Source: a candidate division FCPU426 bacterium
Lineage (GTDB): Bacteria; Oederibacteriota; Muellerivitia; Muellerivitales; Muellerivitaceae
Reading direction: 5' to 3'
DNA: 64,000 bases
Assembly (NCBI GenBank): GCA_963847625.1
Contig: CAWKAR010000057.1
Coordinates: forward strand, 40,722 to 104,721
Shown here: one piece after another, positions 1 to 64,000 of the stretch
How positions within the stretch are numbered: position 1 is the stretch's first letter
Layout: every line of letters begins with the position of its first letter
Position numbers and translations under genes: made by a program
Notes under the pieces: generated by a model
What the model saw: only the letters and a program-made list of their open reading frames with translations
Database searches by the model: none
What the model was told of the DNA's origin: nothing

Positions 1-1322
1 GTAGCCGTCATTGTGGGCGTGTCAGATGGAATATCAGTCGGGGTGTCGGTTGACGTGTCCGTGACCGTTGGCGTGGAGGAAAGAGTATAAGCCGGCGTAT
101 TAGAGATCGTGGGTGTCGGCGTCAATGTCGGTGTATCGGATGGTGTATCGGCCGGTGTGTCCGTCATTGTGGGCGTGTCAGATGGAATATCAGTCGGTGT
201 GCCGGTTGACGTGTCCGTGACCGTTGGCGTGTCTGTGGGAGTATCAATAGGCATATTCGTCATTGTGGGCGTAACCGTAGACGTGTTGGTCGACGTCGGG
301 GTTGGGGTAATCAAGGGGGTGGAAGTGGGAGAATTGGAAGGGGTGCAGGTCGGTGAATTGGACGAGGTGAAGGTTGGCGTGATGGCCGGTGTTAAAGAGT
401 TTGTAGAGGTAGCGGTAGGCGAAGCAGTAGGGGTAGCCGATGAAGTCGGTGTCAACGAACTCGTTGGGGTATTGGTGGGAGTACGAGTCGGGGTATTGGT
501 GGGGGTCGGAGTCGGGGTGTTGGTCGGCCCACCACTCAAAATTTCGACGCCCCAGCCATAGCCGGACGCTGAGACATTGTTGGGGTTAAAGCTCTGGCTA
601 ATGCTGATGGCTGACGTGGTCCCGGGCGAATAATCACTTAAAGCAAAGCCTAACGCGTCTGAACCCATCGTGGCTGGAGTAAGGGGATATCGAACGGTGC
701 CATTGACCACAGCGTAACTGCCCGGATTCGTGCTGCCCTGCGTCAAAAGCATCTGGAGAATCGTGCTGGTGGAACTTAAAGGCGTGAAACTAAAGGAAAC
801 AGTCGCCGGTGTGCTGTTGGCCAGGCTGGTGACGTAATTCGAGGCGTTGACGCTGGTGGTGCCGATGGGGGATGTGCTTGACGCGTTGCTATAGGTCCAC
901 CACTCATATCTCCAGGAACACGAACTGTTGCCGCAGGCCAAACCCGTGGTACCTTCGGCGATGGTCAGCGCGTGGGCGGACGCGGGGTTCGCGATATAGT
1001 AAAGTGCCCGATACGCGGTTTGGAGGGCCGTATACGTGATGGGGCCGCCCAAGCTTGTCATCGCGGCGCCGTTATAAGTGATCGTGCCGGGAGTTGTCCC
1101 CCAAAAGGAGCCGTCGCCCTCAAGCAAGACGAATAAAACATAACTGCCCCCGGCGGAGGCGCCGAAATTGAGGGCGGAAATGGTGACGCCGAGGCTGGTC
1201 AAAGAAGATGAAACCGTCGCGTCGTTGTCATAGCTGGGAACAGCGGCTACGGCGTTTCCAGTGGAAAAAATCAGGACTAGGAAAAATAAGGCGGAAATTA
1301 GTTTTGATCCAACTCGAGCCAT
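1..1322 (-). CDS. Secreted Thr/Pro-rich (TPT-repeat) surface protein, 3' end runs off the window
   Basis: Read by hand: ATG at 1322 gives MARVGSKLISALFFLVLIFSTGNAVAA (signal peptide), a globular domain, then PTNTPTPTPT... repeats to position 1. An in-frame ATG at 1412 is an alternative start. The + strand VGV-rich ORF 109..561 is its shadow. Confidence 0.8.
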   Translation of the reverse strand, partial: MARVGSKLISALFFLVLIFSTGNAVAAVPSYDNDATVSSSLTSLGVTISALNFGASAGGSYVLFVLLEGDGSFWGTTPGTITYNGAAMTSLGGPITYTALQTAYRALYYIANPASAHALTIAEGTTGLACGNSSCSWRYEWWTYSNASSTSPIGTTSVNASNYVTSLANSTPATVSFSFTPLSSTSTILQMLLTQGSTNPGSYAVVNGTVRYPLTPATMGSDALGFALSDYSPGTTSAISISQSFNPNNVSASGYGWGVEILSGGPTNTPTPTPTNTPTRTPTNTPTSSLTPTSSATPTASPTATSTNSLTPAITPTFTSSNSPTCTPSNSPTSTPLITPTPTSTNTSTVTPTMTNMPIDTPTDTPTVTDTSTGTPTDIPSDTPTMTDTPADTPSDTPTLTPTPTISNTPAYTLSSTPTVTDTSTDTPTDIPSDTPTMTA

Positions 1323-1464
1323 TGGGCCCTTCGCGCGGGAGGATATCAGGAACGTCATTAAAACCGTAGGTAAAAGGGTTAACTTGAGGAAGGCAAACTT
1401 TTTCGTCGCCATGATGAGCTTTCAAAATAAGTTTTCGTGGTTGGTGAATTAAGAAAAGGTCACG

Positions 1465-1560
1465 GGACGACCCTTCGGGTCGCCACTTAGGCGGGGCAAA
1501 TAACCCCGCCCAAGTACACGGCTAGGCCCCCGGGCAAGCCCGGGGGCCTTGGCAGCCGGT
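1465..1560. repeat. Cluster of three GC-rich hairpins
   Basis: CGACCC-TTC-GGGTCG (1468-1482); CTTAGGCGGGG-CAAATAA-CCCCGCCCAAG (1486-1514); AGGCCCCCGGG-CAAG-CCCGGGGGCCT (1524-1549). Confidence 0.7.
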
Positions 1561-1702
1561 AATTACCAGTAATTATACCAGATTCACCCAATCTCGGAGG
1601 CCGTTGGAAATCGCCATAAAACAATACTAATTCTCGAATAAAAGTTGTCGCATATAACCGATAATCAGGGAACTCGGCCTATGCCGCCGGGAAATCCAGC
1701 CA

Positions 1703-2137
1703 TTATGATTTTTCCAGGATTTCCACGGCGCTTCTCACCAGTTTAGGACAAAGGGTCGTGGTTAATTTCCTGTCCGCGGCCATTTTGGAACCTTCCGGTG
1801 TGCTGAGGTCGCACCCCAACAATTCCCGGCAAATCAGGGAACCATTGAGTTTTTTGAACTCATCCATGAACTTGGAGGCCTCGTCATAGTTCTTTTTCTT
1901 GGCTTGGGAGTCGCCTTCCCTCACCATGGCGTGACGGAGCCCCATCACCATCAAAGCGCCCGTGACCGCCCCGCAAGTTTCAGCTTTACGAGCCATTCCC
2001 GCCCCAAAACTCCCGCCAACCCGCAAACAAGCTTCCTGATCCAAGCCCGCCTCCGGGCCGAAAGCGCCCAGGACGCTTTGGGCGCAATTGAAGCCCTTCT
2101 GGAACAGGTTTACGGCTTCCTCCGCATTGTTCGGCAT
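1703..2137 (-). CDS. C_GCAxxG_C_C family putative redox protein
   Basis: Motifs FNCAQS, ETCGAVTGA, SLICRELL and a final Cys; last gene of the ars operon. Confidence 0.85.
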   Translation of the reverse strand: MPNNAEEAVNLFQKGFNCAQSVLGAFGPEAGLDQEACLRVGGSFGAGMARKAETCGAVTGALMVMGLRHAMVREGDSQAKKKNYDEASKFMDEFKKLNGSLICRELLGCDLSTPEGSKMAADRKLTTTLCPKLVRSAVEILEKS

Positions 2138-2147
2138 ATCATTCTCC

Positions 2148-2549
2148 TTATATCTGATATCGGTCCTTTATCCTTTTCTTAATTTCATCCCGGACTTCCC
2201 GGAAACTTTGGAGTTTTTCCTCGTCATTGTTTTTCCCAACCCCCGGGTCGGGCAGGCCCCAATGGAGGCGCTCGGCCTTCCCCAGGAAGACGGGACATAA
2301 TTCCTCGGCGCAGAGGGTGATGACCATATCCACGGTCTTAGGGTCGATCTCCTCCACCGATTTGGAGCGCTGTTTTGAGATATCAATCCCTATTTCCGCC
2401 ATGGCCTTGATGGCGAAAGGGTTGACGGTGGAAGGATTGGAGCCGGCGCTTTGGATGAAGGCCTCACTTCCTAAAAGATTCTTGGCCAGGCCTTCGGCCA
2501 TCTGGCTCCTGGCTGAATTGCCAACGCAAAGAAAAAGGATTTTCCTCAC
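2148..2549 (-). CDS. arsC: Arsenate reductase, thioredoxin-dependent LMW-PTP fold
   Basis: [17 protein letters not shown]-loop, ITLC...CPVF, HWGLPDP; ars context. Confidence 0.93.
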
Positions 2550-3619
2550 GCGGTCTTCCTTTCATACCATCCCCGGGTCGCCACGCAAAAGGAACAAATC
2601 GAAAGCATGATAGGCACCTCCACCAATACCCCGACCACGGTGGCCAGGGCGGCCCCGCTTCCCGGGCCGTAGAGCGCTATGACGGTGGCCACGGCCAGCT
2701 CGAAAAAGTTGGAGGCTCCGATCAGGATTCCCGGCGCCGCCACTGGATAAGGCACCCTCAGGAGCTTCATCAAGCCCAGCGTCACCCCTGCGATGATGTA
2801 AACCTGGATCAAAATGGGGATGGCGATCAGGATTACCCCGAGCCAGCGGCTGGTGATATTCTCGGACTGGAAAGCGAATATCAAAACAAGGGTCGCTAAC
2901 AGCGCCAGGATGGTGATTGGGTGGAACGTTGGCAGGAATTTCTCGTTGAACCATCTCTCGCCCTTTTTCCGGATGAGGGCCCACCGGCTCACGGCCCCCA
3001 TCGCCAGGGGGATCAACACGAAAATGAGCACCGAATAAAAAAGGACCGGATAAGGAACTTCCAGGCCCGAGGCGCCCGAAACCAGGACCCGCACGATGGG
3101 CACGAAGGCCACCAGCATGATGAGGTCGTTGACCGATACCTGGACGAGCGTGTAGGCGGCATCCCCACCGGTGATATAGGACCAAACGAAAACCATGGCC
3201 GTGCAGGGGGTGGCTCCCAGGATAATGACCCCCGCCAGGTACTGGTTGGCCGCCTCCGGGCTGATCCAGGGCGCGAACAGGACCTTGAAGAAAAGCCAGC
3301 CGATGAGGGCCATCGTGAAGGGTTTCACGAGCCAATTCACGAACAGGGTCACCCCGAGGCCCTTGGGTTTTTTCCCCACATCCTTGATGGACGCGAAATC
3401 GATCTTCAGCATCATGGGGTAGATCATCAGCCAGATGAGGATGGCAATGGGGATGTTGATGTGGCTGCCGGACCCGAATTCCATGCCCTGCATTGAAATG
3501 ATGACTTGCGGGATGAACTTGCCGATCAGGATGCCCAGCCCCATGCAGAGGGCCACCCAGAGGGTCAGGTAACGCTCGAAGACATTCAATTTGGAGGAAA
3601 TACTTTGGTGCATTTCCAT
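2546..3619 (-). CDS. acr3: Arsenite efflux transporter, ACR3 family
   Basis: [41 protein letters not shown]. Confidence 0.95.
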
Positions 3620-4471
3620 TTAGGGTTTCTCACCCCAAACCGTCACGCTGAATATCCCCACGCCGGACTTTTCCAAATCCCGGATTTCATTTTCCTTCAG
3701 GTATTTCAACAGGACTTCACGGGGGACTTCCACCCGGCGGTCCTTCAAGACCTTGATGTTCCGGAAACCAGCCTGCCGGATGAAACCCAGGTAGTCCTCC
3801 CGTTTGACCGCGCCCGCCACGCATCCCACGTAGAGCTCGGCATCCGACCTTAATTTCTCGGGCAAATCGCCGTTCAAGACGATGTCCGAGACGTTGAAAT
3901 GGCCGCCGGGCTTGAGAACCCTGAATATTTCCTGGAAGGCCTTGGCCTTGTCCGGCACCAGGTTGAGCACGCAGTTGCTGACCACCACGTTCACTTCCCC
4001 GCTCCCCACCGGCAACCGCTCGATCTCCCCCAAATAGAAATCCACGTTCTTGAAACCCAGTTTGCGGTTGTTTTCCCTGGCGCGCTCGATCATCCCGGGG
4101 GTCATGTCAACGCCGATCACCCGGCCCTTATCGCCCACTTCCCTGCGGGCCACGAAGGCGTCGTTTCCGGCCCCGCTTCCCAGGTCCAGGACCGTGTCCC
4201 CTTCCCGGATTTGGGCCAGTTGCGTGGGCAATCCGCAGCCCAACCCCAGGTCCGCCTCGGGCTGGTAGCCGGGGAGCTTCGCATAATCCTCCCCGATGAA
4301 ACTATAGGAAAACCCTTCCGCTTTCTTTTCCCCGCCGCAGCAGGATGTTTTTTGTTCCTTCGGGCCCTCCATGCCGCAGCAAGAGGTTTTCACCGCGGAT
4401 TTGGCGATTTGCCCGTATTTCTCCCTCACGGTTGATTTGATTTTCTCAGCAGCAACTTTTTCTTTTCCCAT
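3620..4471 (-). CDS. arsM: Arsenite S-adenosylmethionine methyltransferase
   Basis: LGLGCGLP, VLDLGSGAGND, SNCVLNL, YVGCVAGA, N-terminal CC pairs; start taken at MGKEK (4471). Confidence 0.93.
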   Translation of the reverse strand: MGKEKVAAEKIKSTVREKYGQIAKSAVKTSCCGMEGPKEQKTSCCGGEKKAEGFSYSFIGEDYAKLPGYQPEADLGLGCGLPTQLAQIREGDTVLDLGSGAGNDAFVARREVGDKGRVIGVDMTPGMIERARENNRKLGFKNVDFYLGEIERLPVGSGEVNVVVSNCVLNLVPDKAKAFQEIFRVLKPGGHFNVSDIVLNGDLPEKLRSDAELYVGCVAGAVKREDYLGFIRQAGFRNIKVLKDRRVEVPREVLLKYLKENEIRDLEKSGVGIFSVTVWGEKP

Positions 4472-4799
4472 CGTTTTTCCCTTTCTTTTTAGGCAGTTCA
4501 CCCAGCAATTTGTGGAACAAGCCGGACAGTTCTTCCAGGGCTTTCGGATTCAGGCAATAGCAGGACTTGGGCCCGTCGATCTTTCCCTGGATAAGGCCCG
4601 CGTCCAGGAGCACCTTGAGATGCTGGGAGACCGTGGATTGCGCCAGGGGCATGACCTCCACGATCTCGCCGCAAACGCATTCCTCGCGCTTGGCCAGGGT
4701 CTTCAGGATGGCGATCCGGGCGGGATGGCTCAGCGCCGAGGCGTACCGCGCCAGGTCCCCGTCCCTGGGATGGAATTGATCTTCTTTGGAGTAGGCAAT
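4446..4799 (-). CDS. arsR: ArsR/SmtB family repressor; apparent start codon is ATT
   Basis: The frame of ORF 4446..4661 extends upstream as IAYSKEDQF...ALSHPARIAILKTLAKREECVCGEIVEVMPLAQSTVSQHLK and ends in SCC. There is no ATG/GTG/TTG before the upstream TGA. Confidence 0.85.
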   Translation of the reverse strand: MAYSKEDQFHPRDGDLARYASALSHPARIAILKTLAKREECVCGEIVEVMPLAQSTVSQHLKVLLDAGLIQGKIDGPKSCYCLNPKALEELSGLFHKLLGELPKKKGKNDGKRKSCC

Positions 4800-4804
4800 G
4801 GTTT

Positions 4805-4833
4805 CTTTTATCGTATATATACGATAAAGTCAA
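4805..4833 (-). promoter_or_regulatory. ars promoter with a perfect 22-bp palindromic operator
   Basis: Minus strand TTGACT-N17-TAAAAG; palindrome TTTATCGTATATATACGATAAA at 4807-4828 covers the spacer. Confidence 0.8.
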
Positions 4834-4914
4834 GGGACACCCTGGTAAAAAAACGGGAGACCGGCAGGGTGCCGGGCGGCCAGCCCATACCGGCAGGCGG
4901 CATCCGCCATCCGC

Positions 4915-6555
4915 TTATTGGTTGAGATAACCTTTAAGGATGTCACTTCTGCCGGGATACTTCAATTTCATCAGAGCCCTGGCCTCGATCTGGCGCACCC
5001 GCTCACGGGAGACGTTGAATTCAATGCTTATATCCTCCAGGGTGCGGGGATTGCCGGTGAACAGGCCGAACCTCTGGCGCAAGATTTCAGCCTCCCTGGC
5101 CCCGAGCGTCCCCAGCACCTTGGAGATATTCTCCCTCATGCGCGTGAAAACAGCCGCTTGGTCCGGGCTGACGGCTTCCGGATCGGCGATAAAATCCCCC
5201 AAACGGCTGTCCAGGTTCTTGCCGACCGGCGTATCCAGGGAGACGACCGGCTGGGCGGCCTTGAGGCATTCCCGGACCTTTTCCACCGGCAATTCCAGGC
5301 GCCTGGCGATCTCATCCGCCGTGGGCTCATGCCCCGTCTCCTGCGCCAGTTCCCGTGAAGCCCTGGCGCACCTGTTGACTGCATCGTACATGTGCGCCGG
5401 GACGCGGATCGTGCGGCCTTGGTCCGAGACGGCCCGGGTAAGGCCCTGGCGGATCCACCAGGTGGCGTAGGTGGAAAACTTGAAACCCCGGCGGTAATCG
5501 AATTTCTCGACCGCCCTCATGAGGCCGATGTTCCCTTCCTGGATGAGGTCCATCAACGGCAGGCCGCGGTAGGCGTATTTCTTGGCGATGGAGATGACCA
5601 GGCGCAGGTTGGCCCTGACCATCTCCATACGGGCGACGGAAGCTTCGCGCTCGCCTTCCCGGACCTCGCGCATCATCCTCTTGACCTTGTTCCGGCCGGC
5701 CATGGCCTTTCTCTCGAGGCGCTTGATCCCGCGGCGCGCGCCGTCCCAAAGGCCGCAGGCATCCCTAAAGCCCCCGCCTTTCAGGTGGCTTTTTCCTTCT
5801 AAAACTTTGAGGCCTGGTCCGCCGCGCTTAAGCGCGGCGGGGAGTTTAAGGTAGTCCCCGGTGCCGAGCCTTAACCGCCCCTCCTGCTGGCACATGACGC
5901 ATTCCACCTCCCCCATTGTTTCCGCGGGACCGTCCAGGCAGTTCAGGAGCCTTTCTTTCACCTTCCTTTGGAGCCGGCAATCCTTGACCAGCCAGACCAG
6001 GTCCACGAGCCTGTCATCCAACCGCTTGGCCAGGGCTTCGCGTTTCCCGGCCTCAAGGGACTTCAAACCCGCCAGGCGCCGCAGGGATTTGATTTGGCGC
6101 TCCAATCCATTGAGCCTGGTAAGCGCCTTTTTTATCCCAGCCAGGATCTTTTTTTCCGGCGGCCCCTCCGGCAGGTCCTCATAAGGCTCCAGGTCGATGG
6201 TTTCCAGGAGGGTTTTCTTTTTTGCAAGTATGTCCTTAAGCAGTTTTTTTAATTCCCGGAACCCCAGGGCCGAGCCCAGGACGGTCTTTTCGCGCTTGAA
6301 TTCGCCGGCTTCAATCCGCTTGGCGATGGCGATTTCCTGCCCCCTGGTCAGGAGCCTGATGCGCCCCATGTCCCGCATGTATATTTTAAAATTGTCGGTT
6401 GAGCTGCCCGATGTTACGGCCTTCCCCATTTTCTTTTCCAGGCCTTCATCCATCGGCTCCCGGTCCACGGTCACGACGCCGTCCCCGGCGGGGATTAGAT
6501 ACGATTCCGCCGTTTGTAACGGGGTTTTGATTTTGAATAGCGATGCGTTTTGCAC
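4915..6555 (-). CDS. RNA polymerase sigma70-family factor (RpoD/RpoS-like, group 2-like)
   Basis: Region 1.2 [17 protein letters not shown]; region 2 [13 protein letters not shown]...[35 protein letters not shown]; region 4.2 SRERVRQIE; no region 1.1. Confidence 0.92.
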
Positions 6556-6637
6556 GGTTTGCCTCCCCTATGGCAAAACATGAATTCAAATTGTTATTTA
6601 ATGCCTTGTTTAATGGATAGGTGGTTAAAAGGAATAA

Positions 6638-6653
6638 AGCAAGGCCTGTGCCA
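6638..6653 (-). promoter_or_regulatory. sigma54 -24/-12 promoter
   Basis: Minus strand TGGCAC-AGGCC-TTGCT matches the TGGCAC-N5-TTGC consensus, about 85 nt upstream of the sigma gene. Confidence 0.7.
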
Positions 6654-6800
6654 GTTCCGTAAACGCTGGAAAACTCAGGAAAAGCTTGGAAAGTTTGATG
6701 AGTAACTTTTGGGAATGGGTTGGAATTTATGTCGGTGAAGACAATTTCGTAATCACGTTTTGTTAACGCCCATCACTTCAAATTTTCTCGGATGAAACGG

Positions 6801-6877
6801 CCCATGCCGCTGGGAAACCCGCCCCATGTCACTGGGAATACCGCCCATGTCGCCGGGAATATCGCCGATGCCGTCGG
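6801..6877. repeat. Four degenerate tandem repeats of 21-22 bp
   Basis: CCCATGCCGCTGGGAA (6801), CCCATGTCACTGGGAA (6823), CCCATGTCGCCGGGAA (6844), CCGATGCCGTCGG (6865). Confidence 0.7.
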
Positions 6878-7160
6878 CGTTTACCGGGTTTAACGGCTCT
6901 GTTTACTGGGTTGCCGAACCCCACTCGGAGGATGCATTACCCCGGGACAGATTTACGGATTTGAATGTTATTTTTTGATTTTCCAATCCCGCCAATAATT
7001 CCATTTAAGAAAATGTTCCGTACCGAACATATAACGCATTCCAGTTTTCCCCTCCCTCCATAAGTAAAACGGCCATCGGTTAAATCCATTCTCGAGGCTT
7101 TCAATCGGGGATACGTCTTAAATCCAGCCTTCGGAATGACACCCTAAAACCACGGCCAAA

Positions 7161-7320
7161 ATTAACGGGGATTTAACGCGGATGAAATGTTCCCGGTCAC
7201 CCCCTTCCGTAATATCCCGCCGAGTTTACTTCGAAGGGGGTTGAAACACTTTTCCGCTTCCAACACCTACCACGTTTATGAAAAACCCGCTTCGGGGGGA
7301 AAATTTAACTTAAATTTACG
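7161..7320 (+). promoter_or_regulatory. Putative Pho boxes upstream of the lipoprotein/porin genes
   Basis: ATTAAC 7161 / TTTAAC 7172 and TTTAAC 7304 / TTTACG 7315, each pair 11 bp apart. Confidence 0.55.
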
Positions 7321-7330
7321 GGAGGCAATT

Positions 7331-7975
7331 GTGAAAAGGATTTTAGTCATCTGGGGCATCGCAATCTTGTTTATGGGAGGACTGCTGTCGCTGGCTTGCA
7401 ACGCCAACAACAGCGTCACCCACGCGGCCGCCGCGCCGGCGGCAACACCGACACAGTGTTACTACTCCGGCAACAACGACGCCGTGACCGCCATCAACAT
7501 GACGACGGTGATGGCCAACGCCGACGTGGCCGCGTACGGGGTCAGCCTCGCCAAAGCCACGACCATCACACAGTTGAGCGTTTATTGCTCAGAGGCTTCG
7601 TCAGCCTCGCCGATGCCGGGAACCGATATGCTGGAAACGGCATTGTTCTCAGTGAAGAGCGGGGTCGCCACGAGCGTGGGAAGCTCCGGCAAGGTCCAGG
7701 TCTTCAGCGCGCCGGTTACGGCCCAATGGGTCAATATCCCCATGGGAAGCCTCAGCCTGGCCGCCGGCAGTTACGTGATCGCGTGCCGTTACACCCAGGA
7801 CAAAGCGAACCAAACCATCACCACCTTCACCCTCGGGACCAGCTCTGCCGCGACGGGCATCTCCTACTATACCAACGTCGCCGGGGGAATCACCGGCTCG
7901 GACACTTGGTCACTGCCGGCGACGTTGGCTCCTCCGGTCAACTACGAGTTGAACATCAAGACCTGCCCGTTCTAA
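7331..7975 (+). CDS. Hypothetical lipoprotein
   Basis: GGAGG RBS then GTG at 7331; MKRILVIWGIAILFMGGLLSLA-C lipobox. Confidence 0.75.
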   Translation: MKRILVIWGIAILFMGGLLSLACNANNSVTHAAAAPAATPTQCYYSGNNDAVTAINMTTVMANADVAAYGVSLAKATTITQLSVYCSEASSASPMPGTDMLETALFSVKSGVATSVGSSGKVQVFSAPVTAQWVNIPMGSLSLAAGSYVIACRYTQDKANQTITTFTLGTSSAATGISYYTNVAGGITGSDTWSLPATLAPPVNYELNIKTCPF

Positions 7976-8088
7976 GGAATGGATAGGGAAGCGGGGTTTT
8001 CCAACGCCTATCGACGACCACACAGACGAGGGTTGAAAGCCCGCAAAACGGGTTAAGGAAAAAATAAAAATTTTAAGAAGGAGAGAAT

Positions 8089-9567
8089 ATGAAAAGGTTC
8101 TGGATGTTTTTACTCTACCTGGCCGCGGGGATGGCGGTCCTGATCGCCCCCCCATCCGCCCAGGCGGATGAAGCCACGGATCAGGATTCGCTGGGAACCC
8201 TTCGGGAGGACATGAACTCCGCCTTGGGTACCCACGCCAGCCGCCTTTCCGATATCGAGAAGACGCTGGGCCTGAAGTTCTTCGGCGACGTCCGCGTCCG
8301 TTTCGATTGGAGGACGCAGGTGCAGTCCGATCCCGAGTTGTTGAACACGGCGGGAACGGCCCTCACCTCCGGCGGGCCGATCCAAGACATCACGCGGGGA
8401 CGCTTCCGGGCGCGCCTCGGGGCTATGAAAACCGACGGGGATATCACGGGCGGCCTGCGGATTTCAACCGGCGCCGCCACCAACCCCAACAGCGAGAACC
8501 AGACGTTCGACGCAGGGTTCGTGGACGCTTCCTTGTTCATAGACCAGGCCTACTTGACCTACATGCCGTCCGCCTTGGACAAGTTCGTCAAGATTACGGC
8601 TGGAAAGATGCCGAATCCCTTGACCGTGTCCCCGATCACCTGGGACCCGGACATCGTGCCGGAAGGCGTATTGTTGGAACTGAACAACGCCAACACAAAC
8701 ACCAAACTGCGCGCCACCTACTTCGACGTGAGCAACCAGAACGGGGGCGGAGCCCAGGCCATCAACACGGTGAACAACAATAACGGCGTGACGAACGTCA
8801 CGCTATACGTGGCGGGTTCCGATACCGACGAGTACATGGCCAATTTCCAACTCGAACAGCTCCTCAAGTTCGACACGGACACCTCCAGCACCCTCATGTT
8901 GGGATACGAGTACATCCCGAACGTGACCGCCCTGGCCGGCGGCAATGTCATGGCCCCGCCGAACGGCGCCTTGGCGCTGAACAACGCCCTGGTGGGCGCG
9001 GACGGCATGATCTGGGATTTCGGCGGTTCCGTCCCCAACATCCAGATGCTCGAGGGGATGATCAAGATCAACCACGTAGTCGGTGGGATTCCCTTGGCCT
9101 GGACCTTCCACGGCATTGACAACCTGGATTCCTTCTATGTGCCAAAAGGCGAGAACCAGACCCTCAGCAAGATGCCTCTGAAGGGTCAATACCAAGACGG
9201 GACGACCCAAGGCGGGGTCGTTCTTCCGAAATTGTCCAACCAGTTTGGCTTCTATGGCCAACTCAACATCAACGCGGTGAAGGCCAAGGGCGACTTGGCC
9301 GGGTTCGTCGCGGTGGGTTACCTGGAGCCGAACGCCCAACTGGGCTTCCTGACGGACGACGATCCGGGCAACAACAACCGGGAATACCTCAAGGCGAACA
9401 TCACTTACGGGCTGGAAAACAACGTTCAGCTAATGGTGACATCGTGGGCCGTTTGCCACGTGTACGACCAGAATTACGTCTGGTTGGGCGCCCCCAACGA
9501 CAAGCTGGGCGGTACTTCCATCAACCCGGAATACCTCACCTACGTCGACCTTTTGATGAGCTTCTAA
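8089..9567 (+). CDS. Putative outer-membrane porin, probably phosphate-related
   Basis: Signal peptide, short coiled coil, KFFGDVRVRFD, RFRARLG, WDPDIVPEG, C-terminal Phe; lies directly upstream of pstS. Confidence 0.75.
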   Translation: MKRFWMFLLYLAAGMAVLIAPPSAQADEATDQDSLGTLREDMNSALGTHASRLSDIEKTLGLKFFGDVRVRFDWRTQVQSDPELLNTAGTALTSGGPIQDITRGRFRARLGAMKTDGDITGGLRISTGAATNPNSENQTFDAGFVDASLFIDQAYLTYMPSALDKFVKITAGKMPNPLTVSPITWDPDIVPEGVLLELNNANTNTKLRATYFDVSNQNGGGAQAINTVNNNNGVTNVTLYVAGSDTDEYMANFQLEQLLKFDTDTSSTLMLGYEYIPNVTALAGGNVMAPPNGALALNNALVGADGMIWDFGGSVPNIQMLEGMIKINHVVGGIPLAWTFHGIDNLDSFYVPKGENQTLSKMPLKGQYQDGTTQGGVVLPKLSNQFGFYGQLNINAVKAKGDLAGFVAVGYLEPNAQLGFLTDDDPGNNNREYLKANITYGLENNVQLMVTSWAVCHVYDQNYVWLGAPNDKLGGTSINPEYLTYVDLLMSF

Positions 9568-9651
9568 CTTTCTCATGGGGCCGCCCGGCAGTCAGGGAAC
9601 CGGGCCGGCTCCCCTCTCCCCTCCTGGCCCCCCCAAGGGGGCCCAGGGGGA

Positions 9652-9679
9652 TTTAACGCGAATGTAACAAAGCCGTAAC
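9652..9679 (+). promoter_or_regulatory. Triple Pho-box-like direct repeat upstream of pstS
   Basis: TTTAAC 9652, TGTAAC 9663, CGTAAC 9674 (11-bp period). Confidence 0.7.
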
Positions 9680-9728
9680 AGAAACAAGAAGCCAACAGCC
9701 TTAAATTCAAGAAAAAGAGGAGCAAGCA

Positions 9729-10750
9729 ATGAATAAATACACAAAGTTTCTGGTTGGGGCGCTCATGGGCGCCACCCTGATGGGAGCCGGGGCTGCCGTG
9801 GCCGCCTCGCTGAACGGCGCGGGAGCCACCTTCCCCTATCCCATCTATTCCAAGTGGTTTTACGAGTACAACAAGAAGGCCGGGGTCGAGATCAACTACC
9901 AATCCATCGGTTCGGGCGGGGGAATCCAGCAGTTGACCAACGGAACCGTGGATTTCGGCGCCTCCGACGCCCCCATGTCGGATGAGCAGATGGCCAAGAT
10001 CAGCGGCGGGGTCCTGCATTTCCCCACCGTGGCCGGCGCGGTCGCCATCGCTTATAACCTCCCGGGAGTGGAAAAACTGAAACTGAACGCAGAGGTTTTG
10101 GAAGGCATTTACAGCGGCGGAATCACCAAGTGGAACGACCCGGCCATCGCTGAGTTGAACTCCGGCGCGAACCTGCCGGACACCGTCATCACGGTGGCGC
10201 ACCGCTCGGACGGCAGCGGAACCAGCAACATCTTCACCAACTACCTCACCAAGGTCAGCACCAAGTGGGCCACCTCCGTCGGGTTCGGCACCTCGGTGAA
10301 ATGGCCGGTGGGCGTGGGCGGGAAGGGCAACGAGGGCGTGGCGGGCCTGATCCAGCAGATTCCCGGGACCATCGGGTACGTGGAACTGGCCTACGCGGTC
10401 AAGAACAAACTGCCCTACGCCTCGATGAAGAACAAGGCCGGAAATTACGTGGTGCCTTCCGTGGAGTCCACCACCGCCGCGGCCGCAGGCGCCCTGCGCC
10501 ACATGCCGAAGGATTTCCGCGTGATGATCACCAACGCGGGGGGTGAAAATGCCTATCCCATCTGCGGGTTCACCTGGCTTTTAATCCCCAAGAACATTTC
10601 CAGACGCCGACAACGGCAAGGCCCTGGTGGATTTCCTCAAGTGGTACCTGGCCTCCGGCGAAGGACATGGCGGCGGATTTGATGTACGCGCCATTGCCTG
10701 AGTCGCTTGTCTCAAAAGTAAAGGCCCAAATCGAGCAGGTAAAGTACTAG
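9729..10750 (+). CDS. pstS: Phosphate ABC transporter substrate-binding protein (two apparent +1 indels near 10598 and 10661)
   Basis: GAGATFPYP, YQSIGSGGG, DFGASD, HRSDGSGTS. The C-terminus KALVDFLKW...YAPLPESLVSKVKAQIEQVKY* is recovered in shifted frames, ending TAG at 10750. Confidence 0.92.
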
Positions 10751-10900
10751 CAGGCTGCAAAAAAATAAAAATAGGCCACAAAGCAGCCTGCGACCCCAAA
10801 GATTCCGCAGGAATCGTGGGGTTTCCACAAATGTCGTCAGCTGAAAAAGACCGTTGTGGGGACTTTTTCAGCAACTTACTAATTTCAAAGCGGGGTTGAA

Positions 10901-11881
10901 TTGAACCGAGCAGCGGACATTACGGGGAACGGGGGGGCCGTCGAGGCCCCCCCTTTTTTTAAAAGATTCGGCGAAGTCGCGTTCATGGACAGCATCTTCC
11001 GGAAATTGACCGCTTTTTTCGCCTTCCTCATCCTTTTCCTGGCCGTCATGACGGCCTTCACCCTTTGGCACGCCTCCCTGCCCGCCATGCACAAGATGGG
11101 CTGGCGGTTCCTGACTTCCTCCGATTGGGACCCCGTCAACGGGATTTTCGGAGCGGTCCCTTACGTTTACGGCACACTGGCTTCATCGTTCATAGCGCTT
11201 TTGATCGCCACGCCTTTCGGGCTGGGCATCGCGCTTTTCCTCACCGAACTGGCTCCCATGAAGATGCGGGAGCCCGTGGCTTTCCTCGTGGAGATCCTGG
11301 CCGCCATCCCCAGCGTGGTTTACGGACTTTGGGGCATTTTCCTCCTGGCGCCCTTCATGCGCGTTCACGTGGACCCGTTCCTGATGAAGTTCCTCGGGGC
11401 CCCCTTTTTCAAGGGGCCTTCCACCGGACTGTCCCTCTTCACGGCGGGGGTAATCCTTTCCGTCATGATCCTTCCCACCATCACGGCCATCAGCCGCGAG
11501 GTGTTCGAGGCCGTGCCCAACAGCTTCCGGGAGTCCGCCAAGGCCCTGGGGGCCACGAGCTGGGAAACCATCCAACTGGCGGTGCTGAAACCCTCCAAGG
11601 TCGGGTTGCTGGGCGCCATTATGCTGGCCCTGGGCCGGGCCCTGGGGGAAACCATGGCGGTCACCATGGTCATCGGCAACCGGCCCCAGGTCTCCATGAA
11701 CCTGCTGGACCCCTCCCACAGCATGGCCAGCGTCATCGCCAACGAGTTTTCCGAGGCGGTGGGGGACATTCATATCGCGGCCCTGGCAGAAATCGGCCTT
11801 TTATTGATGGTCATCACCTTGATTTTAAACATCGTGGCCCACCTGTTGGTATGGTTCACGACGTCGAAATTCCAAAGATGA
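10901..11881 (+). CDS. pstC: Phosphate ABC permease
   Basis: ILAAIPSVVYGLWG, LGRALGETMAVTMVIGN; start may be further downstream (MDSIF). Confidence 0.93.
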   Translation: MNRAADITGNGGAVEAPPFFKRFGEVAFMDSIFRKLTAFFAFLILFLAVMTAFTLWHASLPAMHKMGWRFLTSSDWDPVNGIFGAVPYVYGTLASSFIALLIATPFGLGIALFLTELAPMKMREPVAFLVEILAAIPSVVYGLWGIFLLAPFMRVHVDPFLMKFLGAPFFKGPSTGLSLFTAGVILSVMILPTITAISREVFEAVPNSFRESAKALGATSWETIQLAVLKPSKVGLLGAIMLALGRALGETMAVTMVIGNRPQVSMNLLDPSHSMASVIANEFSEAVGDIHIAALAEIGLLLMVITLILNIVAHLLVWFTTSKFQR

Positions 11882-11914
11882 GGCGGCCGAAGGCCTGAAA
11901 AAAGGAAGTAGTCA

Positions 11915-12766
11915 ATGTTTGAGCATCACTTGAAAAGAAAAATAATCGACAAGGCCATGGTGTTCCTCTGTGGTTTCGCGGCATTCATCGCCATGATTCC
12001 GCTGTTGAGCCTGTTAGCTTACGTCCTGATCCAGGGCTTCAAGCGGTTGAATTGGACCTTTCTCACGAGCCTTCCCACCCCGGTGGGCGTGACGGGCGGG
12101 GGAATGGCCAATTCCATCCTGGGCACCTTGACGCTGGTCTTGATCGCCTCCTGTGTGGGCCTGCCCATCGGCATTTTAGCGGGAGTCTACCTCTCGGAAT
12201 TCGGCAAGAAGAACAAGTTCGCCTGGATGGTCCGCTTCACGGCGGACGTGCTCTCCGGGGTCCCCTCCATCGTGACGGGCATCGTGGCCTATGCCCTGAT
12301 CGTCAGGCCCATGCACAACTTCTCCGCGCTGGCGGGAGGGGTGGCCCTGGGGTTCATGATGATCCCCATCGTCACGCGCACGACCGAGGAACTGGTCAAG
12401 ATGGTGCCCCATTCCATCCGGGAGGCCTCCTGGGCGCTGGGCGTGCCCCAATCCACGACCATCCTGAAAGTGGTGATCCGAACCGCCAAGAACGGCATCC
12501 TGACCGGGGTCCTTCTTTCCATCGCCCGCATCGCGGGGGAGACCGCGCCGCTCCTCTTCACGGCCTTCAACAACCAGTTCTGGCCCAGGGGAATCAACGA
12601 ACCCACGGCTTCCCTGACGGTGCAGGTTTTTACCTACGCCATCTCGCCCTTCAAGGATTGGCAGGACCAGGCTTGGACCGGGGCCCTGGTTCTTTTGTGC
12701 CTGGTGCTGGCCATCAACGGGGCCGCGAAGATGTTTTTCAAGAACCCCAGGGAACTTTTGCGGTGA
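11915..12766 (+). CDS. pstA: Phosphate ABC permease
   Basis: DVLSGVPSIVTG, ARIAGETAPLLFTA. Confidence 0.94.
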   Translation: MFEHHLKRKIIDKAMVFLCGFAAFIAMIPLLSLLAYVLIQGFKRLNWTFLTSLPTPVGVTGGGMANSILGTLTLVLIASCVGLPIGILAGVYLSEFGKKNKFAWMVRFTADVLSGVPSIVTGIVAYALIVRPMHNFSALAGGVALGFMMIPIVTRTTEELVKMVPHSIREASWALGVPQSTTILKVVIRTAKNGILTGVLLSIARIAGETAPLLFTAFNNQFWPRGINEPTASLTVQVFTYAISPFKDWQDQAWTGALVLLCLVLAINGAAKMFFKNPRELLR

Positions 12767-12864
12767 CCGGTATGGCGGGCGGTACTGGAAAACCGCTGAA
12801 TTTATGAAAGCGAATGATCAATAAAAGCGCTGGGTTGAAATCCGGTTTTAAGTGGGGAGAGAAT

Positions 12865-13741
12865 ATGCTCGAGGAAATGACCAAAAAAGGGGAAGAAAAG
12901 AGGACCCAAGTGGAACCCGAAACCGAGAAAAAAGAAGCCCGCAAGATCGAGGTGCCGCACCAGGCCCCTTCCACCTTGGAATTGAAGGTCAAAATGACCG
13001 CGAACGAAGCCAGCGCCTGGTTCGGCGACAAACAGGCCCTTTATTCCGTGGAAATGGATATCCGCGAGAAGGAAGTCACCGCCATCATCGGGCCCTCGGG
13101 ATGCGGCAAGTCCACCTTGATCCGCTGTTTCAACCGCATGCACGAAACCGTCGCGGACTCCCGTTTTTCCGGTGACGTCACCCTGGACGGCAGGAGCATT
13201 TATGGCAAGTCCATGGACCCGGTGGATGGTCCGCCGCCGCGTGGGGATGGTGTTCCAGAAACCCACGCCCTTTCCCACCCTTTCCATCTACGACAACGTG
13301 GCGGCGGGCCTGCGCTTGAACGGGGTGAGCGACAAGAAGCGCCTGGACGAGGCCATGGAAAAGAGCCTCCGCAAGGCCGCGCTTTGGGAGGAAGTCAAGG
13401 ATTCCCTCCAAAAGCCGGGGGCGGCGCTTTCCGGCGGCCAACAGCAAAGGCTTTGCATCGCCCGCGCGCTCGCGGTGGATTTGGAGGTTCTTCTCATGGA
13501 CGAGCCCTGCTCGGCCCTGGACCCCATTTCCACGTCGAAAGTGGAGGAACTCATCCACGAATTGAGGCAGAATTACACCATCATCATCGTCACCCACAAC
13601 ATGCAGCAGGCCGCGCGGGTTTCCCAGAAGACCGCCTTCATGCTCAACGGGAAGCTTATCGAGTACGACTCCACCGAGAAGGTGTTCACCAACCCGGCCA
13701 ACAAGCTGACGGAAGACTACATCACGGGGCGTTTCGGCTGA
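12865..13741 (+). CDS. pstB: Phosphate ABC ATPase (apparent +1 indel near 13225)
   Basis: Walker [10 protein letters not shown] in ORF 12814; [27 protein letters not shown] and YITGRFG in ORF 13172. Confidence 0.92.
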
Positions 13742-13784
13742 ACCGCGGAACCGCGCGGAAAACACGGAAACTGAGGAGCGGGTA

Positions 13785-14441
13785 ATGGAAATTTTATTCG
13801 ACGAGGAACTGGCCGTCCTGAAGGAAAAGCTTCTTCTGATGGGAAGCAAGGTGGAGGAATCCATCCGGCTGGCCATGAAATCCATCGTGGACCGGGACTC
13901 CAAGCTGGCGCGGAGGGTCATGCAAAGCGACCGGGACATCAACGACCTGGAAATCGAGGTGGACGAGATCTGCCACCGGCTCCTGGCCCTTCACCAGCCC
14001 ATGGCCGGCGACATGCGCTTCATCACCAGCTCCATGAAGATCAACTCGGACCTGGAACGCATGGGCGACCTGGCCGTCAACATCTGCGAGCGGGCCCTGA
14101 CCCTGAACGAGGTGGCCCCCCTGAAACCCCTTATCGACATCCCGCACCTGGCCATCATCGCACAGGAAATGGTCAAGGTGTCCCTGGATTCCCTGGTGAA
14201 CCGCGATGCCGCTATGGCCAGGAAGGTCTGCGAGCGCGACGACGAGGTGGACAACCTAAACGACCAGCTTATCCGGGAGCTCATTACCTTCATGCTGGAG
14301 GACCGGGCCAACATCAAAAGAGGCCTGGACCTTATTTTGGTATCCCGCTACCTGGAGCGCATCGCCGACCACTCCACCAACGTGGCCGAGGACGTGATCT
14401 ACATGGTGATGGGCAAGGATATCCGCCATCACCGGGGATGA
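13785..14441 (+). CDS. phoU: Phosphate signalling protein PhoU
   Basis: DLERMGDLAVNI and YLERIADHSTNVAE repeats. Confidence 0.95.
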   Translation: MEILFDEELAVLKEKLLLMGSKVEESIRLAMKSIVDRDSKLARRVMQSDRDINDLEIEVDEICHRLLALHQPMAGDMRFITSSMKINSDLERMGDLAVNICERALTLNEVAPLKPLIDIPHLAIIAQEMVKVSLDSLVNRDAAMARKVCERDDEVDNLNDQLIRELITFMLEDRANIKRGLDLILVSRYLERIADHSTNVAEDVIYMVMGKDIRHHRG

Positions 14442-14498
14442 ATCAACCAGGAACTTACGGGAAGATGGTTTTAAAAATTAGTAGTATCTCAGTTTGGG

Positions 14499-14627
14499 TG
14501 TCATTGCGAGAAATGCCCGCCGAATAGGCGGGCGTTTATGACAGGCTTGAAGTAGTTGGCCTGAAATTTAGGCCAACCATACTTGGCCCAAAGGGCCAAC
14601 GTACAACCTAAGTTTAAATAATGCCTG
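14499..14627 (-). repeat. Multi-hairpin dispersed repeat family B, copy 1
   Basis: Reverse complement matches 48275-48403 and 18778-18915 (TTGGCCC..GGGCCAA, TTGGCCT..AGGCCAA, TCGCAATGRCA end). Confidence 0.85.
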
Positions 14628-14632
14628 AGAAT

Positions 14633-15952
14633 TTACTCCAAGGCCATTGGCAGCATCACCGTAAAGGTGCTTCCCTTCCCCGCTTCGCTTTTCAGGACCA
14701 CTTCGCCGTTCATCTTCTCCACCAGGTGCTTGACGATGGAAAGCCCCAGGCCCGTGCCCCCGGCCTCCCGGCTCCTGGATACATCCACCCTGAAAAACCT
14801 CTCGAAAATCCGGGGTTGCGCCTCCGGGTGTATCCCCGGTCCGTGGTCCTCCACCGACAATTCCATCCGGCCGTCCGGCCGCTGGGCAGCGTAAAGCCGG
14901 ATATCGGTTTTTCCGGGTGAATACTTCACCGCGTTGTCCAGAAGGTTCTCGAATACCTGGAATAACCCCTCCCGGTGCGCCTGGACCCGGACACCCAATG
15001 GTATCTCCTGGTGAATGACGATCTCCTTGGCCTCCCACTTGGCCTTCAAAAGCTCGACGGCTTGTTGGGCCACTTCGGCCGGCTCCACCGGCTCCATGGA
15101 GGTGATGTAAAGCCCGCTTTCGATCTTGGACAGTTCCAGGACGTCGGTGATGAGGGCGTTCAAGCGTTGGGCCTGGTCGGAGATCTTCTTCAGGAACTGG
15201 CTCCGGTTCTTCTTGTCCTCCATGGCGCCGGAAAGAAGCGTCTCCACGTAACCCAAAATGCCGGTCAAGGGCGTTCGCAACTCATGGGACACGTTGGCCA
15301 CGAACTCGGTTCTCATGCGCATCAGGCGTTTCAGGGAAGTGATGTCCGAGAACACCACGATCTGGCCCAATAGGGTTCCTTCCGCCACCTTTACCGCCGC
15401 CACGCTGACGGCGAAATGCTTCTCGTCCTTCCCGGAGAACTCAATCTCACCCGTGGCCCTGCCCTGGGTCTTGGACTGGGCCAGGAGGTCCGCCAGGACC
15501 GGGTGGCGAACCACCTCCAGGTAATGCTTGCCCAGGTGGTCCTTTTCCAGGGTTTCCAGGATTTTTTCCGCGGAAGGATTCATGAGCACGATCCGGTCGG
15601 CCTGGTTCAAAAGGAGGACCCCCTCCCCCATGCTGTTCAGGATGACGTTCAGCATGGTCTCGTTGGAACCGAGCCTCTGGAGCATCTCCTCGAAATTTCG
15701 GCCGGGGATGAAAACATCCCTTTCACTCAATGAAGCGGGAACCGAGGATTCCACAGATGGCAGGGTATTTGTATTTTCCGCCTGGTCCGCGTTCGCGGGA
15801 TGGAGGAAAAAAAGCATGACCAGGCTCACCCCCATTCCCAGGATGAGTAAAGAGGCCGAGTACCATTCCAGGAGCTTCAGGGACCCGAGGAATACGGCCA
15901 GGGCGATGGCCAGGAGAAAGGCCGTCCAGAAAAGGCGGTTGGAGGATTTCAT
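14633..15952 (-). CDS. phoR: Phosphate regulon sensor kinase
   Basis: Two TM segments, PAS, EFVANVSHELRTPLT, NLLDNAVKY, RSREAGGTGLGL. Confidence 0.9.
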   Translation of the reverse strand: MKSSNRLFWTAFLLAIALAVFLGSLKLLEWYSASLLILGMGVSLVMLFFLHPANADQAENTNTLPSVESSVPASLSERDVFIPGRNFEEMLQRLGSNETMLNVILNSMGEGVLLLNQADRIVLMNPSAEKILETLEKDHLGKHYLEVVRHPVLADLLAQSKTQGRATGEIEFSGKDEKHFAVSVAAVKVAEGTLLGQIVVFSDITSLKRLMRMRTEFVANVSHELRTPLTGILGYVETLLSGAMEDKKNRSQFLKKISDQAQRLNALITDVLELSKIESGLYITSMEPVEPAEVAQQAVELLKAKWEAKEIVIHQEIPLGVRVQAHREGLFQVFENLLDNAVKYSPGKTDIRLYAAQRPDGRMELSVEDHGPGIHPEAQPRIFERFFRVDVSRSREAGGTGLGLSIVKHLVEKMNGEVVLKSEAGKGSTFTVMLPMALE

Positions 15953-16017
15953 GTGTGAGCCACGTTAGCAAACAATGGGGTCGGGATCAATTTGTAAGAA
16001 GCAGGATTCAGGATGGT

Positions 16018-16701
16018 TTAAACCTCTTCCTTGAACATATAGCCATAGCCCTTGACCGTCTGGATATTTTTTTCATAGGGGCCTAGTTTTTCCCTGAGCC
16101 GCCGCACATGGACGTCCACGGTCCGGGTGGTTCCAAAGTAATCGTAACCCCAAACGTTGTTTAAAAGGACGTCCCTGGAAAGGACCCGGCCGGAATGGGT
16201 GAGGAAATAATCCAGGAGTTCGAATTCCTTGGCGGTCAAATCCATCTTTTGGTTCTTCAGGGACACCTCATGCTTGACCCTGTTTAAGATCAAGTCCTTG
16301 AATTTCTGGACCGCTTCCCCCTCCTGGGCCTTGGAAAACCGCCTCAACACGGCCCGAATCCGCGCCAGCAATTCCTTGACGGAGAAAGGTTTGGTGACAT
16401 AGTCGTCCGCGCCCAACTCCAACCCCACGATCTTGTCCGATTCCTCTCCTTTGGCTGTCAGCATGACTACGGGGATATGGGAAGTCTTGGAATTGGCCTT
16501 CAAAGCCTTGCAGACCGTCAAACCGTCCGTCTTGGGAAGCATCAGGTCCAGCAGGACCAAATCCGGCATTTTCTCCGGGATTTTTTTCAAGGCGGCCTCG
16601 CCGTCCATTTCCGAGAGAACGCGGTAGCCGTCCTTTTCCAGGTTGTAAGTTAGAAGCTCAACCAGGTCCTTCTCGTCTTCCACGACGAATATTTGTTTCA
16701 T
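16018..16701 (-). CDS. phoB: OmpR-family response regulator PhoB/PhoP
   Basis: VLLDLMLP, GADDYVTKPF, RTVDVHVRRLREKL; adjacent to phoR and pst. Confidence 0.88.
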   Translation of the reverse strand: MKQIFVVEDEKDLVELLTYNLEKDGYRVLSEMDGEAALKKIPEKMPDLVLLDLMLPKTDGLTVCKALKANSKTSHIPVVMLTAKGEESDKIVGLELGADDYVTKPFSVKELLARIRAVLRRFSKAQEGEAVQKFKDLILNRVKHEVSLKNQKMDLTAKEFELLDYFLTHSGRVLSRDVLLNNVWGYDYFGTTRTVDVHVRRLREKLGPYEKNIQTVKGYGYMFKEEV

Positions 16702-16789
16702 TGGCGCCTTTCCCCGGAAAGAGGGTGATAGGGAACGGGAGCATTCCGGGTTTCAAGCATGGATTATAAACAGGGGGTTAAAAGTTGAT

Positions 16790-16896
16790 TGTTAATTACT
16801 TGTAAAACCCCACAGATGTGCTTATTTCAAGTTAATTTGGGTATTCATGGGCTTACTTTCAAGTCCAAGTCACACGGATTTTAACCTCTTATTTAC
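16790..16896. promoter_or_regulatory. Divergent Pho-box-like pairs
   Basis: Minus strand TTTACA (16806-16801) and TTAACA (16795-16790); plus strand TTTAAC 16880 and ATTTAC 16891; both pairs 11 bp apart. Confidence 0.5.
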
Positions 16897-16965
16897 CTTC
16901 CGTTCAAACAAACCGTCATTCCATTTCCTATCCTTTCGACATTAAAACGAATAAGGAGCCATTCC

Positions 16966-17358
16966 ATGAAAAAAATCATGTTGATCGATTCCGATATCCT
17001 ACATCTTCGGGAGATGAACAATGTTTTATCCGGGGATTTTAATGTCCTGATTTGCAGTCGCGGACATAAAGCCTGGGACTTGTACAATTTATTCAACCCC
17101 GACGCCCTCGTCCTAGACCCCACCGCGGCCGGATTGGATACATCTGATTTCTTCCCCCGAATCCGGAAGAAATCCTGGCCTAATTCCATACCCATTATCG
17201 CCACGACGCGGTTGAACACCCTTCAGCACATCGAGAGGAGCTTTGATTGGGGCGCGGATATCGTCTTTTCCAAGCCCTGCGAAGGGGAAAGAATCCGGAA
17301 TAAACTCTTGGAATTACTTTCCAGAGGGGAATCCCCCAGAGAATTGGCCCTGGCTTAA
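16966..17358 (+). CDS. Single-domain response regulator receiver, atypical
   Basis: KIMLIDSD, PDALVLD, GADIVFSKP. Confidence 0.8.
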   Translation: MKKIMLIDSDILHLREMNNVLSGDFNVLICSRGHKAWDLYNLFNPDALVLDPTAAGLDTSDFFPRIRKKSWPNSIPIIATTRLNTLQHIERSFDWGADIVFSKPCEGERIRNKLLELLSRGESPRELALA

Positions 17359-17432
17359 ACCAGCCAGCTGACTGAAAACGTTAAAACCGTTTTAATCCCC
17401 ATTCTTTTCACGGGCGATAAACCGTTTCCAGT

Positions 17433-17449
17433 TTTAACCTAGATTTAAC
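17433..17449 (+). promoter_or_regulatory. Pho-box-like pair upstream of the PHP gene
   Basis: TTTAAC 17433 and TTTAAC 17444. Confidence 0.6.
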
Positions 17450-17495
17450 CTGTCTCGGATGGATATCTAACGGGTGTTTTCTAATCTTTGATTAT

Positions 17496-18206
17496 ATGGC
17501 TAGAGCCGATTTACACCTACACACTGACTTCTCCGACGGGCTCCACACCCCGCGCCAGGTCGTCCAATCCGCCTCTAGGGCCGGCCTTCAAATCATCGCT
17601 GTGACCGACCATGACACCCTAGAAGGCGCCTTTCGGGCTCAGGAATATTCCCACCGGCGTCCGGACCTGGGTGTGAAAGTGGTATTAGGCGAGGAAATCA
17701 GCACCTTGAACGGTCATGTGATCGGCGTCTTCCTGGAAAAGTTCATTCCGGCGCGGCTGTCGGCCAAACGCACGGTGGAACTCATCCACCAGCAGGGCGG
17801 GATCGCCATCCTGGCCCATCCCTACCATATTTATACCGGCAGGTCCGGAGCCGAACCCCGGGCCGTCGAATTAATCGATGAGATACCCTTTGACGGAATC
17901 GAGACGGTCAACCATGGGGACGCGCTTTCCTTCTGGTCCAACCGGAAGGCGCTCAAATCCCTGGCCCACCGTCCCATTGCCCAAATCGGGTGTAGCGATG
18001 CCCATAACGCTAGATTCATTGGGATGGGATACACCGAGTTCGCGGGAAATAGTCCCGAGGATCTTAAACGCGCCATACTGAAACGCGAAACCCGGGCCTG
18101 CTACCATCGGGCCTGGAGAGTGAAGGATATCCTCATCCACTTAAAAGACACCGCCCCCGTCCTGAGGCGCTATTCCAAGATAATGGGCGAAGCCGCCCAA
18201 GTTTGA
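17496..18206 (+). CDS. PHP-domain metal-dependent phosphoesterase
   Basis: DLHLHTDFSDG, AVTDHDT, GEEIST..GH, LAHP, CSDAH. Confidence 0.9.
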   Translation: MARADLHLHTDFSDGLHTPRQVVQSASRAGLQIIAVTDHDTLEGAFRAQEYSHRRPDLGVKVVLGEEISTLNGHVIGVFLEKFIPARLSAKRTVELIHQQGGIAILAHPYHIYTGRSGAEPRAVELIDEIPFDGIETVNHGDALSFWSNRKALKSLAHRPIAQIGCSDAHNARFIGMGYTEFAGNSPEDLKRAILKRETRACYHRAWRVKDILIHLKDTAPVLRRYSKIMGEAAQV

Positions 18207-18283
18207 TAGGTTAACGGGTTCCGTTTAATGGGTTAACCGGCGTATGCCACCAAGAAAACCCAGCACAGATTTCTTATAAATCT

Positions 18284-18600
18284 GCGCCGATCTACCTTAA
18301 AGAGATATTGAGATCGGTGCTATACCAGCCACTTTAAATTTTTTATGGAGGGCTGGCATGCGCTGGCAAGCATCGCCTTCGGCTTGTGCCGATTCATCTA
18401 AGCGTTATGCCCGGGGTAATTGTAGGAAATCGGTACTATACCGACCTCCTAACAGTTTTACGGTTGGTCGATATGTAGCCTCGGGCGGCCAGCCCATGCC
18501 GACGGAAAACCGCTATTCACCACATGCCAGCCTTCAATTAAGCATTAAATGGGGCTGGTATTGTATCGATCTCAATATTTCTTTATGGAAGATTGGCACA
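18284..18600. repeat. Family A hairpin doublets, three copies (18284-18360, 18386-18475, inverted 18523-18600)
   Basis: GYGCCGAT..ATCGGTRC-TAT-ACCRRCC..GGYYGRYAT architecture; homologous to the copies at 48.5-48.8, 60.7-61.3 and 62.2 kb. Confidence 0.85.
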
Positions 18601-18777
18601 GGGACTCAGAGACCCAAATAAAAGAATAACCCTGCAGCTTAGATTGAGGCCGGTAAGTTATATGGAAATGATTAAAATATAGGGGTTTCAGGCCCCCTTT
18701 AATTGCCGGGTCCCTTCCTATGGCGTAAAATCACCTAATGAAAATCATTAGATTTATAAATCCCAAAAAGAAGACTC

Positions 18778-18915
18778 AACTGGGGTTGTACGTTGGCCCT
18801 TGGGGCCAAGCACCCTTGTCCTGAATTTCAGGACAAGGGCTTCAAACCTGTCGCAATCCACTGGCTGGGCCTGCAAGTGGCCCAGCCCCGATTGGGGCAG
18901 CTTCTCGCAATGACA
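18778..18915 (+). repeat. Family B repeat, copy 2 (diverged)
   Basis: GTTGTACGTTGGCCCTTGGGGCCAAG, CCCTTGTCCTGAATTTCAGGACAAGGG, ending CTCGCAATGACA. Confidence 0.8.
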
Positions 18916-18944
18916 GATATTTATAAAAATTAAAAAAGGTTTCC

Positions 18945-21632
18945 ATGATCAATAAACGACCCGATCCCGACGCGCTTTTAAGCAAGCTCCAAGCCGAGGA
19001 AAAGGCCCAGAAGCGCGGCAAGTTGAAGATTTTTTTCGGCGCCTCGCCCGGCGTGGGCAAAACCTACGCCATGCTGGAAGCCGCCCGCGCCAAGAAAGCC
19101 GAGGGCCTGGATGTGGTGGTGGGCCCCCTGGAGACCCACGGCCGCGTTGAGACCGCCAGGCTCCTCGAGGGTTTGGAAATTTTGCCGCCGCAGGAATTGG
19201 AGTACCGCGGGACGAAGATGAGGGAGTTCGACATCGATGCGGCGTTGAAACGGAAGCCCGGACTCCTCTTGGTGGACGAGCTGGCCCACACCAACGCCCC
19301 GGGGTCCCGCCACCTGAAGCGCTGGCAGGACGTCGAGGAGCTCCTGGACCTGGGTGTGAGCGTCTTCAGCACCCTGAACGTCCAGCACCTGGAAAGCCTC
19401 AACGACATCGTGGCCCGGATCACGGGCGTGGTGGTGCGGGAAACCCTCCCCGACAAGGTCTTGGAGGAGGCGGACGAGGTGGAGTTGGTGGACCTGCCCC
19501 CCGATGATCTCCTGAAGCGCCTGCGGGAAGGCAAGGTTTACATGCCCGAAGCGGCCCAGCGTGCCGTCGAGAATTTCTTCAAGAAGGGCAACCTGACGGC
19601 GTTGCGGGAGATGGCCCTGCGCACCACGGCCGACCGGGTGAACGACCAGGTCCAGGATTACCGCAAAACCATGGCCATCACCCAGTCCTGGGCCACGGTC
19701 GACCGGATTCTTGTCTGCGTCTCCCCCAGCCCCTCCTCCGCCGACCTGGTGAGGACCGCACACCGAATGGCCAAATCCCTGAGGGCCGGCTGGATCGCCC
19801 TTTACGTGGAATCCCCCGTCCCTCCCGGCCCGGAGGAAAGGGAGCGGGCCGTCCGGCACCTCCGGCTGGCCGAGCAGTTGGGCGCGGAAACCGCCACCCT
19901 CACCGGCGAGCATTTCGCGGAGGAGGTCATGGATTACGCCCGGGAGCGGAACGTCACCAAGATCTTCATCGGCAAGCCCTCGAAATACTCCTGGCGGGCC
20001 CTTCTGCGCCCCTCCCTGGTGGACCAGCTCCTGAGATCCAGCGGGGACATCGACGTTTATGTCACCAAGGGCGAAACGCAGGACTTCCGGGAAAAGAACT
20101 TCCCGTCCGGGCCCGGGGTGGCCAAGCACAGGCTCAACTGGATGGGATACGCCTATTCCCTGCTGTGCGTCGCGGTCAGCACGGCCTTGGCTAACTGGAT
20201 GTTCCCCCACGTGGCCCTGGCCAATCTCATCATGGTTTACCTGTTGGGAATCCTGGCGGTCTCCTCGCGCCAGGGGATCGGCCCTTCCACTTTGGCGACG
20301 TTCCTGAGCGTCATCGCCTTCGATTATTTTTTCGTGACCCCCCGTTTCTCGTTCGCCGTCTCCGACACCCAGTATCTTTTCATGTTTTCGGTCATGCTCC
20401 TGGTGGGCCTTTCCATCAGCAATCTGACCGTCCGGCTGCGGGCGCAGGCCCGGCTTTCACGCCTGAGGGAGCGCCGGACCGCCGCCCTCTATTCCCTGAG
20501 CAGGGAGCTGGCGAGCACTTGGGGCACGGCGGAGCTTTTGGAAATCGCCGTGCGGCACATCTCCGAAGTTTTCGAAAGCTCCGTCATCGCCTTCCTCCCG
20601 GACAAGGACGGGCGCCTGCAAGTCCAGTGCGGGGCGGTAGCGGAATTCAACCTCACCGCCAAGGAACTGGGGGTGGCCCATTGGGTCTTCGACCTGGGCC
20701 AGGTGGCCGGCCGCGGCACCGACACCCTTCCCGCCACCGAGGCGCTGTACCTGCCCTTGCTGGCCTCGGGGGAACCCGTGGGATCCCTCGGCGTGAAGCC
20801 GCGGAACCCGGAAAAGCTTTTCATCCCGGAACAGCTGCACCTGCTGGAGGCCTTCGCCCACCAGACCGCCCTGGCGGTGGCGGCCGACAAGCTCCTCCAG
20901 AAGCAGCAGCAGACCCAGATGCAGGTGGAAACCGAGAAGCTGAGGAGCTCCCTTTTAAGCTCGGTGTCCCACGACCTGCGGACCCCCTTGACCGCCATCA
21001 CGGGCTCCGCCAGCAGCCTCCTGCAGGACGGGGAGTCCCTTCCTCCCTCGGCGAAACGCGACCTCTTGGAGAACATCCACGACGAGGCCGAACGGCTCGA
21101 AAGGCTGGTGGGAAACCTCCTGGAAATGACAAAAATCGAATCCGGCGCCATCCGGCCCAACAAGGAACTCAACCATATCGAGGAGGTCGTCGGGAACGCT
21201 ATCGCCCGCCTGGACAGGAAAACCCAGGGAAGGGTCATTAAAACCCGCATCCCGCCCGATCTTCCGCTGGTCCCCATGGACAGCCTCTTGATTGAGCAGG
21301 TGCTGGTCAACCTGTTGGACAACGCCTTGAAATACACGCCGGGGAACGAACCTATCGGCATCTCGGCCGAATTGGAAAAGGGCCGGTTGAAGGTGGAGGT
21401 GGCCGACCAGGGGCCTGGATTGCCGGAGGGGGACCTGGGACGGATTTTCGAGAAGTTTTACCGGGGCCCCCAGAACGGGAAAACCACCGGAGCGGGCCTA
21501 GGGCTTTCCATCTGCAAGGGTTTCGTTGAAATCCACGGGGGAATCATCACGGCAGAAAACCGCCCCGGCGGCGGCTCCCTTTTCCGGTTTACCCTTCCAA
21601 TTCCGCCATCAGCCTTGAAGGGACGGGAATAA
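18945..21632 (+). CDS. kdpD: Osmosensitive K+ sensor histidine kinase
   Basis: GASPGVGKTYAML, LVDELAHTN, USP domain, 4 TM, GAF, SVSHDLRTPL. Confidence 0.96.
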   Translation: MINKRPDPDALLSKLQAEEKAQKRGKLKIFFGASPGVGKTYAMLEAARAKKAEGLDVVVGPLETHGRVETARLLEGLEILPPQELEYRGTKMREFDIDAALKRKPGLLLVDELAHTNAPGSRHLKRWQDVEELLDLGVSVFSTLNVQHLESLNDIVARITGVVVRETLPDKVLEEADEVELVDLPPDDLLKRLREGKVYMPEAAQRAVENFFKKGNLTALREMALRTTADRVNDQVQDYRKTMAITQSWATVDRILVCVSPSPSSADLVRTAHRMAKSLRAGWIALYVESPVPPGPEERERAVRHLRLAEQLGAETATLTGEHFAEEVMDYARERNVTKIFIGKPSKYSWRALLRPSLVDQLLRSSGDIDVYVTKGETQDFREKNFPSGPGVAKHRLNWMGYAYSLLCVAVSTALANWMFPHVALANLIMVYLLGILAVSSRQGIGPSTLATFLSVIAFDYFFVTPRFSFAVSDTQYLFMFSVMLLVGLSISNLTVRLRAQARLSRLRERRTAALYSLSRELASTWGTAELLEIAVRHISEVFESSVIAFLPDKDGRLQVQCGAVAEFNLTAKELGVAHWVFDLGQVAGRGTDTLPATEALYLPLLASGEPVGSLGVKPRNPEKLFIPEQLHLLEAFAHQTALAVAADKLLQKQQQTQMQVETEKLRSSLLSSVSHDLRTPLTAITGSASSLLQDGESLPPSAKRDLLENIHDEAERLERLVGNLLEMTKIESGAIRPNKELNHIEEVVGNAIARLDRKTQGRVIKTRIPPDLPLVPMDSLLIEQVLVNLLDNALKYTPGNEPIGISAELEKGRLKVEVADQGPGLPEGDLGRIFEKFYRGPQNGKTTGAGLGLSICKGFVEIHGGIITAENRPGGGSLFRFTLPIPPSALKGRE

Positions 21633-21636
21633 TCCT

Positions 21637-22332
21637 ATGGATAACGGCGTTATTTTAATTATCGAGGATGAGCTCCCCATCCGGCGGTTCCTCAAGCCCT
21701 CCCTGCAAAGCCACGGCTTCAAGGTGGTGGAAACCGGCACCGGGGAGGAAGGACTGGCCCTGGCGTCTTCCCACAACCCGGACATCGTGCTGTTGGACCT
21801 GGGGCTTCCCGACATGGACGGGCTGGAGGTGGTCAGGCGGCTCCGGGAATGGTCCGCCGTTCCCATCGTCATCATCACGGCCCGGGGGAAGGAAAAGGAC
21901 AAGATCGCGGGCCTGGACGCGGGCGCTGATGATTACCTGACCAAACCCTTCGACGTGGGGGAGTTGTTGGCGCGCATCCGGGTGGCCCTGCGCCATTCCC
22001 TGCTCCTGAAGAGCGGGGGGAAACAGGACCCGGTCTTCGAGACCCCCGACTTCAAGGTGGATCTTGCCTCCCGGGTAGTGACGGTGCGGGGGAAAGAGAC
22101 CCACCTGACCCCAAACGAGTACGACCTTTTTGCTTACCTCATCCGAAACGCGGGCAAAGTGGTGACCCAGAAACAGATCCTCAAGGAAGTGTGGGGACCC
22201 GCCAGCGGGGACCAGGTCCAGTACCTGCGCATCTACGTGTACCAGTTGAGGCACAAGATCGAGGCCGATCCCGACAGGCCCCGTTATATCGTGACCGAGT
22301 CGGGGGTGGGTTACCGGTTAAAAACGGATTGA
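21637..22332 (+). CDS. kdpE: KdpE response regulator
   Basis: LLDLGLPDMDG, QYLRIYVYQLRHKIEADPDRPRYIVTESGVGY. Confidence 0.94.
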   Translation: MDNGVILIIEDELPIRRFLKPSLQSHGFKVVETGTGEEGLALASSHNPDIVLLDLGLPDMDGLEVVRRLREWSAVPIVIITARGKEKDKIAGLDAGADDYLTKPFDVGELLARIRVALRHSLLLKSGGKQDPVFETPDFKVDLASRVVTVRGKETHLTPNEYDLFAYLIRNAGKVVTQKQILKEVWGPASGDQVQYLRIYVYQLRHKIEADPDRPRYIVTESGVGYRLKTD

Positions 22333-22347
22333 TTCGGGCAGTCCCGC

Positions 22348-23367
22348 TTATTTCCATCCCGCCCAAAGGAAGATCCCCTCGAAAAGCGCCGCGATTAGGG
22401 CGGCCGCCGGGATCGTCAGGATCCAGGCCCACACGATTTTGCCCGCCACCCCCCATTTGACCGAAGAGATCGAGGTGACGCTCCCCACTCCGATGATGGA
22501 CCCTGTGATGGTATGGGTGGTGGAGACCGGGATTCCCAGGTACGTCGCAAAAAAGATCGAGATAGCCCCGCCCGTTTCGGCGCAAGCGCCCCCCACGGGC
22601 CTCAACTTGGTGATTTTTTGACCCATGGTCTTGACAATGCGCCATCCGCCCGACATGGTCCCCAAACCCATGGCCGCGTAACAACAAATAATGATCCACC
22701 AGGCGATTCCCTGGCCGTCCCCCCTGTGCGCCAACTGGGTCTGGTTTGACGCCACCAACAGGGCCATGATAATCCCCATTGTCTTCTGCGAATCATTGGC
22801 GCCATGGCTCACGCAGTAGGCGGCGGACGAGAAATACTGGACCACGCGGAATATGCTGTCCACCGAGGAAGGCGTGACCTTGTGGAACAGGTTAAAAACG
22901 GCGGTCATGAGGAAGGCACCCAAAAAGATGCCGAGGAAGGGTGCTATAAAAATAAAGATGATAGTTTTTTGAAAACCCGCCAGGATAAGGACCTTCCAGC
23001 CTGCGTAGACGACCGCCGCGCCCCCGAATCCCCCGATCAAGGCGTGGGAGGAACTGGTGGGCAGGCCGTAGTACCAGGTGATAAGGTCCCACAGGATGGC
23101 CCCGAGAAGCGCCGCCAGGATGACGAATACCGTGATGCCGGAGGGTTCCACCAATCCTTTCCCCACGGTATTCGCCACGTGGGTGCCCACCGTGAAAGCG
23201 GCCACGAAGTTGAAGAAAGCAGCCCATACGACCGCTTGTCCCGGGCTTAAAACCCTGGTCGAAACAACGGTGGCGATGGCATTGGCCGCGTCGTGGAAGC
23301 CGTTCAGGAAGTCGAACGCCAGGGCGACCAGGATGACCAGGGCGATGACCGTCATTTCCGGATTCAA
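22348..23367 (-). CDS. pit: Inorganic phosphate transporter, PiT family
   Basis: NGFHDAANAIAT, HGANDSQK, PVSTTH. Confidence 0.94.
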   Translation of the reverse strand: MNPEMTVIALVILVALAFDFLNGFHDAANAIATVVSTRVLSPGQAVVWAAFFNFVAAFTVGTHVANTVGKGLVEPSGITVFVILAALLGAILWDLITWYYGLPTSSSHALIGGFGGAAVVYAGWKVLILAGFQKTIIFIFIAPFLGIFLGAFLMTAVFNLFHKVTPSSVDSIFRVVQYFSSAAYCVSHGANDSQKTMGIIMALLVASNQTQLAHRGDGQGIAWWIIICCYAAMGLGTMSGGWRIVKTMGQKITKLRPVGGACAETGGAISIFFATYLGIPVSTTHTITGSIIGVGSVTSISSVKWGVAGKIVWAWILTIPAAALIAALFEGIFLWAGWK

Positions 23368-23437
23368 AGGACCACTCCCATAAAGTATTTACGTAAGGCG
23401 TATGGTTTTATGCCTTTACGCTTGCCGGCGACCGGAT

Positions 23438-24064
23438 TTAAGCGTTTTCCAGCACCACTCCCTCGATGATGTTCGCCACGTCCTCACAGCGGTCAATGGC
23501 CGTTTCTATGTTCTCGAAAATTTCCTTCCATATAAGTACCTTGACCGCATCCTTCTCCTCTTTGAACAGCTTGGCGATGGCCGCGTCCCGCACGGCGTCG
23601 CCATCGTTTTCCAGCTTGTTGATCTCGATGCAGGAGGCCAGGATCTCCTTGGCGTTCTTGAGATTCTTCATACTGGCCACGGCTTTTTGGACCTCCAAGA
23701 CCGAGCGGTAAAGGATTTTGGCGAGTTCGATTAGTTCGGGGGGTATTTCCGTGACGCCGTAAAGCATCATGCGGCGGGCGGCGCCGTCGGTGAAGTCGAT
23801 GACGTCATCCATCAGGGAGATGAGCTGGTGGATCTGGTCCCGGTCGATGGGGGTGATGAAGGTTTTATGGAGCATTTCCATGGTGTGGTGGGTGAGTTCG
23901 TCGGCGAGGTGCTCGGCTTCCTTCAGCCGGCGGACCTTGGCCGGCGCCTCCTGGTAGTGTTCCAGCATGTCCACGAGGATCTGGGAACCTTCCACCAAGG
24001 CCGCCGCGTGCTGGTCGAATACCTCGAAAAAACCGTATTCCTTGGGTATCAGAAAGTTGAACAT
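23438..24064 (-). CDS. DUF47 / PhoU-like Pit accessory protein
   Basis: EHLADE, FITPIDRDQI, LENDGD, DRCEDVA; directly upstream of pit. Confidence 0.9.
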   Translation of the reverse strand: MFNFLIPKEYGFFEVFDQHAAALVEGSQILVDMLEHYQEAPAKVRRLKEAEHLADELTHHTMEMLHKTFITPIDRDQIHQLISLMDDVIDFTDGAARRMMLYGVTEIPPELIELAKILYRSVLEVQKAVASMKNLKNAKEILASCIEINKLENDGDAVRDAAIAKLFKEEKDAVKVLIWKEIFENIETAIDRCEDVANIIEGVVLENA

Positions 24065-24388
24065 GTTCCCTCCGGTTGGGCGGAATGATTCCTTAAAATG
24101 CCGGAAGAAGATTGCCACACCCGGGTGAAGAGGTCAACCCGGAAAATAAACTTGTGGTAAAACAAGGTGGTTGCCCCCGATTTTCCATATTTAAAACATT
24201 AAAAAGAATTCGCCTTTAAGGGAAATGAAAGTCAAGAACCCTTTTTTCAAGTCTCGAAACCTAAAAAAGCCATTCCTAAACTCATATGAAATATTTTTTT
24301 TGTGTGACGGGGGTCATAATCAAAATTAACTTCGGCCATAAAATATGGTTGCCCCGAGTTTAATCCCATTTTTTTAAGAGAGGTTCCC

Positions 24389-26344
24389 GTGAATCTCATA
24401 AGTTTCTTGATTTTGTTCCCGCTTATTCCAGCCCTAATATTGTTTGTGACAACCAGCCAAACCCTGCGCGCCTGGGTGGTGCGCCTAAGCGTATTGGCGA
24501 TCATCGTAGCTTCCGTGGCTTTGGTTTACCAATACATGGGGCCTGCCACTACCTTCTTCAAGGTTGACCAACCCTGGACCGATAAGGCACTACTGGCGGG
24601 GGACTTACTCCTCACCTTATATTTACTCTATTGTTGCAAGGATATCCTCCTAAAAGAATCCTGGATCCCGGTTCTTCTGGTATTGCAGGCCGCCGTGACG
24701 GCCTACACCGAGTTCGGTTTCCCCGCCCAACCAGTGATGAACGAGCTTTACGTCGATAATTTTTCCCTGATCATGGCGTTAATCATCGGCGTGATAGGCG
24801 GTCTTATTTGCGTTTACGCCATCTCTTATATGAAGGATTTCCACGAACACCATCCCCAGGTCCAGGACAAGCGCCGTGGTTTTTTCTTCCTTCTTTTCCT
24901 TTTTCTTTCGGCCATGTTCGGGGTGGTTTTTTCCAACCATCTCGGTTGGCTGTTCCTGTTCTGGGAAATCACCACCCTTTGCTCCTTCCTCATGATCCGC
25001 TATACCGAAGAGGAGGAGGCGAAGCGCAACGCCTTCCAAGCCTTGGGCATGAACCTGATCGGCGGCCTGGGTTTCGCCCTGGCCTTGTTTTTCCTGGCGG
25101 CATAATCAGCTGTTCCCCGGCCTTGGACCTGCTCATCACCCTGGGTAAGACCGGCGCCTTGATAGCCGTTCTCCCCGCGGTCCTGATATGCTTCGCGGGC
25201 CTGACCAAATCCGCCCAATTGCCCTTCAGCTCCTGGCTCCTGGGAGCCATGGTGGCCCCCACCCCCGTGTCCGCCCTGCTCCATTCCAGCACCATGGTGA
25301 AGGCCGGGGTCTTCATCATCGTCAAGTTCGCGCCCGTCATGGAGAAAAACCCGAGCGTGGGCTTTTTCCTCGGGCTGGTGGGCGGAGTCACCTTCCTGAT
25401 CGCCTCGCTCGCGGCCGTGACCCAAAGCAACGCCAAGCGCGTCCTGGCTTATTCCACCATCGCCAATTTGGGGCTGGTGGTGGCTTGCGCCGGAGTCGGG
25501 ACACCCCAGGCCATCTGGGCCGCGATCCTGCTGATCATCTTCCACGCCATCGCCAAGGGCCTTTTATTCCAGGCCGTGGGTTCGGTGGAGCACAAGATCG
25601 GGAGCCGGGATATCGAGGACATGGACGGCCTGATCGTCACCCGCCCCGGCCTTGCCTTCGTCCTCCTGGTAGGCATCCTGGGAATGTTCCTGGCGCCCTT
25701 TGGAATGCTCATCAGCAAGTGGGCCTGCCTGGAAGCCTTCATCCAAAGCAATCCCCTATTGGCGATCCTCCTGGCCTTCGGTAGCGGCCCCACCCTCTTT
25801 TTCTGGGCCAAATGGATGGGCAAACTCATCAGCATGCCTACCACCGAGCGGGCCAAGGGGCTGTCAGCGGTGACGAATGGGCTTCCCTGGGTACCTTGTC
25901 GGTCTTGACCATCGCCGCCTGCGCGCTCTTTCCCATTGTTTCCCACGACATGATCATGCCTTATCTCCAGGCCCCTGCCGGCGTCATGGAACCCCTGACC
26001 CACGGAAATATGTCCATCATGCTCATTATGCTGGGCTCGTTCCTCGTCCTTCCCCCGCTTTACCGTTTCATTCCACGGAAGGAAATCCAGGTGTCCTCCT
26101 ACCTGGCCGGCGCCAACTTCCAAAACGGCAACTCTCAATTCAAGGGAGCCATTGGCCGGTCCATGGGCGTTGAAATGCGTAATTACTACTTGAGTTCCAT
26201 CCTGAACGAGAACACCCTGGCCCTGGTGGGCAGGGCTTGTTGCGCGGGCCTGATCCTGGTCATGGTTTGGATGGGCGTCTCCTATCGGGGAGGGGTTGAA
26301 CTTCCCCTCACCTTGAGCCAGGCTCCGGCCCAGTCCCTGGACCC
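24389..26344 (+). CDS. echA: Ech hydrogenase antiporter-like subunit A (indels near 25100 and 25860; no stop before echB)
   Basis: FWEITTLCSFLMI, TKSAQLPFSSWLLGAMVAPTPVSALLHSSTMVKAG, VLAYSTIANLG across ORFs 24389, 24808 and 25812. Confidence 0.85.
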
Positions 26345-27210
26345 GATGCTGAGACTGGCGCTGTTCGCCGCCTTCATCTTGGGCGCCCCCGTATTGGGCT
26401 GCCTTCTGGCCGGGATTTGACCGGATCGTAACCGCCCGTATGCAGGGGCGGGTCGGACCGCCGATCCTTCAACCCTTTTACGACGTGATGAAACTCCTGG
26501 AAAAGCAAACGGTCGTGGTCAACCACGCCCAGGCTTATTACGTTTTTTGCTTCCTTTTATTCATGGTTTTGACAGGCGCGCTTTTCTTCATGGGCGGAGA
26601 TCTGCTGTTGGTGGTGTTCGCCCTGACGGTAGCCTCCATTTTCCTCGTCCTGGCCGGTTATTCCCCCAACTCGCCCTATAGCACCATCGGCGCGGAGCGG
26701 GAACTCCTGCAAATGATGGCCTATGAGCCCATGCTTCTCTTGATGGTTTTGGGCATGTACCAGTCCGCCCATAGTTTCCACGTGCAGTCCATTCTAACGG
26801 CCCCACATCCCCTCTTGTACGCCCTCCCCGGCGCTTTTCTGGGCTTCATCTTCATCCTGACCATTAAACTGCGAAAGTCGCCTTTCGACCTATCCACCTC
26901 TCACCACGGGCACCAGGAACTGGTGAAGGGCCTGACCACCGAGTTCTCGGGCACCCAACTGGCCATGATCGAGGTGGGTCACTGGTACGAGAACATTCTT
27001 TTGCTGGGCCTGGTTTATTTATTTTTCGCCGCTTTCTCCCTCTGGATCGCCCTGGCCGCAACATTGGCGGTTTACCTCTTCGAAATCCTGATTGACAATT
27101 CCTACGCCCGTCTGACCTGGCAGTTTACCTTGAGGTCGGCTTGGGGCGTGGCCGCGTTGCTGGGTGCCGGTAACATATTGTTTCTTTTTTACAACTTGTT
27201 AGCGAGGTGA
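26345..27210 (+). CDS. echB: Ech hydrogenase subunit B (NuoH-like); indel near 26416
   Basis: APVLGCLLAGI|DRIVTARMQGRVGPPILQPFYD, KSPFDLSTSHHGHQELVKG. Confidence 0.88.
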
Positions 27211-27214
27211 CGTC

Positions 27215-27673
27215 TTGAGCTTTCTTAAAAAATCCCCCTGGATCCTGCATTATGACGCCTCCAGTTGCAACGGATGTGATATCGAGGTGCTGGCCTGCCT
27301 GACGCCGCTTTACGACATAGAGCGTTTCGGCATCATCAACACCGGCAATCCCAAGCATGCCGACATCCTTCTTATCACTGGTTCCGTCAACGAGCAGAAC
27401 CGGGACGTGGTGAAAAATCTCTATAGCCAGATGCCCAACCCCAAGGTGGTGGTGGCCATCGGCGCCTGCGCACTTTCCGGGGGCATTTTCCGGGAATGCT
27501 ACAACATCCACCAGGGCGTGGATTCCACCATCCCCGTGGACGTTTATATTCCGGGCTGTGCGGCCCGGCCGGAGGCCATTATTGACGGCGTCGTGCAGGG
27601 CCTAGGCGCCCTGGAAAAAAAGGCTGCGGACCTGAAAGCCGGGAAAACCGCGGGAAAGGCGTTAGCGTCATGA
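27215..27673 (+). CDS. echC: Ech small subunit (NuoB-like)
   Basis: SSCNGCDIE, GACALSGG, IPGCAARPE. Confidence 0.92.
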   Translation: MSFLKKSPWILHYDASSCNGCDIEVLACLTPLYDIERFGIINTGNPKHADILLITGSVNEQNRDVVKNLYSQMPNPKVVVAIGACALSGGIFRECYNIHQGVDSTIPVDVYIPGCAARPEAIIDGVVQGLGALEKKAADLKAGKTAGKALAS

Positions 27674-28044
27674 TGTATATCGAGGAACAACCCCAGGTGG
27701 CCTTGGACCGGACCCAACTGGTGTCCAAGGTGGCTGATCTCAAGCGGGACGGACATCGCCTCGTGCAGATCTGCGCCACGACATTGATCGAGAATTTTGA
27801 AATCACTTACAGCTTCGATAAGCAAGGAAAGCTGATCAACCTTCGGCTGATGGTGCCCCGCTCCGACGCGGTCATTCCCAGCATCACCGGCGAGTATTTC
27901 GGTGCCTTTACCTACGAGAACGAGCTGCAGGACCTCTTCGGGTTGAAAGTAATTGATTTGAAGCTGAACTTCAACGGGAACTTCTACCAATTGGCAAAGA
28001 AGACGCCGTTTGCCGATGATAAAACTACGACACAGGGGAAATGA
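27670..28044 (+). CDS. echD: Ech subunit D (NuoC-like)
   Basis: RLVQICAT, IPSIT..YFGAFTYENELQDLFG. Confidence 0.88.
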   Translation: MMYIEEQPQVALDRTQLVSKVADLKRDGHRLVQICATTLIENFEITYSFDKQGKLINLRLMVPRSDAVIPSITGEYFGAFTYENELQDLFGLKVIDLKLNFNGNFYQLAKKTPFADDKTTTQGK

Positions 28045-28045
28045 C

Positions 28046-29125
28046 ATGGGCAAACAAACCATAGTGCCTTTTGGGCCCCAACATCCTGTCCTTCCGGAAC
28101 CCATCCACCTGGACCTGGTCCTGGAGGATGAGAAAGTCGTTCAGGCGATCCCTTCCATCGGGTTCATCCACCGGGGCCTGGAACGCCTGGCCGAAAAGAA
28201 GGAATTCACCGAGATGGTTTACGTGGCCGACCGCATCTGCGGGATCTGCAGTTTTATCCACAGCACCGCTTACTGCCAGGCGGTGGAATCGGTCATGAAG
28301 ATCGAGGTGCCTGAAAGGGCCAAGTTCCTGCGCGCGATCTGGTCGGAAATATCCCGTATCCACAGCCACCTGCTGTGGCTGGGCCTGATGGCGGATTCCT
28401 TCGGCTTCGAGAACCTCTTCATGCTTTCCTGGCGGGTCCGGGAGCAGATCCTGGACCTGGTGGAGGCAACCACGGGCGGCCGGGTTATCTTTGGATCCAG
28501 CAAGGTCGGCGGCGTCCGGCGCGACATCCAGACCGACGCCATGACCGGCGTTTTCAAAGAACTGAGGGAGATCGAGGAACAATGCCACGATATCACCTCG
28601 GTATTCGTGAAGGACAACTCCGTCAAGCGCCGCACCGTCGGGGTGGGCGTGCTGTCCAAAGACGACGCCTATCTTTTGGGGGCCGTTGGGCCCGTGCTTC
28701 GGGCCAGCGGCTGGGCATCCGACACCCGGCTTTTGAAATACGGGGCTTACGGGGAACTCGGTTTCGAACCGATCGTTGAAACCGCCGGCGACTCTTACGC
28801 CCGCACGGTCGTTCGTTGCCGGGAAATATACCAATCCTTCGGCATGATCCGGCAAGCCATCGAGAAGATCCCCTCGGGGCCCATTGACGTGAAGGTGACG
28901 GGGACTCCCACCGGCGAGTATTTCGCCCGCCTGGAGCAGCCCCGCGGAGAGGTGATCCACTATGTCAAGGGCAACGGAACGAAGTTCCTGGAGCGTTACC
29001 GGGTTCGCACGCCCACCTTCGCCAACGTCCCGCCCCTCGTGCACATGCTGGGCGGATGCCAGTTAGCCGACGTGCCCGTGATCGTGTTGAGCATTGACCC
29101 CTGTATCAGCTGTACGGAGAGATAA
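28046..29125 (+). CDS. echE: Ech [NiFe] large subunit, group 4
   Basis: PFGPQHP, RICGICS and DPCISCTER* with no C-terminal extension. Confidence 0.94.
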   Translation: MGKQTIVPFGPQHPVLPEPIHLDLVLEDEKVVQAIPSIGFIHRGLERLAEKKEFTEMVYVADRICGICSFIHSTAYCQAVESVMKIEVPERAKFLRAIWSEISRIHSHLLWLGLMADSFGFENLFMLSWRVREQILDLVEATTGGRVIFGSSKVGGVRRDIQTDAMTGVFKELREIEEQCHDITSVFVKDNSVKRRTVGVGVLSKDDAYLLGAVGPVLRASGWASDTRLLKYGAYGELGFEPIVETAGDSYARTVVRCREIYQSFGMIRQAIEKIPSGPIDVKVTGTPTGEYFARLEQPRGEVIHYVKGNGTKFLERYRVRTPTFANVPPLVHMLGGCQLADVPVIVLSIDPCISCTER

Positions 29126-29126
29126 C

Positions 29127-29522
29127 ATGCCCTACTTTAAAATGTCCAAGACCGCCATCAAGGGAGCGTTTTCAAAACCCGCCACCCGGCGCTATCCTTT
29201 TGAGGTCCGGCCCGATATCTCGAAAACACGGGGCCGCATCGACCTGCACATCGAGAATTGCACCTTCTGCACCCTTTGTCAGAGAAAATGCCCGACCGGC
29301 GCCATCGAGATAGACCGGAAAAGCCAACCCCGGGTCTTCAAGCTGGACCGTTTCAGATGCATCCTTTGCGGGGCTTGCGTGGAAGCCTGTTTGACGAAGA
29401 ATTCCATACATGTCGCCGACCATTACGCGCCTCCCTCCGATAAGCGCGGGGTGATCACTTGGACGCAGGAAACTCCGCCGCCCAAACCCGCGGCACCGGC
29501 TTCGCCCGCGAAACCCGCCTGA
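29127..29522 (+). CDS. echF: Ech 2x[4Fe-4S] subunit (NuoI-like)
   Basis: CTFCTLCQRKCP, CILCGACVEAC. Confidence 0.9.
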   Translation: MPYFKMSKTAIKGAFSKPATRRYPFEVRPDISKTRGRIDLHIENCTFCTLCQRKCPTGAIEIDRKSQPRVFKLDRFRCILCGACVEACLTKNSIHVADHYAPPSDKRGVITWTQETPPPKPAAPASPAKPA

Positions 29523-29573
29523 ACTCCCGTTGGGTCCCTTGACTTTCGCCTGACGCCATGCGTGAATAATCCT

Positions 29574-29918
29574 ATGCATGAGTACTCGGTTGCCTTGAAT
29601 ATCGCCGATCTGGTCCTCCAACACAGCCGGGGCAAACGGCTCGAAAAGGTCCAGCTGAATATCGGCGCCTTATCCGGCATCTTCTACGAATCCCTTGAGA
29701 TGTATTTGCAACTGGTCTTCGAGGAAAAAGGCCATAAGGGGGTTAAGCTGGCGGCTCATTTCACCCCCGCAACCTTCCTTTGCGCATGCGGGAAGCAGTA
29801 TGAGGTTCACAGTATGTCCGAGGCTTGTCCCTCCTGCGGCAATTACGACCGGAAAATAACCACCGGAAATGACTGCCAAGTGGAAAGTATCGAGGTGAGC
29901 GATGACGGAGAAAATTGA
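29574..29918 (+). CDS. hypA: Hydrogenase nickel metallochaperone
   Basis: MHEYS, CACG, CPSC. Confidence 0.92.
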   Translation: MHEYSVALNIADLVLQHSRGKRLEKVQLNIGALSGIFYESLEMYLQLVFEEKGHKGVKLAAHFTPATFLCACGKQYEVHSMSEACPSCGNYDRKITTGNDCQVESIEVSDDGEN

Positions 29919-30555
29919 GGTCAAGACGTCCGCGCAAGCGGTTAACAACCAAGTGGCCGCTGAAAACCGGGCTTTTTTCAAGGAAAAAGGTCTAGTCACA
30001 TTGAACTTTTTGAGTTCCCCCGGGTCTGGTAAGACCTCGCTTTTGGAGGCCATGGCCAAACGTTACGGTTCCACCCTGGCCGTCATCACTGGCGACATCC
30101 AAATGACCTATGACGCCGACCGCATCCGCGCCGCCGGCAGCCAAGCGGTTCAAATCGAAACCCATGGCACCTGCCACCTGACGGCGGCCATGGTCAAGGC
30201 CAAGCTTCCCGAATTGGATTTAACCCAAACGAGGCTCCTGGTAATCGAAAATATTGGAAACCTGGTTTGTCCCTCTACTTACGACCTGGGGGAGGATTTA
30301 AAAGTGGCTCTTTTGAGCGTGGCGGAAGGCGATGAGAAGCCCATGAAGTACCCCGCTCTTTTCATGAGGGCCGGCGCGGTCGTGCTGACAAAAGCCGATC
30401 TTTTACCCTACGTTGATTTCAATACCAATCGAGTCCAAAGTGATTGCCGTAAACTCAATCCCCAATTCCATTTTTTTTCCACATCCTGTAAGACCGGCGA
30501 CGGCCTGGACGACTGGTTCTCTTTTCTCCTAGCCCTCCAACCGACGTTGCGTTGA
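29902..30555 (+). CDS. hypB: Hydrogenase nickel incorporation GTPase
   Basis: SSPGSGKT, CHL, ENIGNLVCP, EGDEKPMKYP. Confidence 0.94.
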   Translation: MTEKIEVKTSAQAVNNQVAAENRAFFKEKGLVTLNFLSSPGSGKTSLLEAMAKRYGSTLAVITGDIQMTYDADRIRAAGSQAVQIETHGTCHLTAAMVKAKLPELDLTQTRLLVIENIGNLVCPSTYDLGEDLKVALLSVAEGDEKPMKYPALFMRAGAVVLTKADLLPYVDFNTNRVQSDCRKLNPQFHFFSTSCKTGDGLDDWFSFLLALQPTLR

Positions 30556-30809
30556 ATATTCGCACTCCGCAATCTCATTTTCCTTTGGCCGCGAATTCAA
30601 CCTATTTGCGCATTGAATTGAATGGTTCAGTTCAGGTGCAAAACTTCTAAATCGATTTTTTTACTCAACAAAAGCAGTGACTGTTTTTTAAATAAACTTG
30701 TGCCTTATATTCCGGAACGCTACTATGAGTCGTCTTTTTCGAGTGTCGGCCTTCGAGAAAACTTTAAAAGCCAGGAAATATTGAGGTTCTGGTTCCGGGA
30801 GCGCTAGAC

Positions 30810-31625
30810 TTGCAATCATCCATTTTTTTCTATCTAAGCCGGCTTTTCCCCGGCTTTATGGTTTTCGCCTTCGGTTTGGCGATTGGAAGCTTTTTAAATG
30901 TCTGTATCCTGCGCATTCCCGCCGGCCGGTCCATCATCCTTCCCTCCTCCCATTGTCCCCGTTGCAAGAAACCCCTGAGGTGGAGGGACAACATTCCAGT
31001 GGTTAGTTTTATCCTCTTGAGAGGCCGGTGCCGCAATTGCCACAAGGCCATCTCCTGGCAATACCCGCTGGTAGAGGCCCTGACGGGCTTCCTCGTCCTC
31101 TCGGCTTACATTAAATTCAATTCTTTCCCATTGTATTTGGCCGCCTCGGAAGTTTTAGTGATCATGTCCATCCTCATTTCCGCGATCGACCTCAGGACTT
31201 ATACGATCCCGAACAAAATTATTTTTCCTTTTTTCTGTTCGGCCGTTTGTTTCGCGCCGTTCAATCCGTTATTAGGCGATCATTGGATCGCGCGTTCGGG
31301 ATCAGCTTTATTAGGATTCATTACGGGCGGGGGTATTTTGTTTCTAATGGCGTGGTTGGGTGAAAAATTTTTGAAGCAGGAGGCCATGGGCGGCGGTGAC
31401 ATCAAACTTTTAGCTTCATTCGGAGTCTTCGTTGGCTGGGAGAGGGTGATCGATGGATTGTTCCTGGGTTCCTTCTCCGCCGGGCTGTTAGGCCTGTCTC
31501 TTTTGATGATGGGCCGTTTAAAACCCAAATCCCCCATTCCATTCGGACCGTTTCTTTGTGCCGGTTGTCTTGCGGCGGTATTTTTCGTAAAACTTCGGCT
31601 GATGGTTTGGGTTTTTACACCCTGA
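30810..31625 (+). CDS. pilD: Prepilin peptidase (A24)
   Basis: GSFLNVCI.RIP, SHCPRC, GRCRNC, MGGGDIKL, IPFGPFL. Confidence 0.93.
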   Translation: MQSSIFFYLSRLFPGFMVFAFGLAIGSFLNVCILRIPAGRSIILPSSHCPRCKKPLRWRDNIPVVSFILLRGRCRNCHKAISWQYPLVEALTGFLVLSAYIKFNSFPLYLAASEVLVIMSILISAIDLRTYTIPNKIIFPFFCSAVCFAPFNPLLGDHWIARSGSALLGFITGGGILFLMAWLGEKFLKQEAMGGGDIKLLASFGVFVGWERVIDGLFLGSFSAGLLGLSLLMMGRLKPKSPIPFGPFLCAGCLAAVFFVKLRLMVWVFTP

Positions 31626-31706
31626 AAACAGCATTGATGGAATGACGAATCGGTAATTTCTGATAACGAGGACTCCGGGAAATGGTGCTTTCCAACTCGG
31701 GTTTTT

Positions 31707-32528
31707 TTAATCTTTTTTCAGGCCTAGGTCCTTGACGACCTGTTCGATAATGTCCGCGTCGATCGTTTCCCTTTTCAAAAGATAACCCTCCAGCATGGAG
31801 TTGTCGCAGGTGGTATTGATCAAGCGGGGGATACCCTTCGTGTAATCGAAAATCTTTTGGTATGCGTTGTTTGTAAATAAATCCTTGGTACAACCCGCGA
31901 CACTTAAGCGATGCCGGATATATTGTTCGGTGGTTTCTCGAGTGAGGGATTTGATGTAAATTTTCATGGCTACTCTTTGGAAAAGAGGGGGATCCAAGGC
32001 AAGGTATTTTTCCAATTCAGGCAAGCCTAATAGGACAAAGGAAATAAGTTTACGGCCGGGCACTTCCAGATTTAAAAGTCCCCGGAACTCCTCGAAAATC
32101 TCCTTTTTCTGGAGCATGTTGGCTTCGTCAATCACCACCACCGCCTTGCGGCCCTCCTCGTAGATTTTCATGAGCCTTTCATACAACTGGGAAATGATTT
32201 GGGCCTTGGTATCGCTCGGATTTTCCACCCCTAATTGATGAGCTATTTTTTTCAGCATCCATTCGGCGGTAATCTCACTGTGGACGATCACAAGAAGGGT
32301 AGCTTCGTATTGCGGGTCCTGTTCCAGCATTTCCAGGGCCTTGCGGGCGAGCAGAGTTTTTCCCGTGCCGATGTCCCCCACCACAACCGTCAGGCCCTTC
32401 ATGGTGTCCACGGCGTGTAACATCCGGACCATGGCTTCAGAGTGCTGGCTGCTTTCATAATAAAAACGGCTGTCGGGAGCGTTGGAAAACGCTTGCTCTT
32501 TCAAGCCGTAGAAGTTTTCGTAACTCAT
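31707..32528 (-). CDS. ExeA/GspA-like AAA ATPase
   Basis: YENFYGLKEQAFSNAPD, GDIGTGKT, VIDEAN, GIPRLINTTCD. Confidence 0.88.
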   Translation of the reverse strand: MSYENFYGLKEQAFSNAPDSRFYYESSQHSEAMVRMLHAVDTMKGLTVVVGDIGTGKTLLARKALEMLEQDPQYEATLLVIVHSEITAEWMLKKIAHQLGVENPSDTKAQIISQLYERLMKIYEEGRKAVVVIDEANMLQKKEIFEEFRGLLNLEVPGRKLISFVLLGLPELEKYLALDPPLFQRVAMKIYIKSLTRETTEQYIRHRLSVAGCTKDLFTNNAYQKIFDYTKGIPRLINTTCDNSMLEGYLLKRETIDADIIEQVVKDLGLKKD

Positions 32529-32749
32529 TCCGGTTCTCTTTCACAAGATTCCCGACTCTCAAACCCTTTTCTATCTGGCCGGGAAATGGGCTTTCTCGTC
32601 AGGGTCATCCCATCGAAGGAGGAAATTAATAACGGCAATATCATCAAACGCCTAAACCCTTGGGAAATCTGAATGCATTCAAAATAAAAGTATTCCTTTG
32701 ACTTTTGGGGAATTGGAATACCGGAATCAAAGGGCAACCTACAACCAAA

Positions 32750-35221
32750 TCAAACGTAGCCTACCCTATTTGACTTCTTTTTGCCACCCGAATTTCTTTC
32801 CGGCGGAGGTCCGGAATTGGAATTAACCGGTGGAGCCGCGGCGCTTTTGGGTTTGGGAACCGTTTCGGAAGGGGTGGAAACCTCATTTGATTTCAACTTG
32901 ATGCGGCTTTCAACATCTTTCAATTTTTTCGCGGCCTCGAAGTTGTCGGGTTCCATCTGTAAAATACGCTTGTAGATCTTGAAGGCCTCTTCCAGAAGTC
33001 CTTGACGAGCGTAGATATCCGCCACGGCAATGGTCATGAACTCGTCCTTACCTTCCTCCACCAGGCTGTCGCTTTTAGAGGAAGGCTCCCCGTGGAAACT
33101 CTTCAGGTTGCCGATGGGTGCATTTTTACGGGCATTTTTCTCCGACTCCTCCCGGTTTCTTCGTTCGGTTTCTTCACGTCCAATCCGCTGGGCTTCTTCC
33201 CGGGCCTTTCGTTGAACCTCTTCACGCGCTTTTTGCTCGATTTCCTCACGCACCCGGTTTTCGGCTTCCACGCGCATTGTTTTCTGTTCTTCTTCCCGAA
33301 CTTTTCTTTCGGCATCCTCGCGCATTACTTTCTGTTCTTCTTCCCGAACTTTTCTTTCGGTTTCTTCCTTGGATTTTCTTTCCATTTCCAGCCGAATCCT
33401 GACTTCGGCTTCGACCCTGGCCTTCTGTTCCATTTCCATGTGGAGTCGTTTGGCCTCCTCTTGGGCCTTTTTCTCCATCTCGACGTGGATTCGTTTATCT
33501 TCTTCTTCCTTTACTTTTTTCTCGGCTTCAAGGGCGCCGATGACGTCTTCGCCAGTCTTGACATAAGCGGTATAAGCCTGATTCAACTTTTCTTTGATAC
33601 CTGTTTCTTCCGGATGAGCTTCCGCTAACCGCTGGTATATTTCAATCGCCTCTTCCACCATTTCTTGTTTTACGTAGTTATCTGCGATCGAAAGTTCCGC
33701 CTTCCAATCGTCGGCGGCGTCTAACTCCATCACGGATGGTTTATTCGATGCATGCGGAGGGGGGCTTACCTGCTGCGCCGGGACTTGTTTAGGCACAACA
33801 GGTTGAGCGACATCCGTTTCTTGTTCCAAGTCCAAAACATCCGCTTTTGAAATCTTCGCGGGAGTGTGAGCCGCTGGAGGGGGTGCCGCGTGTTTTTCCT
33901 CGGCCGGCGTGGCTTTAGCCACAACCTCCCCCATCACGCGCTTTTGGGCTTCAGTGTGTGACGGATTCAACTCCAATGTTTTTTTCAAACAGTCCTCGGC
34001 TTGGGCCTTTTTTTCCTGTTTATCATAAGCCATGGCCGCCTTGAAATACGCTTCTGCGGCCCCCTTCTGATCCCCATCCAGGACCAATAGCGCGCCCAGC
34101 TTCACTTCCGGTACAGGATCAGACTCGTTCAAGGAAACTAGGTATCTGGCGAACTCAATGGTTTTCTTCGTATCCTTCTTCGCCTCATACCGATCCATCA
34201 ACAGGTTCAGGGTATGGATGGCGTCGCTCTTGGCTCCCTTTTTGAGGGAAAGTTCGACGGATACCTCCAGCGCCATGAGGTTGTCCTTCTCCTGCTTCAA
34301 TGCTTTTTGGATGCATTCCGCCGCTTTATCAACCTGGTTTTGCTCCAAATATACTTTGCCCAAATGGGTCAGTGCTCCGACATGATTGACCTTGAAGCGA
34401 AGCAGGTTTTCAAATTCAACCTTGGCTTCAGAATATTGCTGCTTTTTGAAATAAACCACTCCCAAGATGTAATGGGCTTCAATGCTTTTAAACTCAACGG
34501 CCTTTTGAGAGTATTGAGCCGCCTGTTCCATATCGTTCTGGTTTAAGGCAAGTTCGGCAATGATGAGGAATTCCTTTTTCGCGTCGCTTTCCGAGCCCTG
34601 CTTGATATAAATTTGCGCGAGGTTCGCGCGGGCATCGATGTTATTGGGTTCCAGCTGGACGACTTTCTGAAACATTTCCTGGGCTTTCTTATAAAGCCGG
34701 TTTTTCAGGAAAACCTCGCCCAGGACCAAATATTCCTTCACGGCTTCCTGGAAACGGCCGTTTTTTTCAAAAAGATCCCCCAGCTTGGAATAAGCCGACA
34801 GGTTGTCCGGATCCAACTTGATGACTTCGCTCAAGGCCCCGATGGCTGAATCCATATCGCCATGTTCCATGGCGTTCTCGGCCCTAAAGGTTTGTTTGAT
34901 GAGGCTTTGTTTTTTCTGAGCGTCGGAAGGGAGCAGGCTGGGATCAAGGGAAGCTATTTTTTTGTTAACAATGCCGACTTTCTCAGTTTGGCCGCGCGAA
35001 GAAAGGTCCGTGGAAACCCGGTTATACTCCTCAAAAGCCTCGCGGATGGCGCCTTTCTTGACGTATACGTCCCCCAACATATTGTGGGCGTTGATATCAT
35101 CGGGATCCAAAGCTATCAGTTTTTTGTATTCTTCAATAGCCTTGTCCCAACGGCCTTCTTGGAAATAAATATAGGCCATTTTAACGATATTTTTTTTATC
35201 GCCACTTCCCGGATCTGCCAT
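32750..35221 (-). CDS. Large TPR-repeat protein with E/K/R-rich coiled coil
   Basis: Multiple TPR motifs; ERKVREEEQK repeats; C-terminal TIAVADIYARQG motif. Confidence 0.85.
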   Translation of the reverse strand: MADPGSGDKKNIVKMAYIYFQEGRWDKAIEEYKKLIALDPDDINAHNMLGDVYVKKGAIREAFEEYNRVSTDLSSRGQTEKVGIVNKKIASLDPSLLPSDAQKKQSLIKQTFRAENAMEHGDMDSAIGALSEVIKLDPDNLSAYSKLGDLFEKNGRFQEAVKEYLVLGEVFLKNRLYKKAQEMFQKVVQLEPNNIDARANLAQIYIKQGSESDAKKEFLIIAELALNQNDMEQAAQYSQKAVEFKSIEAHYILGVVYFKKQQYSEAKVEFENLLRFKVNHVGALTHLGKVYLEQNQVDKAAECIQKALKQEKDNLMALEVSVELSLKKGAKSDAIHTLNLLMDRYEAKKDTKKTIEFARYLVSLNESDPVPEVKLGALLVLDGDQKGAAEAYFKAAMAYDKQEKKAQAEDCLKKTLELNPSHTEAQKRVMGEVVAKATPAEEKHAAPPPAAHTPAKISKADVLDLEQETDVAQPVVPKQVPAQQVSPPPHASNKPSVMELDAADDWKAELSIADNYVKQEMVEEAIEIYQRLAEAHPEETGIKEKLNQAYTAYVKTGEDVIGALEAEKKVKEEEDKRIHVEMEKKAQEEAKRLHMEMEQKARVEAEVRIRLEMERKSKEETERKVREEEQKVMREDAERKVREEEQKTMRVEAENRVREEIEQKAREEVQRKAREEAQRIGREETERRNREESEKNARKNAPIGNLKSFHGEPSSKSDSLVEEGKDEFMTIAVADIYARQGLLEEAFKIYKRILQMEPDNFEAAKKLKDVESRIKLKSNEVSTPSETVPKPKSAAAPPVNSNSGPPPERNSGGKKKSNRVGYV

Positions 35222-35573
35222 AAAACCCCTGACTTTTTATCCTGCGGTAAAACATCCGGAAACCCAAACCCTTGCGGGATAGGGGTTTTTCGATGGATAC
35301 CGCCAATCTTCCTTTTTTACTATAACATTGCCCTATGCAAATCGCAATGAAATGGGGCCTTTTACATGACTTTTCACCCCGACAAGAGGTTTTAAGACGT
35401 TTAACTTATCAATGGCTTTTGCCAGAGCATATCCTTGATGGGATGATTGGAGAAGGCATCCGGGGCTTTTCCGAAGGATGGTTTGAAAGGTATCGTATTT
35501 TTAATCAACCGATTATTTAAGGGGTAATTTATGAATGGCAGCCCAAACTAAAGACATTTTCTGAAAAAAATAA

Positions 35574-37394
35574 TTAATGGGATATTTTGGCTGAAACTTC
35601 CCTACTATGTCCAATCCAGGCCCCGTTCTTGTCCAAATTGACCACGATAAACAAGTACTCCTGGCCTTTCTCGAACCCTTTCAGCAAGTTCTTCGGCAAT
35701 TGGGTGTTCAATTTCCCTACAGACTCGAAAACATGTTCGGGGGATCGCGACACCAAAAGCATCGAACCCGCGGCATGGCTGTGTTCCCACTCCATCAGGA
35801 CTTTCCCCTCTTTTTGTGCAGTTGTCGAGACCTGGACTTTCGGATGGGTTTTCAGAATTGCCTCGTCCTTGGACCCGGAGTTCCAGATATAGGAACCGAC
35901 GGTTTTTTCGGTTTCATCCTGGGCATTCACGGCAGTGACGATCCACTCCGATCCTTTCCAATCCAATAGATCGTTCACCCAAAGAACATTCCCTTTTTTT
36001 GGCCGGTCGGTCAGCTTTTCCAATCGGCCTTCGGGGGATTTCCGGTAAAGGAGGTATCCTTTGACCGGATATCCCGCAATTGGTTCCCAGGACAACCGCA
36101 GTCCTACTTCGTCCACCTGGCCCTGGACGGACCCGGAAACCACCTGCTGCATTTTTTCAAGCTCCCCTTGGGAACGGGTCGCCGATGAAGCCGTTGATGG
36201 ATTTTCATTGTAAGTCTTCAAGTACGCCGTGTTGGAGGGCATGCTCCTGCCCCCGCCTTTTCCCACCGCAACGACCTCGGCTTTGTAGAGAACGCCTTCT
36301 TTCAAATGCTTCAAGACTACGGGGGAATTGGGGATATTGTCGAAAACCCTGGCCTTGCCATCCTCCAAGAGAACCACGGTCAAATCATAATGATCCACCG
36401 GCCCCTTGGGTCCGATCCAGGAAGCCACTGCGCCTTGGGGACTGGTGCGAAAAGTCAAAAGACGGGGAGGATTGAATTCCCCGCCGGAAATCCAAGGGCC
36501 TTCCCATCGGTACAAACCCGAGACCCGGTTAGTAGCTCCCAATTGGTCGAAGGGCTGGTAGGCGTAATCCACTTCCAACCCGTAAAGCTGGAGTCCCGCG
36601 CCCGCTGTGAACCCTTCCGAAGTTGTGCCGGCCAGGTATCCTGCCCGCAACGCGCAAAGGTCTTTATACCAATATTCCATTCCAAACCCGAAGCGCGGGA
36701 GCTGGCTGGAAGCCAGGGCCACGTTGGTTTCACAGGCGATATCCAATGAATGCTCCGAATATTCCAAAGCGCGCCATGCCGCCCCCAACTTCAGGTTGGA
36801 GGGAAGGGATTCCCCGCTGGAAAAATCGATGGAAGGACCCATGTTCAGTAAACTTCCGGCGAATGAGAGGCGGGTCAAGGGTCTCAAACGAATTCCCAAG
36901 TCCGCCGCCCAAGTTTTCCCGCTCACGGTGCCAACATTCCGGTAAATGTATTTCAACGCCGCGCCCGCCTGGAAGATGCCCCAAGCATCTCCCCACCCCG
37001 CCGTCAGAGCGCCTTCCGAGTCCGTGCCCGGGGCCGCCAATGAGTTCACGGTGCTGTTGAAAGGCTGCACACCCAGACCTAAATAACTCAGCCCCAGGGT
37101 GCCGCCGGGGCCCAAGGGAATCCCTGCCGCCATGAAATCATAGGCGATGTCGGAAAAGAACTGGTAATGGCTGAAGGCGATCTGGGGCAGGCGGAGATTG
37201 CCCAAACCGGCTGGGTTGACCGCCAGGGAATTGATATCGTCCGACAAGGCGCTAAAAGCCTGGCCCATGGCGGCGGGTCTCGCGCCGGTGGTGACATTCA
37301 GAAAATCCGCGCCGGTGGAAAGTCCGCTTCCAGCAACTGGAAACACCGGAACTGAAAAAATTCCAAGCATGAAAAATAGGGTCGATTTTTTCAT
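35574..37394 (-). CDS. PorV/PorQ-like outer-membrane barrel with C-terminal FN3-like domains
   Basis: GADFLNVTTGARPAAMGQAFSALSDDINSLAVNPAGL, ALRAGY, VDYAYQPFDQLG. Confidence 0.8.
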   Translation of the reverse strand: MKKSTLFFMLGIFSVPVFPVAGSGLSTGADFLNVTTGARPAAMGQAFSALSDDINSLAVNPAGLGNLRLPQIAFSHYQFFSDIAYDFMAAGIPLGPGGTLGLSYLGLGVQPFNSTVNSLAAPGTDSEGALTAGWGDAWGIFQAGAALKYIYRNVGTVSGKTWAADLGIRLRPLTRLSFAGSLLNMGPSIDFSSGESLPSNLKLGAAWRALEYSEHSLDIACETNVALASSQLPRFGFGMEYWYKDLCALRAGYLAGTTSEGFTAGAGLQLYGLEVDYAYQPFDQLGATNRVSGLYRWEGPWISGGEFNPPRLLTFRTSPQGAVASWIGPKGPVDHYDLTVVLLEDGKARVFDNIPNSPVVLKHLKEGVLYKAEVVAVGKGGGRSMPSNTAYLKTYNENPSTASSATRSQGELEKMQQVVSGSVQGQVDEVGLRLSWEPIAGYPVKGYLLYRKSPEGRLEKLTDRPKKGNVLWVNDLLDWKGSEWIVTAVNAQDETEKTVGSYIWNSGSKDEAILKTHPKVQVSTTAQKEGKVLMEWEHSHAAGSMLLVSRSPEHVFESVGKLNTQLPKNLLKGFEKGQEYLFIVVNLDKNGAWIGHSREVSAKISH

Positions 37395-39940
37395 CGTTTA
37401 ATCACCAAAACCTTTTTGACCTGTGTTGTTGAATTCGCCTCGTACACCACCAAATAGAGGCCCGTTGAAAGAGGCTGGCCCAGATCGTCGGTTCCATCCC
37501 AATGGAGGGTGTAATAACCCGGGGTCTGGTTGGCATTCGCCAACCCGCGCATTTTTTGTCCGATATCGTTGAAAACATCCAATTGGACTCGTCCACCTTG
37601 AACAACTTCGTAATGGATGTCCAAAGGAGGGCCCGATTGGGAATTCATTTGATTGGCGCTTAAAAAGAAGGAACCGCCGGGTGTTGCCGTGGGGGTGCTG
37701 GTATATCCCCACAGGTTGGTGGGAGTGGAAGTCGGCGTCGGGGTGGGTGTTTTCGAAGATGTCGCGGTCATGGTGTTGCTGGGTGTTGATGTCAGAGTGG
37801 GCGTTGCGGTAAGAGTCCGTGTCGGCGTCAAAGTGGCTGTCGAACTGGGCGTCCGAGTCAAAGTCGGGGTGATAGTCGGTGTCAGGGTGATCGTCGGCGT
37901 GTTCGTTTTCGTCGGGGTATTGGTGGGTGTCCAGGTTGGAACCCCTGTCGGCCAGGGCGTTGGACTGTTGGTGTTGGTGGGAGTGTCCGTGGATGTCAAG
38001 GTCGGGGTGGCTGTCGAACTGGGTGTCAGAGTCCAAGTCGGGGTGATAGTCGGTGTCAGGGTGATCGTCGGCGTGTTCGTTTCCGTCGGTGTATCGGTAA
38101 CGGTCGGGGTATTGGTGAGTGTCCATGTTGGAACCCCTGTCGGCCAGGGCGTTGGACTATTGGTGTTGGTGGGAGTGTCCGTGGATGTCAAGGTCGGGGT
38201 GGCTGTCGAACTGGGTGTCAGAGTCCAAGTCGGGGTGACAGTCGATGTCAGGGTGATCGTCGGTGTGTTCGTTTCCGTCGGTGTATCGGTAACGGTCGGG
38301 GTATTGGTGGGTGTCCATGTTGGAACCCCTGTCGGCCAGGGCGTTGGACTATTGGTGTTGGTGGGAGTGTCCGTGGATGTCAAGGTCGGGGTGGCTGTCG
38401 AACTGGGTGTCAGAGTCCAAGTCGGGGTGATAGTCGGTGTCAGGGTGATTGTCGGTGTGTTCGTTTCCGTCGGTGTATCGGTAACGGTCGGGGTATTGGT
38501 GGGTGTCCATGTTGGAACCCCTGTCGGCCAGGGCGTTGGACTATTGGTGTTGGTGGGAGTGTCCGTGTTCGTGGACGTTACTGTAGGTGTATTGCTGGGT
38601 ATGGCAGTGGGAGTAATGGAAAAAGTTGAGGTAAAAGTATAGGTCGGGGTAAAAGAAAAAGTGCTAGTCGAAGTGTTGCTTGGCGCAGGCGTATAGGTAT
38701 TGGTGCCCGGCGGAAGGGTAGGCGTATAGGTATAGGTGGGAGTGTAAGTATAGGTCGCGGTGTTAGTGTAGGTGTTTGTATAGGTCAGCGTTGGGGTATC
38801 CGTCGGAACGGGTAGAGGGGTGTTTGTGCCAGGAGGAAAAGTGGGCGTGGGAGTATCGCTGTAAGTGTTCGTATAGGTGAAGGTGGAGGTGTAAGTTAAA
38901 GTGGATGTAAATACGTAGGTCGGGGTGTAAGTGAAAGTTGAAGTCGGGGTTGCGGTAGAAACAGGGGTATAGGTATTGGTACCCGGAGGAAGTGTGGGCG
39001 TTAAAGAATAGGTGGGTGTGGGGGAATACGAAGGCGTATAGGAAAAAGTTGGTGTACTTGTGTAGGTCGGTGTCGGAGAGTAGGTAGGGGTATAGGATCG
39101 CACAAAAACCGGAGGGCAGGAGAGTTGCCTGAAATAATGCGCCGCGTAAGATTGTCCACAGCCGGCCGTCATTCCATAATAAACGATAGGATTCTCTCCA
39201 AAAATGATGTTAGCGATGTCCTTCGTGTAAGTAATCTTCAAGACACCGTTAAAATAAATAGTCAATGTGGTGGTCGCCGCGGTCCAAACCACGCGCAATG
39301 TTTGGGGCGCGCCGGTCTCGGGAATATTTCCGGCAGCCATGGCCCTAACAGCAGCAGCTCCCGCGTGGGATACCAAACCGTTTTCATCCACCGCTAAATG
39401 GTCGTAATTTGGATCGGTTACGGTGCCGCATCCCGTACTGCTGGATGTATTTTGGTAGGTATCCATTTCAACGCCTACGCTGGGGGAAATGCCGCCGTAA
39501 CCCATGCAATATCCATAGTTGACCCCGGTCGTGCCCGTTCCCTGGGGACTATTCTGGAGCGCGAAAACCATCCCGTCCGCGGGGTTTCCTCCGCCCGCAT
39601 GCAGGAAATGAACCTCAAACGACATGTCGAAATTATTCTGCAAACTGAGCATCCCAGAATTCCAAGCAGCGCCTCCTTGACCCGCAGTATCAGCCGTCAA
39701 AGTGACCATTTGTGAACTGGCATCTATGGTTGCATTTCCGGCAAGATTCCAGCCAATGGATGAGACACAGGGCAGCAAGGTCGGGGTGGGAGTTTGGGCA
39801 TAGCCCGGTTGGGCTGTGACAACGAATATAAAACTTGACGCAGCGATTAATGAAATCGTTGAAAAATATTTCTTCACGAAGCCAGAATGCGGTTCAATGA
39901 TTCTTATTTGATTGTTATCGTTTGGTTCCACTTTTTTCAC
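37391..39940 (-). CDS. Secreted L-type lectin-domain protein with Thr/Pro repeats and a FlgD-Ig-like C-terminal domain
   Basis: [20 protein letters not shown] (legume-lectin-like); C-terminus [16 protein letters not shown]...[18 protein letters not shown]. Confidence 0.8.
37845..38570 (-). repeat. Near-identical 192-bp (64 aa) intragenic tandem repeat, about 3.7 copies
   Basis: GGAACCCCTGTCGGCCAGGGCGTTGGACT recurs at 37938, 38130, 38322 and 38514. Confidence 0.9.
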
Positions 39941-40523
39941 CTAATAATTCCTCGAAGCGGAAAACGGTTACCTGAAAAAACTAAAAAAAAAATTTCCTTT
40001 TCTTTTACTAGCTAAATAGTTTTATTGCTTGTTTAAAAAGGGTTTTAAACAACTTAAAATTACACTGAGAACTTTAAATGACAATATAATTATAGCACAA
40101 ATAGACGTAATTTCACGTTAAAACGAGCTAATTTAAAAACGTTTTTCCACATAAATTCCATCGTTTTTCGATTTAAGCATTGTAGGACAAAACCTAACAA
40201 ACCTGGATTTTGCCTTAATTGAGAAGCAGTTTTTGGTAAAGAAGAGATCGATCCAGATGCGTCAACGGAATATTCCAACCATCAAGTCGAGAACGGGTAT
40301 TCGACTATGTAAGCAACCAAAAGATGATCAATTTTCTTGGGCTCATTTGATATCGGCTGCACCTGAACCACTACTGAACATTACCGCAAAAAAAATCTGT
40401 CAATATGTAGGGAAATCCCTGTCTGAGGATCTTTAAAATCAAAACATAATAACTATTCAAAAAAATCCAATCCCCCTCGTTATGATAAAATTGTTAATCA
40501 AGGCTATTTTGAAAGGCCAGTAC

Positions 40524-41276
40524 GTGAGAAAACTTCTACTAACCATATTATGTATTGGTTTGATCGCCTCAAGCCTGAATTGTAGAAAAGATTTTCATAC
40601 GTCTCCCATCCCCCCCACTCCAACGGTCACCCCTTCTCCAACGACCACCCCTTCTATTCTTCCCACCCCCATGGGGGTCTTAGGTGGCCCCTCGACACAA
40701 TCCTCAACACTGGGATATCCGCAGGTCTATTGGGCGGTTGACAAAAGCCCCTACGTCACCGGCTACAGCATTTATTACAGCACTGACGCGAGCATCTATA
40801 ACCTTGGAACTACAACGGGTGTCGTTGGAACATACCTCATCGCCACCGATAATACCGCCCCCCCTTTTGACAGGTATTTTTACGTGATCAGCACCGGGAC
40901 GTTGCCAAACAGCCCCACTTCCCGGATCGTACACGCAGTGAGTACCGTTGCCACGGCTTCCAATACCCTGACTCTCTCTATCACGAGCAGTACTACTCCC
41001 ACTTTATCCATCACTGGGGGGGTGGTTGCCGGAGCCGTCCTGAGGGTTTGGACGGTGCAGGACAATTCTTCACCCCCCAAAGTTTATTGGAAATGGGGTG
41101 AGGAAGCGGCCTCTTTGGTCAGTGTGTCTTACGGGTTTTCCGGTTATGGGGTGACTTACGCCCCGGCCCTGACGACTTATTTGGCGGCCCACAGTCACTA
41201 CAATTTAATCGTGGAATCCTACAATGCCGACTATTGGTGTATCGATCAATCCATCCAGGCTTTCACCACGCCCTAA
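40524..41276 (+). CDS. Hypothetical lipoprotein
   Basis: GTG at 40524: MRKLLLTILCIGLIASSLN-C, followed by a PTPT linker. Confidence 0.7.
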   Translation: MRKLLLTILCIGLIASSLNCRKDFHTSPIPPTPTVTPSPTTTPSILPTPMGVLGGPSTQSSTLGYPQVYWAVDKSPYVTGYSIYYSTDASIYNLGTTTGVVGTYLIATDNTAPPFDRYFYVISTGTLPNSPTSRIVHAVSTVATASNTLTLSITSSTTPTLSITGGVVAGAVLRVWTVQDNSSPPKVYWKWGEEAASLVSVSYGFSGYGVTYAPALTTYLAAHSHYNLIVESYNADYWCIDQSIQAFTTP

Positions 41277-41402
41277 ACGACAAAGGGACCAGGTTTATCC
41301 TGATCCCTTGATCTGCCGGTATCACAAAATTGATGAAGCTAAACTGTTGCTATAAACCCCTTTTGCCATTCCCTGTCTGTGGCAGTTCTCAAAACCTCCG
41401 TA

Positions 41403-42668
41403 TCAACTCTTTGCCTGTCCTTCTGGTATCCCGTCCGCACCAAAAGTTTCGAAACTTCCGTCGTCTAGGATCAGGAGTACTCTCATGGTTCCCCGGCCGT
41501 TGCTGAACTTCACGTCGGTGACGTGCGAATCCAGGTAGATCGGTTTGGAATCCTTTTTGTCCTGTTCATACAGGAAAGCGTCACCGCCGCTGAGCACCTT
41601 GACCATGAGGGCGCCGTCGGGGCTGTGGAAGGCCACAGTCCCGTCCGACTCCTGCTCGCCGACGCTGTTGCTTCCCTCGGATTGGTCCGATTGGTTGGCT
41701 TGGTTGTTATTTTGGTAGTTGTAATTGTTGGAACCGTCGGCGGATGAGTAATTTCCATCGCGGTAAACATAAACCACCGTGGTCGCGGGGTTCTGCCAGC
41801 ACCAACCATTGTCCCACCAATAGCACCAGCGGCCCCAAGAAGGTTCGTACCACCACCAGTTGTCCCAATAATATTGGGTCCAAAAGAACGAGTTCCCGCA
41901 GTACCAGCCGTACCAATTGCCGCCCCATCCGTCCCAATAGTGGACGTAGGGGGAACCGCCCCAGGTGTGCCAGTAATAATGGTTCTTCTGGGTCTCGAAG
42001 TTGTTGAAGGCTTTCACCTTGCCGAAGAAAGCCTTGCTTTGGGTGATGGACGCCATATGGGTCCTCACTGCGGAAGATCCCATGAGTTTGGGGGATACGA
42101 GCGAACCGGGAAGAGTTTTACCCTGGGGCCCCCGAGACGGAAGGCCCGAGACGGGATGTTGCAAGTTCCGGGGCAGGATTTTTTCACCGGCTGAAGACCT
42201 TGCGTTCGAGAAACGTTTCGTTGAAAAAGCATTTGAACCGGATGAGTTGCTAAATCGGCGATAGCTGTTCCCGTTGTTGGAGTTGGCTGAAGTGTTGGAA
42301 TGATTGAAATGGTGAGGTGTATAGTTCCCGTTTGATCCGAAGCGGCTCGTCCCGGTATTACGGGTACGGTTCCAAGAATTTCCGTTGGAACGCAGAGAAT
42401 TTCCGAAAGATCGTTGGGAATTCCCATAAGATCTTTTTCCCCCTGCCCGTACGCGCACCGTACCGGCGGATTCCTTGACGGTAGTTTTTGTGTCAGGAGC
42501 CGCAACCGTTGTAGTGGAGCTTCCGCTGTTCGCGCCGGCATTGCCGTTCCCGCGGTCCCCACCGCCCCCTCCGCCCGAAAATCCGCCACCGCCCCCTTCA
42601 TGCAAGGCCAGGGCCGCGGAACCTGGAAACAGGAGAGTCATGGTGAGGATGAGAATGGTCTTTTTCAT
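41403..42668 (-). CDS. Secreted hypothetical protein with Gly/Asn-rich and Trp/Tyr-rich regions
   Basis: Signal peptide; YYWHTWGG...WWWYEPSWGRWCYWW; GAGGTG RBS. Confidence 0.8.
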   Translation of the reverse strand: MKKTILILTMTLLFPGSAALALHEGGGGGFSGGGGGGDRGNGNAGANSGSSTTTVAAPDTKTTVKESAGTVRVRAGGKRSYGNSQRSFGNSLRSNGNSWNRTRNTGTSRFGSNGNYTPHHFNHSNTSANSNNGNSYRRFSNSSGSNAFSTKRFSNARSSAGEKILPRNLQHPVSGLPSRGPQGKTLPGSLVSPKLMGSSAVRTHMASITQSKAFFGKVKAFNNFETQKNHYYWHTWGGSPYVHYWDGWGGNWYGWYCGNSFFWTQYYWDNWWWYEPSWGRWCYWWDNGWCWQNPATTVVYVYRDGNYSSADGSNNYNYQNNNQANQSDQSEGSNSVGEQESDGTVAFHSPDGALMVKVLSGGDAFLYEQDKKDSKPIYLDSHVTDVKFSNGRGTMRVLLILDDGSFETFGADGIPEGQAKS

Positions 42669-42713
42669 GGGGCACCTCTTTAAAGGCAGATAAAGCTTGA
42701 ATCCTTACAGTAT

Positions 42714-42744
42714 TTAGACGTTTCTAACTTCTAAAAAGGTTACC
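42714..42744 (-). promoter_or_regulatory. ECF-sigma-type promoter
   Basis: Minus strand GGTAAC-ctttttagaagttagaaa-CGTCTAA. Confidence 0.55.
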
Positions 42745-42872
42745 ACCCACCCTATGTATAATGAAAGCCCTTAATCGACGTCGCTCCCCCATGGCCCTCA
42801 TTTTGTGAAGCGGTAGAGCAGCCCCCGGTATGTTATCGGAATTCCAGGTTTTTCCTAGGTTTAACCTGAAAT

Positions 42873-42907
42873 AAAAAAAGGGCGGGGATTCAGCGGCCCC
42901 CGCCCTT
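42873..42907 (-). terminator. Rho-independent terminator
   Basis: Minus strand AAGGGCGGGG..CCCCGCCC followed by a T-run, downstream of the 42955 gene. Confidence 0.75.
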
Positions 42908-42954
42908 GAAACGCTTCGGAATAAATCCCCCGAAGCTGAGATTTGTTTTTTTAC

Positions 42955-43320
42955 TTACGGATTGGTTGCTGATGCCGGCTGTGCGGCTGGAGCCGGATGC
43001 TTGTCGTCATAGATTTGCTTGGAACGAAGGTTCTCCTGGGCTTCCAGCTTCATGCGGTCTTTCTTGGTCAGCTTCCCGCCGTCTTTTCTCAGGTCGGCCT
43101 TGCGCTCTTTGTTGATGATCTTTCCCTCTTGGGCCAATTGCTTGTGCTCGGCCGGATTGATCGTCCCGTTCTTCACACCCCTCTTGATCCTCTTATGCTG
43201 ACGGACCAGGCGGGCCTTGGGGCTCATGGCCGGATTCTTGCCGTTGGCGTCTTGCGCCATGGCCACACCAGCAGCTCCCAGGAAAAACAACCCACACAAC
43301 ACCACGATGAACTTTTTCAT
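42955..43320 (-). CDS. Small secreted basic helical protein
   Basis: Signal peptide; RQHKRIKRGVKNGTI...DGGKLTKKDR...SKQIYDDKH; GGAGG RBS. Confidence 0.8.
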   Translation of the reverse strand: MKKFIVVLCGLFFLGAAGVAMAQDANGKNPAMSPKARLVRQHKRIKRGVKNGTINPAEHKQLAQEGKIINKERKADLRKDGGKLTKKDRMKLEAQENLRSKQIYDDKHPAPAAQPASATNP

Positions 43321-43390
43321 TTTTTCCTCCTAGATTTGGCCTGTCTTCGGGAAAGGTCTCTTTAAGGGAACCTTTTCCGCAAGCCTCAAT

Positions 43391-43420
43391 TAAGACGCAA
43401 GGCGCTGGAAAAAAGTTGCA
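43391..43420 (-). promoter_or_regulatory. ECF-sigma-type promoter
   Basis: Minus strand TGCAAC-ttttttccagcgccttg-CGTCTTA. Confidence 0.6.
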
Positions 43421-43513
43421 ATCAAATAAAAGGCCCTTTTAAAAGGGTTTTCGATTCTTTCCTCCCAATCGACTTTGCCTGTAATATAGTCTGTAGATTA
43501 TAAGGAGCGTTCT

Positions 43514-43717
43514 TTGCCGGAGCCATTAGCCGTCAACCAATGGGTTTATCACAAGAAGTTCTGGATTCAGGGCAAGATCATGACCATCAAGGATAATACC
43601 GTCATAGTCCGCCTCAACGAGGATATGCCGTGGCAGGAATGGGACAAGTCCCTAGTCGAGCCCGTGATGGACTTGTACAAGCGGGTCGAGGAGGAAAAGA
43701 AAAAAAAGAAACACTAA
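43514..43717 (+). CDS. Small hypothetical protein (SH3/KOW-like beta pattern)
   Basis: TAAGGAG RBS before TTG; 67 aa. Confidence 0.65.
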   Translation: MPEPLAVNQWVYHKKFWIQGKIMTIKDNTVIVRLNEDMPWQEWDKSLVEPVMDLYKRVEEEKKKKKH

Positions 43718-43767
43718 TTCCTCACGTCATAGGACTTTTTTTTCGTACTATCAACCTCGAATCGAAA

Positions 43768-43805
43768 TAAAAAAAGCCCCGTCCCTTTCGGGGAACGGGG
43801 CTTTT
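43768..43805. terminator. Bidirectional terminator
   Basis: AAAAAAAGCCCCGT..ACGGGGCTTTT. Confidence 0.75.
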
Positions 43806-44214
43806 CAATTCCATTCAAACAGGCTCAGAAAAGTGCCACGCCATCCACGAACTCCGTACTGTGTTCAGGTGGTTGTGATTTCTAATTCCTCTTACCGGAA
43901 TTCCATAAATCAATTAAAGAAGTCTCCTGTGCCGCGGCTTCCGGCCAAGGCACATGATTCGGTGCACTTTCTTTAATGTCATTCCTCCCTAAAAATCCCG
44001 TGTTTTATCAATATTTGCCCGGTTTTCACTCATTCCCGATAATCTAAAGTATATTTTTGTATTTAAATTGTCATATAATTATTCCCCTTTCGGGAGGGTA
44101 AAGGGTTGCCTAGGTCTCATCGTGGTCGGACCGGATATTCCAACCCTTTTGCGGGCACCGTGATCGTTTTTATAAGGCATCACTTTTCCGCGATTTTATT
44201 AAGGAGCGTGTCTC

Positions 44215-45708
44215 ATGAAATTCATTGGGATTTTCACAACTTGTTTCGCTGTTTTTTTTACGCTCCAGGCGGCCTGGGCGGCGGGACCAACCTATGTCCA
44301 GAATAACATCTCTGTTTCCACCGAGTGGGTCCCGGACAACAGCCCTTATGTGATCCAGGACGACGTAACCGTGTCTCCAGGAGCCGTCTTGACCATCGAC
44401 CCGGGTGTCCTGGTTCGTTTCATGCCGCTGTCGGCTGATAAGTCTGGGACGGGCCCCAATCTGATTATTGAGGGCGCCTTGAAGGCTGTGGCAGATCCAA
44501 CCACTCCGATTTCCTTCGTTTCCTCGGTTCCGGGAGGCCAATGGGGAGCCCTGTATTTCTTCAACTGCGATTCCGCTAATTCCATCCTGGACGGGTGCAA
44601 GATCACCGGGGGCCGGATCTCCTGTAACGGCTCTTCCCCCACCATCTCCAACTGTTCCATTACCGGGAGCAAGAGGGGCATCGAGATATCCGCCCATTCG
44701 CAGGCCAAGATCCTGGGCAACCGGATTAGGGGAAACGGCTACGGTCTGGTCTTGATTTCCGATACCGCGAGCCCCATCGTCCAGAATAACGAGATTTTCG
44801 GCAACAAATACGGGGTTTATTTGAAGGACTTCCGGGCGCCCACCATCACCAAAAACAGGATTTATGATAACCTCCAGTACAACGTGGTGAACGAAACACC
44901 CAAGGCCCTGGATATTCCCAACAACAATTTCAATACGGGCATTACCAAGGAAATCGCGCGGAGTATCTATGACGGCGCCAACAATCCCACCCTGGGCCGC
45001 CTGAATTATTTGCCCTATATCGTCACAACCGCTTCCGCCGCGCCGGCCAACGCCCCGGTGCTCGCCAGGGCCACAGTATCGACAGCCAAGACCCCGGCGC
45101 TCGCCAGCGCCACGGTATCGGCGGTCAAGACTCCGGCGCCTGCTGGCGCCCCGGTATCGGCGGCCGTTGCCCCTTCGAAACAGGCCAAACCGGCCGTCAT
45201 TCATTTGGCTTCCACGTCCTCCCCGGAGGGTGGCTTCACGCCCAAATTCGGCCTCAGCCTCGACTTGACCGGCCAGGGAGCCTTCGGCAATTCCAAAATG
45301 GGGTCCTCGGGCGGCGTGGGGGGCGCTCTCTTCGCAGATTGGAGGCCCATCGAATACATTTCCCTGGGTGTGGGTTTCAACTATATTAATTTCCCGGGAA
45401 GTGAAAGCTGGCAGGTCGGCCCCGTAGATCTGGGAGGAAGATTATTTCCCTTCGGGTCAGGGAAAGACGGCGAAGGGTACCTCCAGGGCGGGCTAGGCTA
45501 TAACCTGATCACTCAAACCTTCAATTACATGACGCCCGGGTATTACCATATGTACGCCGGGGGCGGCTACCGCGCCTTTATTTTTGGGCCCGGAATGGCG
45601 CTGGATTTGGGTCTCCAATTCAACTACTACAGCCGGTCCACCACTTCCTCCCCTCTCTATGACACAGGGGTCAAAGCGGGCCTGGCTTGCTTCTTCGACC
45701 TGAAGTGA
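44215..45708 (+). CDS. Right-handed beta-helix protein with C-terminal small beta-barrel (paralog 1)
   Basis: SPYVIQDDVTVSPGAVLTIDPGV, I..N.I..N..G repeats, Ala/Pro linker, barrel SLDLTGQGAFG...GVKAGLACFF. Confidence 0.8.
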   Translation: MKFIGIFTTCFAVFFTLQAAWAAGPTYVQNNISVSTEWVPDNSPYVIQDDVTVSPGAVLTIDPGVLVRFMPLSADKSGTGPNLIIEGALKAVADPTTPISFVSSVPGGQWGALYFFNCDSANSILDGCKITGGRISCNGSSPTISNCSITGSKRGIEISAHSQAKILGNRIRGNGYGLVLISDTASPIVQNNEIFGNKYGVYLKDFRAPTITKNRIYDNLQYNVVNETPKALDIPNNNFNTGITKEIARSIYDGANNPTLGRLNYLPYIVTTASAAPANAPVLARATVSTAKTPALASATVSAVKTPAPAGAPVSAAVAPSKQAKPAVIHLASTSSPEGGFTPKFGLSLDLTGQGAFGNSKMGSSGGVGGALFADWRPIEYISLGVGFNYINFPGSESWQVGPVDLGGRLFPFGSGKDGEGYLQGGLGYNLITQTFNYMTPGYYHMYAGGGYRAFIFGPGMALDLGLQFNYYSRSTTSSPLYDTGVKAGLACFFDLK

Positions 45709-45848
45709 CCCGGCGCGTTTTCCGGGAAAAGATTTGAAACAGTTGGCAAGGCAGGACGATTCGTTTTGCCGGCAGGAAGCTGAACCATCTTGGAAGGTCC
45801 GGCAAAATAGGACTGGCATCATTTAAGCCAAATAGTAAGGAGCCTGAG

Positions 45849-46400
45849 TTGAAAAAATTCTTAATAACTTGCACCGCCTTTGCGTTCTTGATCATCGCCG
45901 GCCCGGCCGGCGCGCAGACTGGTACCTTTTCCCCCTACAGCCTGACCCTCGACTTGAACGGCCAGGGAGCCTTTGGAAGCACTTCCAATATAAGTTTCAC
46001 TGGCGGAGTAGGCGGTTCCCTTTTTGGCGACTGGCGGCTCATCGAGTACCTATCGATAGGTACCGGTTTTTCATTCGCGGATTACCCGGGAACCAAATCC
46101 TGGCAGGCCGCCTCGTGGGACGTGGGTGGCAAGGTGTTCCCCATGGGCGCCGGCAAAAGCGGCGAGTTGTACATCAAGGGCGCGATAGGCTATGACCTGA
46201 TCCAAAACACCCTCAATTCTACGACGCCCGGAAATTTCCATGGCAATGCTGAAGTGGGCTATAGCGCCTTTGTCCTGGGGCCTGGAATGGCTCTGGATAT
46301 GGGCCTCAAATACGACATTTATACCCCGCTCCTCTATCTTCCCCCTGTTCACGATGTCGGGATCAAAGTGGGCGTGACCTGGTACTTCGGCTCCAAGTAA
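45849..46400 (+). CDS. Small outer-membrane beta-barrel protein (paralog 2, stand-alone)
   Basis: Signal peptide; LDLNGQGAFG, LFGDWR, GPGMALDMGL, GVTWYFG. Confidence 0.8.
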   Translation: MKKFLITCTAFAFLIIAGPAGAQTGTFSPYSLTLDLNGQGAFGSTSNISFTGGVGGSLFGDWRLIEYLSIGTGFSFADYPGTKSWQAASWDVGGKVFPMGAGKSGELYIKGAIGYDLIQNTLNSTTPGNFHGNAEVGYSAFVLGPGMALDMGLKYDIYTPLLYLPPVHDVGIKVGVTWYFGSK

Positions 46401-46776
46401 CCGGCCGTTTTGTCCTGTGACGGGGCCTAACAGGCAACGGCATTAAAGCCCCAAGGGTTTCCAAACTTCCAGAGTTCCCGTGCCCTCCTCGGATCCGGAT
46501 TTAAATCACTCTCAACAAGGAACCGTCTAAAGTCTATCGTCGGTGTTGGCGGCATATCAAACCTTTGTTGATGCCTGCTCATTCAAGAATCTCTCTGTAT
46601 TTTTTTTAAAAAGAAATGCCGGCCTCCTCTAAAAAATCCTGGGATCATCCCCCGCTTCCAAACCTCACGCCCGGAATTCCCGCCTATAGAAATAATTTTC
46701 TTGGTAACCTTAGTTTGAGAAGAGTGTTATTTTTATTTCATTTGCGCGTAAAAACAATGTAGTATAAAGAAGGTAA

Positions 46777-48141
46777 ATGGTTAACCCAAAGGCCCTGATT
46801 TTGAAAAAATTCCTTAGAACAAACCTGGCCGTCGCGTTCCTGCTTATCGCTTGCCATGCGGCCGCGGAAACCGGCGCCTATTCCCCCTTCAGTTTGACTC
46901 TCGACTTGACCGGCCAGGAAGGCTTCGGCAACAACTCCTATCTGAACTTTAAAGGCGGCGTCGGCGGTTCCCTTTTCGGCGACTGGCGGCCCGCCGAGTT
47001 TTATTCCCTCGGAGTAGGCGTCGATTTCCTTGATTACCCCGGAAACATCAATTGGAAGGTCGTCCCGGTGGACCTGGGCGGGAGGGTGTTCCCATTCGGA
47101 TGGAAAAAGTCCGGCGAAGGGTACATTCAGGGCGGTATGGGTTATAACTTCCTCAACCATTCTGCCTCCACCCCCTCGCCGGGCGATTACCACTTGTACC
47201 TGGGCTTGGGCTACCGCTTTTATGCCGGCGGGCCGGACATGGCGCTGGACCTGGGTGCCCAATGCAACTACTACTCCAGGTTGACAAACCTTCCGCCCCT
47301 GTATGACGCCATGGTCAAAGCGGGCCTGACTTTGTTCTTCGGCCAGAAGAAACCGGCTGGTATGCCCGGGCGTAACGCCGCCAAAGCCCCTGCCGTTAAA
47401 GCCGTCGAAGTTGCCCAGAGCCAGTCGCCTTCCGGAACCGCTGAGATTACATTTGAAAGCGCCGGGGTTTCCCCGGAACCCGCGTCTTCCAAAACAACCC
47501 CGGTTCCCGCGCGAAGCGCGGGTCAGTCCGTTTCCACACCGGAGGCTTCGAACGAGCCGGCTGAAGAGGCCGCCGGGGAAACGAAAACCGCGCAACAAAC
47601 GTTGTTGGACGCTTACCAGGACGGCATGAAGTCTTACAAGGAAAAAGTCTACGGCTGGGCGGCGCAATACTTAATGAAGGCCGTCCAGATGGACGATCCC
47701 AGCGTCCCGAAGTACTACAAGGCCGAAGCCAATGCCATGCTGGGATTGATGCACGAATTCAACCTCCACCAGCCGGCTGCGGCCAAAAGTTATTACCAAA
47801 AAGCCTTGCGCATCGACCCGACCACCAAAACGGCCAAGAAGTATATTGGGTCGATTAAGATGATGGAGGATTACGAGGCGGGCATCAAAGCCTTCCAGGA
47901 AGGTAAATACAAAACGGCGGTCAAGTATTTAAAGAAGACTCTCAAGAAATTGGATCCCGACGTCCCGAAGTACTACCCGGCCGAAGTCAATGCCACGCTG
48001 GGAGTGATTTACCAGTTCCATCTCCATAAACCGGCTACGGCCCGCCGTTACTACCAGGAGGCCTTGAGGATCGATCCGAAAACAAAAACGGCCCGCAGGC
48101 ACATCAAAGAGGTTCGAGCTCAAGCCGGGGAAAATCCCTGA
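46777..48141 (+). CDS. Beta-barrel paralog 3 with two duplicated TPR-like modules
   Basis: LDLTGQEGFG barrel; DPSVPKYYKAEANAMLG / DPDVPKYYPAEVNATLG duplication. Confidence 0.8.
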   Translation: MVNPKALILKKFLRTNLAVAFLLIACHAAAETGAYSPFSLTLDLTGQEGFGNNSYLNFKGGVGGSLFGDWRPAEFYSLGVGVDFLDYPGNINWKVVPVDLGGRVFPFGWKKSGEGYIQGGMGYNFLNHSASTPSPGDYHLYLGLGYRFYAGGPDMALDLGAQCNYYSRLTNLPPLYDAMVKAGLTLFFGQKKPAGMPGRNAAKAPAVKAVEVAQSQSPSGTAEITFESAGVSPEPASSKTTPVPARSAGQSVSTPEASNEPAEEAAGETKTAQQTLLDAYQDGMKSYKEKVYGWAAQYLMKAVQMDDPSVPKYYKAEANAMLGLMHEFNLHQPAAAKSYYQKALRIDPTTKTAKKYIGSIKMMEDYEAGIKAFQEGKYKTAVKYLKKTLKKLDPDVPKYYPAEVNATLGVIYQFHLHKPATARRYYQEALRIDPKTKTARRHIKEVRAQAGENP

Positions 48142-48274
48142 GGCCCACTGTTTTTTCCTTCAACTCCTAACTTGATTTTTCTTTTCGTCCCCTTCAATCA
48201 TCGCGAGCACCTGCGCCTATCGGCGCGATGAGGTGCGTGGCGACCCAGTTTACGGGGGGGGTTGCAGGAAAAGG

Positions 48275-48403
48275 CAGGCATTATTTAAACTGAGCTTGTA
48301 TGTTGGCCCTTGGGGCCAAGTATGGTTGGCCTGAATTTCAGGCCAACTACTTCAAGCATGTCATAAACATCCCGCTATTCGCGGGATATTCATCGCAATG
48401 GCA
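48275..48403 (+). repeat. Family B repeat, copy 3
   Basis: Near match to the reverse complement of 14499-14627. Confidence 0.85.
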
Positions 48404-48426
48404 GTTTTTTAAGTTTTAATTTGGAA

Positions 48427-48467
48427 TCTCATGAAGGCACTGCCACACGCTGCGGTGCGTGGGGCCG
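48427..48467 (+). repeat. Family C repeat
   Basis: TCTCATGAAGGCACTGCCACACGCTGYGGTGCGTGGGGCCG; also at 61029-61069, with a partial inverted copy near 62411-62436. Confidence 0.85.
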
Positions 48468-48530
48468 TGGTTTGTAAAAAGACAAAAGCCAACATCTAAC
48501 TTTTGTGGTGTTAAATTGGCCATCCGAATG

Positions 48531-48841
48531 CATGTCGAACCTCATTAAAGCTTTCAATGAAAGTTCGGTATAGTACCGATTTCCTTAACTTTTTTAGGGG
48601 TGAATCGGCACATCCCTTGCTCCGAGGCCTATTAGCCTGCCCTTCACCCACCAGGTGAAGGGCAAAGTTTGGTAATGCCAACTAAACGACAGTTGGTACA
48701 AATCGAGGAGCGAGCCTTGACGAATTCTGTCGCCCTTGGGCGCGATAGCGGCCAATGGGTGGGTGTGCCGATCTTCCATAATAAATATTGGAGATCGGTA
48801 CGATACCAGCCTCAATATCAGTTTTATAGAAGGCTGGCATG
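48531..48841. repeat. Family A doublets (inverted 48531-48611; forward 48765-48841)
   Basis: GTGCCGATCTTCCATAATAAATATTGGAGATCGGTAC-GA-TACCAGCC..GGCTGGCATG. Confidence 0.88.
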
Positions 48842-49257
48842 TGCCAATTTCAAAACAAGAAATTGGTAACCCTGAATCCGCGGCTATGTAGTTAGTTTTC
48901 AACTTCTCGCTCTTAATTCTTAACTTGTTCTGTTTTTCTACTGCCAACAGGCGTTTGGACCCCAAAAAACCTACGTTTAAGCAATATTTTCCCGATAAAA
49001 CAAAATTGTTGGAAAAGATATTGTGTTTTTTCGCCTTGTCCCTATAATCAGCGAGATATAAACAAGGTAAAGGGTTACCTAAGGCGAACTGAAGTACTTC
49101 AAATCAGATGCACCGCCGCTTCTTCCAACACCTTTCCCACGATTAAAACTTGCGGTAATATACAGCCTTTAATTTTTTGTGGTTAATCGAAAAACCGTTG
49201 GAACCCGCGAAAAAAATTCGCGGGTGATATTACATCAAATTATAAAAGGAGCCGGTT

Positions 49258-50166
49258 TTGAAAAAATTTCTAAAAACCAGTCTGGCCGCCTCATTCCTTT
49301 CCATCGTCTGCCTGACGGCCGCGCAAGCATCCACCTATTCCCAATACAGCCTCAGTCTCGACTTGACCGGCCAGGGCGCTTTCGGCAGTAACGCCAACCT
49401 GGGCTTTGCGGGAGGCGTCGGCGCGTCCGCTTTCGGCGACTGGCGTCCTATCGAGTACATTTCGTTCGGAACCGGTTTATCCTTTACTGATTTTCCCGGG
49501 GCCAAGTCCTGGCAGGTTGCCTCGTGGGATGTGGGCGGCAGGCTGTTCCCCTTCGGCGCCGGCTCGAACAGCGAATGGTACCTCCAGGGCGGCATGGGTT
49601 ATAACTTCGTCAGCCACGACCTCACGTCCTCGACGCCCGGGAATTTCCACGCGAACGCAATGGTGGGCTACCGCGCCTTTGTCCTGGGGCCCGGCATGGC
49701 GCTGGACCTGGGGCTTAAATATGACTTCTACACTCCCCTGCTCTATCTTCCTCCCCTTCACGATGTCGGGGTCAAAGCGGGCCTGACCTGGTTTTTCGGG
49801 AATACCCAGAGCGGATCCACAGCCAAGGCCTCCGATAAGAAGACAAAAATCGCCGCTCAAAATCGCAAAATCTCCGTCAAGGGCTCCGGCACCGGGTCTA
49901 AAACCGAGGCGCTAAAAACCGAAACCCTTGCCGGCCAGCTCCAGGCGGTCCAGTACCGCGTCCAAAAGGGCGACACCCTCTGGAACATCGCGGGCAACAA
50001 GCTCAAGGCCCATTACCAATGGCCCCTGATCTTCCAGTCCAACAAGGAAACCATCAACAACCCCAACCTGATCTACCCGGAGCAGGAACTGCACATCCTG
50101 GGCAAATATCCCGCGGAAGAGGTGCAGAAGATCCGCGACATGGCGAATAGCAAAGAGAATCTGTAA
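49258..50166 (+). CDS. Beta-barrel paralog 4 with C-terminal LysM domain
   Basis: SLDLTGQGAFG barrel; YRVQKGDTLWNIA...WPLIFQSNKETINNPNLIYPEQEL. Confidence 0.85.
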   Translation: MKKFLKTSLAASFLSIVCLTAAQASTYSQYSLSLDLTGQGAFGSNANLGFAGGVGASAFGDWRPIEYISFGTGLSFTDFPGAKSWQVASWDVGGRLFPFGAGSNSEWYLQGGMGYNFVSHDLTSSTPGNFHANAMVGYRAFVLGPGMALDLGLKYDFYTPLLYLPPLHDVGVKAGLTWFFGNTQSGSTAKASDKKTKIAAQNRKISVKGSGTGSKTEALKTETLAGQLQAVQYRVQKGDTLWNIAGNKLKAHYQWPLIFQSNKETINNPNLIYPEQELHILGKYPAEEVQKIRDMANSKENL

Positions 50167-50194
50167 GAGAACCTCTAAACAAGGGTAAAATTTC

Positions 50195-51913
50195 ATGGAT
50201 TGGCAATTTCTCGTTTTCTTTTTCCTGACCGCGGTCGTGGCCAATTTGGCCCTGATGCCGCTCGCTTTGCGCTGGGCTCCCAAGCTGGGCCTGATGGACT
50301 TGCCGGGCAACCGCAAAATCCACTCGGCGCCGGTGGCCAAGATCGGCGGAGCGGCTCTGTTGCTGTCGGCCCTGGCGGCCCTGGCCATCGGGTTCCTGTT
50401 GTTTCCGTCCGAACCCTTCATGGGCATTGGGGGCCAAAAAGCCAAGCTGCCGGTGTTGTTCTCCGGAACCCTGCTGGCGGCCCTGTTGGGCCTGGCCGAC
50501 GACCTCTGGGACCTGAAGCCCCGGCAAAAATTCCTGGGCCAGGCAATCCTGGCCGTGGCCTTCTCGCTCCTGGGTTACCGTTTCCAGGTCCTGCATCTTC
50601 CCGGTTTACAGGTCTGGGGCCTTTCTTTCTTATCAGTCCCTTTCACTGCGTTTTGGATCATGGGGGTTATCAACGGCTTCAATTTCATGGACGGCGTGGA
50701 CAGCCTGGCCGGGTCGGTCATCTTGGTGATGTTGGGCGGATTGGCCGTGGCCTCTCCCCTTCTGGGCGGGCACATCATCCAGGTGCTGGCAGTCGCTCTT
50801 TTAGGCGCCATGGCGGTCTTCATGGTCTACAACCGCAAACCCGCCAGGGTTTACCTGGGCGACGCCGGGGCAAGCGCCCTGGGCTTTTTTACCGCCGCGT
50901 CCCTGATTTCCATGGGCCCCTCTACCTGGGCCATGGCCCCCACCCTGGCCCGCGCGCACGAACCGTTCCGCTTCCAGTTCCTCGTGGCCACCCTGCTGGT
51001 GGGTTATCCCTTCCTGGAGGCCGCGCTTTCCACGGTCCGCCGGGGGATCAAAAGAATGCACTACGGCCGTTCCATGGAATGGTCCGAGAAGGAGCACATT
51101 CACCACCGCCTGCTCAAGTTGGGCTTCAATTCCCAGGTGATCTGCCTCCTGGGCGCGTCCTTCAGCCTGCTTATGGCGGCGGCCGGGCTCCTGGCCATGT
51201 GCAAGCAAAACGCCCTGGCAACCCTGTGCCTGGTGCCGGTGTTGGTGGTGCTGGCGATTCTCATGCCCCGCATGGGCTTTTTCGATTTCCTCGACCCGAA
51301 GTCCCTCAGTGAAAAAAAGCCCTACTACCGCATGGCCCATCTTTTCGTGGAAATGCAGCGCGTCAAGCTCGAGCTGGTCCGGCAAAGGAGCGAGATCCTG
51401 GCGCTCATCAGCCAAACCTGCGCCGAACTGGGGGTCCAGGGTTTCCGGCTTAAAGTCGGTACGAATGGGGGTTCCTGCCAATACCACTGGGAAAGGCCGC
51501 TTGAAATCCAGCGCGAATACCTGAAGCGCATGAAGCCCGCTCTCGATAAGGGCCATTTTGAACTTTTCCGGGACAAGGTCACCCTGGAGGACGGTCAGGG
51601 AGAGGCCTTCTGGATCTTTGAGCCCCACACCGTGGAGGATGAGTTGGACGTGGAATACCGCGTGCTGGTGAGCGGTTTCATGATGGAAGCCCTCGCGTGC
51701 GTCTCGGACTGCGGTCCGGACACCGCCGGGGACCAGGAAATACGGCTCAACAGCCTCAGCCACGCCAAGGTGCGCTCCAGCCTGTTGAGACGGCGCTACT
51801 CAGCGCCCGCGGCAGGGGAAAAAACCCGGCTTCCCGGGGCCACAAGGCGGGGTCGAATATTGCCGGTGCAGATGGGAGAATCCGCGTCCGGCGCCGATTC
51901 CCAACTGAACTGA
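50195..51913 (+). CDS. WecA/TagO-like (MraY/GT4) undecaprenyl-phosphate sugar-1-phosphate transferase with C-terminal extension
   Basis: DLPGNRKIH, GLADD, NGFNFMDGVD, VYLGDAG, HIHHRLL. Confidence 0.85.
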   Translation: MDWQFLVFFFLTAVVANLALMPLALRWAPKLGLMDLPGNRKIHSAPVAKIGGAALLLSALAALAIGFLLFPSEPFMGIGGQKAKLPVLFSGTLLAALLGLADDLWDLKPRQKFLGQAILAVAFSLLGYRFQVLHLPGLQVWGLSFLSVPFTAFWIMGVINGFNFMDGVDSLAGSVILVMLGGLAVASPLLGGHIIQVLAVALLGAMAVFMVYNRKPARVYLGDAGASALGFFTAASLISMGPSTWAMAPTLARAHEPFRFQFLVATLLVGYPFLEAALSTVRRGIKRMHYGRSMEWSEKEHIHHRLLKLGFNSQVICLLGASFSLLMAAAGLLAMCKQNALATLCLVPVLVVLAILMPRMGFFDFLDPKSLSEKKPYYRMAHLFVEMQRVKLELVRQRSEILALISQTCAELGVQGFRLKVGTNGGSCQYHWERPLEIQREYLKRMKPALDKGHFELFRDKVTLEDGQGEAFWIFEPHTVEDELDVEYRVLVSGFMMEALACVSDCGPDTAGDQEIRLNSLSHAKVRSSLLRRRYSAPAAGEKTRLPGATRRGRILPVQMGESASGADSQLN

Positions 51914-51952
51914 ATTTCCACGATTTAAATTTATTTTTTTGACGGAGGAATA

Positions 51953-52330
51953 ATGGGGCAAATTACGGTCGATGTATCCAGCCATCCTCAAAAAAACGAT
52001 ATCACTCTTTTAATCGTGAAGGGCCACATCGACACCGTCACGGCCCCCGAGTTCGATAAGCACCTTCGCTCGCTCCTGTCCGCCAATAAATTCAAGCTGA
52101 TCGTGGATTTGAAAGATGTGCAATACATCAGCAGCGCGGGCTGGGGGATTTTCATCCGGGAACTCAAATACATCCGGAAACAAAAAGGGGACCTGGTGCT
52201 GGCCGGCATGCAATCCGAGGTCGGGGATATCTACGATACCCTGGGATTCGCCAGCATGTTGAAGGCCTATCCGGACGTCGAAACCGCGGTTGAAAAACAT
52301 TTCTCGGATGCGCTGGAGGGCCGCCGATAG
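51953..52330 (+). CDS. STAS-domain anti-sigma factor antagonist
   Basis: GHIDTVTAPEF, VDLKDVQYISSAGWG. Confidence 0.9.
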   Translation: MGQITVDVSSHPQKNDITLLIVKGHIDTVTAPEFDKHLRSLLSANKFKLIVDLKDVQYISSAGWGIFIRELKYIRKQKGDLVLAGMQSEVGDIYDTLGFASMLKAYPDVETAVEKHFSDALEGRR

Positions 52331-52360
52331 GCGGGTAGGTCAAATTGCTAAAAACCGTGT

Positions 52361-52392
52361 AAAAAAAAGGGCGGCAAAATTTGCCGCCCTTT
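52361..52392. terminator. Bidirectional terminator
   Basis: AAAAAAAAGGGCGGCAAAATTTGCCGCCCTTT between convergent genes. Confidence 0.8.
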
Positions 52393-52419
52393 CGCGTCAG
52401 GCCAATTTTTTAAACTATT

Positions 52420-52875
52420 TTATTCAAACCCGTAAAACGAATATGGGATTTGCTTCGAGTCTTGCACAGTGCTATTCACGTAAACACTTCCCATAGTGCT
52501 GTCATACAACCAGCCTTGCGATGCACCATCTGGTACTGAAACCATTGTCGTCATCGTCACTAAGGATCCCGCGGGGCTCACCGCTCCTACCACAAAAGAT
52601 CCCGTCACCTTCACAGGTGAAATGTTGTCCAAGTATTTGCTGAAAGAGTACACTTTGAAAGTCTGTAAAGTCGTCGGCCAAACTCCCTGGGCATCGCCAT
52701 AATAGATCGAAGCCGCAGACTTCAGACTTCCCAGATTACCTTTTGTCGATCCCTCGCGAGACTTTTCCAGCATCTGCGCGAAACGCGGGATGGCGATAGC
52801 CGCCAAGATTCCGATAATCGCGACAACGATCATCAGTTCAATTAATGTAAAACCCTTTGCTTTCAAACGAATCAT
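52420..52875 (-). CDS. Type IV pilin / pseudopilin
   Basis: KG|FTLIELMIVVAIIGILAAIAIP class III signal; GAGGAGG RBS. Confidence 0.9.
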   Translation of the reverse strand: MIRLKAKGFTLIELMIVVAIIGILAAIAIPRFAQMLEKSREGSTKGNLGSLKSAASIYYGDAQGVWPTTLQTFKVYSFSKYLDNISPVKVTGSFVVGAVSPAGSLVTMTTMVSVPDGASQGWLYDSTMGSVYVNSTVQDSKQIPYSFYGFE

Positions 52876-52943
52876 CTTCAGCCTCCTCTTAAGTTAAAGT
52901 TAAATCTGATCGATCAAATTTAACTTTATTCAACTCGAATCTT

Positions 52944-53279
52944 ATGACGCTCCAGACAAAGTTTCCGGCCTGTCCGGCGGTAATAAGGTCGCATTTTGCA
53001 TATGGAAAAGTTTACATGGAATATGGAATGTATGAGCCCGCGGTCGCTCAAATCCAAGCGGCATTATTATTAGACCCCAATTTCGCGGAAGCGGATGATT
53101 GTTTGGGCATGATTTATAAAAAGCAAGCCGATTTCGAGACAGCCATTGCCGCGTTTAAGAAAGCTTTAGCTTTAGAACCCCGCAATACCAATTACATGGA
53201 AAATCTCGCATCGGCTTATTTAGCGGCAAAAAAATATAATGAAGCTCTGGCTTTGTATCAAAAGCTATCAAATTCATAA
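52944..53279 (+). CDS. Short TPR protein, possibly a fragment
   Basis: Three TPR motifs. Confidence 0.65.
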   Translation: MTLQTKFPACPAVIRSHFAYGKVYMEYGMYEPAVAQIQAALLLDPNFAEADDCLGMIYKKQADFETAIAAFKKALALEPRNTNYMENLASAYLAAKKYNEALALYQKLSNS

Positions 53280-53310
53280 ACGAAAAAAGCTTATGGCTTT
53301 TTAAAGTGAT

Positions 53311-53583
53311 TCAAAGATTTTTTAAGCTTCGTTCAAGTTCCTTGCGGTCCATGACCCGAAGGACCGCGATCTTTTCCTCCATCGGCTCAAAGATAGCCCG
53401 GTAATTCCTGATCCTCAAACGGTAAGGGTTTTTTTGCCCAGCGAGTTTCTTAACCTTGGGGGGAGGGGGCCAGGGTCGGTTTTGCAGGACTTCCAAAGCA
53501 CCGAGGATTTCCCGGACGGTCTTTTTCTCCAGGGCGCGCAAATCCCGGAAAACCCGGGGGGAGAGGTCAATCCCTAAGGGCAT
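53311..53583 (-). CDS. RelE/ParE family toxin
   Basis: VKKLAGQKNPYRLRIRNYRAIF; follows the antitoxin gene. Confidence 0.88.
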   Translation of the reverse strand: MPLGIDLSPRVFRDLRALEKKTVREILGALEVLQNRPWPPPPKVKKLAGQKNPYRLRIRNYRAIFEPMEEKIAVLRVMDRKELERSLKNL

Positions 53584-53838
53584 TTATAATCCTAAGCGTT
53601 TACGGGCTTCGGAGAGGGAGAGCCCGCCTTTGGTTTTGTATTCCTTCCGGGATTCCTCGATTTGGGTCATGAATTCCGGTTGTTGATAAACCAAGTCCTC
53701 AATTTCATCCTCCGTCAAATGGAGCAAGATGGCTTGGGGTTTGCCGTGATTCGTGATAACGACCTTTTCCCCGTTTTCCACTTGCTTCAGCACGCTGGGG
53801 GTTTTCAATCGCAAATCCCTGATATTCAGGAATTTCAT
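53584..53838 (-). CDS. Phd/YefM family antitoxin
   Basis: MKFLNIRDLR...VENGEKVVITNHGKPQAIL; upstream palindrome GTTACT-N6-AGTAAC at 53851-53868 is a likely operator. Confidence 0.88.
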   Translation of the reverse strand: MKFLNIRDLRLKTPSVLKQVENGEKVVITNHGKPQAILLHLTEDEIEDLVYQQPEFMTQIEESRKEYKTKGGLSLSEARKRLGL

Positions 53839-53871
53839 GGTTTCTCCCATGTTACTTTATTGAGTAACTTA

Positions 53872-54105
53872 ATGGTGGATCCTTACGGTAATGTTTTTGT
53901 CGCGGACACCCTCAATAACACGATCCGGGAAATCACCGCGAGCGGGGTTGTGACGACTTTGGCCGGTTCGGCTGGAGTGACCGGCTCCGCCAACGGCCCC
54001 CTCTCCTCCGCGACCTTTAACAATCCCTTCGGAATCGCGGTGGATTCATCCGGGACCCTTTACATCGCTGATACCAATAACAATCTCATCCGGAAAATCC
54101 AGTAA
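53872..54105 (+). pseudogene. C-terminal remnant of an NHL-repeat protein
   Basis: VDPYGNVFVADTLNNTIREIT...PFGIAVDSSGTLYIADTNNNLIRKI begins mid-repeat, right beside the TA promoter. Confidence 0.7.
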
Positions 54106-54115
54106 AGAGAAAGTC

Positions 54116-55678
54116 TTAGTGGAGGGTTTCGCAATGGAGTCCCCCCGCGCCCCAGGGATACATGGGGACCGGAATGACCTGGTAACCGCATTTTTCGATT
54201 AGGGACTTTTGCTCATCGAAGACCGGATTATCCGAGCCGGAAGCCGCCCGCAGGACATTCCAAACATTAGAATAGGAGTTGATCACTCCCGAGAAATTCT
54301 GATCGGTCGGGTACTTGATCCAACTCGCGCACCAATTATTCAGGTCTCCCAAAGCGTTATAGATTCCGCGTTGGACGGAGGGCGCCCCATTCCTGGGAAT
54401 GTTGTCGGGATATTTCGACAGCATCACGATTTCGCGTTTCTGGGCGGGGTCGTAATACTTGAGCAGGTTCGCGGGACTTCGGACAGGATGGTCCGCGAAG
54501 GGCAGGCGGATCACGTCGTAACCCAAGGATGACATTTCCAAAGCCGTGAGGTTGAATTCCTTTTGGAGGCGATTTCGAAAGGCTGAATCCAAGGGCTGGC
54601 CGGTGGTCGCGTCGATGGGATTCTCCAGGTAGGTTGGGATGAAAGCCCGTGGTTTGGGATTGTCGGCGATGACCGCGGCTAGCATGTCGAGATGGAATAG
54701 CTGGGGATCACCTTGGGAGGGATCCTCAAGCGCCGACTGGGGAAGGAAAACCACGGGTAACCCGAAAAAATCAGATTGATAAGCTTGTTTGGCGTCCAGG
54801 ATCTGGCCGATTGAAGCCTTTTGGGAAACCGGGAAGTCGCCTTGGAGCCTTTGGAGGTATCGGACGGCGGCAAAACGCCCAGCGAGAATGGCCGGCTGAT
54901 TTCCGGGCCCCCATACCAATTCCAAGTCGCCGCCCTCGGTACTGACAGTAGGTCCAGTTTCCCGAACGGTAAAGTCATTAGGATATGCCTTGACCAACGA
55001 AGCCACCGTTCCACTGTACCAGCCTGGCTCACCCTTTCCGGTCATGATGACAATCCGGTCCAGTGGGTCCCTGCCCATGACCTCCCCGATATCCTGGCTC
55101 CAAATCATCGGGTAGGGAGTCTCGTAAAAGCGCATCCTTTTCCGGAAATCCCCGCTTTTCCAACCCCAGCGGATTTGGAGGAACTCCTTGAACCAATCCT
55201 TTTCCCTCGCGGCGGGATACCCCACGTATATGAGAGTGTCCTTTGGGAGGATATTCCAGATCTGTCCGTAGGATATTTCCAGGTCGATCCAATACATCAT
55301 CTTCTGGAGGTAAAGGACCTTCTTGGGATCCAAGCCCGGGCCGTTAACCACCTTCGTGAGGCCGAAATAATCGTTGCTTGCCACTGAGAGGCCCATGACC
55401 AAACGGTCCAGGGGACGGTCCGATTCCGGGATAAGGGTGAACCCGGCTTTCTCCAGGTACAGGCTTCTCGGGTAAAGACTTGGGTTGAATTGACGGGTAG
55501 GATGGAAATAGAAATACAAAGCCAGGCCCAAAACGGCCGCGACTATTCCCGCTAGGAATCGGATGGAGGTATTTCGCTTTCGAGACGGGGAAATTTCCGC
55601 TGGCCGCCGGGGTGGTTTGGGTTCAGGGATTTCCGCCTCGTGGGCAGGCTGGTCATTGGTCATGGTAGGGGATGACAT
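54116..55678 (-). CDS. Membrane-anchored pentein-superfamily (amidinotransferase/deiminase-like) enzyme
   Basis: One N-terminal TM; WSQD, TEGGD, FHLDM and C-terminal GGLHC motifs. Confidence 0.65.
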   Translation of the reverse strand: MSSPTMTNDQPAHEAEIPEPKPPRRPAEISPSRKRNTSIRFLAGIVAAVLGLALYFYFHPTRQFNPSLYPRSLYLEKAGFTLIPESDRPLDRLVMGLSVASNDYFGLTKVVNGPGLDPKKVLYLQKMMYWIDLEISYGQIWNILPKDTLIYVGYPAAREKDWFKEFLQIRWGWKSGDFRKRMRFYETPYPMIWSQDIGEVMGRDPLDRIVIMTGKGEPGWYSGTVASLVKAYPNDFTVRETGPTVSTEGGDLELVWGPGNQPAILAGRFAAVRYLQRLQGDFPVSQKASIGQILDAKQAYQSDFFGLPVVFLPQSALEDPSQGDPQLFHLDMLAAVIADNPKPRAFIPTYLENPIDATTGQPLDSAFRNRLQKEFNLTALEMSSLGYDVIRLPFADHPVRSPANLLKYYDPAQKREIVMLSKYPDNIPRNGAPSVQRGIYNALGDLNNWCASWIKYPTDQNFSGVINSYSNVWNVLRAASGSDNPVFDEQKSLIEKCGYQVIPVPMYPWGAGGLHCETLH

Positions 55679-56334
55679 TAGTATTTTTCCCCTTCCGAGT
55701 TTTTAATTCCGGAGGGATTTTGAATGGCTTTTTGAGAAGCGGGAACCTGCCCAGCTTTCATGGCTTGGGCGTACAAGGCCTCCAACCGAGCCTCGTCGTC
55801 CTTCCATTGCCGCGTGATTTCGTCGCATTTTTTCCGGTCAGCGGGGTCCTTCGAGAGGGATTCCCAATTCTGCCCATGCTTCTCAAGGAGCTGATCGATC
55901 TTGGCCTGGTACAGCCGTGATTTTTCCTCATATTTTTTCACAGCTGCCATCCACTTTGGATCGTGGTTGAGTTTGGAGGAAGCCGTTAACTTGGCCTGAT
56001 TATCGGTTTGCCCTGTTTTTCCCGTTTTCGGCCAGGAGGTCGCGTAACTGGAAGGGGAGGGCTGGAGGCTTGGGGGGGCCTCTACCGGGGGAGGACCTGA
56101 AGGCGGACAGAGAGAGTCCGGATTGGCCCCGGGAGGAAAAGGCGCGGCTGGCTGGGTCTCATTGTTAGGGAGAAATGAGTTCTGGACAGGATTACCCGGG
56201 TTTCCAGAAGAGTGGTTGTTCGTCCCCTGTGGCTGCTGTTGGGGAGGTTCTCCAGCCCTGGAAACATTGGCTATGAAAAAAGCCAGGATAATCATCCCCA
56301 AACGAATATTTGACCCGTCGTTTCTTTTCCCCAT
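55678..56334 (-). CDS. Secreted hypothetical protein (Pro-rich region plus coiled coil)
   Basis: Signal peptide; stop overlaps the next gene's start. Confidence 0.7.
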   Translation of the reverse strand: MGKRNDGSNIRLGMIILAFFIANVSRAGEPPQQQPQGTNNHSSGNPGNPVQNSFLPNNETQPAAPFPPGANPDSLCPPSGPPPVEAPPSLQPSPSSYATSWPKTGKTGQTDNQAKLTASSKLNHDPKWMAAVKKYEEKSRLYQAKIDQLLEKHGQNWESLSKDPADRKKCDEITRQWKDDEARLEALYAQAMKAGQVPASQKAIQNPSGIKNSEGEKY

Positions 56335-56400
56335 AGTCTTTTCTCCTTCCGAAAAACGCTATCCCAAGGATTTTAACCGATGACCCTTGTGGAAGCCCCG

Positions 56401-57879
56401 CTATAAAAACAACTGGAGCCCCGTGTAAATCCTGTTTGAGCAAGGGGCGCTTGATTCAGCATTGGATGATTCCATCTCGAAATTATCGCCGGCGATCACA
56501 AAGATTTTATCCAACAAAGGATGCCTGAACTCGGCATAGATCAGGCTGACCAAATCCGATCTCATGGGGACGGTCCTTTCCATCAATGGGTAATGGGGAT
56601 AACTCAATGTTTGGATGCCGACCCCTAGATCCAGGTTCCATTGGGACCAACCGCTTTTCTGAAAGGTCAGGAGAAAACCATCGGAGACATAATCGTATTT
56701 AGCCACGAGGGCCGAGTTCCAACGGCGGGAGTAGGTGAATTGGAGAGTGAGATCCCTCCCCAGGGTTCGGTTTCCTTGAAAAGTGGCCACCCAGCTCCAT
56801 GAGTCCATGTCGGTGTTTTGGCGGTCGCTTTCAAGAAGGCATTGGGCCTGCGCTTGCAGCTTGAATTCGGCAATTTGATAGAGGATGGCGGTCGTGACCT
56901 GGTGGTGTTGGTATACTTCCTGTCCTTTCAGCGTTTCCTGCTGCCAATCATAACCGGAATACAGAGAGAAATTCCGTCCCAAAGGCGGATCGCAGGAGGC
57001 GCCAAGGGTTTTCATGTCGTCCCAACCATCGGTTCCTCCGCCATTCCGGCGTGACAAGCCGGTGGAGGCATACAAGCACCCTTTGAAATCATTGTCCCGT
57101 GAGGCTAAGCCTAGTTGGGTGTTTATCTCGCCGCTGGAATCGTAAGGCGCGGCCAATAAACTTGTAGGACCACCCCAGATTTGGGTATTACCGGTCATGG
57201 TTTTGACGCTTCCAAATAAAACAGGGTTGTCGATAAGGGAGGGGGAAGGCAATGAACGGCCCCGCGTTTCCTGGGAGAAGGGATCGTAGGTTAAATTTCC
57301 CCCAACTCCGCGGTTTAAGTAAGCTTCAGCCGAATCAGGGCTCAGGTTATTCTCTATGAGGCGCAGGAAATCCCGGGCCTCGCCGTAATGGTCGCATAAA
57401 AGAAGGCATTGCCTTATTTCGGCCTTCGATTTTTCCACTTGGTTCAACCTATAACGGGTCAAAGCCAGGTCATAATGGACTTCGGCTGAGGAAGGATTTT
57501 CCAATGCGGCCTGGCTGAATTCCAGCAACGAGAAACTATATTGTCCTGACATGTACCATTGAAGACCCTGGGAAAGGTGTGATTGAAAGATCTGATCCGA
57601 GGGCCGGTCTCCCAACTTCTCCAGCATTGAGAGGGCTCCTGTTTGGTTTGGATCCAGGCGGACAGCGTTCCTGAAACATTCCAGCGCGTCGTTCATGATG
57701 TCATGCGAATAGAATGCCAGGCCGCGCTGATATTCAGATTCCGCGTCGGCTGGATGAGGGGCTGTGATTCCGGAATCGGCAGGGGGGAGAACCGCTGTTG
57801 GATCGGTAAAATCCGGATATGCGGGTGAACCGAAAATAAGGAGGAATGAAATGATAACCGAGTATGAAAGGGCTTTCAT
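56401..57879 (-). CDS. TPR protein with probable C-terminal beta-barrel
   Basis: True start MKALSYSVIISFLL at 57879 (the upstream ORF extension lies inside the IS); TPR motifs; ends RIYTGLQLFL. Confidence 0.75.
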   Translation of the reverse strand: MKALSYSVIISFLLIFGSPAYPDFTDPTAVLPPADSGITAPHPADAESEYQRGLAFYSHDIMNDALECFRNAVRLDPNQTGALSMLEKLGDRPSDQIFQSHLSQGLQWYMSGQYSFSLLEFSQAALENPSSAEVHYDLALTRYRLNQVEKSKAEIRQCLLLCDHYGEARDFLRLIENNLSPDSAEAYLNRGVGGNLTYDPFSQETRGRSLPSPSLIDNPVLFGSVKTMTGNTQIWGGPTSLLAAPYDSSGEINTQLGLASRDNDFKGCLYASTGLSRRNGGGTDGWDDMKTLGASCDPPLGRNFSLYSGYDWQQETLKGQEVYQHHQVTTAILYQIAEFKLQAQAQCLLESDRQNTDMDSWSWVATFQGNRTLGRDLTLQFTYSRRWNSALVAKYDYVSDGFLLTFQKSGWSQWNLDLGVGIQTLSYPHYPLMERTVPMRSDLVSLIYAEFRHPLLDKIFVIAGDNFEMESSNAESSAPCSNRIYTGLQLFL

Positions 57880-59583
57880 CCGGAATTTCCCAGATGACCT
57901 TCTCTGAAAACATTGCCGGGTAATTTGTTTCTCATTATATTCCCCCCCCCCGCTTCTTCCACCCGTATCCGGAATTTTCTGGCCCAAGGCCAGCGAAATG
58001 AGCCCAAAAAAGGGTTTCTGTGCCCCAAAAAAGTTGAAAATGACCTTCCAGAAAGCCAATTCTCGTTGTGAACGCACACCTATCCCACGATGGTTGATCC
58101 GGTTGAAGCCATGAAGTGTTCCTGCGGTTATCGCAGTACTGGCGCTCGCGGCCTTACCATCGCCAGTAGCCTTATCCGTCCAAGGATTTCAGCAAACAGG
58201 CGTTGGGTAACCATCACCTCCGCCATCTGGAAAACCACGTACCGCGAATGGCGGATAACGTTAGCTCCGATTTTGATAAGTTTTTCTCGCAACGTCGTCA
58301 GCGACCAATGCTTCACCAGTTCTGGCAGGGCTAGACGGCGAAGGAAGTTGCCCAAGTTGTAAGCCAGTGCAAATAGTTGCAACCTTACTTGGTTGTCCGC
58401 GAAGTCGTGGCAGCTTAGTCTTGTCCACTTCATCGCGTACTTTCCCTCCTTGATCCATTGCTCAGCCGTACCTCTTCCGTTGTAGAACTTCACCACCTGG
58501 GGTGCCGGTCGTCGCATGTTCGTCACGATGAAACCCACCCTCGGGAAAAGTTCGCCGTTGTGATGCTCAATCTTCGCCACCACGCGGCGGGGTTTGTCCC
58601 AGCTGACGGCTTGGTATTGGAAGCTGTGATACCGGACAACCGGCTTGTGGGAAGGGCGGCCCACGGGACGGGTCAAAAATGGCTCAATTTCTCTTTGTAG
58701 CACGCCATTGGCGGGTTGGCGGATCGCATAAAGGTATCCTTCGTCTTCTAGGTACTCGTATAGTTCCTGACGGGCGAAGGCCGCGTCACCCCGGAAAAAA
58801 CGGCTGATGGAAAGACCCCGATAACGGACAACCACTGGTTCAAGAACCGACCGCCACTCGTGGGCGCTGGCCACATTGCCGTTGCGCAACATTGCCCGTT
58901 CCAAATCGCCAAACTGGTTGAAACAAAACAGGGGATGGTAACAGGTACAGCCGAAGTAACCGTTGTACAAGGAACCTTCTTGGTCCCCGTAGGTTTCACT
59001 CACGGAGCTGTCCATGTCGAGAATAATCTGCTGGATGGGCTTTTTTTCATGGACACCATCAATCCATTGGCCAGATAGGTCAATCAGACCGGTCTGGTTC
59101 TTCGACTGGGTGAGAACTTCCGTCTCGAAACGTCCCATCTGGCTGGTGGAGGCAGCTTGTTTTTCCTTGGCCCGTCCTCCGATCACATGCCGCATCGCCG
59201 GATCAACACTCAATCGTTCTGCGTCGTTGGTGTCCTCGTAACCGGCTAGGCGGCTGTAGATTGATTGCCGCAAAAGCGCCGTCATCGTATGTTGCGTATT
59301 CTTGCCGGTTCGCCGATCCCTCAGAAGGTTTTCCGTTCTGTCAGTCAAACCAAAGGCTTCATCGAGTTCACGATAGGGAATCAACCCGCCATCGGAAGTG
59401 ACCTTCGCGCCATGGAACTCCAGCTTGAGACCAGGATCAAAAACCACCCGAAGAGCGTCTTTTCCCCTTTCACCCATTGCATTCCCCCCTCTCGTGGTCC
59501 CCAAAGTGAAGAAAAACCTTTGTTTGTATGGCCAAACGACGCCTTATTATACTCGAAAGGTAATTTCATCTGGGAAATCCGGG
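57880..59583 (-). mobile_element. IS1380-family insertion sequence
   Basis: Terminal inverted repeats CCGGAATTTCCCAGATGA (57880) and CCCGGATTTCCCAGATGA (reverse complement ending 59583), 16/18 identical. Confidence 0.88.
58128..59477 (-). CDS. tnp: IS1380-family DDE transposase
   Basis: VTSDGGL, GYEDTND, ILDMDSS, RGDAAF, YNGRGTAEQWIKEGK. Confidence 0.95.
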   Translation of the reverse strand: MGERGKDALRVVFDPGLKLEFHGAKVTSDGGLIPYRELDEAFGLTDRTENLLRDRRTGKNTQHTMTALLRQSIYSRLAGYEDTNDAERLSVDPAMRHVIGGRAKEKQAASTSQMGRFETEVLTQSKNQTGLIDLSGQWIDGVHEKKPIQQIILDMDSSVSETYGDQEGSLYNGYFGCTCYHPLFCFNQFGDLERAMLRNGNVASAHEWRSVLEPVVVRYRGLSISRFFRGDAAFARQELYEYLEDEGYLYAIRQPANGVLQREIEPFLTRPVGRPSHKPVVRYHSFQYQAVSWDKPRRVVAKIEHHNGELFPRVGFIVTNMRRPAPQVVKFYNGRGTAEQWIKEGKYAMKWTRLSCHDFADNQVRLQLFALAYNLGNFLRRLALPELVKHWSLTTLREKLIKIGANVIRHSRYVVFQMAEVMVTQRLFAEILGRIRLLAMVRPRAPVLR

Positions 59584-59764
59584 ATAAGACTCTTTAACCT
59601 GACGCACAAAACCTACCTTTTAATTTTACCGCTAAATCGCCTTTTTGCGAGTAGTTAACCGCTAAACCTATTTGTGTTTGACAAAATATTTAAGACGCCA
59701 AATGCCCCGATTAATGGATTTTTTTTGAAATTTATTGGATTTCCCGGTTAAGAATTTTTAATGG

Positions 59765-60490
59765 CTATTTGACCACGGTCACAAGGTCCTCGGCCCCCAA
59801 GTAATAAATACCGTGCCCGCCCGTGATCGAGGTGGTGTAGTTGATGCACGCGCCGATCACCGTGTAGGTTCCCGGGGAGGGGAAAGCCGGTGCCGGGACC
59901 GAGGCGGGCGATTTGGCGCTCCAGCATACGCTGGACTCGTAGGTCAGGTTACTGGAGCTGTCCATGACCGCGAAGACGGAGAATACCGGGTTGCCGGGCC
60001 AGGTGACGGTGGATCCGTCCGTGGCAATGGAGGGGGTGGGGGGCATCACCAGGGAAGCGGAAGCCGTGCCGCTGGTTGTCACCGAGGTGAGCGTGTAAGC
60101 GGCGCCTGTGGTGAAGAGGATGTTATTCGCCGTGATGTAATCGGAGTAGTTAGTCCCGTTCATGCTGATGTAGCCGTTCCCGTAGGGCAGCTCCAGGTTC
60201 ATCCCCGGCCCGGTCAAGGTGACCCCGGCGGTGGTGTAAGTGCCGCAATCCACCGTCAGGAGAAGCTCCGCGTAACCCGTGGTGATCCCGTTCGAGACGG
60301 TGGAAATGAGCTGTGCGAATCCCCACATGATGCCGTTGGTACAGGGCGGGGTCTGGGGGGGCGCGTAGCAGGTCGGCGTGGGCGTGGGCCCGGGCGGGGG
60401 CGACACGGAATAGTTTTTCTGGCAGGCCAGGGGGATGGCGGTTAAAAAACAAGCGGTGAGGATAAGGAACAAACCTATATGCTTGGGCAT
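59765..60490 (-). CDS. Hypothetical lipoprotein
   Basis: LTAIPLA-C lipobox, PTPT linker; TATAAT 6 nt before the ATG. Confidence 0.75.
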   Translation of the reverse strand: MPKHIGLFLILTACFLTAIPLACQKNYSVSPPPGPTPTPTCYAPPQTPPCTNGIMWGFAQLISTVSNGITTGYAELLLTVDCGTYTTAGVTLTGPGMNLELPYGNGYISMNGTNYSDYITANNILFTTGAAYTLTSVTTSGTASASLVMPPTPSIATDGSTVTWPGNPVFSVFAVMDSSSNLTYESSVCWSAKSPASVPAPAFPSPGTYTVIGACINYTTSITGGHGIYYLGAEDLVTVVK

Positions 60491-60687
60491 GGGTCAATTA
60501 TACCCAATAGCGGCTGTTTGTAATTCCCTATTTTTCATTTGCCTGGCATGCGAACTACTTTTCTTTTTTCGGTCCCATTCAATCAGCGCAGAGCGCTCGT
60601 AGGGGAAATACCCCCTACGTTACCCCGGCTTAAAACGTATGGCATATTTGCAATAGGGATTTGTTAACAAATGAGAGGACGCTGGCT

Positions 60688-60841
60688 CGTGCCGATCATC
60701 CATAAATATTATTGGAGATCGGTACTGTACCAGCCTCAAAATAAGTCATATGGATGGCTGGCACGTGCCGATCATCCATAAATATTATTGGAGATCGGTA
60801 CTGTACCAGCCTCAAAATAAGTCATATGGATGGCTGGCACG
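60688..60841 (+). repeat. Family A doublet duplicated as a perfect 2 x 76-bp tandem
   Basis: CGTGCCGATCATCCATAAATATTATTGGAGATCGGTACTGTACCAGCCTCAAAATAAGTCATATGGATGGCTGGCA starts at 60688 and at 60764. Confidence 0.92.
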
Positions 60842-61222
60842 CTCCACCCATCCCCCGTCCGAAAACAAAATTCTGAATTTTAAATGTTTAATTCTAAATT
60901 TTGGACCGATTTCCGTATTTCGGAAATCCTCATTCATTCATAATTCATAACTTAGAATTCAAAATTGCCTTTAAAGGGTTCCCTTACGCTTATTGTTAAC
61001 GGGATTTGGGAAGGCCGGTTGTTTAGGCTCTCATGAAGGCACTGCCACACGCTGTGGTGCGTGGGGCCGGGGTTTTAATAAACGCCGTAAAAAAGAAAAC
61101 TATGGTTTGGCCACGGTTTCAGGGGATGCACTCGGATAGCCAAAACATTCATGAAAAACATGAATGAATTTTAAATTTTTAATTATGAATTTTTAATTTT
61201 AAGTAAGCCCATGAATCTCATG

Positions 61223-61300
61223 CATGCCCGCCTTCCATAAATCTAATAAGGTGGCTGGTATCGCACCGATTTCATTAACTGTTTTATTGTGAATCGGCAC
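61223..61300 (-). repeat. Family A doublet, inverted
   Basis: Reverse complement GTGCCGATTCACAATAAAACAGTTAATGAAATCGGTGCGATACCAGCC..GGCGGGCATG. Confidence 0.85.
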
Positions 61301-61399
61301 ATCCGTGGCTAATTTTTTGCGGTTTTTTTTGTTTTTGCAGTTAATTCCTAACTACTGGCTGTCTTTTTAATTGTTTATTCTCCATTTTCCATTGTTCTA

Positions 61400-62008
61400 T
61401 CAGGCTGTGTACTTCAGGATGCCTCGGGAGTCGAAAAGATCCTTCCGGATCAAGAGGAGCTTTTCCACCAGTTCCTGGTCCTGGTCCAGGCTCGCCAGCA
61501 CCTTCCCGATGATCTGGAAGGTCTCCTTCCGGAGGGTTTCTTCCTGGCGCAGGATCATGGGCAGGCTCCGGATGTCAGGCCCGGTCGGCAGATTCAGGGC
61601 CAGCGGGGCGCCCGCCCTCGCGGACAGGATTTCCCACAGGATGCGGAAATGGCGCCGGGCCAGGCCCAAGAGGTGCCAGACCGCGTCGGCGGGTATGTCC
61701 TCCGGGGAGCCGGGCTCGGCGGCGCCGGAAAGAAGCACCAGGCGCCGGTGGGTGGCTTCCAGCGCCTGGAAAAGAAGGGCGGTGCGTTTCAGCGTGATTT
61801 TATTGTAATCACCCTTGTTGAGCAGTTTTTCCAGCGTCTGGGCCTCCTGCCCGCACCGGTTGAAAAGTTCATGGGTGGCCTGGGCGCTCCGGGGGCTGAT
61901 GCGGAAAGCCCGCCCGGCCAGGTGTTGGAAGCCCCGGTTCAATTGCTCCAAGGCGGCTGTTATTTGGTATAGGGATATATAAAATTCCATGGTTCGGCTC
62001 CTTTTCAT
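61400..62008 (-). CDS. Hypothetical all-helical protein
   Basis: GC-rich coding-like ORF in AT-rich flanks; no family recognised. Confidence 0.65.
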   Translation of the reverse strand: MKRSRTMEFYISLYQITAALEQLNRGFQHLAGRAFRISPRSAQATHELFNRCGQEAQTLEKLLNKGDYNKITLKRTALLFQALEATHRRLVLLSGAAEPGSPEDIPADAVWHLLGLARRHFRILWEILSARAGAPLALNLPTGPDIRSLPMILRQEETLRKETFQIIGKVLASLDQDQELVEKLLLIRKDLFDSRGILKYTA

Positions 62009-62220
62009 ATAGACGCCCGAATAGGCAAAAAAGTGACGGAATCCACGGAACACCCAAGTTTGAATGGCTTTTTTGTGATAGGCTTTGCCGCCCTAACTGC
62101 TTTTTTTCGCCCCCTTCCCCTTCTCATGTATGGAGAATGGGTCGCTTGCCTTTGCCTGTTTTTTATAAAACCCCCGGACGAAAAAAAGAAAACCACAATT
62201 TAGCCACGGATTCAGGGGGT

Positions 62221-62603
62221 GTGCCGATTCACCCCTAAAGCAGTTAAGGAAATCGGTACTATACAGGCCATCCGAGGCTGCCAGCCGAGGGTGAAGATTG
62301 CCGGTGCAGAACAATATAAAAATCTGCACCGAACTTTCATTAAACGCTTTAATGAGGTTCGGCATGCACTCGGATAGGCCGAAGAAAAAAGCTTCAAATA
62401 GTTGTTCTTTTAAAACCCCCGGCCCCACGCACCGCATGCCGGGCCGGGCCTTTTAATGGATGGCCCGGCGCATAAAAAGCGCATCCCGGCTTGAAGCCTC
62501 GAAGCATAGGCCTTCCATAAAGATAATATTGGGGCGCCTGTACCGAGCCTGCCAGGAGAGGCGCATATTTGGTTGTGCCGATTCCTTAATTGGAATCGGC
62601 ACA
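62221..62603. repeat. Family A doublet split by an insert (62221-62366), plus single units (62509-62538, 62574-62603)
   Basis: Both hairpins nearly match the reverse complement of 48531-48611. Confidence 0.82.
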
Positions 62604-62651
62604 GCGTGTGGCCGGGGATTTGTAAAAGGCAAAAATAGAAAGAAAAAGTCA

Positions 62652-62690
62652 AAAAAAAGCCCGGAGGCCGCCAGGCCCCGGGCTTTTTTT
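62652..62690. terminator. Bidirectional terminator
   Basis: AAAAAAAGCCCGG..CCGGGCTTTTTT. Confidence 0.7.
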
Positions 62691-62700
62691 CAATACTTTA

Positions 62701-62934
62701 TTAATTGCGGATGACCGGCTTTTTCCCCTTTTCCAGGGGCTTGGCGGCTTTATTGCTTTTGTGGCCCCAGGGCGGGTTCAGGCCCGTTCTGCCCTTCTTC
62801 ACCTTCGGCCTTTCCCTGTTCAATAGGGCGGGTGGAAGGGGCTTGCCCTGGTGGGGCTTGGCCGGGCCGGCAAAGGCCGGTCCCGCCAGGATCAAGGTAA
62901 ACACCGCGGCCAGTAGAATCCTGGGATTTTTCAT
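62701..62934 (-). CDS. Small secreted basic protein
   Basis: AAGGAG RBS; MKNPRILLAAVFTLILAGPAFA signal peptide. Confidence 0.65.
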   Translation of the reverse strand: MKNPRILLAAVFTLILAGPAFAGPAKPHQGKPLPPALLNRERPKVKKGRTGLNPPWGHKSNKAAKPLEKGKKPVIRN

Positions 62935-62978
62935 TTGTTCTCTCCTTTTTAAAATGGGTTCAACCACTCCCATGCAGG

Positions 62979-64000
62979 TTATTGGGGCATGAATTCCAGG
63001 ACCTCGGCAAGCCCGCCGTCCACCACGAACAAATCCCCGGCGGCATCCAACGCCACTCCATCGGGATTGGCAAAATCCCCCGCCCCGATGTTCTCGATGT
63101 AGTTCCCGCTCGTGTCGCACTTGACCACTTCTTGGCTTGACATGTCCGAGATGATGAGGTTGTTCTGGGAATCCACGGCGATCCCGTAGGGCATGCCCAG
63201 GGGAACGGGCCAGGTCGAGCCGTTGAAAGCGTATTGGTAATTCAGGCCCGAATCGCAAACAATGACTTCCGGGGGGCCCTGGGCCGCCACGTAGACATTG
63301 CCGCTCGTGTCCACCGCCACGCCGGTAGGCGCAAAGCCGGTCCCCCCGTACGATGAAATGAGCGTGTCGTTGCTCCAGTTTATGTTGAAGACGTGTTGCG
63401 CGCCGTAGTCCGAGACGACAAGGTTTCCGGAGTTGTCGAACTTGACGTCGATCGGTTTCACCAATGACCCGCCCCCGCTGTAATAGGCCAGGTAATTGCC
63501 GGCGTTCGTGAGGTCATAAACAACCACCACCCCATAGCCGTAATCGGCGACGTAAACGCGGTCGCTGCCGTCGATGGCCATTCCGGAGGGCATGTAGCCC
63601 GCGATGGAATATAAATAATTGAAGCTCCCGTCGAAGACCTGGACATTGCCGTATTGGACGTCGGAAACGGCGATGTAGTTCCCGTCCGGTGAAAACGCGA
63701 TATTCACGGGGAACTCGAAATCCCCGTTGATGCCGTCCGTCCCTGCTTGCCCGAATTTGCCCCAGTAGCCGAAATCCTCCTTGGATTGGACAACCAGGCG
63801 GTAATCGGCGGTGTATTGGCCGGGTAGTTTGGTGTACACCACCACGGTGTATTGCTGGGGGGTGAGGGTCACGCCAGGGAATCCACCGGCGAGTAACCGT
63901 TGGAGGTCGTCACCGGGTTGCCGGCCGAGTCGTAAAGGTCGTATTGGAGCATCGCGCTTCTGGGTCCCGTCGTCGAAACAGTCCAGGGAGATCGAGACGG
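62979..64000 (-). CDS. NHL-repeat beta-propeller protein (5' end off the window; indels near 63870 and 63945)
   Basis: Repeated P.GIAVDS.GN.YV.D motifs. Confidence 0.85.
   Translation of the reverse strand, partial: VSISLDCFDDGTQKRDAPIRPLRLGRQPGDDLQRLLAGGFPGVTLTPQQYTVVVYTKLPGQYTADYRLVVQSKEDFGYWGKFGQAGTDGINGDFEFPVNIAFSPDGNYIAVSDVQYGNVQVFDGSFNYLYSIAGYMPSGMAIDGSDRVYVADYGYGVVVVYDLTNAGNYLAYYSGGGSLVKPIDVKFDNSGNLVVSDYGAQHVFNINWSNDTLISSYGGTGFAPTGVAVDTSGNVYVAAQGPPEVIVCDSGLNYQYAFNGSTWPVPLGMPYGIAVDSQNNLIISDMSSQEVVKCDTSGNYIENIGAGDFANPDGVALDAAGDLFVVDGGLAEVLEFMPQ

Follow-up and report, generated by a model that had tools for sequence, protein, structure and literature searches.

The window, by which we mean the whole stretch of 64,000 nucleotides that was analysed, lies in a genome of 4.43 Mb that is 94% complete (G000; other G numbers denote the genomes compared with it) and contains several copies of an element of 73–80 bp with the layout XY-[half A]-Y'NX'-[half B]-XY, in which two hairpin-forming halves are separated by a triplet and the same dinucleotide stands at both ends. 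An earlier note on this DNA had reported nine hairpin doublets here, and all nine loci are present, with offsets of 1–2 bases at most. Seven of them are tight doublets with a 3-nt centre. Of the other two, one has an extended first loop and a decayed end, and the other is broken up by a 63-nt repeat. A scan of the window against Rfam gave no match at the gathering score.

The leftmost copy is complete (18285..18358, plus strand; half A, CTA, half B), is flanked by TG on both sides and has eight spanning matches to empty alleles, i.e., sequences in which the two flanks are joined with a single copy of the dinucleotide. It sits within the end of a second family of two-hairpin repeats, into which the doublet also inserts (window position 18283). 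The next copy, decayed and with an extended first loop (18387..18473, plus strand, TG/TG flanks), folds weakly (z −0.55) and has seven empty-allele matches, the query being offset by one base. Three further complete elements, for each of which an empty allele was sought and none found, lie at 18525..18598 on the minus strand (CA/CA on the plus strand, which equals TG/TG on the minus strand), at 48533..48610 on the minus strand (TG/TG on that strand) and at 48766..48839 on the plus strand (centre CGA, TG/TG flanks). At 60690..60839 on the plus strand follows a tandem pair of identical CG-type elements with the centre CTG (60690–60763 and 60766–60839) that share one CG at 60764–60765, have CG/CG on the outside and yield four empty-allele matches with a single CG. 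A complete element on the minus strand (61225..61299, 25 empty-allele matches) occupies the right arm of a host repeat (61108..61311, ends approximate, no strand assigned) that, judged by its sequence, consists of the inverted arms of a GxxExxY cassette without the gene; the same arms also surround a GxxExxY nuclease gene on contig C49 of the genome. Another host repeat, which starts at window position 62201, carries in its left arm an element that is interrupted near its own centre (62222..62364, plus strand, 20 empty-allele matches). The interruption is a 63-nt copy of the second two-hairpin repeat (62264..62326, plus strand) located after the TA that opens half B, and its flanks are TA/CA here. 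Finally, a 26-nt palindromic remnant with two half-A-type ends (62576..62601, plus strand) is, from its sequence, probably the product of an internal deletion. Taken together, five of the eight window loci have empty-allele matches. The window also contains yet another two-hairpin intergenic repeat in two copies that are 81% alike (18778–18852 and 48288–48362), near two of the element clusters, and a copy of an IS1380-type DDE transposase (Pfam DDE_Tnp_1_4, 57880–59585) that is present 11 times in the genome.

Genome-wide, a two-block profile retrieved 267 hairpin units, 264 after removal of overlaps, and none from the reversed genome sequence at an equal score threshold. The units group into 114 loci and form 100 tail-to-tail doublets with a spacing of exactly 3 nt as well as nine head-to-head pairs with a spacing of 2 nt. 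None of 96 doublet blocks falls within a called gene in a genome with an intergenic share of 19%.

In each half of the doublet, a stem of eight compensating base pairs, one of them a conserved G-T pair, is followed by a small bulge, a further conserved C-G pair above it and a free loop that is AT-rich. Within the stem, positions 3–4 are nearly invariant C-G pairs, positions 5–8 switch pairwise, and position 2 holds the G-T pair (153 of 174 A halves, 162 of 175 B halves). The C-G pair over the bulge persists in 154 of 174 A and 148 of 175 B halves. The loop varies in both sequence and length, and longer loops are tolerated, with an extra hairpin inside the loop in copies at several sites; TAA-N5-TTA, previously proposed as a loop core, is present in only about one half in five (32 of 174 for half A, 39 of 175 for half B). 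The two halves had been described as the same unit read in one orientation. This does not apply: half A has an xAT stem (A6 in 99%, T7 in 98%) and half B a GAC/AGC-type stem, and the doublet is a polar heterodimer. As its halves are of different stem type, the element has a direction.

The compensatory switching of stem bases that had been noticed in the window was borne out on a larger set of 55 doublets from many genomes, in which both partners vary in eight of 18 pairs (93 cells). None of 500 shuffles reached the observed value, and slid controls gave 0–2 pairs; this shuffle control ignores relatedness and is therefore not a p-value, since kinship inflates covariation, and template switching within hairpins could yield part of it without selection. 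Covariation lies within each half, and end-to-end identity at stem positions 5–8 is only 0.13–0.64. Three intact doublets (five strands) gave fold z-scores of −4.0 to −4.8, with two separate hairpins in four of the five strands. Of the proposed selection for folding as single-stranded DNA or RNA, the folding part stands, but an RNA role as the main function does not: the G-T pair is on opposite strands in the two halves (top in half A, bottom in half B), no single transcript can therefore use both, and this argues for DNA rather than for one RNA. A diverged subfamily in genome G004 (L188, L190, L191, L193, L194 and L200) has CCCC/GGGA-type stems with the same two-hairpin layout and a 3-nt centre.

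The doublet is a mobile non-coding DNA element. It is flanked by a direct repeat of 2 nt, which the earlier note had missed, in 91 of 100 cases and by repeats of 3–6 nt in none. When the flanks were joined with a single copy of the dinucleotide, a spanning match elsewhere in the genome was found for 69 of 100 doublets, ungapped for 66. Comparison of occupied and empty loci between genomes revealed one orthologous site at which G001 is exactly 77 bp longer than G000; among 10 orthologous intervals, at least one showed a clean doublet-only difference and at least one a shared insertion, the remaining intervals among those listed being unalignable or differing by whole host repeats. Filled and empty sites show that the mobile unit is the whole doublet and not the 35–38 nt hairpin that had originally been taken as the unit. 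Tandem arrays with 2-nt junctions, in which neighbours share one XY, reach eight doublets in G001. The suggestion that the units are substrates of an enzyme encoded elsewhere is supported, because filled and empty sites are precise and the element has no coding capacity, which together point to an enzyme acting in trans. The second two-hairpin repeat enters doublets behind the TA that opens half B; several copies have TA on either side (G000:C3:148986, C63:93015 and C21:25120), and the repeat may use the same machinery.

Insertion has a fixed direction and occurs at a pyrimidine-purine dinucleotide, mostly TG. Copies were oriented by stem type alone, and 16 of 113 doublets that were ambiguous by this measure were left out. 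Among 94 distinct copies of the own genome, 70 read TG-CnA-TG, five CG-CnG-CG and four TA-TnA-TA (these four represent one site type), 15 contain one or more mismatches, and none has CA flanks. With the relatives added (n = 273), the numbers are 233, seven and four, with 29 others and again no CA flanks, although the metagenome loci among them had been selected with the right end fixed by the search pattern and hence are not a free test of polarity. The central triplet can pair with the flanking dinucleotide if one base is looped out: in 264 units, flank position −1 can pair with centre position +1 in 250 and −2 with +3 in 238, as compared with −2 and +2 in only 24. Many copies were probably amplified inside host repeats and counts therefore overstate independent events. 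When distinct target sites were compared, CG/CG flanks accompanied a CnG centre in six of seven site types and any other centre in one of 96, with the qualification that the CnG elements may be one subfamily. At one position in a host repeat, the empty alleles read CG in 40 cases and TG in two, yet the copies that fill it are mostly TG-CnA-TG; this fits target choice by the element, with overwriting of the target or co-amplification as alternatives.

The hairpin arms of GxxExxY cassettes are preferred landing sites, and co-amplification with the host repeat explains part of this preference. In the relatives, 75 of 167 distinct copies interrupt 9-mers of GxxExxY arms, as compared with 73 of 1500 control TG sites (4.9%), and in the own genome 22 of 90 copies lie within such 9-mers as compared with 1410 of 87923 controls (1.6%); a wider arm-motif test in G000 gave 41 of 100 copies. 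Inverted arms are present at 24 of the 25 GxxExxY nuclease loci that were read, and the arm type occupied by the element differs by genus. Gene-less arm copies are themselves an abundant repeat and occur in G001 where they are absent at the orthologous G000 site (L150, L358–L386). Apart from the dinucleotide, G000 shows little target preference. The predicted folds of targets are only slightly more stable than those of control TG sites (median −9.4 versus −7.0 kcal/mol for 50 site types), the TG is paired in the predicted fold of 29 of 50 targets versus 63% of controls, and no GC-skew bias was found. The element is also hosted by palindromes from other families, by a tRNA 3' end and by copies of itself. 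At apparent tRNA 3' ends (G000:C3:95447; L199, L214, L215), the first bases of the element restore CACCA, and three such copies adjoin integrase genes. A polysaccharide locus (G000:C3:1-60000) contains 12 element loci in 50 kb together with genes that, read by eye, resemble small toxin-antitoxin genes and AAA ATPases.

Of 30 genomes from the same family, 28 are matched by a covariance model, with a weak match in one of these. Among genomes that are at least 80% complete, the element occurs in 24 of 27 within the family versus none of 65 outside, and the scan of relatives that the earlier note had called for shows an element confined to one family of uncultured bacteria. There is no clear match in G008, G012 and G017 (85–97% complete), G012 giving one weak match and G017 no doublet match. 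A pattern search of a genome collection returned 67 matches, of which seven loci in six records are true, and one of these six records is titled Candidatus Firestonebacteria. Five loose matches in viral contigs do not score as members of the element family, and a tighter pattern gave none. This distribution suggests long vertical persistence within the family. The literature searched held no description of the element, though catalogues of repetitive extragenic palindromes (REPs) in the supplements of papers could hold it, and the family is a real and apparently undescribed one of miniature mobile DNA of the hairpin-doublet type. Measured against the same literature, the polarity, the match between centre and flank, and the pile-up in GxxExxY arms are new.

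A search for the mobilising enzyme was conducted from several sides. Clustering of the genes beside the 114 own loci revealed no recurring recombinase or transposase, nor did the neighbourhoods in low-copy relatives, in dense regions of G000 and G001, or at 80 metagenome loci. Two reverse transcriptase genes, one of them broken, are present in the genome and neither adjoins any of the 114 loci. A RAYT partner flanked by units, as known for REPINs and considered in the earlier note, was looked for and not found. G000 has three Y1 genes, none with a unit within 2 kb, and their motifs, length and own ends of the GGGGTCAG type assign them to subclass 2.1/TIRYT, genes of which are likewise present in element-free genomes; when the genome was scanned with a custom Y1 profile and for HUH motifs, only these three TIRYT genes came up, and no IS200-type TnpA was found in G000. 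At 31 Y1 loci there was no strong unit, no units lie beside the IS200-type TnpA genes of relatives, and extra Y1 loci of G001 have units within 600 bp in three of ten cases. In L001 and, on both sides, in L003, IS110 lies directly against the GGGGTCAG-type end of TIRYT genes, which suggests that IS110 targets these ends.

In the 30 relatives, Y1 enzymes are found in 21 genomes, IS30 in seven, serine recombinases in 11, IS110 in five, GxxExxY nucleases in 26 and tyrosine recombinases in all 30, as compared with 28 for the element. None of the enzyme families tested matches the distribution of the element, and none flanks the units. A GIY-YIG query matched all 30 relatives and did not discriminate. 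A recurring neighbour of about 600 amino acids was dropped as a candidate partner, since it showed only a weak PDZ match and a hydrophobic stretch; this protein is encoded in several copies (G000:C3:26082-27833, C45:1537-3384, C34:105409-107340 and paralogues), likely has a helix-turn-helix N-terminus and matches no Pfam family above the cut-off. Among the ends of IS30, IS3, IS1380, IS481-like and IS110 elements, only the IS30 tips are modestly similar to the element. The GxxExxY protein is predicted to adopt a plain restriction-type nuclease fold without sign of strand transfer (pLDDT 94; best structural match at Z 7.6 with an rmsd of 2.4 over 89 aligned residues, none at Z ≥ 8). Apparently, each family genome has one chromosomal Xer-like tyrosine recombinase gene (region G000:C60:100843; L237–L256), with a palindromic dif-like site of two arms and 6 bp between them directly upstream of the start codon. 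In this genome, no RAYT of the REPtron type acts as the partner, whose identification could therefore reveal a new strand-transfer activity.

Compared with known systems, the element behaves like a REPIN or an IS200/IS605 derivative and fails the defining tests of REP, REPIN, attC, dif and DDE MITE. With REPINs and BIMEs, it shares non-coding, extragenic, inverted-hairpin doublets with compensatory changes and tandem arrays, and a lineage-restricted, apparently vertical persistence; the same sources hold that in the REPIN/RAYT system the cleavage dinucleotide is thought to be chosen by pairing with a motif of the element (PMC3116915, PMC8266576, PMC6006769, 10.1101/2021.07.10.451892). Like in REPINs, the doublet is the mobile unit. 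Unlike REPINs and BIMEs, it has no unit-flanked RAYT gene and no GTAG/GTGG foot, in line with what had been remarked for the window copies (GTAG, GTGG or CGTC within 8 nt upstream in 14 of 264 units and on the other side in four of 264), it is a heterodimer with a 3-nt centre instead of a long spacer, and it shows a symmetric 2-nt direct repeat and strict polarity. A REPIN moreover consists of inverted copies of one REP that form one long hairpin, whereas here the halves differ and form two separate hairpins. IS200/IS605 elements and their derivatives likewise have imperfect hairpins with a mismatch and a bulge and find their target via an element-borne guide, and guide pairing is described there for both IS200/IS605 and TnpA-REP (PMC8266576); their guides are tetranucleotides 5' of each hairpin, whereas our element has one central triplet for both ends and halves that face opposite strands. 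CGTC-family REPs also form dimers, some within other palindromes, and no dedicated transposase was found for them, but they differ in foot, stem and loop sizes and carry a CGTC tag that the element lacks (PMC3733652). As in integron attC sites, structure is conserved over sequence and there are extrahelical bases (PMC4792948); unlike attC, AAC/GTT cores (RYYYAAC...GTTRRRY) occur in none of 187 elements, there are no cassettes, and the two sites are on opposite strands. A tyrosine-recombinase site resembling attC or dif, which the earlier note had mentioned, is not supported, there being neither an attC core nor a fixed spacer. The loops were also considered as dif/Xer sites and this was rejected, as they have no fixed 6–8 bp spacer and the element's boundaries lie at the outer dinucleotide; by eye, the dif-like arms of the lineage itself vary between genomes and remain palindromic, while CGGTA of the element is constant.

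In our preferred interpretation, towards which we lean on balance, the element travels in a fixed direction as a folded single-stranded circle by means of a trans-acting strand-transfer enzyme. On one strand, both hairpins would fold and bring the two XY steps together, and cutting and rejoining at XY would release a circle that closes as a dumbbell in which the junction XY is paired to Y' and X' of the centre with N looped out. In the reverse step, the target of insertion would have to carry the same XY, and this requirement would explain both the polarity and the occurrence of CnG elements at CG. Arrays could arise from insertion at the element's own junction, from rolling-circle copying or from slippage. 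Chemistry of the HUH (Y1) type would be the closest precedent, by analogy. Both junction pairs are present in the minimum-energy fold of only 76 of 187 circularised elements, and the others pair half A with half B. The arrangement of the halves on opposite strands would fit equally well with a two-fold symmetric complex whose cuts in the two strands are offset by two bases. Broken junction pairs are similarly frequent at the inner and outer position (19 versus 15 among 103 site types), and a crossover in the middle of XY, which was favoured at first, is not supported on distinct sites. A bolder version, tentative and rather doubtful as a whole, would have a self-splinting dumbbell of 75 nt in which the centre both closes the circle and programs the target, and which, without a transposase of its own or of any known class, rides GxxExxY arms and their nuclease across the family. 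If the model is true, the element ranks among the smallest mobile DNAs that carry their own rule for matching a target, in that two changed bases in the centre appear to change the target dinucleotide. Finding the partner could also show how repeats without a dedicated transposase spread, a question that the work on CGTC REPs leaves open (PMC3733652), and the strong nesting in GxxExxY arms offers a handle on that common nuclease family.

The element may instead be a hyperparasite of GxxExxY cassettes, with the GxxExxY PD-(D/E)XK nuclease nicking in or near the arms and repair copying the folded element in, primed by 2-base microhomology and without any transposase. The enrichment in arms (75/167 and 22/90 against 73/1500 and 1410/87923 in controls) and the presence of GxxExxY in 26 of 30 relatives, including all high-copy genomes, speak in favour, and microhomology priming would also demand the XY match. 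We nevertheless regard this reading as unlikely: GxxExxY is also present in G012, with a single weak doublet match, and in G017, with none, and was not found in the doublet-bearing genomes G018, G020 and G028 (80–89% complete), about half of the sites lie outside arms, doublets are near only two of 30 GxxExxY genes, the protein is predicted to be a generic restriction-type nuclease, and the arm enrichment may reflect co-amplification or safe havens. Alternatively, a double-stranded circle could recombine at a matching core by means of a serine recombinase (IS607-like) or an IS110 recombinase, with the hairpins being secondary. For IS607, the cited text proposes circle integration at a matching dinucleotide with little other specificity, and a circle with such a dinucleotide, of IS607 or IS110, would leave the same footprint (PMC4058570); the polarity, the 2-nt direct repeat and the asymmetric flanks would all follow from an IS607-like route, and the matching dinucleotide at both junctions (91/100) is a true likeness. 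What makes this quite improbable is that the covarying centre and the within-half stems would go unexplained, the element being selected for pairing within each half, and that there is no matching autonomous element. Serine recombinases and IS110 occur in 11 and five of 30 relatives versus 28 for the element, where insertion sequences are often missing from incomplete assemblies, the own-genome serine matches, of which four of five were read, have the catalytic domain at the N-terminus, unlike IS607, and the IS110 ends in the genome are unrelated to the element.

Two further readings have very little probability. IS30-type elements form junctions with short spacers, and the tips of the abundant IS30 copies in this genome show a likeness, noticed post hoc, to the 5' arms of the halves (0.3% of random 18-mers score as high), as would befit a MITE of an IS30-family DDE transposase. 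IS30 of this genome duplicates 3 bp, however (31 of 36 copies), its inner conserved box is absent from the halves, and it occurs in only seven of 30 relatives. A fill-in duplication by a DDE enzyme would be expected to place the element either way round at TG and to leave flank and centre unlinked, and the polarity thus largely refutes the MITE origin, which we hold to be very improbable. Equally hard to credit is a structured RNA or cis-regulatory element that was only passively duplicated, even though half B often ends in a purine-rich tract followed by ATG (ATG at the end in 161 of 187 elements, a GGAG/GAAGG-type word in 120), the element ends at the ATG before an ftsE-like gene in five genomes, and the transcribed strand is mildly disfavoured (40 versus 23). 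The G-T pairs on opposite strands and the precise empty sites speak against it, and the ATG opens a frame of at least 100 amino acids in only 17 of 221 copies. The ATG of half B at gene starts fits an occasional exaptation, not an origin. The genes that start with the tract and ATG of half B are real ones, among them ftsE-like, purL-like and others (L005, L020, L173, L175, L187, L177, L179, L196 and L211), and in these cases the end of the element has probably been exapted as a translation start.
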